64,000 bases of DNA, taken from Octopus sinensis (Eukaryota). The translations under genes were made by a program, and so were the position numbers. Each line of letters opens with the position of its first letter. The first letter of the stretch is position 1. Shown in pieces: positions 1 through 64,000 of the stretch. The notes below the pieces were generated by a model, which was given only the letters and a program-made list of their open reading frames with translations, did not search any database and was not told the DNA's origin. The stretch lies in the NCBI RefSeq assembly GCF_006345805.1, contig NC_043026.1, positions 10,044,001 through 10,108,000 on the forward strand, given 5' to 3'.

Positions 1-51
1 ATCAAGAAATCCTCTTGTGAGCGTGACCTAGGCATCACTGTCAGCAGTGAT

Positions 52-294
52 TTGTGTTGGACAAAGCATATCTCTAAAATTGTCAAGAACGCCGAGGGTG
101 TCTTGGCATCACTCAGCAAGACTTTTGTTAGCCGCTCTCCAGCCATCTATTTAAAACCGTATACAGCTATGGTACGACCACACTTGGAATTCGCATCATC
201 AGTTTGGAACCCCTATCTTGCTCAGAACATTGACCTCCTGGAATCTGTTCAGAGATGTGCAACCAAACGCATACCCTTATTCCTTCGAAATTAG
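52..294 (+). mobile_element. Non-LTR retrotransposon RT C-terminal fragment (CR1/L2/Jockey-like)
   Basis: YTAMVRPHLEFASSVWNPY...LESVQRCATKRI matches the post-RT motif of CR1/L2-type ORF2; fragment only, at the window edge. Confidence 0.7.
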
Positions 295-550
295 GAATAT
301 GCAGCCTTCGAAACATATGTCGAGAATAAAGGAATTTTGTTAAATCGTCGTTCAACTCCATTCTTTCATTTATTTGTATAAAAAAACACACAAATTTCCA
401 CACGAAAGCACGTGATCTCTGCCCTTGGCATGTAGCTTCAACCGTGTTTTTCTGACGTGAATTTGCCACCCAGGTATCGGTTAACCAAATTATCCATACT
501 AGGATAATTCATTCAACTACATTTATATATATATATATATATATATTTGT

Positions 551-823
551 GCAGGCGCAATGGCCTAGTGATTAGGGCAGTGGACTCGCGGTTTCGATTC
601 ACAGACTGGGCGTTGTGAGTGTTTATTGAGCGAAAACACCTAAAAGCTCCACGAGGCTCCGGCAGGGGATGGTGGTGATCCCTGCTGTACTCTTTCACCA
701 CTCTTTCTTCTGTTGGCCTGCTCGCTTAGCCAGCGGGGTGGCATCATTCGAAGACTAAAACAATGCGAACGCATTGTGACCAGCGAAGTGTAACAACATC
801 TGACGGTCTGGTCGGTCACGTGA
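551..823 (+). mobile_element. tRNA-derived SINE (minor family)
   Basis: tRNA-like head (ggcgcaatggcctagtg...ggtttcgattc) with A/B-box-like motifs; flanked on both sides by (TA)n. Confidence 0.55.
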
Positions 824-840
824 TATATATATATATATAT

Positions 841-1243
841 AGGCGGAGGAGTGGCTGTGTGGTAAGTAGCTTGTTTACCAACCACATGGTTCTGGGTTCC
901 ATCCCACTGCATGGCACCTTGGGCAAGTGTCTTCTACTATAGCCTCGGGCCGACCAAAGCCTTGTGAGTGAATTTGGTAGACGGAAACTAAAAGAAGCCT
1001 GTCGTATATATGTATATATATATATGTGTGTGTGTTTGTGTTTCTGTGTTTGTCCCCCTAGCATTGCTTGACAACCGATGCTGGTGTGTTTATGTCCCCG
1101 TTACTTAGCGGTTCGCCAAAAGAGACCGATAGAATAAGTACTGGGCTTACAAAAGAATAAGTCCCGGGGTCGAGTTGCTCGATTAAAGGCGGTGCTCCAG
1201 CATGGCCGCAGTCAAATGACTGAAACAAGTAAAAGAGAAAGAG
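841..1243 (+). mobile_element. tRNA-derived SINE, main family (full length)
   Basis: ggagtggctgtgtggtaag head, B-box-like ggttc(c/a)(a/g)tccc, internal TA/TG microsatellite, 3' module ending gactgaaacaagtaaaagag; many copies in the window. Confidence 0.85.
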
Positions 1244-1508
1244 TATATATATATATATATATATATATGAAAGAAAAAAGGTGTTCAGAATGCTGCATGG
1301 TTGTAAAAATATATATTTATTTACATATCACATATTATTTCTTCATATAAGCGCTTTTAAAAGCTCTGAAACTACATATACATGTGTGTGTGTGTGTGGA
1401 GGTGCAATGTTAAAGGTACGTAACAAATAGGAAACTATTCTCTTGCTTTGTCTCCTGTATAAATATTGTGTTTCATTAAAACACTATTTTGAGAGAATAA
1501 TTTACCAG

Positions 1509-1680
1509 TCATGACTGATATGGATTCTCCTTTGTGTGAAGCCCAGGAACTACGGTCAGAAAATGATTTTCTACACATACCACAGTGATATGCTGTCTCT
1601 CCTACATGAATACGTTTGTGTCTAGCTAACAAACTACTGTTAGAGAATGATTTACTACAGATCTCACAATGATATGGTTT
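1509..1680 (-). pseudogene. Two decayed C2H2 fingers downstream of the premature stop of ZF-1
   Basis: In frame with ZF-1 ([12 protein letters not shown]...; HVGETAYHCGMC...); 14-bp deletion relative to the ZF-2 tail. Confidence 0.8.
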
Positions 1681-3090
1681 CTATCCTGTATGAATACGCT
1701 TGTGTCTAGTTAAGTTATGATTACGAGAGAATGATTTACCACAGATATCACAGTGATGCAGCTTCAGTACTGTATTAATACATTTGTGATTAATTAACTG
1801 ACTACTTTTAGAGAAAGTTTTACCGCAGACATCACAGTGATATGGCTTCTTCTTTGTATGAAGACGTTTGTGTGTAACCAAGCCAAACCTATCAGAGAAT
1901 GATTTACCACAGATCTCACAGTGATATGGTGTCTCTCCTGTATGAATATGCTTGTGTCTAGTTAACAAACTACTTACAGAGAATGATTTGCCACAGATAT
2001 CACAATGATATGGTTTCTCTACTGTATGAAAACGTTTGTGTATAGTTAAGTGATGATTACGAGAGAATGATTTACCACAGATATCACAACGATATGGCTT
2101 CTCACCTGTATGAATACGTATATGTGTAGTTAAGCAATAACTCTGAGAGAATGATGAACCACAGATATCACAATGATATGGTTTCTCTCCTGTATGAATA
2201 CGTTTGTGTTTCATCAAGTCACTACTTGCAGAGAAAGATGAACCACAAATATCACAATGATATGGTTTCTCTCCTGTATGAATACGTTTGTGTCTAGTTA
2301 AGGCACTATTCTGAGAGAATGATTTGCCACAGATATCACACTGGTATGGCTTCTCTCCAGTATGAATACGTTTGTGATTATTTAATGGACAACTTTCAGA
2401 GAATGATTTACCACAGATATCACAGTGATAAGGTTTGTCTCCTGTGTGAATATGTTTATGTATAGTTACATCATGATTACGAGAGAATGATTTACCACAG
2501 ATATCACACTGATAAGGCTTCTCTCCTGTATGAATATGCTTGTGAGTAGTTAAGTGATAACTCTGAGAAAATGATGAACCACAGATATCACAACAGTATG
2601 GCTTTTCTCCTGTATGAATTCGTTTGTGTTTCACTAAGTCACTATTTGAAGAGAATGATGAACCACAAATATCACAATGATACGGTTTCTCTCCTGTATG
2701 TGTACGTTTGTGTGGAGTTATGGCACTACGCTGAGAGAATGATTTACCACAGATATCACAATGATACGGTTTCTCTCCTGTATGTGTATGTTTGTGTCTA
2801 GCTATGGCACTACTGCAAGAGAATGATTTACCACAGACATCACAGTGATAAGGCTTTTTCTTTGTATGAAGACCTTCATGTGAAGTCAAGGCACTTTGGT
2901 CAGAGAATGATTTACCACAGATCTCACAGTGATATGGTTTTTCCCCTGTATGAATACGTCTGTGGGAAATTAGGTTACATTTTAGGGAGAAGACCTTTTT
3001 ACAAATGTCACAGTCATACGACAATTTTCTCATCTCTTTTATGTGTTCAGATGAAATCAGTTCTTCAATTTTTTCACTCTTTTCCATCAT
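1681..3090 (-). CDS. C2H2 zinc-finger protein ZF-1 (16 fingers, one degenerate), truncated by TAG in a linker
   Basis: 28-aa CxxC...HxxxH repeats with TGEKP linkers; first ATG at 3090 (MMEKSEK); the ORF track starts at an upstream TTG. Confidence 0.9.
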
Positions 3091-3679
3091 TTTCCCCTGC
3101 AAATCACAACGTATAAATTTTTCTTCCTTTTTATTCCTTACATAAACTTCTACTTTTCTATTTGTGCTCAGTGTTACTTTTGTCTAGCAACACTTAGATA
3201 CACTTATCCAAGTTTAATCAGCATACAAGCTCCTCTTCTTCATACTCCAGTCAGTGATGTCCAGAAATTTGGTTAATGATACCAGCTCAGAGTAAATGTT
3301 TTACAGGGCCTCTATCTCAGAATTGTAGAAACAATCTGATACATCTATTTTGTATAATATTTTCCTTTAGTCCTTAAAACGTGGTAGGTATTGAGGATGT
3401 TTCTTCTGTTATGCCAGTGTCATCTGATGTTCTGAAATGATAAAGAAAGAGCAGTGTAAGATGTAGAGGCGACAGATTCAGCTGGTATTTAACATAGGGG
3501 AGCAGATAGATGAACAATGGCAGGAAGTAAAGGAGAGAAAACCTTATCAGTACTCTATTAATATGCTCAATTAGAAAATAGGAGCTTGGTTAACAAGATA
3601 GATGTTGAGGTGTTATCAATGCATAGAACAGGCATAGCAATGAGACAGATCACAGAGCTCACAGATATAGCAACAGACA

Positions 3680-4150
3680 GGCTTTTTACACTATTTTTTC
3701 CCCCTTTTTTATGATCGGGTGTTAACATTGGGTTTTTGGATCCTGTGAGTTTGATCGTATGAATTTTCCGAGTCCTCTCCGCCCCACCATTTACCAGCGC
3801 ACCTTATCCGAGTTGGACCCCAACCCTCCGTCACAAAAAAAAAAAACAATAGTGTACTAGGCGTAAAATAATATGAAGAAAAAAATTGCACCGACGAAAG
3901 GGGAAGTGGCGAGAGGACTTGGAACATTCCCGATGTGAATTTTCCGAGTCGTCTCCTCACCCCTCCCGTTCGCTGGCGCGCATTTTTTTTTTCATATTCG
4001 TTTACCACATTTTTACACCTATTACACTATTTTTTTTCTTTTCATTTTTTTGCTCAAGTCAAACACTGAAGGTGAACCCTTTTTACTCCCTTTAATAAAT
4101 TGCTCTTTTTATCGAAATGCACTCAAATTACACGTATGTCCTCGGATAGA
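3680..4150. mobile_element. Old relic of a foldback-type DNA element in the ZF-1 upstream region (also at ~7497-7970, ~13517-13990, ~33837-34300)
   Basis: Shares sub-repeats (ttttacacctattacacta; gcgcgcattttttttcatattcgttt; gatgtgaattttccgag) with the TIRs at 14489-16414; absent upstream of ZF-4. Confidence 0.5.
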
Positions 4151-4177
4151 TTGTCGAGGATGAAGTCAGTCTGTGGT

Positions 4178-4336
4178 CGTCGTCATCTTCGTTTAACGTC
4201 CGTTCTCCATGCTAGCATGGGTTGGACGGTTCGACCGGGGATCTGGGAAGCCAGAGGCTGCACCAGGCTCCGGTCTTACCTGGCAATGTTTCTACAGCTG
4301 AATGCCCTTCCTAACGCCAACCACTCCGGGAGTGTA
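4178..4336 (-). mobile_element. RTE LINE 3'-end fragment
   Basis: Matches 19685-19840 (cat repeats, cgtccgtt..ccatgctagcatgggttggacgg); absent at the paralogous sites near 7993 and 14015. Confidence 0.8.
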
Positions 4337-4611
4337 GAGTTTGGAAACCACTGATCTACATAATCTGAAAAGTATTTTCAGAAATTTCTATCTAAAGTTA
4401 TCCATTGTTAGTTATGAGAAAACAAATTGCTATCAGGGTGGGCGCACATCTCTAGTTATACCAAGAAACAAACGTTCGATAAAGGATTGGTTTCTGAACA
4501 TTTCAGCGGTTGGAATGTATTAGAAAATATTTCTCAAAATAAAACACAACAGAGGGTTAATGTTACAAACTAACATGGCAACAAGGGAGTGTGCAGAAGG
4601 TATCGTCCATT

Positions 4612-4870
4612 GCTAGAAATAGCAGCCAAACCACGCACGTATCATAGAATCTCTCTTCCATAGCTAGAAATAGCAGCCAAATCCCACACAAATGAGTGAC
4701 AGCTCTCTTTCATAGCTTGAAATAGCAGCCAAATCCCACACATATCAAGGACATCTCCCATTCATAGCTAGAAAGAGCAGCCAAATCCAGCACAAATCAA
4801 GGACATCTCCCATTCATAGCCAGAAATAGCAGCCAAATCCCGCACAAATCAAGGACATCTCCCATTCATA
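4612..4870. repeat. 52-bp minisatellite, ~5 units (upstream of ZF-1)
   Basis: tagctagaaatagcagccaaatc core recurring at ~52-bp spacing. Confidence 0.85.
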
Positions 4871-5110
4871 AAAAGTAAGAAAAGACACAAAGATTCGACG
4901 CGCCAAAGACCGAAAGTCTACAGAATTAAAAACAATGAAAATTTTCTTTGCTTAATACTTACGGAAATGCTTCATAAAGGATAGTGTTGTTATATACGTG
5001 TGTGTCTGGCAGTTGAGAAACACATCATAAATACGTATTGTAAGTATTATAAAGGTATAAAAATCAGCTGATTCAAAGAAATTGACACACTGGACATTTC
5101 ACCAAACATC

Positions 5111-5155
5111 AAAACCAATTAGGAAGCACCTTCAACACGCATGCGTATTTCCTCT
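5111..5155. promoter_or_regulatory. Putative promoter motif block: CCAAT + GGAAG + NRF1-like palindrome ACGCATGCGT (5137-5146)
   Basis: Motif kept at the equivalent position upstream of all seven ZF ORFs; function is inferred. Confidence 0.45.
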
Positions 5156-5217
5156 CTCAACTATTCAAGACAACAAAGTCTCATTATCTCCCTTTACGTT
5201 TCAGTATAGTACAGAAT

Positions 5218-5653
5218 GTACATATATATACATGTAACTATATATACACATATATATAACGGGGAGCTTCATGAAAATAAACAAAAGACGAAGGCAGGTG
5301 GAGTACAAACAAACAATTGTATTAGTATGGCGCTCAGGAATATATATATATATATATATATACATATATAAATACATGCATATACATACACACACACATA
5401 TATACACACACACACATATACATACACACACATATATATACATATATATCTATATATATAAATACATATATATATACATATATATAAATATATATGTATA
5501 TACATATATATATACATATACACACATACACATATATATACACACACACATACATATATATACATTTATATATAGCTATATATATATATATATATACATA
5601 TATATACGTACACATATATATACACACACATATATATATATATATATATGCAT
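5218..5653. repeat. Compound (TA)n/(CA)n microsatellite between ZF units 1 and 2
   Basis: Direct reading. Confidence 0.95.
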
Positions 5654-5897
5654 ATGAAAGAAAAAAGATGTTCAGAATGCTGGATGGTTGTAAAAATATA
5701 TATTTATTTACATATCCCATATTATTTCTTCATATAAGCGCTTTTAACGACTCTGAAACTAGATATATATATGTGTGTGTGTGTGTGGAGGTGAAATGTT
5801 AAAGGTACGTAACAAATAGGAAACTATTCTCTTGCTTTGTCTCCTGTAAAAATATTGTGTTTCATTAAAACACTATTTTGAGAGAATAATTTACCAG

Positions 5898-6905
5898 TCA
5901 TGAGTGATATGGATTCTCCTTTGTATGAAGATGTTTGTGTGAAGCCCAGGAACTACGGTCAGAAAATGATTTTCTACACATACCACAGTGATATGCTGTC
6001 TCTCCTACATGAATACGTTTGTGTTTAGTTAAGTTGTTCTTACGAGAGAAGGATTTACCACAGATATCACATCGATAAGGTTTGTCTCCTGTGTGAATAT
6101 GTTTATGTATAGTTACATCATGATTACGAGAGAATGATTTACCACAGATATCACACTGATAAGGCTTCTCTCCTGTATGAATAAGCCTGTGTGTAGTTAA
6201 GTGATAACTCTGAGAGAATGATAAACCACAGATATCACAACAGTATGGCTTTTCTCCTGTATGAAGACGTTTGTGTACAATTAAGGCACTTTGGTCAGAG
6301 AATGATTTACCACAGATCTCACAGTGATATGGTTTCTCTCCTGTATGAATACGCTTGTGTCTAGTTAACGAACTACTTACAGAGAATGATTTACCACAGA
6401 TATCACAATGATATGGTTTTTCATCTGTATGAAAATGTTTGTGTATGGTTAATTGATGATTACGAGAGAACGATTTACCACAGATACCACAACGATATGG
6501 CTTCTCACCTGTATGCGTACGTATGTGTGTAGTTAAGCAATAACTCTGAGAGAATGATGAACCACAGATATCACAATGATATGGTTTCTCTCCTGTATGA
6601 ATACGCTTGTGTGCAGATAAATTACAACTTTGAGAAAATGATTTACCACAGACATCACAGTGATAAGGCTTTTTCTTTGTATGAAGACCTTCATGTGAAG
6701 TCAAGGCACTTTGGTCAGAGAATGATTTACCACAGATCTCACAGTGATATGGTTTTTCCCCTGTATGAATACGTCTGTGGGAAATTAGGTTACATTTTAG
6801 GGAGAAGACCTTTTTACAAATGTCACAGTCATACGAGAAATTTTTCATCTCTTTTATGTGTTCAGATGAAATCAGTTCTTCAATTTTTTCACTCTTTTCC
6901 ATCAT
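5898..6905 (-). CDS. C2H2 zinc-finger protein ZF-2 (11 fingers; C-terminus ...KENPYHS)
   Basis: Intact ORF with tandem fingers; first ATG at 6905. Confidence 0.9.
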   Translation of the reverse strand: MMEKSEKIEELISSEHIKEMKNFSYDCDICKKVFSLKCNLISHRRIHTGEKPYHCEICGKSFSDQSALTSHEGLHTKKKPYHCDVCGKSFSQSCNLSAHKRIHTGEKPYHCDICGSSFSQSYCLTTHIRTHTGEKPYRCGICGKSFSRNHQLTIHKHFHTDEKPYHCDICGKSFSVSSSLTRHKRIHTGEKPYHCEICGKSFSDQSALIVHKRLHTGEKPYCCDICGLSFSQSYHLTTHRLIHTGEKPYQCDICGKSFSRNHDVTIHKHIHTGDKPYRCDICGKSFSRKNNLTKHKRIHVGETAYHCGMCRKSFSDRSSWASHKHLHTKENPYHS

Positions 6906-8274
6906 TTTCCCCTGCAAATCACAATGTATAAATTTTTCTTCCCTTTTATTCCTTACATAAACTTCTACTTTTCTATTTGTGCTCAGTGTTACTTTTGTCT
7001 AGCAACACTTAGATAGACTTATCCAAGTTTAATCAGCATACAAGCTCCTCTTCTTCATACTCCAGTCAGTGATGTTCAGAAACTTGGTTAATGATACCAG
7101 CTCAGAGTAAATGTTTTACAGGGCCTCTATCTCAGAATTGTAGAAACAATCTGATACATCTATTTTGTATAATATTTTCCTTTAGTCCTTAAAACGTGGT
7201 AGGTATTGAGGATGTTTCTTCTGTTATGCCAGTGTCATCTGATGTTCTGAAATGATATAGAAAGAGCAGTGTAAGATGTAGAGGCGACAGATTCAGCTGG
7301 TATTTAACATAGGGGAGCAGATAGATGAACAGGAAGTAAGGCAGGAAGTAAAGGCGAGAAAACCTTATCAGTACTCTATTAATATGCTCAATTAGAAAAT
7401 AGGAGCTTGGTTAACAAGATAGATGTTGAGGTGTTATCAATGCATAGAACAGGCATGACAATGAGACAGATCAGAGATCTCACAGATATAGCAACAGGCT
7501 TTTTACACTATTTTTCCCCCCTTTTTTATGATCGGGTGTTAACATTGGGTTTTTGGATCCTGTGAGTTTGATCGTATGAATTTTCCGAGTCCTCTCCGCC
7601 CCACCATTCACCAGCGCACCTTATCCGAGTTGGACCCCAACCCTCCGTCACAAAAAAAAAAAAAACAAAAGTGTACTACGCATGAAATAACATGAAGAAA
7701 AAAATTGCACCGACGAAAGGGGAAGTGGCGAGAGGACTTGGAACGTTCCCGATGTGAATTTTCCGAGTCGTCTCCTCACCCCTCCCGTTCGCCGGCGCGC
7801 ATTTTTTTTTCAGATTCGTTTACTACGTTTTTACACCTATTACACTATTTTTTTTTTCCATTTTTTTGCTCGAGTCAAACACTGAAGGTGAACCCTTTTT
7901 ATTCCCTTTAATAAATTGCTCTTTTTATTGAAATGCACTCAAAGTACACGTATGTCCACGGAGAGATTGTCGAGTTTGAAGTCAGTCTGTGGTGTAAAAG
8001 AGTTTGGAAACCACTGATCTACATAATCTGAAAAGTATTTTCAGAAATTTCTATCTAAAGTTATCCATTGTTAGTTATGAGAAAACAAATTGCTATCAGG
8101 GTGGGCGCACATCTCTAGTTATACCAAGAAACAAACGTTCGATAAAGGATTGGTTTCTGAACATTTCAGCGGTTGGAAGATATTAGAAAATATTTCTCAA
8201 AATAAAACACAACAGAAGGTTAATGTTACAAACTAACATGGCAACAAGGGAGTGTGCAGAAGGTATTGTCCATT

Positions 8275-8715
8275 GCTAGAAACGGCAGCCAAATCTCGAA
8301 AAAATCAGTGACAACTCTCTTTCATAGCTAGAAATAGCAGCCAAATCTCGAACAAATCAGTGATAACTCTCTTTCATAGCTAGAAATAGCAGCCAAATCT
8401 CGAACAAATCAGTGATAAGACTCTTTCATAGCTAGAAATAGCAGCCAAATCTCAAAAAAATCAGTGATAACTCTCTTTCAAAGCTAGAAATAGCAGCCAA
8501 ATCTCGAACAAATCAGTGACAGCTCTCTTTCATAGCTAGAAATAGCAGCCAAATCTCAAAAAAATCAGTGATAACTCTCTTTCAAAGCTAGAAATAGCAG
8601 CCAAATCCCGAACAAATCAGTGATAACTATCTTTCATAGCTAGAAATAGCAGCCAAATCTCTAACAAATCAGTGACAGCTCTCTTTCATAGCTAGAAATA
8701 GCAGCCAAATCTCGA
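8275..8715. repeat. 52-bp minisatellite, ~9 units (upstream of ZF-2)
   Basis: Unit atagctagaaatagcagccaaatctcgaacaaatcagtgataactctctttc. Confidence 0.9.
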
Positions 8716-8945
8716 AGCTGGAAGCGAAACAAATAATCGACAGGCGAAAAACCAAACGTCTACAGACTTAAAAACATTGAATAATTTCATTAATACTTAC
8801 GGAAATGTTTAACAAAGGATAGTGTTATGTATGTGTGTTTCTGGTAGTTGAGGAATGCATTATAAGACCGTATAATAAGCATTATCAGCTGATTTCAAAG
8901 AAATTCATGGATCAAGACATTTAATAAGATACCAAAATGCATTCA

Positions 8946-8963
8946 ACGCGCATGCGTACTTCC
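8946..8963. promoter_or_regulatory. NRF1-like ACGCGCATGCGT next to ACTTCC (ETS-like)
   Basis: Paralogous to the 5137 block. Confidence 0.45.
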
Positions 8964-9190
8964 TCTCTCGACTATTTTCCCTTGTTTATCTCCCTTTATG
9001 CAGCTGATGTACTTTTCTCTCTGGTCGAGTCATACCGCCTTCTTATCTAACACACCCGTTCCATTACAACTCATTTAGGAGCTTTTCGGTTTGACCGGCA
9101 CTTTTTTAATATAATTTCCACGTAACTAAACACTTTTAACCTTCGTATACTGGTAGAATTTGTTTATAAAACATCTTTTTCTCAAGGCTT

Positions 9191-9564
9191 TATTGAGATA
9201 ATTCTATAGTTTCTAAGATATTTGTATTGTTTTCTCTCAATTTCTGCAATTTCAACCAATTAATGACGTCCATTGAAGTAAAAACTTTCTGTGTCGTATG
9301 AATATGTCCCTCGTTTAAGAAACAGATTGGGTTTATTTACATTTGTGAAGAAAAAAAGATACCCTTCCCCCACCCCTAACTAAATCTAACCTTAAAACAC
9401 ATTGAAATGCAATAGATCGATACTAGGGTCATAATTATGGGTGACAATTTCATATGGCACGTCTAGAAAAAACTGCCGTTGAAACCGAAAAGATCTGGTT
9501 GAAATTGCAGAAATTGAAGAAAAAAAACAACAAATATAATACAAACTATAGAATTTTCTCAATA
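9191..9564. mobile_element. MITE-like element with terminal inverted repeats
   Basis: tattgagataattctatagttt versus aaactatagaattttctcaata, with further internal inverted similarity; duplicated at 28832-29206. Confidence 0.55.
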
Positions 9565-9734
9565 CACCTAGACCATTAGTTCTTATGAATACTGTCATCA
9601 GCTGGCTAATTTCAACCAAAGATTCAAAGAATTGAGGGTCAACATTCCCAACAGGAAAGTGGGTAGTGTTCCAACAAGATCATGCCAGACCAAATGTTTC
9701 TTTGACTGGTTTTGAAATAAAGGTATCTTATCTA

Positions 9735-10117
9735 GGTGTAGGAGTGAATGTGTGGTAAGTAGCTTGCTTACTAACCACATGGTTCCAGGTTCAGTCTCAC
9801 TTCGTGGCATCTTGGGCAAGTGTCTTGTACTATAGCCTTGGGCCGACCAAAGCCTTGTGAGTGGATTTGGTAGACGGAAACTGAAAGAAGCCCGTCGTAT
9901 ATATGTATAGATATATGTATATGTATGTTTGTGTGTCTGTTTGTCTCCCTAGCATTGCTTGACAACAGATGCTGGTGAGTTTACGTCCCTGTCACTTAGC
10001 ACTTCTGCAAAAGAGACCGATAGGATAAGTACAAGGCTTACAAAGAATAAGTTCTGGGGTCAATTTGCTTGACCAAAGGCAGTGCTCCAGCATGGCCGCA
10101 GTCAAATGACTGAAACA
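9735..10117 (+). mobile_element. tRNA-derived SINE, main family
   Basis: Full-length match to 841-1243. Confidence 0.85.
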
Positions 10118-10748
10118 GATGCATTTTTGACTCCATCTAAATCATTCAATGTTTTTCTTTGCAATGAGTTCTGTAGAGACAAGAACAAGTGGTAATCAGA
10201 TGGCACAATATGGTCTCTCGTTTCGTACTTGGGTTATTGTTTGACTACATACAGTAATCCATCGACTATCGCAGGTGTTACATCCCAAAACCCCATGATG
10301 AGTGAAAATATGCAAAGTAGAAACATACTGTACTGTATATTTTTTTTATTATTATTTTTATAATTTGTATATATTTATTTTATTATAAATGCAACACAAC
10401 ACCCCAGAGGAATTGACATAAGCTTAAATAATGAACCGCCATAGGTGAACCCCAATATGGCAAGGGATTACAATATTTCTAGTCATGAAAAAGCCATAAA
10501 GGAAGTTATTGTATAACATATTTATTGAGTGAAGCATTTAAAAGATAAACAATGAACAAAATGTGAGGATGCGTAATTCAATAAAGAATTATGTGATGGG
10601 TTGAAAGGAGGGGGAAGAGTTTTGGTACAAAGTTCCTTACAACATGGAATAAAATGTGAAAATTACAAAAACAAAAAAAATCTAAAAGTTTTGGAAACTT
10701 CCATTGTATAAATCAGAGGAATATTATAAATATATAGTAAACTAGAAA

Positions 10749-12929
10749 CTACCCTTTTCCTTTCTTCCCTATATGAATATATTTGTGCTTTGTTGAGCCT
10801 TTTTTGCCAGAGAATGATTTACCACAAATATCACAGTGATATGGCTTCTCTCCTGTATGAACATGTTTATGTGAAATTAAGGTACTATTTTGAGCGAATG
10901 ATTTACCACAGATATCACAGTGAAATGGCTTCTCTCCTGTATGAATACGTTTATGCGCAGTTAAGATACGATTCTCAGAGAATGATTCACCACAGATATT
11001 ACAATGATACGGTTTCTCTCCTGTATGAATACGTTTATGTTTAGTTAAGGTACTATTTTGAGAGAATGATTTACCACAGATATCACAATGATATGGTTTT
11101 TCTCCAGTATGAATATATCTGTGATTTGCTAAGCCACCTTTGTGAGAGAATGATTTACCACAGATATCACAGAGATAAGGTTTCCCTGGTCTATGAATAT
11201 GCTTATGTATAGTTAAGGCATGACTTTCAGAGAATGATTTGCCACAGATATCACAGTGATATGGTGTCTCTCCTGTATGAATACGCTTGTGTCTACTTAA
11301 CAATCTACTTTCAGAGAATGATTTACCACAGTTCTCACAGTGATACGGTTTCTCTCCTGTATGAATACGTTTGTGCGTAGTTAAAGCATTATTACGAGAG
11401 AATGATTTACCACAGATATCACAGTGATACGGTTTCTCTCCTGTATGAATACGCCTGTGATTAGTTAAGTGATAACTTTGAGAAAATGATGAACCACAGA
11501 TATCACAACGATATGGTTTCTCTCCTGTATGAATTCGTTTGTGTTGCACTAACTCACTATTTGAAGAGAATGATTTACCACAAATATCACAATGATATGG
11601 TTTCTCTCCTGTATGAATACGTTTGTGCGCAGTTAAATGATAGTTGTGAGAGAATGATTTGCCACAGATATCACAGTGATACGGCTTTTCTCTTGTATGA
11701 ATACGCTTGTGTCTAGTTAACACACTACTTACAGAGAATGATTTGCCACATATATCACAACGATATGGCTTCGCACCTGTATGAATACGTATGTGTGTAG
11801 TTAAGCAATAACTCCGAGAGAATGATGAACCACAGATGCTACAATGATATGGTTTCTCTCCTGTATGAATACGCTTGTGTCTAGTTAACACACTACTTAC
11901 AGTGTATGATTTGCCACAGATATCACAATGATATGGTTTTTCATCTGTATGAAAACGTTTGTGTATAGTTAATTGATGATTACTAGAGAACGATTTACCA
12001 CAGATATCACAACGATATGGCTTCTCACCGGTATGAGTACGTATGTGTGTAGTTAAGCAATAACTCCGAGAGAATGATGAACCACAGATGTTACAATGAT
12101 ATGGTTTCTCTCCTGTATGAATACGTTTGTGTATCATCAAGTCATTACTAGCAGAGAAATATGAACCACAAATATCACAATGATATGGTTTCTCTCCTGT
12201 ATGAATATACTTGTGTGCAGATAAATTACACCTTTGAGAAAATGATTTACCACAGACATCACAGTGATATGGCTTTTCTCCTGTATGAAGACGTTTGTGT
12301 ACAATTAAGGCACTTTGGTCAGAGAATGATTTACCACAGATCTCACATTGATATGGTGTCTCTCCTGTATGAATACGCTTGTGTCTAGTCAACACCCTAC
12401 TTACAGAGAATGATTTACCACAGATATCACAACGATATGGCTTCTCACCTGTATGAATACGTATATGTGTAGTTAAGCAATAACTCTGAGAGAATGATGA
12501 ACCACAGATATCACAATGATATGGTTTCTGTCCTGTATGAATACGCTTGTGTGCAGATAAATTACAACTTTGAGAAAATGATTTACCACAGACATCACAG
12601 TGATATGGTTGCTCTCCAGTATGAATACGCTTGTGTCTAGTTAACACACTACTTACAGAGAATGATTTACCACAGACATCACAGTGATATGGCTTTTTCT
12701 TTGTGTGAAGACCTTCATGTGAAGTCAAGGCACTTTGGTCGGAGAATGATTTACCACAGATCTCACACTGATATGGTTTTTTCCCTGTATGAATACGTCT
12801 GTGGGAAATTAGGTTACATTTTAGGGAGAAGACCTTTTTACAAATGTCACAGTCATACGACAATTTTCTCATCTCTTTTACGTGTTCAGATGAAATCAGT
12901 TCTTCAACTTTTTCACTCTTTTCCATCAT
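10749..12929 (-). CDS. C2H2 zinc-finger protein ZF-3 (25 fingers; C-terminus ...HIGKKGKG)
   Basis: Intact ORF; first ATG at 12929. Confidence 0.9.
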
Positions 12930-14488
12930 TTTCCTCTGCAAATCACAATGTATCAATTTTTCTTCCTTTTTATTCCTTACATAAACTTCTACTTTTCTAT
13001 CTGTGCTCAGTGTTACTTTTGTCTAGCAACACTTAGATACACTTATCCAAGTTTAATCAGCATACAAGCTCCTCTTCTTCATACTCCAGTCAGTGATGTT
13101 CAGAAACTTGGTTAATGATACCAGCTCAGAGGAAATGTTTTACAGGGCCTCTATCTCAGAATGGTAGAAACAATCTGATACATCTATTTTGTATAATATT
13201 TTCCTTTAGTCCTTAAAACGTGGTAGGTATTGAGGATGTTTCTTCTGTTATGCCAGTGTCATCTGATGTTCTGAAATGATAAAGAAAGAGCAGTGTAAGA
13301 TGTAGAGGCGACAGATTCAGCTGGTATTTAACATAGGGGAGCAGATAGATGAACAATGGCAGGAAGTAAAGGAGAGAAAACCTTATCAGTACTCAATTAA
13401 TATGCTCAATAAGAAAATAGGAGCTTGGTTAACAAGATAGATGTTGAGGTGTTATCAATGCATAGAACAGGCATGACAATGAGACAGATCACAGAGCTCA
13501 CAGATATAGCAACAGGCTTTTTACACTATTTTTTGCCCCTTTTTTATGATCGGGTGTTAACATTGGGTTTTTGGATCCTGTGAGTTTGATCGTATGAATT
13601 TTCCGAGTCCTTTCCGCCCCACCATTCGTCAGCGCACCTTATCCGAGTTGGACCCCAACCCTCCGTCACAAAAAAAAAGAAACAATAGTGTACTAGGCGT
13701 AAAATAATACAAAGAAAAGAAATTGCGCCGACAAATGTGTTAGTGGCGAGAGGACTCGGAACATTCCCGATGTGAATTTTCCGAGTCGTCTCCTCACCCC
13801 TCCCGTTCACCAGCGCGCATTTTTTTAATTTCATATTCGTTTACTACGTTTTTACACCTATTACACTATTTTTTTATTTTCATTATTTTGCTCGAGTCAA
13901 ACACTGAAGGTGAACCCTTTTTACTCCCTTTAATAAATTGCTCTTTTGATCGAAATGCACTCAAATTACACGTATGTCCGCGGAGAGATTGTCGAGTTTG
14001 AAGTCAGTCTGTGGTGTAAAAGAGTTTGGAAACCACTGATCTACATAATTTCAGAAATTTCTATTTAAAGTTATCCATTGTTAGTTATGAGAAAACAAAT
14101 TGCTATCAGGGTGGGCGCACATCTCTAGTTATACCAAGAAACAAACGTTCGATAAAGGATTGGTTTCTGAACATTTCAGCGGTTGGAATGTATTAGAAAA
14201 TATTTCTCAAAATAAAACACAATAGAAGGTTAATGTTACAAACTAACATGGCAACAAGGGAGCGTGCAGAAGGTATTGTCCATTGCAAGAAAGAGCAGCC
14301 AAATAACGCACAAATCAAGGACATCTACCATTCATAGTTAGAAATAGCAGCCAAATCCCGCACAAATCAGTGATAGCTCTCTTTCATAGCTTGAAATAGC
14401 AGCCAAATCCGGCACAAATCAAGGACATCTCCCATTCATAAAACGTAAGAAAAGACACAAAGATTCGACGCACCAAAGACCGAAAGTC

Positions 14489-16414
14489 GGTTAATATAGG
14501 GCGTAACAAATATCAGAAAATCAAAAAAAAAATGTGTGTAATAGGTGTAAAACAACTTCCTATGAACGAATATGAAAAAAAATATTCGCGCACGCGAAAG
14601 GGGGGTGGGGAGAGGCCTCGGAAAATTTACATCGGGAAGTTCCGAAAGCGTCTGAGGGGCTGACCCGGGCACCAAAACAAAAAAAAAATAGTGTAATATG
14701 TGTAAAACAACTTGCTCTAAACGAATATGAAAAAAAAAATGCGCTCTCGCGAAAGAGGGGTGGGGGAGAGGCCTCGGAATATTTATATCGGGAATTTCCG
14801 AAAGCGTCTGAACCGGGCACAAAAACAAAAACAAAAACAGCGTAATAGGTGTAAAACAACTTGCTCTAAACGACTATCATGAAAAAAATGCGCGCTCGCG
14901 AAAGGGGGGTGGGGGAGAGGCTTCGGAAATTTCACATCTTCAGTCCACGGCCTTTAAACTAAGAAAAAATAGTGTAATTGGTGTAAAACTACTTGTTCTA
15001 AACGAGTATCAAGAACACACACTCACACATGAATCATAAACTCCGTATTTCGCAAAAAAAAAAAATAAAGAGAAGAAATTCTGGAAAATGTGAAGAAATG
15101 TTGGATCTCATTCCTTGGTTAAAGCTATTTTAAACATTAAATTTATGCTTTTCTTTGAAATAGTTCAGATATATGCAATTCTTCTCACTTATTAAGATGC
15201 ATTTATCAGAAAAAAAGAGACAGAAAAAATTATTATTTTGTGTCAATCCTTCCCTAATTATCCTTTATTAATTAGTTTTGGCGTGTATTTTTTTCCCAAA
15301 TTTATTTTCTCACCTTTACAACACTGTTTAGTAAAGCAATTAATTATCTTTATAATTTGCATATTTGACTTATTAATCAAAATTCTCTAGATGTAATATA
15401 TACTAAGTAATGCATCCTTCATTTATGTGTTCCGTTCTGTATTATGCATGCGTGACTGTTTGTATGTAAGTGTGTTTAACTGTGCACATGAATGTGAATA
15501 TTAAAGAACATATTTATTTACTATGATTGTTATTTTCAGAACAAATAAATCTTTTGGCTGTTATGTTATTGATGTTATTATTATTGCTAGTTAAAGGGTG
15601 GTGACTTGGCTGAATATTTTGAGTCTTGTAGTATGTAGTTGTGTTAGTCAATATTCTGAGTTCAAATCCAACTCATTTCTTTATCATCATTATCGATGGA
15701 CCACTCAAAGAGGTATGTATACATATCATTTTCGTAACATAATTTCTGTAGTATTTCAAGATGTTTCTGACACGTATTTTGATTCACATGGCGGAGATCC
15801 AACATTTCTTCACTTTTTCCTGAATTTCTTCTCTTTATTTTTTTTTTTGCGAAATACGGAGTTTATGATTCATGTGTGAGTGTGTGTTCTTGATACTCGT
15901 TTAGAACAAGTAGTTTTACACCAATTACACTATTTTTTCTTAGTTTAAAGGCCGTGGACTGAAGATGTGAAATTTCCGAAGCCTCTCCCCCACCCCCCTT
16001 TCGCGAGCGCGCATTTTTTTCATGATAGTCGTTTAGAGCAAGTTGTTTTACACCTATTACGCTGTTTTTGTTTTTGTTTTTGTGCCCGGTTCAGACGCTT
16101 TCGGAAATTCCCGATATAAATATTCCGAGGCCTCTCCCCCACCCCTCTTTCTCGAGAGCGCATTTTTTTTTTTCATATTCGTTTAGAGCAAGTTGTTTTA
16201 CACATATTACACTATTTTTTTTTTGTTTTGGTGCCCGGGTCAGCCCCTCAGACGCTTTCGGAACTTCCCGATGTGAATTTTCCGAGGCCTCTCCCCCACC
16301 CCCCTTTCGCGTGCGCGAATTTTTTTTTTCATATTCGTTCATAGGAAGTTGTTTTACACCTATTACACACATTTTTTTTTGATTTTCTGATATTTGTTAC
16401 GCCCTATATTAACC
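14489..16414. mobile_element. Non-autonomous foldback DNA transposon with ~621-bp TIRs and an 8-bp TSD (Merlin-like)
   Basis: TIRs 14489-15109 and 15794-16414; termini GG...CC; TSD cgaaagtc at 14481-14488 and 16415-16422; empty site seen in paralogues (e.g. ~4910). Confidence 0.85.
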
Positions 16415-16638
16415 CGAAAGTCTACAGAATTAAAAACAATGAAAATTTTCTTTGCTTAATACTTACGGAAATGCTTCATAAAGGATAGTGTTGTTATATA
16501 CGTGTGTGTCTGGCAGTTGAGAAACACATCATAAATACGTATTGTAAGTATTATAAATGTATAAAAATCAGCTGATTCAAAGAAATTGACACACTGGACA
16601 TTTCACCAAACATCAAAACCAATTAGGAAGCACCTTCA

Positions 16639-16650
16639 ACGCGCATGCGT
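16639..16650. promoter_or_regulatory. NRF1-like ACGCGCATGCGT upstream of ZF-3
   Basis: Paralogous block, displaced ~1.9 kb by the foldback insertion. Confidence 0.45.
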
Positions 16651-16722
16651 ATTTCCTCTCTCAACTATTCAAGACAAAAAAGTCTCATTATCTCCCTTTA
16701 CGTTTCAGTATAGTACCGATTG

Positions 16723-16753
<31 letters not shown>

Positions 16754-16761
16754 TTATATAA

Positions 16762-16845
<84 letters not shown>

Positions 16846-16849
<4 letters not shown>

Positions 16850-17690
16850 CAGAATTGTCCGGTGTTGCTCGGGGCTGAATTGCTTGAAAGTACTGTTAAT
16901 GATTGCACTGAATTATGATGATTATTCAGGCAAATATTGATATAAGTTTACGGTGGGAGATAAGGACTTAACGATTAAACGTGTGCCATTGCATTGTTTT
17001 GGGGGAACCAAATATCTGATGAGCATTATAGGGGCACCAACTTTAAGTTTGAGAAAGTGTGGTGGTAGTCCGGGGTGCTCAAAGGAATTGAGTACCTCTA
17101 TTGGACAGTTGATGACGTCCTCTGCGTCAGGAGTTGTATCGATAGACTGATATACATAGACTTCCCTAGGAATGAGTTTTAGCATTTCATCATTACTATG
17201 GTGAACAGTTTTATTCCTCGGGGCCAGAATAGCCCTTTGGCCAATCCGATCCATATTCTGATAATTAGCTTGTAGATCTGGGAACACTGCATCTCTGAGA
17301 TCAGAAGGCGTCTTAACAAAGGTACAAATGGAATCGATGGCAATATTACCAGTTTCATCCCCTGGTATTTTGCCTTCGCCAAGTGCAAAGAGGGTGTGAG
17401 GAAATGCTGCTGATGTGATATTACGTTGCATATGAGCACGCATATTGGTGTGAAGTTTGAGAGTTACTTCCCTTTATTAAAAAATATGCATTAAAATGGA
17501 AAAAAATGATGGTAAATTATTTGTAAAATCGTAGACTCATCGTAGACGCGCGCTAATACCCAGAAGGGCTCGATATGAATCACGACTATAAGATACCCGG
17601 TTTTGGTTAAACTGCATCGCAAAATGTGGGAGTAGTTAGGAATCTAAATCGGAGTAGACAGACACACAACCTTTCTTTTATATATAAAGA
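16846..17690 (-). mobile_element. Non-autonomous Helitron carrying a PIF1 helicase fragment
   Basis: Minus strand A|TC...CTAA|T with a subterminal GC hairpin; ORF 16922-17443 has RAILAPRN...LKLKVGAPIMLIR...CNGTRL, the PIF1/RepHel C-terminal motif. Confidence 0.85.
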
Positions 17691-18365
17691 TTTTCGTCCT
17701 AAAAAACTTTGTATGGATTGAATGGTTACCTCTATGGAAATATATACACGCTCATTATACATACATGTGTGTATAGATGAATATATAAATACATTTAAAT
17801 ATCTATATACACTTTTGGGCGATCTTTCTTTTTCTTAGAGATAACTTTAGATCTTATTTTCGTCCTAAAAAACTTTGTATGGAGTGAATGGTTACCTCTA
17901 TGGAAATATATACATACATGTGGGCATAGATGAATATATAAATACATTTATATATCTATATACACTTTTGGGCGATCTTTCTGCTACTTAGAGATAACTT
18001 TAGATCTTATTTTCGTCCTAAAAAACTTTGTGCGGAGTGAATGGTTACGTCTATGGAAATATATACACAAACATTATACATACATCTGTGTATAGATGAA
18101 TATATAAATACATTTAAATATCTATATACACTTTTGGGCGATCTTTCTGCTACTTGGATATACTTTAGATCTTATATTCGTCCTAAATAACTTTGTATGG
18201 AGTGAATGGTTACCTCTATGGAAATATATACACACACATTATACATACATCTGTGTATAGTTGAATATATAAATACATTTAAATATCTATATACACTTTT
18301 GGGCGATGTTTCTGCTACTTGGATATACTTTAGATCTTATATTCGTCCTAAAAAACTTTGTATGA
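17691..18365. repeat. ~165-bp tandem repeat, 4 units plus a partial
   Basis: cgtcctaaa recurs at 17695, 17861, 18014, 18179 and 18344. Confidence 0.85.
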
Positions 18366-18592
18366 ATTGAAAAATAAAATGAATTGAAATTTTTAAGAAA
18401 GGAATTTGTTTACATACATGTGTGAAATGGCAAATGTTTGTGCAGTTGTCCGAAATGGAACCAGGGTAAATGTGTGGAACTGATGTATAATAATGAATAG
18501 GCCTTCTTGTTGTGAATATTAATTTGATGAATATGAACTGAAAACCAGTGGTGTAGCAAAAAGGATGACCAGTCTGACTGGCTCATCCCTGT

Positions 18593-18627
<35 letters not shown>

Positions 18628-18973
18628 TCACACACACACACACACACACACGCACGCACACACACACTCACACACACGCACACACACACACACGTTAGCT
18701 TACAATTTTATTTATATATTTGCGTGTCTGTGTGTAAAGAGGAAGTGGGAGTAATATGCAGAGTAAAGGCTTTGAAGTGAAATGGTAGTTTTCTCGAATT
18801 TTTTCTGAAATGGGGGTGAAATTGAAAGAAATTTTGTATGTCATGACCGAATGGAAGTACTTTGAAAAATCATAAGTAAACTCTAATTGAAGAAATTGTG
18901 TGAGGAGTAAATCGTTATGTATTTATTTGTTTCTGTTTGCTGTGTTTTTTTTTTTTGAGTAGTGGTTTAAGGT

Positions 18974-19185
18974 ACACTTGCAAAGAGAAAGTATGAGAAA
19001 TTATGGTGATAGCATGAGTGATCCGTTTTATATAAATACTTTCACTTTAATCGTTGCACACTTGCAAAGAGAAAGGAGGAGAAATTAGGGTGATAGCATG
19101 AGTGATCCGTTTTATATAGATACTTTCACTTTAATCGTTGCACACTTGCAAAGAGAAAGTAGGAGAAATTAGGGTGATAGCATGA
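18974..19185. repeat. 84-bp tandem repeat, ~2.5 units
   Basis: acacttgcaaagagaaag at 18974, 19058 and 19142. Confidence 0.8.
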
Positions 19186-19320
19186 GCGAAGCAGATCGCT
19201 CCGTTTTTGTGTGTGTGTGTTTGTGTGTGCTGTAGCCCACACTAAGAAAAGCACTTCACTTACACACCAGAATGTGAGTTTTCTCGAAATTTTGCTTAAT
19301 TGGGGTTCAAATTTGAAAAA

Positions 19321-19452
19321 CTAGACCTGGCACGACCCGATGTATTCTACTCTTAAAAATGCTAGGTAAATTGTAATTGAAGAAATCCTATATTGTAGAT
19401 TTCTATAAGAGACAAAGGGAGGCAGATAAAATCTGCCTTTTATAATAAGAGA
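19321..19452 (-). mobile_element. Possible mini-Helitron
   Basis: Minus strand A|TCTCTTATTATAAAAGG...CTAG|T; the subterminal hairpin is weak. Confidence 0.3.
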
Positions 19453-19684
19453 TACATATATATACATATATAAATATGCATAAATATATATATACATATA
19501 TAAATATAAATGTGCATATATATATATATACATATATATGAATATATATATATACATATCTATATACATATATATATATAAATATTCATATATTTATATA
19601 TATACATATATATATATATATACACATATATATATACATATATATATATACACATATATATATACATATATATATACATATATA
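19453..19684. repeat. (TA)n-rich microsatellite
   Basis: Direct reading. Confidence 0.95.
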
Positions 19685-22629
19685 TCATCATCATCATCAT
19701 TTAGCGTCCGTTTTCCATGCTAACATGGGTTGGACGGTTCAACTGGGGTCTGTGAAGCCAGAAGGCTGCACCAGGCCCAGTCAGATGTGGCAGTGTTTCT
19801 ACGGCTGGATGCCCTTCCTAACGCCAACCACTCCGTGAGTGTAGTGGGTGCTTTTTACCTGCCACCCGCACAGGTGCCAGATAGAGCTGGCAAACGCCCA
19901 CGAACGGATGGTGCTTTTACGTGTCACCGGCACGGGGGCCAGGCGAGGCTGGCAACGGACACGAATGGATGGTACTTTTACGTGCCACCAACACGGGGGC
20001 CAGACAGAGCTGGCAAACGGCCATGAAACGGATGGTGCTTTTACGTGTCACCGGCACGGGGGCCAGGTGAGGCTGGCAACGGACACGAACGGATGGTGCG
20101 TTTACGTGCCACCGACACGGGGTCAAGACAGAGCTGGCAAACGGCCACGAACGGATGTTGCTTTTACGTGTCACCGGCACGGGGGCCAGGCGAGGCTGGC
20201 AACGGACACGAATGGATGGTGCTTTTACGTGCCACCGACACGGGGAGCCAGACAGAGCTGGCAAACGGCCACAAACGGATGTTGCTTTTACGTGTCACCT
20301 GCACGAGGGCCAGGCGAGGCTGGCAACGGACACGAACGGATGGTGCTTTTACGTGCCACCGACACGGAGGCTAGACGGGGCGGGGCCGGCAACGACCACG
20401 ATCAGATGGTTCGCTTAACCACAGCTGCAATTCCCACTGATGTTGATCAACCTCAATTTGGTTCTGCTTTCTGATATATGAATTGATTTGGTTTGATTTT
20501 GATTTTAACTGTTCTCACTGGTCTTGCCGGGTTTTCTCACGCACAGCATACTTCCAAAGGTCTCGGTCTCTGGTCATTTCCTTGGTGAGACCTAAAGTTC
20601 GAAAGTCGTGCTTCACCACCTCGACCCAGGTTTTCCTGGGTCTACCTCTTTCACAGGTCCCCTCAACTGCCAGGGTGTGGCACTTTTGCACACAACTATC
20701 TTCAGCCATTCTCATCACATGACCATACCAGCGCAAACGTCTCTCTTGCACACAACAACTGATGCTTCTTAGGTTCAACTTTTCTCTCGAGGTACTTACA
20801 CTCTTTCGATTATGAACACTGACTTTACACATCCATCAGAGCATACTAGCTTCATTTCTTGCGAGCTTACGCAAGTCCTCAGCAGTCACAGCCCAAGTTT
20901 CACTACCATGTAGCATGGCTGTACGTACACATGCATCATACAGTCTGCCTTTTACTTTGAGTGAGAGCCCTTTTGTCACCAGCAGGGGTAAGAGCTCTCT
21001 AAACTTTGCCCAGGCTATTCTTACTCTAACAGTTACACTTTCAGCACACCCGCCCCCGCTACTGACTTGGTCACCTAGGTAGCGGAAGCTATCAACTACT
21101 TCTAGTTTTTCTCCCTGGAACGTGGTAGAAGTTGGTCTCTGCATATTTTCAGAGTTTATTGCTCCTGAGCATCTGCCACAGATAAAAACTATTTTCCTAG
21201 TTAGTCTTCCTTTCACATTACTACATCTCTTATGTGTCCATAGCTTACATTTGGTGCATCTTATAGAGTTTCTACCTACGCCTTTTCTACAGATCGAGCA
21301 GGGACATCTACCTGAAGGCGTTTGTGATTGGTCTACCTTCCTACTTATTAGGACTTTGGTTTGGGCTAGGCTGATTCTAAGGCCCTTCGATTCTAAACCT
21401 TGCTTCCATACCTGAAACTTCTCCTCTAGTTCTGATAGAGACTCAGCAATTAGAGTAAGGTCATCAGCATAGAGGAGCTCCCAGGGGCATCCTGTCTTGA
21501 ATTCCTCCGTTATTGCCTGGAGGACTATGATAAATAGGAGGGGACTGAGGACTGAACCTTGGTGGACCCCAACCTCTACCCTGAATTCTTCACTGTACTC
21601 GATGCCAACCCTCACCTTACTAGCAGCGTCTCTGTACATGGCTTGTACAGTTCTCACTAACCATTCATTTATCCCTAGTTTCCTCATTAACCACCAGATA
21701 AGGGATCGGGGGACCCTGTCGAAGGCTTTCTCCATATCAACAAAAGCCAGGTATAGGGGCTTGTCTTTGGCTAGGTATTTCTCCTGCAGCTGTCTTACCA
21801 TGAAAATAGCATCAGTAGTACTTTTCCCTGGCACGAACCCAAACTGCATCTGATCTAGGCTAACTCTCTCTCTAATTAGTTGGGCTATAACCCTCTCCGT
21901 AACCTTCATTACCTGATCCAGCAGCTTGATACCCCTGTAGTTATTTGTATCTAGGGCATCACCTTTACCTTTGTAGCAGTTGACTATTATGCTGCTACAC
22001 CAGTCATTGGGTATGACTCCTTCGTGTATCACCTGATTAACTATACGGGTGACTAGGCTATAGCCGACACTACCAGATATTTTGAGCATCTCTGCAGTAA
22101 TTCCTGATGGGCCTGGGGCTTTCCCTGTTTTCATGCTTGTAATTGCCTTAACTACTAAGGAACTGTCAACTCGGATTGCTGGTCCCTCTGTTGGGTCGAC
22201 ATTCGGCAGACTCTCTGTATCCCATTCATTTTCCTCATTCAGCAACCTTTCATAGTGGCGTCTCCAAACTTCTCACTTTGTATCCTCATTTAGCGCAAGT
22301 GAACCGTCATCCATGCGAACACATTTTTCTCCTACCACGTCACGATTCTCCCTCACACACTGTCTTGCTATACGAAATACCTCAAGTCTTTCATCCTCAC
22401 GGCGCAGGACATTGGCATATTTTTTCTTATCTGCTTCCCCTTTGGCTAAATAAACCTGCCTCCTAGCTTCCCTTCTTGCAGTCTGATACACTTCCCTGCT
22501 ACCACCGTTCTTCCAGTCCTTCCAAGCCTGTTTCTTTTGTCTAATAGCCCTGTCAACAGTATTGTTCCACCACCACGTTATTCTGGGTCTTGTGGGGACT
22601 TTGCACCAGCCACAGATCTGGTCAGTGGC
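19685..22629 (-). mobile_element. 5'-truncated RTE-clade LINE
   Basis: (ATG)n 3' tail, repeat-containing 3' UTR, RT coding sequence in three frames (22273-22620, 20836-22245, 20515-20832); no endonuclease domain left. Confidence 0.9.
20836..22245 (-). pseudogene. Reverse transcriptase core of the RTE LINE (frameshifted at both ends), with an internal PHD-like finger
   Basis: KAPGPSG, QFGF.PG.ST.DAIF, FVDMEKAFDRV, GVHQGSVLSP, YADD (21460-21471), FRYLG. Confidence 0.92.
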
Positions 22630-22642
22630 TATATATATAAAC

Positions 22643-22677
<35 letters not shown>

Positions 22678-22708
22678 TATATATATATACACACACACAT
22701 AAATACAT

Positions 22709-22743
<35 letters not shown>

Positions 22744-23590
22744 CACACTCCTCCTCCGTCCCGTCGCGGTCACGTGATGAGATGCCTATTTCTGTCTTTT
22801 CTTCTCTGGCCTCCTGCAAGTAGAGACATAAATTCTGTTGCTCTACCGTTCTGAAAGAATAGCGTTCTTAAAATAATTTTATCTCATTTGGCTTAACAGC
22901 TCTCCTTGTTTGTGCTACTGTTATTCTCTGTTGTCCTTTCTTTTACTGTTTATATTTTGTACTGTCGTTACTGTCCTGTTTTTGTTACCATATTTACCCC
23001 TCTGGAAAAAAATCACAAATTTTATATAAATTTGATTTCCACGGGAAGGAAAATTTCATTGAAGTCATGTATCGCCTTGACCTTCGAAACGTGGAGTAGA
23101 TGAAATTAATGCGATTGAAGAAGGGGAACTTTCCTTGTATTGTTTGTCCTGTACTCTATTTTTTCGTTGTTTAAAAAAATGTCCATTTCCTTGGTTTTGT
23201 GTTTATGTTTTCGTTTCTCATTGTGTTCGACGTTTTTTTGGTGTCCTGTACCCATATATGCATGTATATATACATGTAGAGGTAGGTACGTACATGTATG
23301 TATGCATATGTTTTATTTATTTATATATATATATGTGTGTGTGTATATGAAAGAAAAATGGTGTTCAGAATGCTGCATGGTTGTAAAAATATATATTTAT
23401 TTACATATCCCATATTATTTCTTCATATAAGCGCTTTTAACAACTCTGAAACTACATATATGTGTGTGTGTGTGTGTGTGGAGGTGCAATGTTAAAGGTA
23501 CGTAACAAACAGTAAACAATTCTCTTGCTTTGTCTCCTGTAAAAATATTGTGTTTCATTAAAACAATATTTTGAGAGAATAATTTACCAG

Positions 23591-24243
23591 TCATGAGTGA
23601 TATGGATTCTCCTTTGTATGAAGATGTTTCTGTGAAGGCCAGGAACTACGGTCAGAAAATGATTTTCTACACATACCACAGTGATATGCTGTCTCTCCTA
23701 TATGAATACATTTGTGTTTAGTTAAGTTGTTATTACGAGAGAAGGATTTACCACAGATATCACAATGATAAGGTTTGTCTCCTACGTGAATATGTTTATG
23801 TATAGTTACATTATGAGTATGAGAGAATGATTTACCACAGATATCACAGCGATAAGGCTTCTCTCCTGTATGAATATGCCTGTGAGTAGTTAAGTTATAA
23901 CTCTGAGAAAATGATGAACCACAGATATCACAACAGTATGGTTTCTTTCCTGTATGAATACGTTTGTGTATAGTTAAATCATGATTACGAGAGAATGATT
24001 TACCACAGATCTCACAGTGATATGGTGTCTCTCCTGTATGAATACGGTTGTGTCTATTTAACAAACTACTTACAGAGAATGATTTGCCACAAATATCACA
24101 ATGATATGGTTTCTCTCTTGTATTAATACGTTTCTGTGCCGTTATGCCACTACTCTGAGAGAATGATTTACCACAGACATCACAGTGATATGGCTTTTTC
24201 TTTTTATGAAGACCTTCATGTGAAGTCAAGGCACTTTGCTCAG
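23591..24243 (-). pseudogene. 5'-truncated C2H2 ZF fragment (~7 fingers, 2 degenerate; ...KENPYHS tail)
   Basis: Starts mid-finger 2 and is fused at ~24243 to the 3' flank of ZF-4; no leader, acceptor or N-terminus. Confidence 0.8.
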
Positions 24244-24675
24244 TAGAAACATACTGTACTGTATATATTTTTTATTATTATTTTTATAATTTGTATATAT
24301 TTATTTTATTATAAATGCAACACAACACCCCAGAGGAATTGACATAAGCTTAAATAATAAACCGCCATAGGTGAACCCCGATATGGCAAGGGATTACAAT
24401 ATTTCTAGTCATGAAAAAGCCATAAAGTAAGTTATTGTATAACATATTTATCGAGTGAAGCATTTAAAAGATAAACAATGAACAAAATGTGAGGATGCGT
24501 AATTCAATAAAGAATCATGTGAAGGGTTGACAGGAGGAGGAAGAGTTTTGGTACAGAGTTCCTTACACCATGGAATAAAATGTGAAAATTACAAAAACAA
24601 AAAAAAATCTAAAAGTTTTGGAAACTTCCATTGTATAAATCAGAGGAATATTATAAATATATAGTAAACTAGAAA

Positions 24676-26352
24676 CTACCCTTTTCCTTTCTTCCCTATA
24701 TGAATATATTTGTGCTTTGTTAAGCCACTGTTGCCAGAGAATGATTTACCACAAATATCACAGTGAAATGGCTTCTCTCCTGTATGAACATGTTTATGTG
24801 AAATTAAGGTACTATTTTGAGCGAATGATTTACCACAGATATCACAGTGAAATGGCTTCTCTCCTGTATGAATACGTTTATGCGCAGTTAAGATACGATT
24901 CTCAGAGAATGATTCACCACAGATATTACAATGATACGGTTTCTCTCCTGTATGAATACGTTTATGTCTAGTTAAGGTACTATTTTGAGAGAATGATTTA
25001 CCACAGATATCACAGTGATATGGTTTTTCTCCTGTATGAATATATCTGTGATTTGCTAAGCCACCTTTGTGAGAGAATGATTTACCACAGATATCACAGA
25101 GATAACGTTTCCCTGCTGTATGAATATGCTTATGTATAGTTAAGGCATGACTTTCAGAGAATGATTTACCACAGATATCACAATTATATGGTTTCTCTCC
25201 CGTGTGAATACGTATGTGTGTAGATAAGTGAATACTTTGAGAGAATGATTTACCACAAATCTCACAGTGATAAGGTTTGTCTCCTGTGTGAATATGTTTA
25301 TGTATAGTTACATCCTGATTACGAGGGAATGATTTACCACAGATATCACAGTGATACGGCTTCTCTCCTGTATGAATACGCCTGTGAGTAGTTAAGTGAT
25401 AACTCTGAGAAAATGATGAACCACAGATATCACAACGATATGGTTTCTCTCCTGTATGAATTCGTTTGTGTTGCACTAAGTCACTATTTGAAGAGAATGA
25501 TTTACCACAAATATCACAATGATACGGTTTCTCTCCTGTATGTGTACGTTTGTGTGGAGTTATGGCACTACGCTGAGAGAATGATTTACCACAGATATCA
25601 CAGTGATATGGCTTTTCTCCTGTATGAAAACGTTTGTGCGAAACAAAGGCACTTTGGTCAGAGAATGATTTACCACAGATCTCACAGTGATATGGTTTCT
25701 CTCCTGTATGAATACGCTTGTGTCTAGTTAACACACTACTTACAGAGAATGATTTGCCACAAATATCACAATGATATGGTTTTTCATCTGTATGAAAACG
25801 TTTGTGTATAGTCAATTGATGATTACTAGAGAACGATTTACCACAGATATCACAACGATATGGCTTCTCACCTGTATGAATACGTATGTGTGTAGTTAAG
25901 CAATAACTCCGAGAGAATGATGAACCACAGATGTTACAATGAAATGGTTTCTCTCCTGTATGAATACGTTTGTGTCTCATCAAGTCATTACTTACAGAGA
26001 ATGATTTACCACAAATATCACAACGATATGGTTTCTCTCCTGTATGAATACGCTTGTGTGCAGATAAATTACAACTTTGAGAAAATGATTTACCACAGAC
26101 ATCACAGTGATAAGGCTTTTTGTTTGTATGAAGACCTTCATGTGAAGTCAAGGCACTTTGGTCAGAGAATGATTTACCACAGATCTCACACTGATATGGT
26201 TTTTCCCCTGTATGAATACGTCTGTGGGAAATTAGGTTACGTTTAAGGGAGAAGACCTTTTTACAAATGTCACAGTCATACAACAATTTTCTCATCTCTT
26301 TTATGTGCTCAGGTGAAATCAGTTCTTCAACTTTTTCACTCTTTTCCATCAT
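24676..26352 (-). CDS. C2H2 zinc-finger protein ZF-4 (19 fingers; ...HIGKKGKG)
   Basis: Intact ORF; first ATG at 26352. Confidence 0.9.
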
Positions 26353-27184
26353 TTTCCCCTGCAAATCACAACGTATAAATTTTTCTTCCTTTTTATTCCT
26401 TACATAAACTTCTACTTTTCTATCTGTGCTCAGTGTTACTTTTGTCTAGCAACACTTAGATACACTTATCCAAGTTTAATCAGCATACAAGCTCCTCTTC
26501 TTGACACTCCAGTCAGTGATGTCCAGAAATTTGGTTAATGATACCAGCTCAGAGTAAATGTTTTACAGGGCCTCTATCTCAGAATTGTAGAAACAATCTG
26601 ATACATCTATTTTGTATAATATTTTCCTTTAGTCCTTAAAACGTGGTAGGTATTGAGGATGTTTCTTCTGTTATGCCAGTGTCATCTGATGTTCTGAAAT
26701 GATATAGAAAGAGCAGTGTAAGATGTAGAGGCGACAGATTCAGCTGGTATTTAACATAGGGGAGCAGATACATGAACAATGGCAGGAAGTAAAGGAGAGA
26801 AAACCTGATGAGTACTCTATTAATATGCTCAAGAAGAAACTAGGAGCTTGGTTAACAAGATAGATGTTGAGGTGTTATCAATGCATAGAACAGGCATGAC
26901 AATGAGACAGATCACAGATCTCACAGATATAGCAAGAGACGGACTGAACTTCAACAGGAAACGTGAATGGAACAATAACACCCAGCACACTATGCAACAC
27001 GATAACTAAAGAGAATGGGAGAGAGAAAAAGTTAAAAAAGACACAGATACCAACAGTGTAATACATAAACCCTTCTACCGACACACAAAACATATTAGAA
27101 AATATTTCTCAAAATTAAACACAACAAAAGGTTAATGTTACAAACTAACATGGCAACAAGGGAGTCTGTAGAAGGTTTCGTCCG

Positions 27185-28357
27185 TAGCTAGAAATAGCAG
27201 CCAAATCTCGAACGAATCAGTGACAACTCTCTTTCATAGCTAGAAATAGCAGACAAATCTCGAACAAATCAGTGATAACTCTCTTTCATACCTAGAAATA
27301 GCAGCCAAATCTCGAACAATTTAGTGATAACTCTCTTCGATAGCTAGAAATAACAGCTAAATCTCGAACAAATCAGTGATAACTCTCTTCCATACCTAGA
27401 AATAGCAGCCAAATCTCGAACAAATCAGTGATAACTCTCTTCCATACCTAGAAATAGCAGCCAAATCTCGAATAAATCACTGATAACTCTCTTCCATACC
27501 TAGAAATAGCAGCCAAATCTCGAACAAATCAGTGATAACTCTCTTTCATAGCTAGAAATAGCAGCCAAATCTCGAATAAATCAGTGATAACTCTCTTCCA
27601 TACCTAGAAATAGCAACCAAATCTCGAACAAATCAGTGATAACTCTCTTTCATAGCTAGAAATAGCAGCCAAATCTCGAACAAATCAGTGATAACTCTCT
27701 TTCATACCTAGAAATAGCAGCCAAATCACGAACAAATCAGTGATAACTCTCTTCCATACCTAGAAATAGCAGACAAATCTCGAACAAATCAGTGATAACT
27801 CTCTTCCATACCTAGAAATAGCAGCCAAATCTCGAACAAATCAGTGATAACTCTCTTTCATAGCTAGAAATAGCAGCCAAATCTCGAACAAATCAGTGAT
27901 AACTCTCTTCCATACCTAGAAATAGCAGCCAAATCTCGAACAAATCAGTGATAACTCTCTTTCATACCTAGAAATAGCAGCCAAATCTCGAATAAATCAG
28001 TGATAACTCTCTTCCATACCTAGAAATAGCAGCCAAATCTCGAACAAATCAGTGATAACTCTCTTTTATACCTAGAAATAGCAGCCAAATCTCGAACAAA
28101 TCAGTAACAGCTTTCTTTCATAGCTAGAAATAGCAGCCAAATCTCGAACAAATCAGTGACTACTCACTTTCATAGCTAGAAATAGCAGCCAAATCTCGAA
28201 CAAATCAGTGACTACTCTCTTTCATAGCTAGAAATAGCAGCCAAATCTCGAACAAATCAGTGACTACTCTCCTTCATAGCTAGAAATAGCAGCCAAATCT
28301 CGAACAAATCAGTGACAGCTTTCTTTCATAGCTAGAAATAGCAGCCAAATCTCGAAC
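27185..28357. repeat. 52-bp minisatellite, 22 full units plus a partial (upstream of ZF-4)
   Basis: First unit at 27185 and last at 28329 (1144 bp = 22 x 52). Confidence 0.95.
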
Positions 28358-28585
28358 CTGGAAGCGAAACAAATAATCGTCAGGCGAAAAACCAAAAGTC
28401 TACAGACTTAAAAACATTGAATAATTTCATTAATACTTACGGAAATGTTTAACAAAGGATAGTGTTATGTATGTGTGTTTCTGGTAGTTCAGGAATGCAT
28501 TATAAGACCGTATAATAAGCATTATCAGCTGATTTAAAAGAAATTCATGGATCAAGACATTTAATGAGATACCAAAATGCATTCA

Positions 28586-28597
28586 ACGCGCATGCGT
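28586..28597. promoter_or_regulatory. NRF1-like ACGCGCATGCGT upstream of ZF-4
   Basis: Paralogous to 8946. Confidence 0.45.
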
Positions 28598-28831
28598 ACT
28601 TTTTCTCTCGACTATTTTCCCTTGTTTATCTCCCTTTATGCAGCTGATGTACTTTTCTCTCTGGTCGAGTCATACCGCCTTCTTATCTAACACACCCGTT
28701 CCATTACAACTCATTTAGGAGCTTTTCGGTTTGACCGGCACTTTTTTTAATATAATTTCCACGTAACCAAACACTTTTTACCTTCGTATACTGGTAGAAT
28801 TTGTTTATAAAACATCTTTTTCTCTTGGCTT

Positions 28832-29206
28832 TATAGAGAAAATTCTATAGTTTCTAAGATATTTGTATTGTTTTCTCTCAATTTCTGTAATTTCAACCAA
28901 TTAATGACGTCCATTGAAGTAAAAACTTTCTGTCTCGTATGAATATGTCCCTCGTTTAAGAAACAGATTGGGCTTATTTACCTTTGTGAAGAAAAAAAGA
29001 TACCCTTCCCTCCACCCCTAACTAAATGTAACCCTAAAACAGATTGAAATGCAATAGATCGATACTAGGGTCATAATTATGGGTGACAATTTCATATGGC
29101 ACGTCTAGAAAAAACTGCCGTTGAAACCGAAAAGATCTGGTTGAAATTGCAGAAATTTAAGAAAAAAAACAACAAATATAATACAAACTAAAGAATTTTC
29201 TCAATA
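28832..29206. mobile_element. MITE-like element (duplicate of 9191-9564)
   Basis: Near-identical sequence and flanks. Confidence 0.55.
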
Positions 29207-29375
29207 CAGCCAGACCATTAGTTCTTATGAATACCGTCATCAGCTGGCTAATTTCAACCAAAGATTCAAAGAATTGAGGGTCAACATTCCCAACAGGAAA
29301 GTGGGTAGTGTTCCAACAAGAACATGCCAGACCAAATGTTTCTTTGACTGGTTTTGAAAAACAGGTATCTTATCT

Positions 29376-29767
29376 AGGTGTAGGAGTGGCTGTGTGGTGA
29401 GTAGCTTGCTTACTAACCACATCGTTCCGGGTTCAGTGCCACTGCATGGCATCTTGGGCAAGTGTCTTCTACTATAGCGTCGGGTTGACCAAAGCCTTGT
29501 GAGTGGATTTGGTAGACGGAAACTGAAAGAAGCCCGTCGTATATATGTATATATATATCTCTGTGTTTGTGTACGTTTGTGTGTCTGTGTCTGTCCCCCT
29601 AGCATTGCTTGACAACAGATGCTGGTGTGTTTACGTCCCCGTCACTTAGCACTTCTGCAAAAGAGACCGATAGGATAAGTACAAGGCTTACAAAGAATAA
29701 GTTCTGGGGTCAATTTGCTTGACTAAAGGCAGTGCTCCAGTATGGCCGCAGTCAAATGATTGAAACA
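29376..29767 (+). mobile_element. tRNA-derived SINE, main family (segmental duplicate of 9735)
   Basis: Same flanks as the 9735 copy. Confidence 0.85.
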
Positions 29768-30398
29768 GATGCATTTTGACTCCATCTAAATCATTCAATG
29801 TTTTTCTTTGCAATGAGTTCTGTAGAGACAAGAACAAGTGGTAATCAGATGGCACAATATGGTCTCTCGTTTTGTACTTAGGTTATTGTTTGACTACATA
29901 CAGTAATCCATCGACTATCGCAGGTGTTACATCCCAAAACCCCATGATGAGTGAAAATATGCAAAGTAGAAACATACTGTACTGTATATTTTTTTTATTA
30001 TTATTTTTATAATTTGTATATATTTATTTTATTATAAATGCAACACAACACCCCAGAGGAATTGACATAAGCTTAAATAATGAACCGCCATAGGTGAACC
30101 CCGATATGGCAAGGGATTACAATAGTTCTAGTCACGAAAAAGCCATAAAGTAAGTTATTGTATAACATATTTATTGAGTGAAGCATTTAAAAGATAAACA
30201 ATGAACAGAATGTGAGGATGCGTAATTCAATAAAGAATCATGTGAAGGGTTGACAGGAGGGGGAAGAGTTTTGGTACAGAGTTCCTTACACCATGGAAAA
30301 AAATGTGAAAATTACAAAAACAAAAAAACATCTAAAAGTTTTGGAAACTTCCATTGTATAAATCAGAGGAATATTATAAATATATAGTAAACTAGAAA

Positions 30399-30581
30399 CT
30401 ACCCTTTTCCTTTCTTCCCTATATGAATATATTTGTGCTTTGTTAAGCCTTTTTTGCCAGAGAATGATTTACCACGAATATCACAGTGAAATGGCTTCTC
30501 TCCTGTATGAATACGTTTATGCGCAGTTAAGATACGATTATCAGAGAATGATTCACCACAGATATTACAATGATACAGTTT
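30399..30581 (-). pseudogene. Two fingers plus the ...HIGKKGKG tail downstream of the premature stop of ZF-5
   Basis: In frame (60 codons to the native TAG at 30399-30401); last finger has C->R (CDIRG). Confidence 0.8.
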
Positions 30582-33251
30582 CTATTCTGTATGAATACGT
30601 TTATGTTTAGTTAAGGTACTATTTTGAGAGAATGATTTACCACAGATATCACAATGATATGGTTTTTCTCCAGTATGAATATATCTGTGATTTGCTAAGC
30701 CACCTTTGTGAGAGAATGATTTACCACAGATATCACAGAGATAATGTTTCCTTGGTCTATGAATATGCTTATGTATAGTTAAGGCATGACTTTCAGAGAA
30801 TGATTTGCCACAGATATCACAGTGATATCGTGTCTCTCCTGTATGAATACGCTTGTGTCTACTTAACAATCTACTTTCAGAGAATGATTTACCACAGTTC
30901 TCACAGTGATACGGTTTCTCTCCTGTATGAATACGTTTGTGCGTAGTTAAAGCATTATTACGAGAGAATGATTTACCACAGATATCACAGTGATATGGTT
31001 TCTCTCCTGTATGAATATGCCTGTGATTAGTTAAGTGATAACTCTGAGAAAATGATAAACCACAGATATCACAACGATATGGTTTCTCTCCTGTATGAAT
31101 TCGTTTGTGTTGCACTAACTCACTATTTGAAGAGAATGATTTACCACAAATATCACAATGATATGGTTTCTCTCCTGTATGAATACGTTTGTGCGTAGTT
31201 AAATGATAGTTGTGAGAGAATGATTTGCCACAGATATCACAGTGATATGGCTTTTCTCTTGTATGAATACGCTTGTGTCTAGTTAACACACTACTTACAG
31301 AGAATGATTTACCGCAGACATCACAGTGATATGGCTTTTCTCCTGTATGAAAACGTTTGTGCGAAACAAAGGCACTTTGGTCAGAGAATGATTTACCACA
31401 GATCTCACAGTGATATGGTTTCTCTCCTGTATGAATACGCTTGTGTCTAGTTAACACACTACTTACAGAGAATGATTTGTCACAGATATCACAATGATAT
31501 GGTTTTTCATCTGTATGAAAACGTTTGTGTATAGTTAATTGATGATTACTAGAGAACGATTTACCACAGATATCACAACGATATGGCTTCTCACCTGTAT
31601 GAGTACGTAAGTGTGTAGTTAAGCAATAACTCCGAGAGAATGATGAACCACAGATGTTACAATGATATGGTTTCTCTCCTGTATGAATACGTTTGTGTCT
31701 CATCAAGTTATTACTTGCAGAGAAAGATGAACCACAAATATCACAATGATATGGTTTCTCCCCTGTATGAATACACTTGTGTGCAGATAAATTACAACTT
31801 TGAGAAAATGATTTACCACAGACATCACAGTGATATGGCTTTTCTCCTGTATGAAGACGTTTGTGTACAATTAAGGCACTTTGGTCAGAGAATGATTTAG
31901 CACAGATCTCACATTGATATGGTGTCTCTCCTGTATGAATACGCTTGTGTCTAGTTAACAACCTACTTACAGAGAATGATTTACCACAGATATCACAACG
32001 ATATGGCTTCTCACCTGTATGAATACGTATATGTGTAGTTAAGCAATAACTCCGAGAGAATGATGAACCACAGATGTTACAATGATATGGTTTCTCTCCT
32101 GTATGAATACGCTTGTGTGCAGATAAATCACAACTTTGAGAAAATGATTTACCACAGACATCACAGTGATATGGCTTTTCTCCTGTATGAATACGCTTGT
32201 GTCTAGTTAACACACAACTTGCAGAGAATGATTTGCCACAGACATCACAGTGATATGGCTTTTTCTTTGTGTGAAGACCTTCATGTGAAGTCAAGGCACT
32301 TTGGTCAGAGAATGATTTACCACAGATCTCACACTGATATGGTTTTTCCCCTGTATGAATACGTTTATGTATAGTTAAGGTACTATTTTGAGAGAATGAT
32401 TTACCACAGATATCACAACGATATGGCTTCTCTCCTGTATGAATATGCCTGTGATTATTTAAGGTAGAACTCTGAGAAAATGAGGAACCACAGATATCAC
32501 AACGATATGGTTTCTGTCCTGTATGAATTCGTTTGTGTTGCACTAACTCAGTATTTGAAGAGAATGATTTGCCACAAATATCACAATGATACGGTTTCTC
32601 TCCTGTATGTGTACGTTTGTGTCGAGTTATGGCACTAAGCTGAGAGAATGATTTATCACAGACATCACAGTGATATGGCTTTTCTCCTGTATGAATTCGT
32701 TTGTGTCTCACTAAGACAGTATTAAAAGAGAATGATTTACCACAGATCTCACAGTGATATGGTTTCTCTCCTGTATGAATACGCTTGTGTCTAGTTAACA
32801 CACTACTTGCAGAGAAAGATGAACCACAAATATCACAATGATATGGTTTCTCTCCTGTATGAATACGCTTGTGTGAAAACAGGGCACTCCTATCAGAGAA
32901 TGATTCACCACAGTTCTCACAGTGATATGGTTTCTCTCCTGTATGAATATGTTTGTGTGCAGATAAATTACAACTTTGAGAAAATGATTTACCACAGACA
33001 TCACAGTGATAAGGCTTTTTCTTTGTATGAAGACCTTCATGTGAAGTCAAGGCACTTTGGTCAGAGAATGATTTACCACAGATCTCACAGTGATATGGTT
33101 TTTCCCCTGTATGAATACGTCTGTGGGAAATTAGGTTACATTTTAGGGAGAAGACCTTTTTACAAATGTCACAGTCATACGACAATTTTCTCATCTCTTT
33201 TATGTGTTCAGATGAAATCAGTTCTTCAATTTTTTCACTCTTTTCCATCAT
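30582..33251 (-). CDS. C2H2 zinc-finger protein ZF-5 (31 fingers), truncated by TAG in a linker
   Basis: Long open finger array; first ATG at 33251. Confidence 0.9.
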
Positions 33252-34331
33252 TTTCCCCTGCAAATCACAATGTATAAATTTTTCTTCCTTTTTATTCCTT
33301 ACATAAACTCCTACTTTTCTATTTGTGCTAAGTGTTACTTTTGTCTAGCAACACTTAGATACACTTATCCAAGTTTAATCAGCATACAAGCTCCTCTTCT
33401 TCATACTCCAGTCTGTGATGTCCAGAAATTTTTTTAATGATACCAGCTCAGAGGAAATGTTTTACAGGGCACCTATCTCAGAATTGTAGAAACAATCTGA
33501 TACATCTATTTTGTATAATTTTGTCCTTTAGTCCTTAAAACGTGGTAGGTATTGAGGATGTTTCTTCTGTTATGCCAGTGTCATCTGATGTTCTGAAATG
33601 ATATAGAAAGAGCAGTGTAAGATGTAGAGGCGACAGATTCAGCTGGTATTTAACATAGGGGAGCAGATACATGAACAATGGCAGGAAGTAAAGGAGAGAA
33701 AACCTTATCAGTACTCAATTAATATGCTCAATTAGAAAATAGGAGCTTGGTTAACAAGATAGATGTTGAGGTGTTATCAATGCATAGAACAGGCATGACA
33801 ATGAGACAGATCACAGATCTCACGGATATAGCAACAGGCTTTTTACACTATTTTTTCCCCCTTTTTTATGATCGGGTGTTAACATTGGGTTTTTGGATCC
33901 TGTGAGTTTGATCGTATGAATTTTCCGAGTCCTCTCCGCCCCACCATTCACCAGCGCACCTTATCCGAGTTGGACCCCAACCCTCCGTCACAAAAAAAAA
34001 AAACAAAAGTGTACTACGCATGAAATAATATGAAGAAAAAAATTGCGCCGACAAATGTGTTAGTGGCGAGAGGACTTGGAACATTCCCGATGTGAATTTT
34101 CCGAGTCGTCTCCTCACCCCTCCCGTTCGCCGGCGCGCATTTTTTTTTCATTTTCGTTTACTACGTTTTTACACCTATTAAACTAATTTTTTTTTCCATT
34201 TTTTTGCTCGAGTCAAACACTGAAGGTGAACCCTTTTTACTCCCTTTAATAAATTGCTCGTTTTATCGAAATGCACTCAAGTTACACGTATGTCCTCGGA
34301 TAGATTGTCGAGGATGAAGTCAGTCTGTGGT

Positions 34332-34470
34332 CGTCATCATCATCGTGTAACGTCCGTTCTCCATGCTAGCATGGGTTGGGAAGCCAGAAGGCTGCACCAG
34401 GCTCCGGTCTTACCTGGCAATGTTTCTACAGCTGGATACCCATCCTAACACCAATCACTCCGGGAGTGTA
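34332..34470 (-). mobile_element. RTE LINE 3'-end fragment (same insertion as 4178-4336)
   Basis: Same junctions, with an internal deletion. Confidence 0.8.
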
Positions 34471-34794
34471 GAGTTTGGAAACCACTGATCTACATAATCT
34501 GAAAAGTACTTTCAGAAATTTCTATCTAAAGTTATCCATTGTTAGTTATGAGAAAACAAATTGCTATCAGGGTGGGCGCACATCTCTAGTTATACCAAGA
34601 AACAAACGTTCGATAAAGGATTGGTTTCTGAACATTTCAGCGGTTGGAATGTATTAGAAAATATTTCTCAAAATAAAACACAACAGAGGGTTAATGTCAC
34701 AAACTAACATGGCAACAAGGGAATGTGCAGAAGGTATTGTCCATTGCTAGAAATAGCAGCCAAATCACGCACGTATCATAGAATCTCTCTTCCA

Positions 34795-35892
34795 TAGCTA
34801 GAAATAGCAGCCAAATCCGGCACAAATCAAGGACATCTCCCATTCATAAAACGTAAGAAAAGACACAAAGAATCGACGCGCCAAAGACCGAAAGTCTACA
34901 GAATTAAAAACAATGAAAAATTTCTTTGCTTAATACTTACGGAAATGCTTCATAAAGGATAGTGTTGTTATATACGTGTGTGTCTGGCAGTTGAGAAACA
35001 CATCATAAATACGTATTGTAAGTATTATAAATGTATAAAAATCAGCTGATTCAAAGAAATTGACACACTGGACATTTCACCAAACATCAAAACCAATTAG
35101 GAAGCACCTTCAACGCGCATGCGTATTTCCTCTCTCAACTATTCAAGACAACAAAGTCTCATTATCTCCCTTTACGTTTCAGTATAGTACAGATTGTATA
35201 TATATATCTACATAAATATACATGTATATATATATACATATATATATTTATATTAATATTTTCTCTGTCTTTCTTTTTCTGGATCTTTCCTTCTCCTTGT
35301 TTCCGACGAAGAGCTCCGCTCGAAACGCTAATCCCTCCTTCTTTCCTTCTTTCCTGAGCTTCCAATAATAATATATTTGTTCCACGTCCTCGCGTTGTTG
35401 TCTTTTTTTGTGCTTTCTTGTTTGGATTAACTTTAACTATATAACGTATATATATATGCATATATACATGTATATGTGTATATATATATACATTCTGTAA
35501 AATACTGAAACGTAAAGGGAGATAATGAGACTTTGTTGTCTTGAATAGTTGAGAGAGGAAATACGCATGCGTGTTGAAGGTGCTTCCTAATTGGTTTTGA
35601 TGTTTGGTGAAATGTCCAGTGTGTCAATTTCTTTGAATCAGCTGATTTTTATACCTTTATAATACTTACAATACGTATTTATGATGTGTTTCTCAACTGC
35701 CAGACACACACGTATATAACAACACTATCCTTTATGAAGCATTTCCGTAAGTATTAAGCAAAGAAAATTTTCATTGTTTTTAATTCTGTAGACTTTCGGT
35801 CTTTGGCGCGTCGATTCTTTGTGTCTTTTCTTACGTTTTATGAATGGGAGATGTCCTTGATTTGTGCCGGATTTGGCTGCTATTTCAAGCTA
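34795..35892. repeat. Inverted repeat of the ZF upstream block (arms ~34795-35185 and ~35502-35892), head-to-head ZF-5/ZF-6
   Basis: ~390-bp arms are near-exact reverse complements; NRF1-like motifs at 35113-35124 and 35563-35572. Confidence 0.85.
35261..35432 (+). mobile_element. Short Penelope-like/retrozyme-like repeat with a hammerhead-like core (35299-35333)
   Basis: gtttCCGACGAagagctccgctcGAAAC; related copies at 53041 and 62772. Confidence 0.5.
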
Positions 35893-36160
35893 TGAAAGAG
35901 AGCTATCACTGATTTGTGCGGGATTTGGCTGCTATTTCTAGCTATGATTGGGAGATGTCCTTGATTTGTGCGTTATTTGGCTGCTATTTCTAGCTATGAA
36001 TGGGAGATGTTCTTGATTTGTGCGGGATTTGGCTGCTATTTCTAGCTATGAATGGGAGATGTTCTTGATTTGTGCGGGATTTGACTGCTATTTCTAGCTA
36101 TGGAAGTGAGTTGTCCCTGATTTGTGCGGGATTTGGCTGCTATTTCTAGCTATGGATGCT
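35860..36160. repeat. 52-bp minisatellite, ~6 units, inverted (upstream of ZF-6)
   Basis: tttggctgctatttctagcta core. Confidence 0.85.
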
Positions 36161-36366
36161 GCCTTCTACACTCGACGTTAGTTTGAGAAATATTCAGTTA
36201 ATGTTTACAGTATTCCCCAGAAACGGGGGGAAAAATAGTGCAATGGGTGTAAAAAAAAATGTTTAGGAAATGAATATGGAAAGAAAAATGCGCAGAAAGT
36301 AACGGAGGTGGTGGACTTCGGAAAATTCACAAGATCCGAGATGTTTGGGTCCTACTGAAGAACAGT

Positions 36367-37200
36367 GGCGCAGGAGTGGCTGTGTGTTAAGTAGTTCAAT
36401 CCCACTGCATGGCACCTTGGGCAAGTGTCTTCTACTATAGCCTCGGGACGACCAAAGCCTTGTGAGTGGATTTGGTAGACGGAAACTGAAAGAAGCCCGT
36501 CGTATATATGTATGTATATATATGCGTGTATGTGTTTGTGTGTCTGTGTTTGTCCCCCACAACATCGCTTTGCAACCGATGCTGGAGTGTTTATGTCCCC
36601 GTTACTTAGCTGTTTGGCAAAAAGAGACCGATACAATGAGTACTGGGCTTACAAAAGAATAAGTCCCGGGGTCGAGTTGCTCGATTAAAGGCGGTGCTCC
36701 AGCATGGCCGCAGTCAAATGACTGAAACAAGTAAAAGAGTAAAGAGTAAGAGAGTGGTCCAGGTGCGCTAGTCGACCTTTTGTGTTTCATTTACTTTGCT
36801 AGGTAGTCGTTGTAGGATCGACTAGTCACGACTAGCTATATCTTATATAAAATACATGTACAGAGTGGCTGTGTGGTAAGTAGCTTGCTTACCAATCACA
36901 TGGTTCCGGGTTCAGTCCCACTGCTGGGCACCTTGGGCAAGTGTCTTCTGCTATAGCCTCGGGCCGTCCAAAGCCTTGTGACTGGATTTGGTAGATGGAA
37001 ACTGAAAGAAGCCTGTCGTATATATATATAGGAGCATGAGTGGCTGTGTGGTAAGTAGCTTGGTTACCAACCACATGGTTCCGGGTTCAGTCCCACTGCG
37101 TGGCACCTTGGGCAAGTGTCTTCTACTATAGCCTCGGGCCGATCAAAACCTTGTGAGTGGATTTGGTAGACGGAAACTGAAAGAAGCCCGTCGTATATAT
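36367..37200 (+). mobile_element. SINE cluster: full-length copy 36367-36750 plus 5' halves at 36863-37030 and 37031-37200
   Basis: Three main-family heads in tandem, in the putative intron of ZF-6. Confidence 0.8.
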
Positions 37201-37714
37201 AGTAACAGTAGCAATGCAGTTTACCAGATTCTGTGATATTAAGTTTAATAAATTAAAATATTCTGTTGTTAAGTATTTCTACAGTTTATCTCAATAGAAA
37301 TGAATCTGTATTTTGTAAGTAGCCTCTACATCTTACACCGTTGTTTCTCTATAATTTCAGAACATCAGATGACATTGACATTACGGAAGAAACATCCTCA
37401 ATATCTACCATGTTTTAAAATCTAAAAGAAAATACTATACAAAGCAGATGTATGAGACTGTATTTTACAAATCTGTGGAAGAATTTCTGTGAAACATTTG
37501 CTCTGAAATATTATTAGCCAAACTTGTGAAAATCCCTGACCGGAGTGTGAAGAAGTGGAGCCTGTGTACTGATTAACGTTGGATAGATTTATGCAAGTGT
37601 TGCTAAAGAAAGGTAACACTAAACAGAGATAGAGCAGAAGAACTGTTTGTAAGGAATAAAGTACAAGAAGAAAAGGAAGTAGAATATATAAACTGGGATT
37701 TGAGTGGAAAAGTA

Positions 37715-39310
37715 ATGGAAAAGAGTGAGAAAAGTATAGGATTGATTTCCTCTGAACATGTGGTAAAAGAGAAGAGAAAATTGTCATATGACTGTAATAT
37801 CTGTAAAAAAGTCTTCTCTCTCAGATGTAACCTACTGTCCCACAAACGTATTCATGCAGGAGAGAAACCATTGCACTGTGATATCTGTGGTAAATCTTTC
37901 ACTTGCAGTAGTGACATAACTAGACACAAACATACCCATACAGGAGAGAAACCGTATCATTGTGAGGACTGTGGCAAGTCTTTCTCTGAAAATAGTACTT
38001 TGACGAAACACAAACGTATACATACAGGAGAGAAGCCATATCGATGTGATATCTGTGGTAAATCATTCTCTCAGAGTGGCCGCTTAACTAGTCATAAACA
38101 TATACATACAGGGGAGAAACCATATCACTGTGATATCTGTGGCAAATCATTCTCTCACAACCATGACTTAACTACACACAAACGTATTCATACAGGAGAA
38201 AAGTCATATCACTGTGATATCTGCGGCAAATCTTTCTCTGTAAGTAGTTTGTTAACTAAACACAGACGTATTCATACAGGAGAAAAACCATATCACTGTG
38301 AGATCTGTGGTAAATCATTCTCTGACAGTAGTGCCTTGGTTTCTCACACACGTCTTCATACAAAAGAGAAGCCATATCACTGTGATGTCTGCGGTAAATC
38401 ATTCTCTGAAAGCAATCATTTAACAAGACACATACATATCCATACAGGTGAGAAGCCGTATCACTGTGATATCTGTGACAAATCATTCTCTCACAACTAT
38501 CATTTAACTACACACAAACGTATTCATACAGGAGAGAAACCATATCATTGTGATATTTGTGGTAAATCATTCTCTTCAAGTAGTGACTTTGTGAAACACA
38601 AACGAATTCATACAGGAGAGAAACTATACTGTTGTGATATCTGTGGTTCATCATTTTCTCAGAGTTGTCACTTAACTAATCACAGGTATATTCATACAGG
38701 AGAGAAGCCATATGACTGTGATATCTGTGGTAAATCATTCTCTCGTAATAATGATTTAACTACGCACAAACGTATTCATACGGGAGAGAAACCGTATCAC
38801 TGTGAGATCTGTGGTAAATCATTCTCTAAAAGTAGTTTGTTAACTGGACACAAGCGTATTCATACAGGAGAGACAACATATCACTGTGATATCTGTGACA
38901 AATCATTCTCTCACAGCCATAATTTGACTATCCACAAACGTATTCATACAGGAGAGAAACCATATCTTTGTGATATTTGTGGTAAATCATTCTCTTCAAA
39001 TAGTGTCTTAGTGAAACACAATCGAATTCATACAGGAGAGAAACCATACCGTTGTGATATCTGTGGTTTATCATTTTCTCAGAGTTATCACTTAACTACT
39101 CACAGGCATATTCATACAGGAGAAAAACCATATCATTGTGATATCTGTGGTAAATCATTCTCTCGTAATAACAACTTAACTAAACACAAATGTATTCATG
39201 TAGGAGAGACAGCATATCACTGTGGTATGTGTAGAAAATCATTTTCTGACCGTAGTTCCTGGGCTTCACACAAACATCTTCATACAAAGGAGAATCCATA
39301 TCACTCATGA
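37715..39310 (+). CDS. C2H2 zinc-finger protein ZF-6 (18 fingers; N-terminus [11 protein letters not shown]-terminus ...KENPYHS)
   Basis: Intact ORF; first ATG at 37715. Confidence 0.9.
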   Translation: MEKSEKSIGLISSEHVVKEKRKLSYDCNICKKVFSLRCNLLSHKRIHAGEKPLHCDICGKSFTCSSDITRHKHTHTGEKPYHCEDCGKSFSENSTLTKHKRIHTGEKPYRCDICGKSFSQSGRLTSHKHIHTGEKPYHCDICGKSFSHNHDLTTHKRIHTGEKSYHCDICGKSFSVSSLLTKHRRIHTGEKPYHCEICGKSFSDSSALVSHTRLHTKEKPYHCDVCGKSFSESNHLTRHIHIHTGEKPYHCDICDKSFSHNYHLTTHKRIHTGEKPYHCDICGKSFSSSSDFVKHKRIHTGEKLYCCDICGSSFSQSCHLTNHRYIHTGEKPYDCDICGKSFSRNNDLTTHKRIHTGEKPYHCEICGKSFSKSSLLTGHKRIHTGETTYHCDICDKSFSHSHNLTIHKRIHTGEKPYLCDICGKSFSSNSVLVKHNRIHTGEKPYRCDICGLSFSQSYHLTTHRHIHTGEKPYHCDICGKSFSRNNNLTKHKCIHVGETAYHCGMCRKSFSDRSSWASHKHLHTKENPYHS

Positions 39311-39611
39311 CTGGTAAATTATTCTCTCAAAATAGTGTTTTAATGAAACACAATATTTATACAGGAGACAAAGCAAGAGAATTGTTTACTGTTTGTTACG
39401 TACCTTTAACATTGCACCTCCACACACACACACACACACATATATATGTAGTTTCAGAGTTGTTAAAAGCGCTTATATGAAGAAATAATATGGGATATGT
39501 AAATAAATATATATTTTTACAACCATCCAGCATTCTGAACACCTTTTTTCTTTCATATACATATATATATATGTGTGTGTATATATGTGTATGTATATAT
39601 GTGTGTGTATA

Positions 39612-39656
<45 letters not shown>

Positions 39657-39748
39657 GTATATATATGTTGTTGTATATATATCTGTGTGTGTGTATATCT
39701 ATATATATATATGTGTGTGTGTGTGTGTATGTATATATGATATATAGT

Positions 39749-40085
39749 TGCAGGAGTGGCTGTGTGGTAAGTAGCTTGCTTACCAACCACATGGTTCAGG
39801 GTTCAGTCCCACTGCGTCGCATCTTGGACATGTGTCTTCTGCTATAGCCCCGGGCCGACCAATGCCTTGTGAGTGGATTTGGTAGACGGAAACTGAAAGA
39901 AGCCTGTCGTATGTGTTGTGTGTATATTTTTGTGTGTCTGTGTTTGTCCCCCTAGCATTGCTTGACAGCCGATGCTGGTGTGTTTACGTCCCCGTCACCT
40001 GGCGGTTCGGCAAACAGATCGATAGAATAAGTACTGGGCTTACAAAGAATAAGTTCCGGAGTCAAATAACTGAAACAAGTCAAAG
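39749..40085 (+). mobile_element. tRNA-derived SINE, main family (deletion in the 3' module)
   Basis: Match to 841-1243. Confidence 0.8.
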
Positions 40086-40248
40086 AGATATATGTACGTA
40101 TATATATATATATATACAATCTATAATGTATATGTATGTATATATATATATGCATATATATATATATATATATACTTAATCAGTACCATACTGAAACGTA
40201 AAGGGAGATAATGAGACTTTGTTGTCTTGAATAGTTGAGAGAGGAAAT

Positions 40249-40258
40249 ACGCATGCGT
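40249..40258. promoter_or_regulatory. NRF1-like ACGCATGCGT upstream of ZF-7
   Basis: Block 40187-40530 duplicates 35502-35850. Confidence 0.45.
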
Positions 40259-40529
40259 GTTGAAGGTGCTTCCTAATTGGTTTTGATGTTTTGGTGAAAT
40301 GTCCAGTGTGTCAATTTCTTTGAATCAGCTGATTTTTATACCTTTATAATACTTACAATACGTATTTATGATGTGTTTCTCAACTGCCAGACACACACGT
40401 ATATAACAACACTATCCTTTATGAAGCATTTCCGTAAGTATTAAGCAAAGAAATTTTTCATTGTTTTTAATTCTGTAGACTTTCGGTCTTTGGCGCGTCG
40501 ATTCTTTGTGTCTTTTCTTACTTTTTATG

Positions 40530-40790
40530 AATGGGAGATGTCCTTGATTTGTGCGCGATTTGGCTGCTATTTCTGGCTATGAATGGGAAATGTTCTTGAT
40601 TTGTGCGGGATTTGGCTGCTATTTCTGGCTATGAATGGGAGATGTCCTGGATTTGGCTGCTATTTCTAGCTATGAATGGGAGATGTTCTTGATTTGTGCG
40701 GGATTTGGCTGCTCTTTCTAGGTATGAATGGGAGATGTCCTTGATTTGTGCGGGATTTGGCTGCTATTTCTAGCTATGGATGCTGTCTTC
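40530..40790. repeat. 52-bp minisatellite, ~5 units, inverted (upstream of ZF-7)
   Basis: Same core; one shortened unit. Confidence 0.85.
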
Positions 40791-40989
40791 TACACTTGAC
40801 GTTAGTTTGAGAAATATTCAGTTAATGTTTACAGTATTCCCCAGAAACCGTGGGAAAATAGTGCAATGGGTGTAAAAAAATATGTTTAGGAAATGAATAT
40901 GGAAACAAAAATGTACAGAAAGTAACGGAGGGGGTGGACTTCGGAAAATTCACAAGTTCCGAGATTTTTGGGTCCTACTGAAGAATAGT

Positions 40990-41158
40990 GGCGCAGGAGT
41001 GGCTGTATGGTAAGTAGCTTGCTTACCAACCACATGGTTCCGGGTTCAGTCCCACTGCGTGGCACCTTGGGCAAGTGTCTTCTACTATAGCCTCGGGCCG
41101 ACCAAAGCCTTATGAGTGGATTTGGTAGACGGAAACTGAAAAAGCCTGTCGTATATAT
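40990..41158 (+). mobile_element. SINE 5' half in the putative intron of ZF-7
   Basis: Left flank matches the 36367 copy; right flank matches the 37031 copy. Confidence 0.8.
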
Positions 41159-41672
41159 AGTAACAGTAGCAATGCAGTTTACCAGATTCTGTGATATTAA
41201 GTTTAATAAATTAAAATATTCTGTTGTTAAGTATTTCTACAGTTTATCTCAATAGAAATGAATCTGTATTTTGTAAGTAGCCTCTACATCTTACACCGTT
41301 GTTTCTCTATAATTTCAGAACATCCGATGACATTGACATTACGGAAGAAACATCCTCAATATCTACCATGTTTTAAAATCTAAAAGAAAATACTATACAA
41401 AGCAGATGTATGAGACTGTATTTTACAAATCTGTGGAAGAATTTCTGTGAAACATTTGCTCTGAAATATTATTAGCCAAACTTGTGAAAATCCCTGACCG
41501 GAGTGTGAAGAAGTGGAGCCTGTGTACTGATTAACGTTGGATAGATTTATGCAAGTGTTGCTAAAGAAAGGTAACACTAAACAGAGATAGAGCAGAAGAA
41601 CTGTTTGTAAGGAATAAAGTACAAGAAGAAAAGGAAGTAGAATATATAAACTGGGATTTGAGTGGAAAAGTA

Positions 41673-43367
41673 ATGGAAAAGAGTGAGAAAAGTATAGGAT
41701 TGATTTCCTCTGAACATGTGGTAAAAGAGAAGAGAAAATTGTCATATGACTGTAATATCTGTAAAAAAGTCTTCTCTCTCAGATGTAACCTACTGTCCCA
41801 CAAACGTATTCATGCAGGAGAGAAACCATTGCACTGTGATATCTGTGGTAAATCTTTCACTTGCAGTAGTGACATAACTAGACACAAACGTACCCATACA
41901 GGAGAGAAACCGTATCATTGTGAGGACTGTGGCAAATCATTCTCTGAAAATAGTATTTTGACGAAACACAAACGTATACATACAGGAGAGAAGCCATATC
42001 GATGTGATATCTGTGGTAAATCATTCTCTCGAAGTAGTCACCTAAGTAGACACAAACATATTCATACTGGAGAGAAACCGTATCATTGTGATATCTGTGG
42101 TAAATCATTCTCTCAAAGTATTCATTTAACTACACACAAATACATTCATACAGGAGAAAAACCATATCATTGTGATGCCTGTGGTAAATCATTCTCTGTA
42201 AGAAGTTCATTAACTACACACAAATGTATTTATATAGGAGAAAAACCACATCATTGTAATATCTGTGGTAAATCATTCTATCAGAACAGTGAGTTAACTA
42301 GACACAAACGTATTCATACCGGAGAGAAACCATATCGTTGTGATATCTGTGGTAAATCATTCTCTCAGAGTGGCCACTTAACTAGTCATAAACGTATACA
42401 TACAGGGGAGAAACCATATCACTGTGATATCTGTGGCAAATCATTCTCTCACAACCATGACTTAACTACACACAAACGTATTCATACAGGAGAAAAACCA
42501 TATCATTGTGATATCTGTGGCAAATCATTCTCTGTAAGTAGTTTGTTAACTAAACACAGACGTATTCATACAGGAGAAAAACCATATCACTGTGAGATCT
42601 GTGGTAAATCATTCTCTGACAGTAGTGCCTTGGTTTCTCACAAACGTCTTCATACAAAAGAGAAGCCATATCACTGTGATGTCTGTAGTAAATCATTCTC
42701 TGAAAGCAGTCAGTTAACAAAACACAAACGTATCCATACAGGAGAGAAACCTTATCGTTGTGATATCTGTGGGACATCATTCTCCCAAAGTAGTCAGTTA
42801 ACTTCACACATACGTACTCATACAGGTGAGAAGCCATTTCGCTGTGATACCTGCGGTAAATTGTTCTCTTACAGTAGTGACTTAAGTAAGCATAAACACA
42901 TTCATGCAAGAGGGACAGCATCTCACTTAAGGGTTTGTGGTAAATCCTTGAAATGTAATTCAGTAACTAGTCAGAAACATACTCATGCCAGAGAGAAGCC
43001 CCATAACTGTGACGTCTGTGGTAAGTCATTCTCTGAAAGTAGTAATTTAACTGCACACAAACGGACCCATACAGGAGAGAGACCGTATCATTGTGAAATC
43101 TGTGGTAAATCATTTTCTCGGAATAGTCACTTAACTCGACACAAACGTGTTCATACAGGTGAGAAGCCATATCACTGTGATGTCTGTGGTAAATCATTCT
43201 CTGAAAGTAGACATTTGACTAAACACAAACGTATCCATACAGGAGAGAAACCATATCATTGTGGTATTTGTGGTACATCATTCTCTCAGAGTAGCCACTT
43301 GCCTGTACACAAAAGGATTCATCATACTGGAGAGAAGCCACTTCAGTCTGATGCTTCTTGTAAATAA
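41673..43367 (+). CDS. C2H2 zinc-finger protein ZF-7 (~19 fingers, 2 degenerate)
   Basis: ORF from ATG 41673; ends in a broken finger (QSDASCK*). Confidence 0.85.
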
Positions 43368-44499
43368 CTCATAAATGCATTCATACAGAGGAGAAGCTAT
43401 TTCGCTGTGATGCTTATGGTAAATCATTCTCTGAAAGTCACCACTTAGCTACTCAAACATATTCATGCAGGAGAGAAACTGTATCATTATCATGTCTGGT
43501 AAATCATTCTCTGTATAAAGTGCCTGTGCAAACACAAATGTATCCATGCAGGCTACATTAACTAGAAACAAATCTATGTATACAGGAGAGAAACCGTATC
43601 ACTGTAATGTCTGTGGTAAATCATTCTCTCAGAATTGTAACTTAAATGCACACAAATGTATACATACGGGAGATAAGCCATATCATAGTGATATCTGTGG
43701 TAAATCATTCTCTGAAAATAGCAAATTAACCAGACTTACATCTATTCATACAGGAGAGAAACCGTATCACTGTAATGTCTGTGGTAAATCATTCTCTCAA
43801 AATAGTAACTTAATGAAACACAAACATCTTCATTCAGGAGAGAAACCATTTCAGTGTGATATCTGCGGTAAATGTTTCTCTAGAAGTAGTATTGTTACTG
43901 CACACAAACGTACTCATACAGGAGAGAAACCATATCCCTGTGATATCTGTGGTAAATCATTCTCTGAAAGTAGTACATTAACTAGACACAAATCTATTCA
44001 CATGCCAGAGAAACCATACTATTGCGATATTTGTGGTAAATCATTCTCTAACAGTAGTCACTTATCTACACACACACGTATCCATACTGGAGAGAAACCA
44101 TATCATTGTGATATCTGTGGTAAATCATTCTCTCAAAATGGTGATGTTACAAAACACAAATATATTCATACAAGGGAGAAATCATATCTTTGTGATGTCT
44201 GTGGTAAATCATTCTCTAACAGTAGTCACTTATCAAGACACAAATGTCTTAATACAGGAGAGAAACCATACCATTGCAATATTTGTGGTAAATCATTCTC
44301 TGACAGTAGTCACTTATCAAGACACAAACGTCTTAATACAGGAGAGAAACCATATCATTGTGATAGTTGTGGTAAATCATTCTTTCAAAATTCTGGCTTA
44401 ACACAACATAAATATATTCATACAGCAAAGAAAGGAGAAAGGGTAGTTTCTTATTTGCTAGATACTTTTAATATTCCTGTTTTATACAATAGAAATTAA
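43368..44499 (+). pseudogene. Disrupted continuation of the ZF-7 array (frameshifted fingers, then ~10 fingers in ORF 43546-44499)
   Basis: Finger DNA continues through indels; several Zn ligands are lost; the 3' end resembles the KKGKG-type tail. Confidence 0.7.
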
Positions 44500-44589
44500 A
44501 GTATTTCCAAAACTTTCAGATTTGTTTTGTTTTGTTTTTGTAATTTTCACCTCCTTTCTTACTCTGATGAAAGGACCTCTATACCAAAG

Positions 44590-44850
44590 CTCAAAAGGAG
44601 GAGACATAGGAGACTTGGGAGTTTCCATGAGGCAATACATGTGGAACTGAAGAACAAATCTGTGGCTGGTGCAAAATGCCAGGCAGGTGAAGGGTGATGT
44701 ACTGGTGGAACAGAGAAATAAACACAGCAATAAAAGCAAAGTCGTCTTGAAGGCTTTGAAAGAATGGGGACATCTGGGAGTTGGGAGAAAATCTAGGAGA
44801 CTGGTCTATTTAGCAAGGGAAAAAACATTAGTATGCCAACATTGTACAGC
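44590..44850 (+). mobile_element. Degenerate RTE LINE internal fragment
   Basis: gaacaaatctgtggctggtgcaaa = EQICGWCK, matching DQICGWCK at ~22600. Confidence 0.6.
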
Positions 44851-44867
44851 TTGAGGACTAAAATGAA

Positions 44868-44989
44868 GGCACATGGCTCAGTGGTTAGAGTGTCAAGCTT
44901 ACAAGCGTGGAGTTTTGAGTTCGAATCCTGGACTGGGCTGCGTGTTGTGTTCTTGAGCAAGACACTTTATTTCATGTTGCTCCAGTTCA
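44868..44989 (+). mobile_element. tRNA-derived SINE 5' fragment (other family)
   Basis: ggctcagtggttagag...gagttcgaatcc tRNA-like boxes followed by gtgttcttgagcaagacact. Confidence 0.6.
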
Positions 44990-45218
44990 AATATCACTCA
45001 TAAAGGATCTACTAGCAAAATGAACTCCTCACATTTCCAATAATACTCTACACACAGCGTATATAAATATTCTGCAGAATGTTGATAAAATTCAGTGAAG
45101 TTGTAATTTCTGAAGCCTAATTAGCATACTCACTAATTGTTGATTGTCTAAACTCCACTTCCTTTCCTTTTTCAAGAGCATTGGTATGAAATATATATAT
45201 ATATATAATAAATGAATA

Positions 45219-46937
45219 GGCGCAGGAGTGGCTGTGTGGTAAGTAGCTTGCTAACCAACCACATGGTTCCGGGTTCAGTCCCACTGCGTGGCATCTTGGG
45301 CAAGTGTCTTCTGCTATAGCCTCGGGCCGACCAAAGCCTTGTGAGTGGATTTGGTAGACGGAAACTGAAAGAAGCCTGTCGTATATATGTATATATATAT
45401 GTATGTATGTGTGTGTGTGTCTGTATTTGTCCCCCTAGCATTGCTTGACAACCGATGCTGGTGTGTTTACGTCCCCTGTCACTTAGCGGTTCGGCAAAAG
45501 AGACCGATAGAATAAGTACTGGGCTTACAAAGAATAAGTCCCTCGATTTGCTCGACTAAAGGCGGTGCTCCAGCATGGCCACAGTCAAATGACTGAAACG
45601 AGTAAAAGAGACCGATAGAATAAGTACTGGGCTTACAAAGAATAAGTCCTGGGGTCGATTTGCTCGACTAAAGGCGGTGCTCCAGCATGGCCACAGTCAA
45701 ATGACTGAAACAAGTAAAAAGACCGATAGAATAAGTACTGGGCTTACAAAGAATAAGTCCTGGGGTCGATTTGCTCGACTAAAGGCGGTGCTCCAGCATG
45801 GCCACAGTCAAATGACTGAAACAAGTAAAAGAGACCGATAGAATAAGTACTGGGCTTACAAAGAATAAGTCCTGGGGTCGATTTGCTCGACTAAAGGCGG
45901 TGCTCCAGCATGGCCACAGTCAAATGACTGAAACAAGTAAAAGAGACCGATAGAATAAGTACTGGGCTTACAAAGAATAAGTCCCTCGATTTGCTCGACT
46001 AAAGGCGGTGCTCCAGCATGGCCACAGTCAAATGACTGAAACGAGTAAAAGAGACCGATAGAATAAGTACTGGGCTTACAAAGAATAAGTCCTGGGGTCG
46101 ATTTGCTCGACTAAAGGCGGTGCTCCAGCATGGCCACAGTCAAATGACTGAAACAAGTAAAAGAGACCGATAGAATAAGTACTGGGCTTACAAAGAATAA
46201 GTCCCTCGATTTGCTCGACTAAAGGCGGTGCTCCAGCATGGCCACAGTCAAATGACTGAAACGAGTAAAAGAGACCGATAGAATAAGTACTGGGCTTACA
46301 AAGAATAAGTCCTGGGGTCGATTTGCTCGACTAAAGGCGGTGCTCCAGCATGGCCACAGTCAAATGACTGAAACAAGTAAAAGAGACCGATAGAATAAGT
46401 ACTGGGCTTACAAAGAATAAGTCCTGGGGTCGATTTGCTCGACTAAAGGCGGTGCTCCAGCATGGCCACAGTCAAATGACTGAAACAAGTAAAAGAGACC
46501 GATAGAATAAGTACTGGGCTTACAAAGAATAAGTCCTGGGGTCGATTTGCTCGACTAAAGGCGGTGCTCCAGCATGGCCACAGTCAAATGACTGAAACAA
46601 GTAAAAGAGACCGATAGAATAAGTACTGGGCTTACAAAGAATAAGTCCTGGGGTCGATTTGCTCGACTAAAGGCGGTGCTCCAGCATGGCCACAGTCAAA
46701 TGACTGAAACAAGTAAAGAGACCGATAGAATAAGTACTGGGCTTACAAAGAATAAGTCCTGGGGTCGATTTGCTCGACTAAAGGCGGTGCTCCAGCATGG
46801 CCACAGTCAAATGACTGAAACAAGTAAAAGAGACCGATAGAATAAGTACTGGGCTTACAAAGAATAAGTCCCTCGATTTGCTCGACTAAAGGCGGTGCTC
46901 CAGCATGGCCACAGTCAAATGACTGAAACAAGTAAAA
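45219..46937 (+). mobile_element. Main-family SINE whose 3' module is amplified into 13 tandem copies (108-112 bp)
   Basis: gaccgataga at 45502, 45610, 45721, 45833, 45945, 46053, 46165, 46273, 46385, 46497, 46609, 46720 and 46832. Confidence 0.9.
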
Positions 46938-46968
46938 GAAAAAAGAAAAGAATAAAGTACCTTTATAG

Positions 46969-47364
46969 GCACAGGAGTGGCTGTGTGGTAAGTAGCTTGT
47001 TTACCAACCACATGGTTCCGGGTTCAGTCCCACTGCGTGGCACCTTGGGCAAGTGTCTTCTACTATAGCCTCGGGTCGACCAAAGCCTTGTGAGTGGATT
47101 TGGTAGACGGAAACTGAAAGAAGCCTGTCGTATATATGTATATATATATATGTATGTATGTGTGTGTGTGTCTGTATTTGTCCCCCTAGCATTGCTTGAC
47201 AACCGATGCTGGTGTGTTTACGTCCCTGTCACTTAGCGGTTCAGCAAAAGAGGCCGATAGAATAAGTACTGGGCTTACAAAGAATAAGTCCCTCGATTTG
47301 CTTGACTAAAGGCGGTGCTCCAGCATGGCTACAGTCAAATGACTGAAACAAGTAAGAAAAAAAA
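46969..47364 (+). mobile_element. Main-family SINE with a ~23-bp TSD
   Basis: aaaagaataaagtacctttatag at 46946-46968 and 47365-47387. Confidence 0.85.
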
Positions 47365-47499
47365 AAAAGAATAAAGTACCTTTATAGCAAATATTAATTG
47401 TGACTCCTCACAGGTATAACAATATGGGTGTCAAAAAATGGTGCCAGACGAGATTTCTTACAAAATAATTTCAAAATCTGTAAGAAATTATATTAAAAA

Positions 47500-48279
47500 C
47501 TAGCAGTATCGCCCGGCGTTGCTCGGGTTTGTAAGGGAAATAACTATATAAGCATTTTTAGAGAGTTACTTCCCTTATAGATGCCAATTCGGGCTTTCTT
47601 AGCCATTTCTGTTTTGGTGTCTTCAAGCCATGAAGTCGTTGTTCTAAAAGAACGCTGGTCTCCTTGACAACGCTTTACGACGTTGATTTCCTTACACTCC
47701 CTTCCCCACAGCTTCACGAGGGAGGGAAGAAGGGGGAGAAGCAAACACAGGTGCAGGTGTTTGAGCGTGGACGCCAACTCCGCCGCCATCGACACACGAA
47801 AAATTATGCATTAAAATGGAATAAAAAATGATGTTAAATTATTTTTAAAATCGTAGACTCATCGTAGACATTTTCTGTTTTGGTGTCTTCAAGCCATGAA
47901 GTCGTTGTTCTAAAAGAACGCTGGTCTCCTTGACAACGCATTACGACGTTGATTTCTTTACACTCCTTTCCCCCACAGCTTCACGAGGGAGGGAAGAAGG
48001 GGGAGAAGCAAACAGGTGCAGGTGTGACCATGGACGCCAACTCCGCCGCCATCGACACACGAAAAATTATGCATTAAAATGGAATAAAAAATGATGTTAA
48101 ATTATTTTTAAAATCGTAGACTCATCGTAGACGCGCTCTAATAGGCAGACGGGCTCGATATGAATCACGACTATAAGATACCCGAATTTGGTTAAACTGC
48201 ACCGCAAAATGTGGGAGGAGTTATGAATCTAAATCGAAGGGGACAGACACTCACACAACTAGAGTTTTATATATATAGA
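47500..48279 (-). mobile_element. Non-autonomous Helitron (same family as 16846) with a ~265-bp internal tandem duplication
   Basis: Minus strand A|TC...CTAG|T; hairpin gcccggcgttgctcggg; ~200-bp 5' region shared with 17480-17690. Confidence 0.8.
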
Positions 48280-48509
48280 TATCACAGATGTAAGTTATAT
48301 AGAAGCAATTTTGACAGGAAACCATATTTCTGCATGCTGTAGGAGGCAAGTAAAGAGCTTTGCATCAAGAAAGGTCAACCAACTGTAAATAATCAGAGCC
48401 TCAACGAATGGATTAATTGATGTGGCTAAAACCTACTTCACTAACCCCAATTTTAGATGGAGGGTAAAAGTTTAAAAGTGTTTAGTTACAAAGAAATTAT
48501 TTTTAAAAT

Positions 48510-50037
48510 CTGCCGGTCAAAGTGAAAAGATCCCAACAGCTTGCTTGTACTAGATGCCACAGAAGTGGAGATAAACTCCAGCATTTAAAAAAAAAAACGT
48601 CACAAAACAGATGTTGCTATCATTCCAGGGGGTATGACATCCATATTGCAGCCATTAGATGTCTCTATTAACAAACTGGGCAATCTTTCGTCTCTAGTAG
48701 ACCTTTCCGTCGATTTCCGTAAAAATTTTTTTTTTTTTTTTACATATGGGCTTGCGGGAACTTTTGAAGTAATGAGAGCGAAAGAGACTAAGAGAAAGCA
48801 ATTGTATGACGAGGGAAATTCTTTTGAAGTTACCGTCCAGGGGAAGCATTGATGTACATGTGTGTGTGTGTGTGTGTTTGATGGGGTGTGGGAGACAGAC
48901 AGTATGTTGTGTAAGTGAAGTGCTTCTGTTAGTGTGTGTGAAGAGACAGAGAGAGTAATGTGTGAAAGAGAGAGATAACTGAAATTTTTTACTCGGTGTA
49001 TGTGTATATGTATGTATATTACTTCAAAAGTTCCCACAAGCCCATATGTAAAAAAAAAAAATTTTTTTACGGAAATCGACGGAAAGGTCTACTAGAGACG
49101 AAAGATCGCCACAAACTGCGTGATTTATGGACTGAATGGATGTTGACTGGAGAAAAGTCGTTCACTAATGGTGGAAGGGTTCGCGCTCCCGACCTGACTT
49201 TGATATGCAAATGGAATGTGTATGCATGGAATGAACTTGACCCCCAGATTATTGTGAAAAGTTTTATGAAGTGTTGTATATCGTCTGCACTGGATGGTAG
49301 TCAGGATGACGTTGTATGGAAAGATGAAATAAATGAAAGTGAATCTTCCGATGTTGACTATGAATCTGACGATGACGGAGATTTACACTACAATGATGCT
49401 GACAAGTTTACGGAGGAACAAATGGAACAGTTATTTGATGCTGAAAGTGACGATGAATTTGAAGGATTTGAATAAATGTTTTTGCCTTTGCTTTTGTAAC
49501 GGATAGTGATAAATATGTAAAGGCAATTTACTTAATATTTATTTTTCACTGGTGTTATTACTGTTATTTCTTTATTTTCTGCAAACAAAATGCACAAAAA
49601 AGCTACACGTTTGCATTATGTTATATATACAATAATAATAAAGGACGTTACCCTATACAGTTTTACAAACCAAGAACGTCATATAGACCTCCTTCACTCA
49701 AGTTAGAGAAGGCGTGCGTATTATACACAAGGTTTGGGTTTTTCAGAAGTACAGCCCCTAAAAATCTTTATTAAACATTATTACTGTTATTTCTTTATTT
49801 TCTGCAAACAAAATGCACAAAAAAGCTACACGTTTGCATTATGTTATATATACAATAATAATAAAGGATATTACCGTATACATTTTTACAAGCTAAGGAC
49901 ATTATATTGACCTCCTTGACTCAAGTAAGAGAAGGGTTGCGTATTGTACACAAGGTTTAGGTTTTTCAGAGTTACAGCCCCCTAAAAATCCCCTGCGTAT
50001 TATACTCAAGGGTGGACTATACTCTAGGATTTATGGA
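48510..50037 (+). mobile_element. pogo/Tigger-like DNA transposon remnant (DDE transposase C-terminus plus 3' end)
   Basis: SLLVLDA, IPGGMTSILQPLDVSINK, then LRDLWTEWM...IVKSFMKCCISSALDGSQDD; TIR-like ggactatactctaggatttatgg at the 3' end. Confidence 0.8.
48679..49110. mobile_element. 432-bp MITE nested in the pogo transposase, ~94-bp TIRs, 8-bp TSD (Merlin-like)
   Basis: TSD acaaactg at 48671-48678 and 49111-49118; termini ggcaatc.../...gatcgcc. Confidence 0.85.
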
Positions 50038-50269
50038 AGTTGTCACTTCTTAAATGCGTGTGAACCACCCATTTGAGTTATGGGGAACCAAACGGGATGT
50101 TCTTCAAAGCAAACAGAGTAATTTGCTCATTAATTACTTGATAGTAAAAGTAATTACTTCGTATTAGCAGTAATTATTTTCATTTCGATTCTGTTATTTG
50201 GGACAGAGTTCCATCCCAGGAAATGGTTGTTGTCTATTATATCAATTATGTATAAATGTACATAAACTT

Positions 50270-50905
50270 ATAAATGTATGTATGTATGTATGTATGTGTG
50301 TATGTATGTATGTATGTATGTATGTATGTATGTATGTATGTGTGTATGTATGTATGTATGTGTGTATGTGTGTATGTGTGTATGTATGTACGTATGAATG
50401 TATGTATGCACGTATGTATGTATATATGTATGCATGCATCTATGTATGTATAGGAATGTATGTATGTACGTATGTATATATGTATGTGTGTATGTATGTA
50501 TGCATCTATGTATGTATGTATGTATGTATGCATGTATGTGTGTATGTATGTACGTGTGTATGTATGTATGTATGCATGTACGTATGTGTGTATGTATGTA
50601 TATGAATGTATGTATGTGTGTATGTATGTATGTATGTGTATGTATGTATGTATGTATGTATGTATGTATGTGTGTATGTATGTATGCATGCATGCACGTA
50701 TGTATGCATGTATGTACGTATGTATGCATGTATGTACGTATGTATGCATGTATGTATGTATGCATGTATGTATGCATGTATGCATGTACGTATGAATGCA
50801 TGTATGCATGTATGTATGTATGTATGTATGTATGTATGTATGTATGTACGTATGTATGTATGTATGCATGCATGTATGTATGTACGTACGTATGTATGTA
50901 TGTAA
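50270..50905. repeat. Long (TATG)n-type microsatellite
   Basis: Direct reading. Confidence 0.95.
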
Positions 50906-51100
50906 AACCAAAAGAGAAATTGGTTGAGAAACATTCAAGTTTTTCTGAAAAAAAGTGGAAAGGTATGGTTGGGGGGTGGAGATGACGTAAGCAGAGAAAG
51001 AAAGAAAGAATGTAGAAGTGAATGGGGGTGGTGGGGAGAGGTATATTATGCTCACAGTGTGAGAATGCTGGCTAATATACACATGCATATTGTTAATCAA

Positions 51101-51510
51101 AGGAGTGGCTGTGTGGTAAGTAGCTTGCTTACCAACCACATGGTTCTGGGTTCAGTCCCACTGCGTGGCACCTTGGGCAAGTGTCTTCTACTATAGCCTC
51201 GGGCCGACCAATGCCTTGTGAGGTGATTTGGTAGACGGAAACTGAAAGAAGCCCGTCGTATATATGTATATATATATATGTTTGTGTGTCTGTGTTTGTC
51301 CCCCTAGCATTGCTTGACAACCGATGCTGGTGTGTTTATGTCCCCGTTACTTAGCGGTTCGGCAAAAAGAGACTGATAGAATAAGTACTGGGCTTACCAA
51401 AAGAATAAGTCCTGGGGTCGAGTTGCTCGACTAAAAGGCGGTGCTCCAGCATGGCAGCAGTCAAAATGACTGAAACAAGGAAAAAGAAGAAAAAGAAAAG
51501 AAGAAAAAGA
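51101..51510 (+). mobile_element. tRNA-derived SINE, main family
   Basis: Full length with an A-rich tail. Confidence 0.85.
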
Positions 51511-51810
51511 ATACTGCAATATACACACCCACATATATGGACACTGAAACAAAGGTACACACACGGATATTTAAACAAACTTACACGCTGACATCGACAC
51601 CTCAACATACATATATATACACACAGACATTGAAGCGAAGCTGCAGCAACCCATATACACACCCATGACAAGGTAGCGGCCACACATCTATAAACTTCTT
51701 CCAGCTGTCCTATAAATACCACCTCACCAAGTCTGGGCCAGATGATTTGGGACTCGCTTGAGAACAAAAGGACCCTGCAGAATAGTCCAGAGATTGAAAG
51801 ACTTGAGGCT

Positions 51811-52146
51811 GTCTTTACGTTCTGAGTTCAAATCCTGCCGAGGTCACTTTGCCTTTCATCCTTTCGGGGTCGATAAATTAAGTACCAGTTGCGTACTGGG
51901 GTCGATATAATCGACTTAATCCATTTGTTTGTCCTCTCTGTATTTATCCCCTTGTGGGTAGTAAAGAAATAGGTATTTCGTCTGCGTTACGTTCTGAGTT
52001 CAAATTCCGCCGAGGTCGACTTTGCCTTTCATCCTTTCGGGGTCGATAAATTAAGTACCAGTTGCGTACTGGGGTCGATATAATCGACTTAATCCATTTG
52101 TTTGTCCTCTCTGTATTTATCCCCTTGTGGGTAGTAAAGAAATAAG
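51811..52146 (+). mobile_element. Tandem pair of 5'-truncated SINEs of a second family
   Basis: gttctgagttcaaat..gccgaggtc..ctttgcctttcatcctttcggggtcgat occurs twice; full copy at 55104. Confidence 0.7.
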
Positions 52147-52708
52147 TATTTTTTCGACTAGAAACTGTTGAAACGTTTTACAGTGTTACTTTACAAGTAA
52201 AACATTTCGTTTCACTTTTTTATTCCGGGGACAAGAAAAGGAGATAAAACAAAACAATTAGTTGGAGAGAATATTTAACAAATAAATAATTATGTTTTTA
52301 ATAAATGACAATTCAAACTAATGTATAAGATGATGATGATGATGGTTTTTGTGGTGGTGGGGATGTGAATACTTGCATTTTGGGGACCAATGTGTATACA
52401 AAACACTTGAGTTGTTGAGTAAATGTAAATGAATGCTTTATCAGTTGGAAACAACTGGGATTATTTCAAAATGGATTTTTAGATCTTAAGAGGGAGGAAG
52501 TGAAAATCAAATCCAAATAACAACAGGAGTGTCTTTGTGATAAGAGGCTTGCTTCCCAACTACATGGTTCCAGGTTCAGTCCCACCGTGTGGCACCTTAA
52601 GCAAGTGTCATCTACTATAACCAAAGCTTTGGTAGACAGAAACAAAAAGAGATCCGTCATGTATATATAAGTGTGTGTGTATATATATGTATATATATAT
52701 ATGTATGT

Positions 52709-52958
52709 AATATTTTTACATACAAAATTTAAAGGACTGACCACTAAAAGTGGATGGTCAATATGCTAGATATAGACGTCAAAATCGCTATTTTCCACGA
52801 AGAATGTGTTCTCAAATAAAAACTCAGCACAAAAAGTGTAAAAAATAAGCAAGACAAATGAAAATATATGAAATAATAACGATTTTGACATCTATATCTA
52901 GCATATTGACCGTCCACTTTTAGTTGTCAGTCCTTTAAATTTTGTGTGTAAAAATATT
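52709..52958. mobile_element. ~250-bp MITE-like element with ~80-bp TIRs
   Basis: aaaatttaaaggactgaccactaaaagtgga...gacgtcaaaatcg versus its reverse complement at 52875-52958; TSD not resolved. Confidence 0.65.
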
Positions 52959-53040
52959 TTAATCTTCGGATTTCTTTAATATGCTAGGCCACTGGTTTTA
53001 ATTGATTAATATCAATTTCTACTCTTATTTAATTTTATAT

Positions 53041-53234
53041 GTGTGTACCGTTGGTGATTTTTTTCCCTCTGTCTTCCCTTCTCTGGATCTTTCCTTCTCC
53101 TATGTTTCCGACGAAGAGCTCTGCTCGAAACGTTAAACCCTCCTTCTTTCCTTCTTTCCTGAGCGTCCAATAATACTATATTTGTTCCACGTCCTCGCGT
53201 TGTTGTGTTTTTTTGTGCTTTCTTGTTTGGATTA

Positions 53235-53237
<3 letters not shown>
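53041..53237 (+). mobile_element. Short Penelope-like/retrozyme-like repeat with a hammerhead-like core (53104-53138)
   Basis: GTTT-CCGACGA-a-GAG-ctctg-CTC-GAAAC-GTT-AAAC; ends in (TA)n. Confidence 0.55.
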
Positions 53238-53275
<38 letters not shown>

Positions 53276-54350
53276 AAAAAAGAAGTTTGAAAATGCCACT
53301 ATATTAGATAAATTTTAATTTTTACATGTTTCGGTTCTTGAAATAACGAACCTTATCAAAAAGAATTTTTTTATAATAAAGAGTATAATGGAATAGTTCA
53401 TAATTGTTTCATACATTCAATAGAGTCCATGCTATATACATAAAAAGTGTAATGGAACAGTTCATAATTGTTACATACATTCAATAGAGTCCATGCTATA
53501 TACATTCAATAGAATCCATGTTCTTGAAAGGGCGAAAAATATATTATAAGGTGTAAGTCGTTCCTTACTGTTTTGTCAAGTGTAGTGCAGGAGTTCATTA
53601 TAGATTTTACCTTGTGTTCCAATGGGAGCAATAGTAGTGATTCTTGGTTGTCAACATATATATATATATATGTTTATTTATTTATTTGTATATGTATGTA
53701 TATATATATATATCTTTCTCTCTATATATATATATTTGTTTATGGACATGTATGAGTGTGATTTGGTGGATGGAAACTGAAACATTTGACAGAGATTGCA
53801 GGAGGAATAACAGAATATATAAGCTGTGTGCAGCAGTTCTGTAAGATAATGATGAGAAGCGGGACATGTCTTGGTTTGCTTGGTAGTGGACAAGAAAGAA
53901 GAGAGATGTCTTTGAGGAGAAGAGTGTAGCAAATGAAAACAGCACAATTGTGTGTGTGTGTGTGTGTCGATAAATATATATCAGTGCCATTATGAAGGTG
54001 TTTAACCTGTTGAAGTGTGTGTGTGTGTGTGTGTTGATGAATATATCTGAATGCAGTGGATTATGTAACCTGAAGAGCAGAGACTACAAAACTCGTAAGA
54101 AACAATCAAGTTGAGATAATGAATGCAATGAGAGGGTAATCATGCCTTTCCAGGTATAAATATTAATCCTATATATGAAGACTGAAATTAAACACAAATC
54201 AAATGATTACACCTAATTTGAAGTAATTAAAGAGATAATTACTATGTTCGTGCTGAAACAGAATCCTGTTCTTGACTAAATTGCCAAATTTGGGTTCTTT
54301 TTAAGAAAGGCCAGCTCTCTGCTACTGTCTCCCTCTCACTATGCAAACAT

Positions 54351-54385
<35 letters not shown>

Positions 54386-54558
54386 CAAATTGAGATAGGG
54401 GTTGTAAATGCAACCCTCCATGGGATAACATATATCCAATATACTGCTAGTGAAGTACCCAATAAAGTTAATACATAAATGTTAATGATTGCGATGCAAT
54501 CAATTCATTTACTGTATTACATGGGCAAAGGTAAAATGATTTACCACAAATTACTAAT

Positions 54559-54775
54559 ACAAGATAAGAAAATGGAGAAATACATCTAAATCAAATATCA
54601 ATTACCAGATAATACTCAATCACATACTTTATTAAACCACCACATAAGAGACTATAGGGTTTGCTTTTTATATTTAACCCTACAGTCTCTTATGTGGTGG
54701 TTTAATAAAGTATGTGATTGAGTATTATCTGGTAATTGATATTTGATTTAGATGTATTTCTCCATTTTCTTATCT

Positions 54776-54778
<3 letters not shown>
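54559..54778. repeat. Near-perfect 103-bp inverted repeat with a 14-nt loop
   Basis: Arms 54559-54661 and 54676-54778; single mismatch A54654/C54683. Confidence 0.95.
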
Positions 54779-55092
<314 letters not shown>

Positions 55093-55103
55093 TAAGATAT
55101 TCG

Positions 55104-55334
55104 CCTGGCGAGCTGGCAGAAACGTTAGCACGCCGGGCGAAATGCTTAGCCGTATTTCGTCTGTCGTTATGTTCCGAGTTCAAATTCCGGCGAGGTCAAC
55201 TTTGCCTTTCATCCTTTTGGGGTCGATAAATTAAGTACCAGTTATGCACTGGGGTCGATGTAATCGACTTAATCCCTCTGTCTGTCCTTGTTTGTCCCCT
55301 CTGTGTTTAGCCCCTTGTGGGTAGTAAAGCAATA
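55104..55334 (+). mobile_element. tRNA-derived SINE, second family, full length
   Basis: ggcgagctggcagaaacgttagc head, gagttcaaattcc B-box-like motif, ggggtcgat 3' part. Confidence 0.7.
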
Positions 55335-56916
55335 TATATAATTATTATGAGGGGTTTTGTAGGTTTTTCTTCCCCAAAATAAACCAAGTAGAATGACACA
55401 ATTGAAACATAAACATTAATTCCAATTTAATTTTACAGTTCAAATATTTGCAATCATCTGGTTTTCTCTTTATAAATTTTGTTGTCAACAACAACAGCAA
55501 TAACAACAACATAGCCTTATCCAGCTTTTCCTAAAAATATGTTGTTGTTTAGTCCATGTATATTCAAAGAGCTGACATCCTGAAGAAGGTCTCTTTTATT
55601 TTTCATTCCTCCTGGGATCAATAGAGTAACAGTCATTATTTCATAGACCAAGGAGGGGTGTAGGATCATTCTGATGATGATACGTCACCACAATGTCATT
55701 AAACACCCCACCAATATTTCCTAATCCACCTCATTAAACCCCTAATACTTCATAATAAACTACACCAAGTTATAACTCCTCACCTAACACAAAACAAAAC
55801 ACACTTCACCTGCCAAACCCCTTTTTCATATAAACACATCTTTCTCATTGCTACCCAAACATTGTCCCTTGTATTAAAGATAATTAAGAAGAACCTACCT
55901 CTCATTAATTGGGCTTATTCCTTAACCAATCTTTATTATCTCAATCAGCAACAAATAATAACGATCCTCTCAACATGCTGTCTATCAGTGTGATTATATG
56001 AAAGCCCATCTTTGGATAAGCTTTCCGAGTTAATCAATGTTGTGTATGATAATTGTGTGGATTATATTGAAATGTCGAGAGATTTACAGCATTCGTCAGG
56101 TTAAGAATAGTTTCGTCTCCAGCTATCTCTTAATCCAGGTAAATATGATGGAAACCAAGCCAACCATGACTGTCACATCATTTCCAGTGCATATGATTAT
56201 TAGTAATACTTATATTCCTGATTGGTAGGGACATGGTATTTTGTTATAAACTACTGTAAATTATATTAAATCGTTTTAGAAGTCAACACCACATTCTACT
56301 GTGTTAGCAGTGTTTTTCACATTATTCTACAGATATTCCATAGAAATTATAGTTGGCTCTGATTTTTTGCTAAAATGTTTTGTATCGAGACATCAGATGT
56401 AAATAAACAACAGATGCTTTTGTCTTTGATCTCATTCTTTCCGTCTGACGTTTCAATATGAAATGTTATAGCAGGAAATCAGTCCTGGCTATAATTTCTA
56501 CCGATAATATCTGTAGAAATAACCTCAACAAAATATTTATATTCCTTCTTACTACAAAACTTTTCACCATCACTTATATTCAGTCAATAAAGATAATGGT
56601 GTATTTATATCTTCAAGTTTTATTTCTAATGATTATTCCATTGAAAACAGTTTAAATGTTTAACTTCACTGTCAAATAAACAATTTGTTTAATATATTTA
56701 ATGAAATGTGTGTTTTTCTTGAAATTGTTTGAATCAATCAACTAAATATTATTTTCTCAAATGCTTTTCACTTCATTTCATTTCAGCTTTGCTGTAAAAA
56801 TTAGTGAATTTTGAAGAGATAAATTGTATTCCAAAGGAAGAAAACAAAATCCACAGAAAAGAATATATTTAACAGAAAAAGATAATAATTCTATATTCAT
56901 AAAATGGAGAAGATTA

Positions 56917-57801
56917 ATGAAGAAAATAGAATGTTGGCTCTCATTCCTGCCACAGTCTGTGATACAACAGCAATTCATAAGGAAACTACACCAATTATTA
57001 CCCAAATATTACATACACAAAACACAAAGAAAACAGAAGAACAGGAAAGAAAAGACAAAGAAATCTAAAGAACAGGAAAAGTCCATGTTACCAAGATATC
57101 TTCATATTGTGACATGTTACCGAACACTAATCAAAACAGACCACATCAATACGTTTATAGATTATGTAAAGGATAAATGTAAGCGCAGGGACTCTCTGGG
57201 TTTAAATGGATCTCGAATTTTATGTAATATCAAACGTAAAATGACAAGATTTCTGGAACTTGCAAAACAAAATAATGATTTTGTTCACCAAAACCTTGAT
57301 TGGTTTCAACAAAGACTCTTTGACATTTATGTCACCTGTAACCCATACAACCACAAGACCATTGAACCACCAAAAGTAACCACAAAATTCCGGCCTCTTT
57401 GCCCGGTTGTGACCAGAGAAACAAAGATCCAGGAATCTGGAGAAGAATTTGACAAAAGCACAATATCCAATGTCATTGTCATACGTGAGGGAATGGTAAC
57501 ATATTCCCGCCATTTTATGACAATATGTGTGACAAGAAATGGTGACAGAAATGATGTTCATTGTCCATCTTCTGTCACCAATTTCAGCAGAATTGGTGAA
57601 GACATGGTCCTAGCAACCCTCCCCTTCCAAGAAATGATTCTTATTATCAGCCCCAAAACCTTCAAGATCAAAAGGATACAGTTGGGGTTATATTTGGTTG
57701 CTTACTTGGAACATTCTACACTTATAGGTGTAGAAATGTTTGGTAAGACTGTTTACCAAATTGACTGGGAGGGTAATAGAATCATGTATATATACATGTA
57801 G
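56917..57801 (+). CDS. Uncharacterised ~295-aa ORF (C-terminal part beta-rich, possibly propeller-like), 3' end running into a repeat
   Basis: ~980 nt of non-repetitive open frame in AT-rich DNA; strong acceptor ttcatttcatttcag at 56786; first ATG at 56917. Confidence 0.55.
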
Positions 57802-58097
57802 ATGTAAGTATGTACATATATGTATGTATATATGCATATATTTTATTTATATATATATATTGTGGAAGTGTGTGTATGTGCATGTGTGTGTGCGTACATA
57901 CAGGTGTGTGAGTGAGTGTGTGTGTGTGTATGTATGTGTGAGTGTGTATGTATGTGTGTGTAGGATGCATGTATGTGTATGGGTGTATGTATGATATATA
58001 TATATATATATATATATTATATAATATATATATATACATATACATATATATATATATACATATATATATGTATGTATATATATGTATATATATATAC

Positions 58098-58146
<49 letters not shown>

Positions 58147-58391
58147 CACATATATATATATATATACATTTCTATCATCGGCTCAGAGAGCCGATGATAG
58201 AAATGTTGTTTTGACTAATCTTGAAACGTACGTTCTATATATATATACACATATATATGAATATATATACATATATATGAATATATATATATATTTATAC
58301 ATATATATATATACACATATACACACATGCACACATATATATACATATATATATATACACACACACACATATATATATATACATATATAAT

Positions 58392-58470
<79 letters not shown>

Positions 58471-58500
58471 ATATATATAAATATATATATATTATATATG
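57802..58500. repeat. Compound TG/TA microsatellite tract
   Basis: Direct reading. Confidence 0.95.
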
Positions 58501-58687
58501 AAAACATCCAAGATTGCATTCAGATAGGAAAAAGGAAAACACCCAAAGGTGCTGCTTCACCTTTTTAATTAGTGGACAGTAGAAGAAAATAAAAGTAAAT
58601 AGAATAAATTTATTTTTAATAATTCAAAATAACACAATGATTGTGATGATGATGTTGATGATGATGAAGGTGATAATGCTGTTGTTG

Positions 58688-58719
<32 letters not shown>

Positions 58720-61637
58720 GTAAGTATTTGCATCCAGACTGAAGAAAGTGAAATTTATACTGAACAATGCATATTCATTAGAAAAACCACAGTTTCTAAG
58801 GGTTTTAAAAGCAAAACCCTTGAGATGACCCTGAATCTGGAAATGAATGTGTTATCAGTTTGCAAAGAGGTTTCAATTATATTTATTTTTGTCTAAAGGC
58901 AGCTTAGCCATTGTGACACAAAAGCAGAAATTCTTAGATGTTGAGAAGGAGGGAGGGGAAACGAAATCAAAAGAACAACAAGGATCAAATGATTTCAGAG
59001 TGATTATTTGAAGAGAGAGAGAGAGAGAGAGTGTGAAAGAGAGAGAGAAGAAAGAATGAGGAAAACAAAAACAATACACAAAGCAAGTGTGTGCAATAAA
59101 CATTGAGGATTGTCAAATTTGAAGACCAACAATACACAACAAACTAGACTGATTGTTACGTGTGTGCATACACACACACACATATGTATAAATACACACA
59201 CGAGGAGGCAGTGCCCGCTACTCCCTGATACATTATAAGTATCCTTTTAACTGTTGCCATATCTTCATAACTGTTCGAGCGAAGCAGACTCACAGAATAT
59301 TTCTGAGACAGAAAGACTTCAAGCCAGTATCAAAACCCAATAACCAACCCTGGTAAATAATATTCTTCTCCTATTTATTTAACACACAATTTACCACCAC
59401 ATTTACGTTGCCAAACATTCATTAGACTTATTTCAAACATAAATATACTGTTATATAGATATTGTTTTATTTGCACACACCATTTTATAGAATAGACATT
59501 GTTTAAACATTTTGCAGTGTCACATCACAAGTAAAACCTTTCATTTCCAGAATATAACATAAAGTATGGTTGTGTTATAACTATGTCAAAACTATTTGAT
59601 GGAAATGTTCATCTAAGGATACATCATTTTACGTAGTTTAAAGTGGATTTCTAAGTCTCAAGTGAAATTTAAAATTTGCAAATAAATTTCATGGCAGATA
59701 AATTAATTGGCTGTTTTTCATAAAATTAATTTTTTAAAAGCTTAGTCAAGAACAGCCCTGCATATAACCCTTTCTTTTTCTAGAGTCTTCGACAGTTGTG
59801 AGTGGGAGAAAGACATTCTCAAAACAAGAGGCCTAACGTGAATGCACACAAAAGAGAAATCCTCTGCTAAAAGCAGCTCAGGAGTCAGCTTTTGGTGTGA
59901 AATTTGGTGATAGATTTAGTCTGCAACATAGGGTGGCCACAATGGGATTTGAACTCAGTTCATAAAGAACCACATTACCTACTGGAAGGCATCGTGTCCA
60001 GTATTTAATTCTACCACCTCAAACTAGTATTTAAATTATTGACCCCTGCATAATAAAAGTCAAAGTTGACCATGCCAGAATTTGAACCCAGAACACAAAG
60101 TGTCAGTACTAATACCATTCTAACGACTCTACTAATTGAAATGTTTTAAACTGATTTTTTATTTTAATATTAAACTTTGTATATAAATGGAATTGTTCTG
60201 GTGATTTCATTTCTATTTTATATCTTGAAGCAAACAAGAAGAATTGTTTAAATATTAAACAATTTGGTGACAACATATATTTTCTCTCTCAGCACATCTT
60301 TATCCTACATCAACATTTTAATGTGCAATGCATTAAATATGTTTTCTCACCATCTTCGATATTATTTATCAGATGGATGGCTTCTGAGAATTACTTCATA
60401 TTCTCTGCAATTATTATAAACTCTATTACAAACCAACAACACAGTCCCTAAAATACCCCTAAAAACATATTCAATCATGACAACTTATGGGAGGGTCATG
60501 GCTAGAGCGTTTTTGACAATAGTGTTACTTAACATCAACAACAGAAACCATAGTTTTAATATATTTTTTGCATTTCAAATATATTTACTGTTTACAAAAA
60601 TAATTTTAATGTTTTAATATTTGATTTTTATAAATTGTATTTTGGCATTACAAAGGTTAAACATTCTATTAAATTTTAAAAGATTATATTTTCAATATAT
60701 ATTTATAAATTACATTTAAAAGAATAATCTATGTTATAAATTTGTATATTTCTTCAAGTTAACCAAGAGAATTGTCTAAAAATTAAATAATTCCAAGGTA
60801 ACATCAGATATACCAACGAACATGCACCTGTTTATAATGTAATTAATCATTTGTTATTACCTGGCCAAGGTACGACCTGGTTATGTTTCTCTAATGATGC
60901 TCTCTCTCAAGCAATAATATATTCATAGAAATCAAACAGTTAAACAAGTGAACTTATTCATGTAAAAAGGGGTCAGTTGGCAAAGGCATTCACACATTTT
61001 ACTAAAAGACTGTTTCCAGTATCTGCTCTGGTGCCCTGAGTTCAATACCTAGTGAGGTCAGCTTTACTTTATATTATGATTGATAAAGAACCAGTCAAGT
61101 ACTGGAGTAGATTTGTCATCATTGTTGCTCTTCTTCCTCTTCAACCACTTCTTTCTTTCCATGTGCAAGACATTACCAGGGGTTACACAAGTAGAGAGAA
61201 AGGCTCCTCCAGATTTCAAATCTCTTCAAGTCATTCTATATCTTATGTCATCTGGTTGACCTCTTTTGATTTTGAATACAGCCAGAGAGGTCAGATTTTC
61301 CGATGCTGTTTTTCAACTTATTTTCCATCAATGTAGACCCAGAGTTTATTTACATGCCTCCTCTTCATCCCTTTCCTCCCTCTTTCATCGTTCTTCTCTT
61401 TGTTTATATTATCAAGTCTGCAACAACTGTTGTAGTTGACCCTTCCACTCTTTTCAGCCATTTAAGGCTCTGGTCTCAAAGACACCCATCCGGTCACTGC
61501 CACTGTGCTTCTGTTGGTGATGTCAACACCAGCTCATTGGCCATTCTCAGCATCAGCTCTGCCACTATAAATCCGTATGGAGTCAGGATCTTTTGGTTTG
61601 TCAATCTGTGGTATATATATATATATATATATATATA

Positions 61638-62722
61638 TCATCATCATCATCGTTTAACGTCCGTTTTCTGTGCTAGCATGGGTTGGACGGTTCGACCAAG
61701 GTCTGGGAAGCCAGGGGCTGCACCAGGCTCCAGTCTGATCTGGCAGTGTTTCTACAGCTGGATGCCCTTCCTAACGCCAACCACTCCGCGAGTGTAGCGG
61801 GTGCTTTTTACGTGCCACCTGCACAGGTGCCAGGGGGGTGTCTAGCATCGGCCACGATCGGTTGGTGCTTTTAACGTGCCACCGGCACGGAAGCCAACCA
61901 AGGCGGCGCAGGCATCGGCCACATTCGGATGGTGCTTTTTAGGTGCCACCGGCACAGAAGCCAGTCGAGGCGGCGCTGGCAACGGCCACGTTCGGATGGT
62001 GCTTTTTATGTGCCACCGGCACAGGTATCACAACTACTATTTCCATTGATATTTGTTTCGATGTTCATGTACATGCACTTGACTCAACAGGTCTCCTCAA
62101 GCACAGCGAGATGTTCTGGGTCCCAAGGTACTTTGAATGGGCAGGGGCTATGCGGAACTGGTGCTGGAAGCATCCCAGGTCTTTGCAGTCATAGCACATC
62201 TCCAGAGATCTCAGTCCTTCGCCATTGCCTCAGTGAAGCCCAACACTCTGAGGTCATGCTTGACTACCTCATCTCATGTCTTCCTGGGTCTACCTCTCCC
62301 CCTGATTCCTTCAACTGTTTAGGAGCGGCACTTCTTCACACATCTTTCCTCATCCATCTGCAGTACATGACCATACCATCGCAGGCATCGCTCTTGCACA
62401 CCACATCTGATGCTTCTTATGTCCAGCATTTCTCTCAGGGTGCTTACACTCTGTTGTGCATTCGCACTGACATTGCACATCCAGCGGATCATGCTAGCTT
62501 CATTTCTTTCAAGTCTACGCATGTCTTCTGCAGTCATGGCCCATGTTTCACTACCGTGAAGCATGGCAGTTCGCACACATGCATCATACAATCTACCTTT
62601 CACTCTGAGGGAGAGACCCTTTGTCGCCAGTAGGGGTAGGAGCTTTCTAAACTTTGCCCAGGCTATTCGTATTCTAGTGGTGACACTCTCTGAGCATCCA
62701 CCTCCACTACTAACTTGGTCAC

Positions 62723-62724
<2 letters not shown>
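61638..62724 (-). mobile_element. RTE LINE 3' fragment (subfamily diverged from 19685-22629)
   Basis: (ATG)n tail; LGDQVSSGGGCSESV...GRLYDACVRTAMLHGSETW C-terminal ORF; (TA)n on both sides. Confidence 0.88.
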
Positions 62725-63057
<333 letters not shown>

Positions 63058-64000
63058 TGGTGCATAATTATTGCAGCTTTTTTTCAACAAATTTTATTTG
63101 AAATCATTTTTATTATTATTATTATTTTTATTAATAATAATTATTATTATTAATGTGATGAACGAGCAGAATCGTTACAAAATGCCAGACAAAATGCTTT
63201 GCATCATTTCTTCCAAGTTTAACGTTTTGAGTTCAAATCCTGCCGAGGTTGACTTTGTCTCTCATCCTTTTACAATTGATAAAATAAGAACCAGTTAGGG
63301 GCTGGGGTTGATTTCAGGCCTTCTCCCTATAGTAGGAAGGATTATTATTATGATCATCAAAACATGAAAAAAGTTGAGGGCATAGATGTAAGATTAAGGA
63401 ATTCACTTCACAAACTTGTGGTCTCAGGTTCAGTCCCACTTCGCAGCACCTTAAAGAATTAACTTCTTCTAATGTTCCAGGTTGACTTAAGCCTTGTGAG
63501 TGGGTTTCGTACATGGAACTGATAAAGCCTATGGTATATACATGTGTGTGTCTATATTAGTACTTGTTTGTGTATGCATGCGTGTGTGTGTGTGTGTGCA
63601 TATGTCTGCACACGTCTCCTTGTCTTGACATCTGCTGCGAATTATAAACAAATGTCACGTCGCACAAACAGTGTCGTTTATTTGCAGTGTTCCACCAGAA
63701 AACATATCCAACCATTGTGCTGTTCATGTTGGAAGAACTTGGGGAAATATTCTCTTGCTTGAAACCAGCTGAGGATTGGTGAGCCTCATCGAGTGTAGTC
63801 ATAGACTTGACTGAGTGGCACTCACAAGAACCTGGCAGGAAACAAAACAAAATTATGAGGGAAAACAACAACAAATAATAAACAGAAAAGAAAATACAAT
63901 ATCATTATAAAGGTTTTGACATCCATTTTCCCTAACTGGCATGGGTAGGACAGTTGGAGAGGAAGCAGTGAGCCAGAGGACATTGCTGAGCTCCAATGAA

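Follow-up and report, generated by a model that had tools for sequence, protein, structure and literature searches.

The cluster of C2H2 zinc-finger genes in the window (the whole 64,000-nucleotide stretch of octopus DNA that was analysed) raises the question of how neighbouring paralogues with common flanks come to carry finger arrays of such different length and order, and of whether this diversity was selected. The locus is probably a young tandem Krueppel-type poly-C2H2 cluster evolving by misaligned exchange, gene conversion, and birth-and-death.

Organization of the gene cluster

Seven poly-C2H2 open reading frames (ORFs) with 16, 11, 25, 19, 31, 18, and ~19 fingers were identified within positions 1681-44499, reproducing the ORFs and counts of the first-pass annotation, an inventory that had overlooked a truncated pseudogene (ps), the fingers past the Z1 and Z5 stops, the 31-unit array to which Z7 belongs, and a 52-bp minisatellite (Table 1). 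There are eight copies within 43 kb with 5′ and 3′ flanks in common, and the array is a single uninterrupted ORF of 335-889 codons. All eight arrays keep a strict 84-bp register in which successive fingers lie exactly 84 bp apart, as do the 150 finger matches inside them, and TRF detected an 84-bp array at each finger-gene place. The fingers (C-X2-C-X12-H-X3-H, with TGEKPY-like linkers and at least five in tandem) are of the Krueppel type, encoded by one-exon arrays in a tandem paralogue cluster. The arrays comprise between 11 and 33 units, while the flanks differ by only 2-4%, and poly(A) signals follow the native stops at conserved distances. Besides the ORF limits of Table 1, slightly shorter spans were assigned to the genes themselves: 1681-3090 (Z1), 5898-6905 (Z2), 10749-12929 (Z3), 24676-26352 (Z4), 30582-33251 (Z5), 37715-39310 (Z6), and 41673-43367 (Z7). 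Of the seven ORFs, three fall short of the full array they belong to, and another copy is dead, so some members may no longer function. The surrounding sequence also includes a LINE reverse transcriptase, a Helitron-type helicase fragment, and several satellites.

Table 1. Positions of the zinc-finger genes, their remnants, and the associated minisatellite in the window.
Feature	Position	Strand	Description
Z1 remnant	1501-1680	(-)	Two more in-frame fingers past the premature stop; tail A; last finger degraded
Z1	1681-3102	(-)	Head H1; 16 fingers; one His lost in finger 15; stops at a nonsense codon in the finger-16 linker (TG*KPY)
52-bp minisatellite	4608-4870		Upstream of Z1
Z2	5898-6917	(-)	Intact ORF; head H1; 11 fingers; tail A (...VGETAYH CGMCRKSFSDRSSWASHKHLHTKENPYHS*)
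Further 52-bp minisatellite copies	8271-8716, 14281-14440, 27185-28357, 34742-34848, 35839-36158, 40526-40782		
Z3	10749-12956	(-)	Intact ORF; head H1; 25 fingers; tail B
Pseudogene ps	23597-24268	(-)	5′-truncated within finger 2; 7 fingers; tail A; His-to-Gln/Asn losses; junction with the Z4 3′ flank at ~24241
Z4	24676-26364	(-)	Intact ORF; head H1; 19 fingers; tail B
Z5 remnant	30402-30581	(-)	Two more in-frame fingers and native tail-B end past the premature stop
Z5	30582-33263	(-)	Head H1; 31 fingers; ORF closes at a linker nonsense codon (HTE*KLY)
Head-to-head spacer	33264-37714		Between Z5(-) and Z6(+); both 5′ flanks and two minisatellite blocks; cluster orientation switches here
Z6	37700-39310	(+)	Intact ORF; head H2; 18 fingers; tail A
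Z7	41658-43367	(+)	Head H2; 17 canonical plus 2 degenerate fingers, or 19 units with three degenerate (unit 6 His-to-Tyr; 3-nt deletion in units 14/15)
Rest of Z7 array	43368-44499	(+)	~3 frameshifted units, then a 10-unit ORF at 43546-44499 (C-to-S and H-to-N losses; B-like tail); with Z7, one 31-unit array (41799-44433) with frameshifts near 43340-43600

The 52-bp minisatellite lies upstream of every gene copy, one to each duplicon, and its orientation with respect to the gene never changes. In the O. sinensis locus L001, which holds four motif-plus-array copies, three of the four carry the same minisatellite 1.4-2 kb upstream, and its association with the genes in both places offers a lead for those working on cephalopod zinc-finger (ZNF) genes. 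One repeat is common to the window and O. sinensis at 90% identity. The cluster probably grew by segmental duplication of units of a few kb, each made up of the minisatellite, the 5′ flank, and the gene, with one block lying in inverted orientation.

Shuffling of finger units and exchange between paralogues

Across the 134 translated fingers, the residues C, C, H, and H are 100% conserved, F is 99% conserved, and linker residues are 84-94% conserved, while helix positions -1, 3, and 6 each take 11-15 different residues and 83 distinct 7-aa helices occur, in agreement with the invariant scaffold and variable helices described from the first reading. The proposed clustering of finger units placed 118 of the 146 units compared in 33 multi-member types, and mapping them gene by gene revealed a differing order. 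All four parallels between arrays named in the first reading also reappeared as collinear blocks: that between Z5 fingers 11-21 and Z3 fingers 2-12 as Z3 units 4-12 and Z5 units 13-21 (97.2% nucleotide identity), that between Z5 20-22 and Z4 6-8 as Z4 3-8 and Z5 17-22 (97.2%), that between Z5 23-31 and Z3 14-22 as Z3 14-23 and Z5 23-32 (98.0%), and that between Z4 14-19 and Z3 20-25 over the same units (97.6%). Collinear runs of at least 3 units between genes comprise 71 units, the longest run being 10, compared with a mean of 0.5 units, a maximum of 7, and a longest run of 4 in a control of 500 shuffles of unit order within genes. When inter-gene unit pairs with at least 92% identity were considered, 164 of 196 lay at different ordinal positions.

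Individual events can be read from these alignments. Unit 22 of Z5 has 0 differences from unit 8 of Z4, while it differs at 27 sites from unit 13 of Z3, within a run otherwise 97-98% identical, and one unit (type Y) is cleanly deleted in Z5 relative to Z3 and Z4. The unit order of Z5 is A B K...D R. W, then B P K H...Z; type W is a late-array unit, four positions from the end in Z3 and Z4, so a late-array unit stands directly before a finger-2 unit, and Z5 looks like an almost complete array (units 1-10) to which a second array resembling Z3 has been attached at its finger 2 (units 11-33). Much of the exchange reduces the differences between copies, as in Z3 and Z5, where 20-21 of 22 aligned units are in common.

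Identity of the 5′ flanks reaches 96-98% among Z1-5 and 98.4% for the Z6-Z7 pair, but is 80% between the two groups. The 3′ flanks are of type A in Z1, Z2, ps, and Z6 (91-96% identity) and of type B in Z3, Z4, and Z5 (96-98%), the 3′ flank of the Z7 array being 85% identical to tail B. Since all four combinations of the two head and two tail types are present, sequence must have been exchanged between copies. Z6 illustrates this: compared to Z1-5, it is 80% identical in the 5′ flank and 80-82% in finger 1, but identity rises to 92-98% for fingers 9-13 and to 96-100% for fingers 17-18, and in the 3′ flank it matches Z1 and Z2 at 91-96%. It is a mosaic in which fingers 1-7 are in common with Z7, 9-13 resemble Z3/Z5, and 17-18 resemble Z2/ps. 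Head type, interior blocks, and tail type are incongruent, and inter-paralogue exchange is needed to account for this; the alignments support arrays that differ mainly because 84-bp units and multi-unit blocks have been gained, lost, or replaced in register.

Such mosaics might be produced by reads mis-joined or collapsed in near-identical 84-bp repeats, given that some units are found in more than one gene at up to 100% identity and that exact matches reach 288 bp, or 564 bp for the 5′ region of Z6 and Z7. However, the divergence of the common blocks is a steady 2-5%, not 0%, every array retains perfect register and an open frame, the flanks are copy-specific in minisatellite length and insertions, and a like family architecture is seen in the locus from the O. 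sinensis chromosome assembly; we regard an assembly artefact as highly improbable.

Because each coding region is itself a minisatellite with 84-bp units, homologous exchange out of alignment and gene conversion probably operate both within and between arrays. These processes would add, delete, and replace whole fingers and multi-finger blocks in register, and would also account for the fusion of adjacent genes and the swapping of heads and tails. Selection keeps the zinc-binding fold, the base-contacting residues drift at an approximately neutral rate, and copies die through nonsense mutation, frameshift, and truncation, in birth-and-death evolution. The proteins are predicted sequence-specific DNA-binding regulators, in which each new arrangement would alter a long composite target site.

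Selection on the fingers

Omega, estimated with all copies pooled by parsimony counting on a tree of recombining units, was 0.04-0.10 at Cys, His, Phe, and Leu (~0.05 at the zinc ligands), 0.36-0.43 for the finger scaffold, 0.55-0.63 for linkers among recently diverged units, and 1.1-1.3 at contact positions -1, 2, 3, and 6, with bootstrap intervals of 0.72-1.77 and 0.94-1.69. The zinc ligands are under strong purifying selection, and the DNA-contact residues are near neutrality, a pattern indistinguishable from relaxed constraint. Positive selection at the helix contacts, for which the first-pass annotation had called for a test, is not significant because the omega interval includes 1. Its proposal of a recombination-driven generator of new specificities is borne out as regards in-register cassette turnover and exchange between paralogues, given the incongruent heads, blocks, and tails, but not as regards adaptive diversification.

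In an arms race, the cluster would be selected for new specificities that follow transposable elements (TEs), like those of KRAB-ZNFs, with another effector or none. The contact residues do change ~3 times faster than the scaffold with an omega point estimate above 1, TE-derived sequences and satellites (those listed above) lie nearby, predicted motifs of octopus ZNFs are enriched genome-wide on TE consensus sequences (PMC10547256), and the FiNZ-ZNFs of zebrafish, with their short acidic N-terminus of 28 aa, repress TEs. Nevertheless, contact omega does not significantly exceed 1, the proteins are devoid of a known repressor domain, exchange often homogenises copies instead of diversifying them, several copies are decaying, and cephalopod C2H2 expansions are reported to be expressed mainly in the nervous system (PMC12513265), leaving an arms race a possibility of rather low probability.

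The opposite extreme, in which dispensable or dying copies sit in recombination-prone repeats and the shuffling is minisatellite instability devoid of function, would account for the premature stops in Z1 and Z5, the frameshifts in Z7, the truncated pseudogene, the neutral rate of the contact residues, and the minisatellite and microsatellites beside every copy. It is at odds with the low omega of the zinc ligands and core and of the linkers, with the 335-889-codon ORFs that remain open despite AT-rich DNA, and with an N-terminal motif and first finger conserved in O. sinensis, and we consider a purely neutral by-product unlikely. The observed anatomy, mosaicism, and pattern of constraint are instead those of the ordinary mode of evolution of such gene families, here very clearly visible, and not of a new kind of system.

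N-terminal motif and domain content

Searches against Pfam (E<=0.01) found no KRAB, SCAN, BTB, or ZAD in Z2, Z4, Z6, or XP_036366877.1, as previously claimed; Z2, Z4, and Z6 gave C2H2-type families only (zf-C2H2 and zf-H2C2_2, E 1e-60 to 1e-160). Same-strand upstream ORF pieces of at least 45 aa (Z3, Z5, Z6) showed no Pfam domain, although a shorter exon could escape this size limit. Membership in the KRAB-ZNF family (no PF01352) and in the SCAN-, BTB-, or ZAD-ZNF families was rejected for the proteins and upstream pieces alike, and no SET domain was found by Pfam, which separates these genes from PRDM9.

The designation "effector-less" from the first reading holds with respect to known Pfam domains, but the N-terminus dismissed as only a ~25-aa charged stretch is in fact a conserved motif, MEKSEK..ELIS.EH.IKE....SYD, followed directly by the fingers. 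Defined as M-E-[KR]-S-[EK]-K-x2-E-[LF]-I-[ST]-x-E-[HQ]...S-Y-D immediately before finger 1, it occurs in every one of the seven window genes, as well as in two RefSeq proteins of O. sinensis and the four copies of locus L001, and the first finger is conserved with it in the O. sinensis proteins and locus. Among the 150 matches listed from one profile search of 1.84 billion representatives, two O. sinensis proteins, XP_036366877.1 and XP_036358517.1, were the only ones to carry the motif from residue 1, and both RefSeq models begin at the motif Met. Its pN/pS is 0.2-0.9. By this sequence signature, the window genes belong to an octopod ZNF subfamily, defined here by the MEKSEK N-terminal motif; such a subfamily-specific motif is a lead, as cephalopod ZNF expansions have so far had no known effector.

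It is conceivable, if improbable, that the 25-aa motif and the near-invariant first finger(s) form an octopod-specific accessory module, that the cluster is a KRAB-independent repressor family whose targets are renewed mainly by cassette recombination rather than point substitution, and that the 52-bp minisatellite acts in regulation or duplication. The module would then play the role of KRAB in tetrapods and of FiNZ in cyprinids.

Comparison with known systems

PRDM9 carries an 84-bp coding minisatellite with in-register turnover by unequal exchange and conversion, and such a minisatellite is also present in the octopus cluster. The octopus genes differ in being devoid of PR/SET, KRAB, and SSXRD, and turnover in PRDM9 is allelic and confined to one locus, whereas the octopus genes form a multi-gene cluster with inter-paralogue exchange.

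The octopus and cephalopod C2H2 expansions (PMC12513265; 2015 octopus genome via PMC10547256) share the octopod-type tandem ZNF cluster in repeat-rich DNA. They have been treated by gene trees and expression, the latter centred on nervous and embryonic tissue (PMC12513265), and TE targeting by octopus ZNFs is a published hypothesis (PMC10547256). Earlier publications already cover finger gain, loss, and conversion, the expansion of C2H2 genes in octopus, and the idea of TE targeting; no description of mosaicism at the level of units, of the N-terminal motif, or of the upstream 52-bp minisatellite was found in PMC12513265 or PMC10547256.

The FiNZ-ZNFs of cyprinid fish (Wells et al. 2023, PMC10547256), to which FiNZ is restricted, are likewise poly-ZF genes of the kind present in hundreds of copies, with a short, Glu-rich, family-specific N-terminus directly before the fingers as their sole additional part (28 aa vs 25 aa), a resemblance in length, position, and Glu richness by description. 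The octopus cluster comes from another taxon and would not be expected to belong to this family, and it is for FiNZ genes that positive selection and TE de-repression on knock-down are known.

The closest parallel lies in vertebrate poly-C2H2 clusters (KRAB-ZNF and relatives; Emerson and Thomas 2009, PMC2604467), for which whole-finger gain and loss and gene conversion in young paralogues were already published. Both consist of tandem young paralogues with one-exon arrays and TGEKPY linkers, in which whole-finger duplication or deletion is the main difference, with some gene conversion, variability at helix positions -1, 3, and 6, and frequent pseudogenes. Unlike them, the octopus cluster is devoid of KRAB, SCAN, and BTB, positive selection at its contacts is not significant, and its sharing of blocks at shifted positions is unusually extensive given the low flank divergence. 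It leaves the general picture from vertebrate ZNF clusters unchanged, supports the idea that in young clusters finger rearrangement alters binding sites more than point mutation of contact residues does, and provides an unusually readable snapshot of poly-zinc-finger diversification, with apparent gene fusion, head-tail swaps, and single-cassette replacement all visible in one window.

Array Content and Decaying Copies

The window consists of eukaryotic DNA, AT-rich (about 36% G+C) and with abundant repeats, and eight canonical C2H2 finger arrays, all in strict 84-bp register, occupy 1.5–44.5 kb of it: the seven poly-C2H2 open reading frames Z1 to Z7 and an eighth copy, the pseudogene ps (Table). 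In seven of the eight, an ATG and a 25–26-aa N-terminal peptide head the array, with finger 1 following directly. The finger counts proposed in the first-pass annotation, which had described a C2H2 cluster diversifying by cassette shuffling, matched ours exactly. Across 134 translated fingers the scaffold was invariant, with Cys, Cys, His, and His conserved at 100% and Phe at 99%, and 11–15 different residues occurred at helix positions −1, 3, and 6. Fingers 1 and 2 were nearly fixed across Z1–Z5, at 96–100% nucleotide identity (2845–3012 in Z1 and the equivalents in Z2–Z5); finger 2 of these genes has an odd HEGLH sequence in its spacing region and a TKKKPY linker, and finger 1 is also retained in the O. 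sinensis protein XP_036366877.1. Together with the N-terminal motif, these two fingers may work as a single conserved head module.

A nonsense codon within a linker terminates both Z1 (TG*KPY) and Z5 (HTE*KLY), and two more in-frame fingers plus the native tail lie behind each premature stop. Z7 is the front part of one 31-unit array whose rear part is a separate ORF; the array is disrupted by a deletion of 3 nt, by a number of frameshifts around 43340–43600, and by ligand losses. In ps, the array is cut off within finger 2 and His ligands are missing, and the copy is joined to the Z4 3′ flank. None of these three features had been recorded in the first pass. Right behind the stop of the tail type A (array end plus 3′ flank), a frameshifted finger remnant (GKLFSQNSVLMKHNIYTGDKA) was found at four sites, so the ancestral array with this tail must have carried one or more additional fingers.

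Table. Coordinates of arrays and repeats (window positions unless marked L001), with strand, size, and order of finger unit types.
Feature	Position	Strand	Size or copies	Unit types in order
Z1	1681-3102	(-)	16 fingers	ABCD.EF..GHIJ..I..
Z2	5898-6917	(-)	11 fingers	ABKHLJM.FNO
Z3	10749-12956	(-)	25 fingers	ABJKHJMKGHLJHPQRESTUVWXYZ
ps	23597-24268	(-)		..J.E.NO
Z4	24676-26364	(-)	19 fingers	ABK.HLJaDREF.UVWXYZ
Z5	30582-33263	(-)	31 fingers	ABK...DR.WBPKHJMKGHLJaPQRESTUVWXZ
Z6	37700-39310	(+)	18 fingers	bCcdefg.Q.EST.RENO
Z7	41658-43367	(+)	about 19 fingers	bCc....defg.......
Whole Z7 array (TRF)	41799-44433		31 units	
Rear ORF of Z7 array	43546-44499			
Finger remnant behind tail-A stop	1417-1500, 5820-5903, 23513-23596, 39305-39390			
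52-bp minisatellite	4608-4870, 8271-8716, 14281-14440, 27185-28357, 34742-34848, 35839-36158, 40526-40782		3 to 22 copies	
52-bp minisatellite, L001	19576-19669, 21126-21194, 28203-28295, 33520-33662			
Pif1 2B helicase ORF	16925-17443	(-)		
G+C-rich tandem repeats	19847-20376, 61845-62024		61-67 bp	
Non-LTR retrotransposon ORF	20836-22773	(-)		
112-bp satellite	45496-46939		13 copies	
Interspersed repeat	61861-62723; L001 41483-42339			

Shared Finger Library and Exchange Between Copies

Clustering of 146 finger units, each of 84 bp, with the nucleotide distance set at 8% yielded 33 unit types with more than one member, together comprising 118 units, and with the order mapped per gene, the shared finger library proposed in the first-pass annotation proved genuine at the DNA level. 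All four of the finger-run parallels that it had listed were borne out in the nucleotide sequence, at 97.2–98.0% identity: units 4–12 of Z3 correspond to units 13–21 of Z5 (97.2%), units 3–8 of Z4 to units 17–22 of Z5 (97.2%), units 14–23 of Z3 to units 23–32 of Z5 (98.0%), and units 20–25 of Z3 to units 14–19 of Z4 (97.6%). Collinear runs of at least three units between genes took in 71 units, against a mean of 0.5 under within-gene order shuffling, and 164 of the 196 close inter-gene unit pairs stood at different ordinal positions. The differences in order go beyond gaps, with D-E-F ahead of G-H-I-J in Z1 and the equivalent of G-H-L-J ahead of D-R-E-F in Z4.

The 5′ flanks (800 bp) are 96–98% identical among Z1–Z5 and 98.4% identical between Z6 and Z7, whereas identity between the two groups is just 80%, over 380 bp. 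The 3′ flanks are of type A in Z1, Z2, ps, and Z6 (91–96% identity) and of type B in Z3, Z4, and Z5 (96–98%), and the back part of the Z7 array resembles type B, at 85%. All four head–tail combinations are thus present, and the data require exchange among copies. The clearest mosaic of the cluster is Z6, in which finger 1 and the 5′ flank are 80–82% and 80% identical, respectively, to those of Z1–Z5, fingers 9–13 are 92–98% identical to units of Z3/Z5, and fingers 17–18 are 96–100% identical to units of Z2; combined with its opposite orientation, this composition implies either that copies in inverted orientation underwent conversion or that an inversion broke within the arrays. Within the 97–98% identical Z3/Z5 run, a clean single-unit replacement was found, unit 22 of Z5 being identical to unit 8 of Z4 and differing from unit 13 of Z3 at 27 of 84 sites, and the type Y unit is precisely deleted in Z5. 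Z5 itself consists of a near-complete array closing on a type W unit, which in Z3 and Z4 lies four units from the end, joined to a finger-2 unit 99% identical to unit 2 of Z3; judged from its sequence, this join is what unequal exchange of neighboring tandem genes would yield. That the mosaics were instead produced by assembly error is unlikely, since shared blocks diverge by a steady 2–5%, exact matches between most copies do not exceed 288 bp, the flanks are specific to each copy, and an independent assembly, that of the O. sinensis locus L001 with its related ZNF copies, has the same architecture.

Every ZNF gene in the window is preceded, 0.8–2 kb upstream, by a 52-bp minisatellite in fixed orientation relative to the gene, which the first pass had missed, and three of the four gene copies at L001 have it 1.4–2 kb upstream. 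The duplicated unit therefore comprises the minisatellite, the 5′ flank, and the gene. The minisatellite may have a regulatory role, serve as a substrate for recombination, or derive from a TE.

Selection on Finger Positions

Substitutions were counted on neighbor-joining trees with Fitch reconstruction and a pooled synonymous rate, the counts being simple and pooled. On the whole unit tree, omega was 0.50 overall, 0–0.09 at Cys, His, and Phe, 0.33 in the scaffold, and 1.29 at contact positions −1, 2, 3, and 6. A second count, limited to recent divergence inside unit types and to still-translated units, gave 0.04–0.05 for ligands plus core, 0.36–0.38 for the scaffold, and 1.13–1.21 for the contacts (cluster-bootstrap intervals 0.72–1.77 and 0.94–1.69). 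These values indicate that the zinc-finger fold is clearly maintained, which would mean that the proteins are, or were recently, made and used. Specificity residues evolve about three times faster than the remaining sites. The non-synonymous excess at contact residues envisaged in the first pass is seen in the estimates (omega 1.13–1.29), but positive selection is not established, as both bootstrap intervals include 1. With an identity of only about 78%, L001 is paralogous to the window cluster, and an orthologue-based selection test with this locus was ruled out for that reason.

N-Terminal Motif and Gene Start

According to Pfam, Z2, Z4, and Z6 contain C2H2-type families only, and the DNA upstream of Z3, Z5, and Z6, scanned as stop-free translated same-strand pieces of at least 45 aa, gave no match. 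The genes had been called effector-less; this holds insofar as Pfam detected no families other than C2H2, but the N-terminus is not anonymous, its motif being common to two O. sinensis proteins. When a profile built from the seven N-termini and finger 1 was searched against 1.84 billion representatives, just two of the 150 matches listed had the motif at residue 1, namely XP_036366877.1 and XP_036358517.1, both from Octopus sinensis and both with RefSeq models that begin at the motif Met. The latter is encoded at L001, where four motif-plus-array copies were found. These matches assign the window to an octopod or a near relative. In protein word-index searches, the N-terminus with four fingers retrieved only 50–62% identical ZNFs from many animals, and the N-terminus with finger 1 gave no candidate; the sequences searched contained no exact copy of the window proteins. 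A pN/pS of 0.2–0.9, over few sites, points to modest constraint on the motif. The single-sequence AlphaFold model of the N-terminus and two fingers (pLDDT 56–61 across the motif) hints at a pair of short helices, at a confidence too low to be of use.

A candidate splice acceptor (tttgcag/GGG) is located ahead of the ATG in Z1–Z5 and is not preserved in Z6 and Z7 (ttgag/TGG). The upstream 200 bp are at least as conserved as the coding part, which makes the gene structure assigned here provisional.

Neighboring Repeats and Transposable Elements

Rfam and ARAGORN searches over the whole window returned no match, so no tRNA-derived SINE head can be named in it. An ORF downstream of ps belongs to a non-LTR retrotransposon and encodes an RVT_1 domain together with a PHD-like finger; for this LINE reverse transcriptase, the nearest database relatives reach only 50–74% identity and belong to various marine invertebrates. 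Z3 and ps are separated by 11 kb of TE-rich DNA, in which one ORF encodes a Pif1 2B helicase domain and most likely represents a remnant of Helitron type. This fragment and the satellites nearby had raised the idea of the ZNF gene as Helitron-like cargo, which was set aside because the fragment lies outside the duplicons. Just past the last array is a 112-bp satellite (97% identity, periods 220 and 332 also scored). The G+C-rich tandem repeats, with double-length variants and a common core GGTGCTTTT(T)ACGTGCCACCGGCAC, probably all belong to the interior of a single TE family. An interspersed repeat occurs both in the window and at the O. sinensis locus L001, at 90% identity; of the matches found outside genes it is the nearest, and it fits an octopod origin.

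Comparison with Published Systems

In vertebrates, young poly-ZF paralogues differ mainly by gain or loss of whole fingers, change is centered on positions −1, 3, and 6, and gene conversion has been described (PMC2604467). Octopus and squid have large lineage-specific C2H2 expansions with nervous-system expression (PMC12513265), and octopus ZNFs have been proposed, on the basis of motif predictions, to target TEs independently of KRAB (PMC10547256). In fish, the 28-aa Glu-rich N-terminal sequence FiNZ is the sole accessory part of a TE-repressing ZNF family (PMC10547256). In the published work on such ZNFs that we consulted, we found no description of a unit-level mosaic map, the N-terminal motif, or a traveling minisatellite. 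Since finger gain and loss, conversion, the octopus expansions, and the TE proposal have all been published, the window cluster is a well-resolved fresh example of an already known phenomenon.
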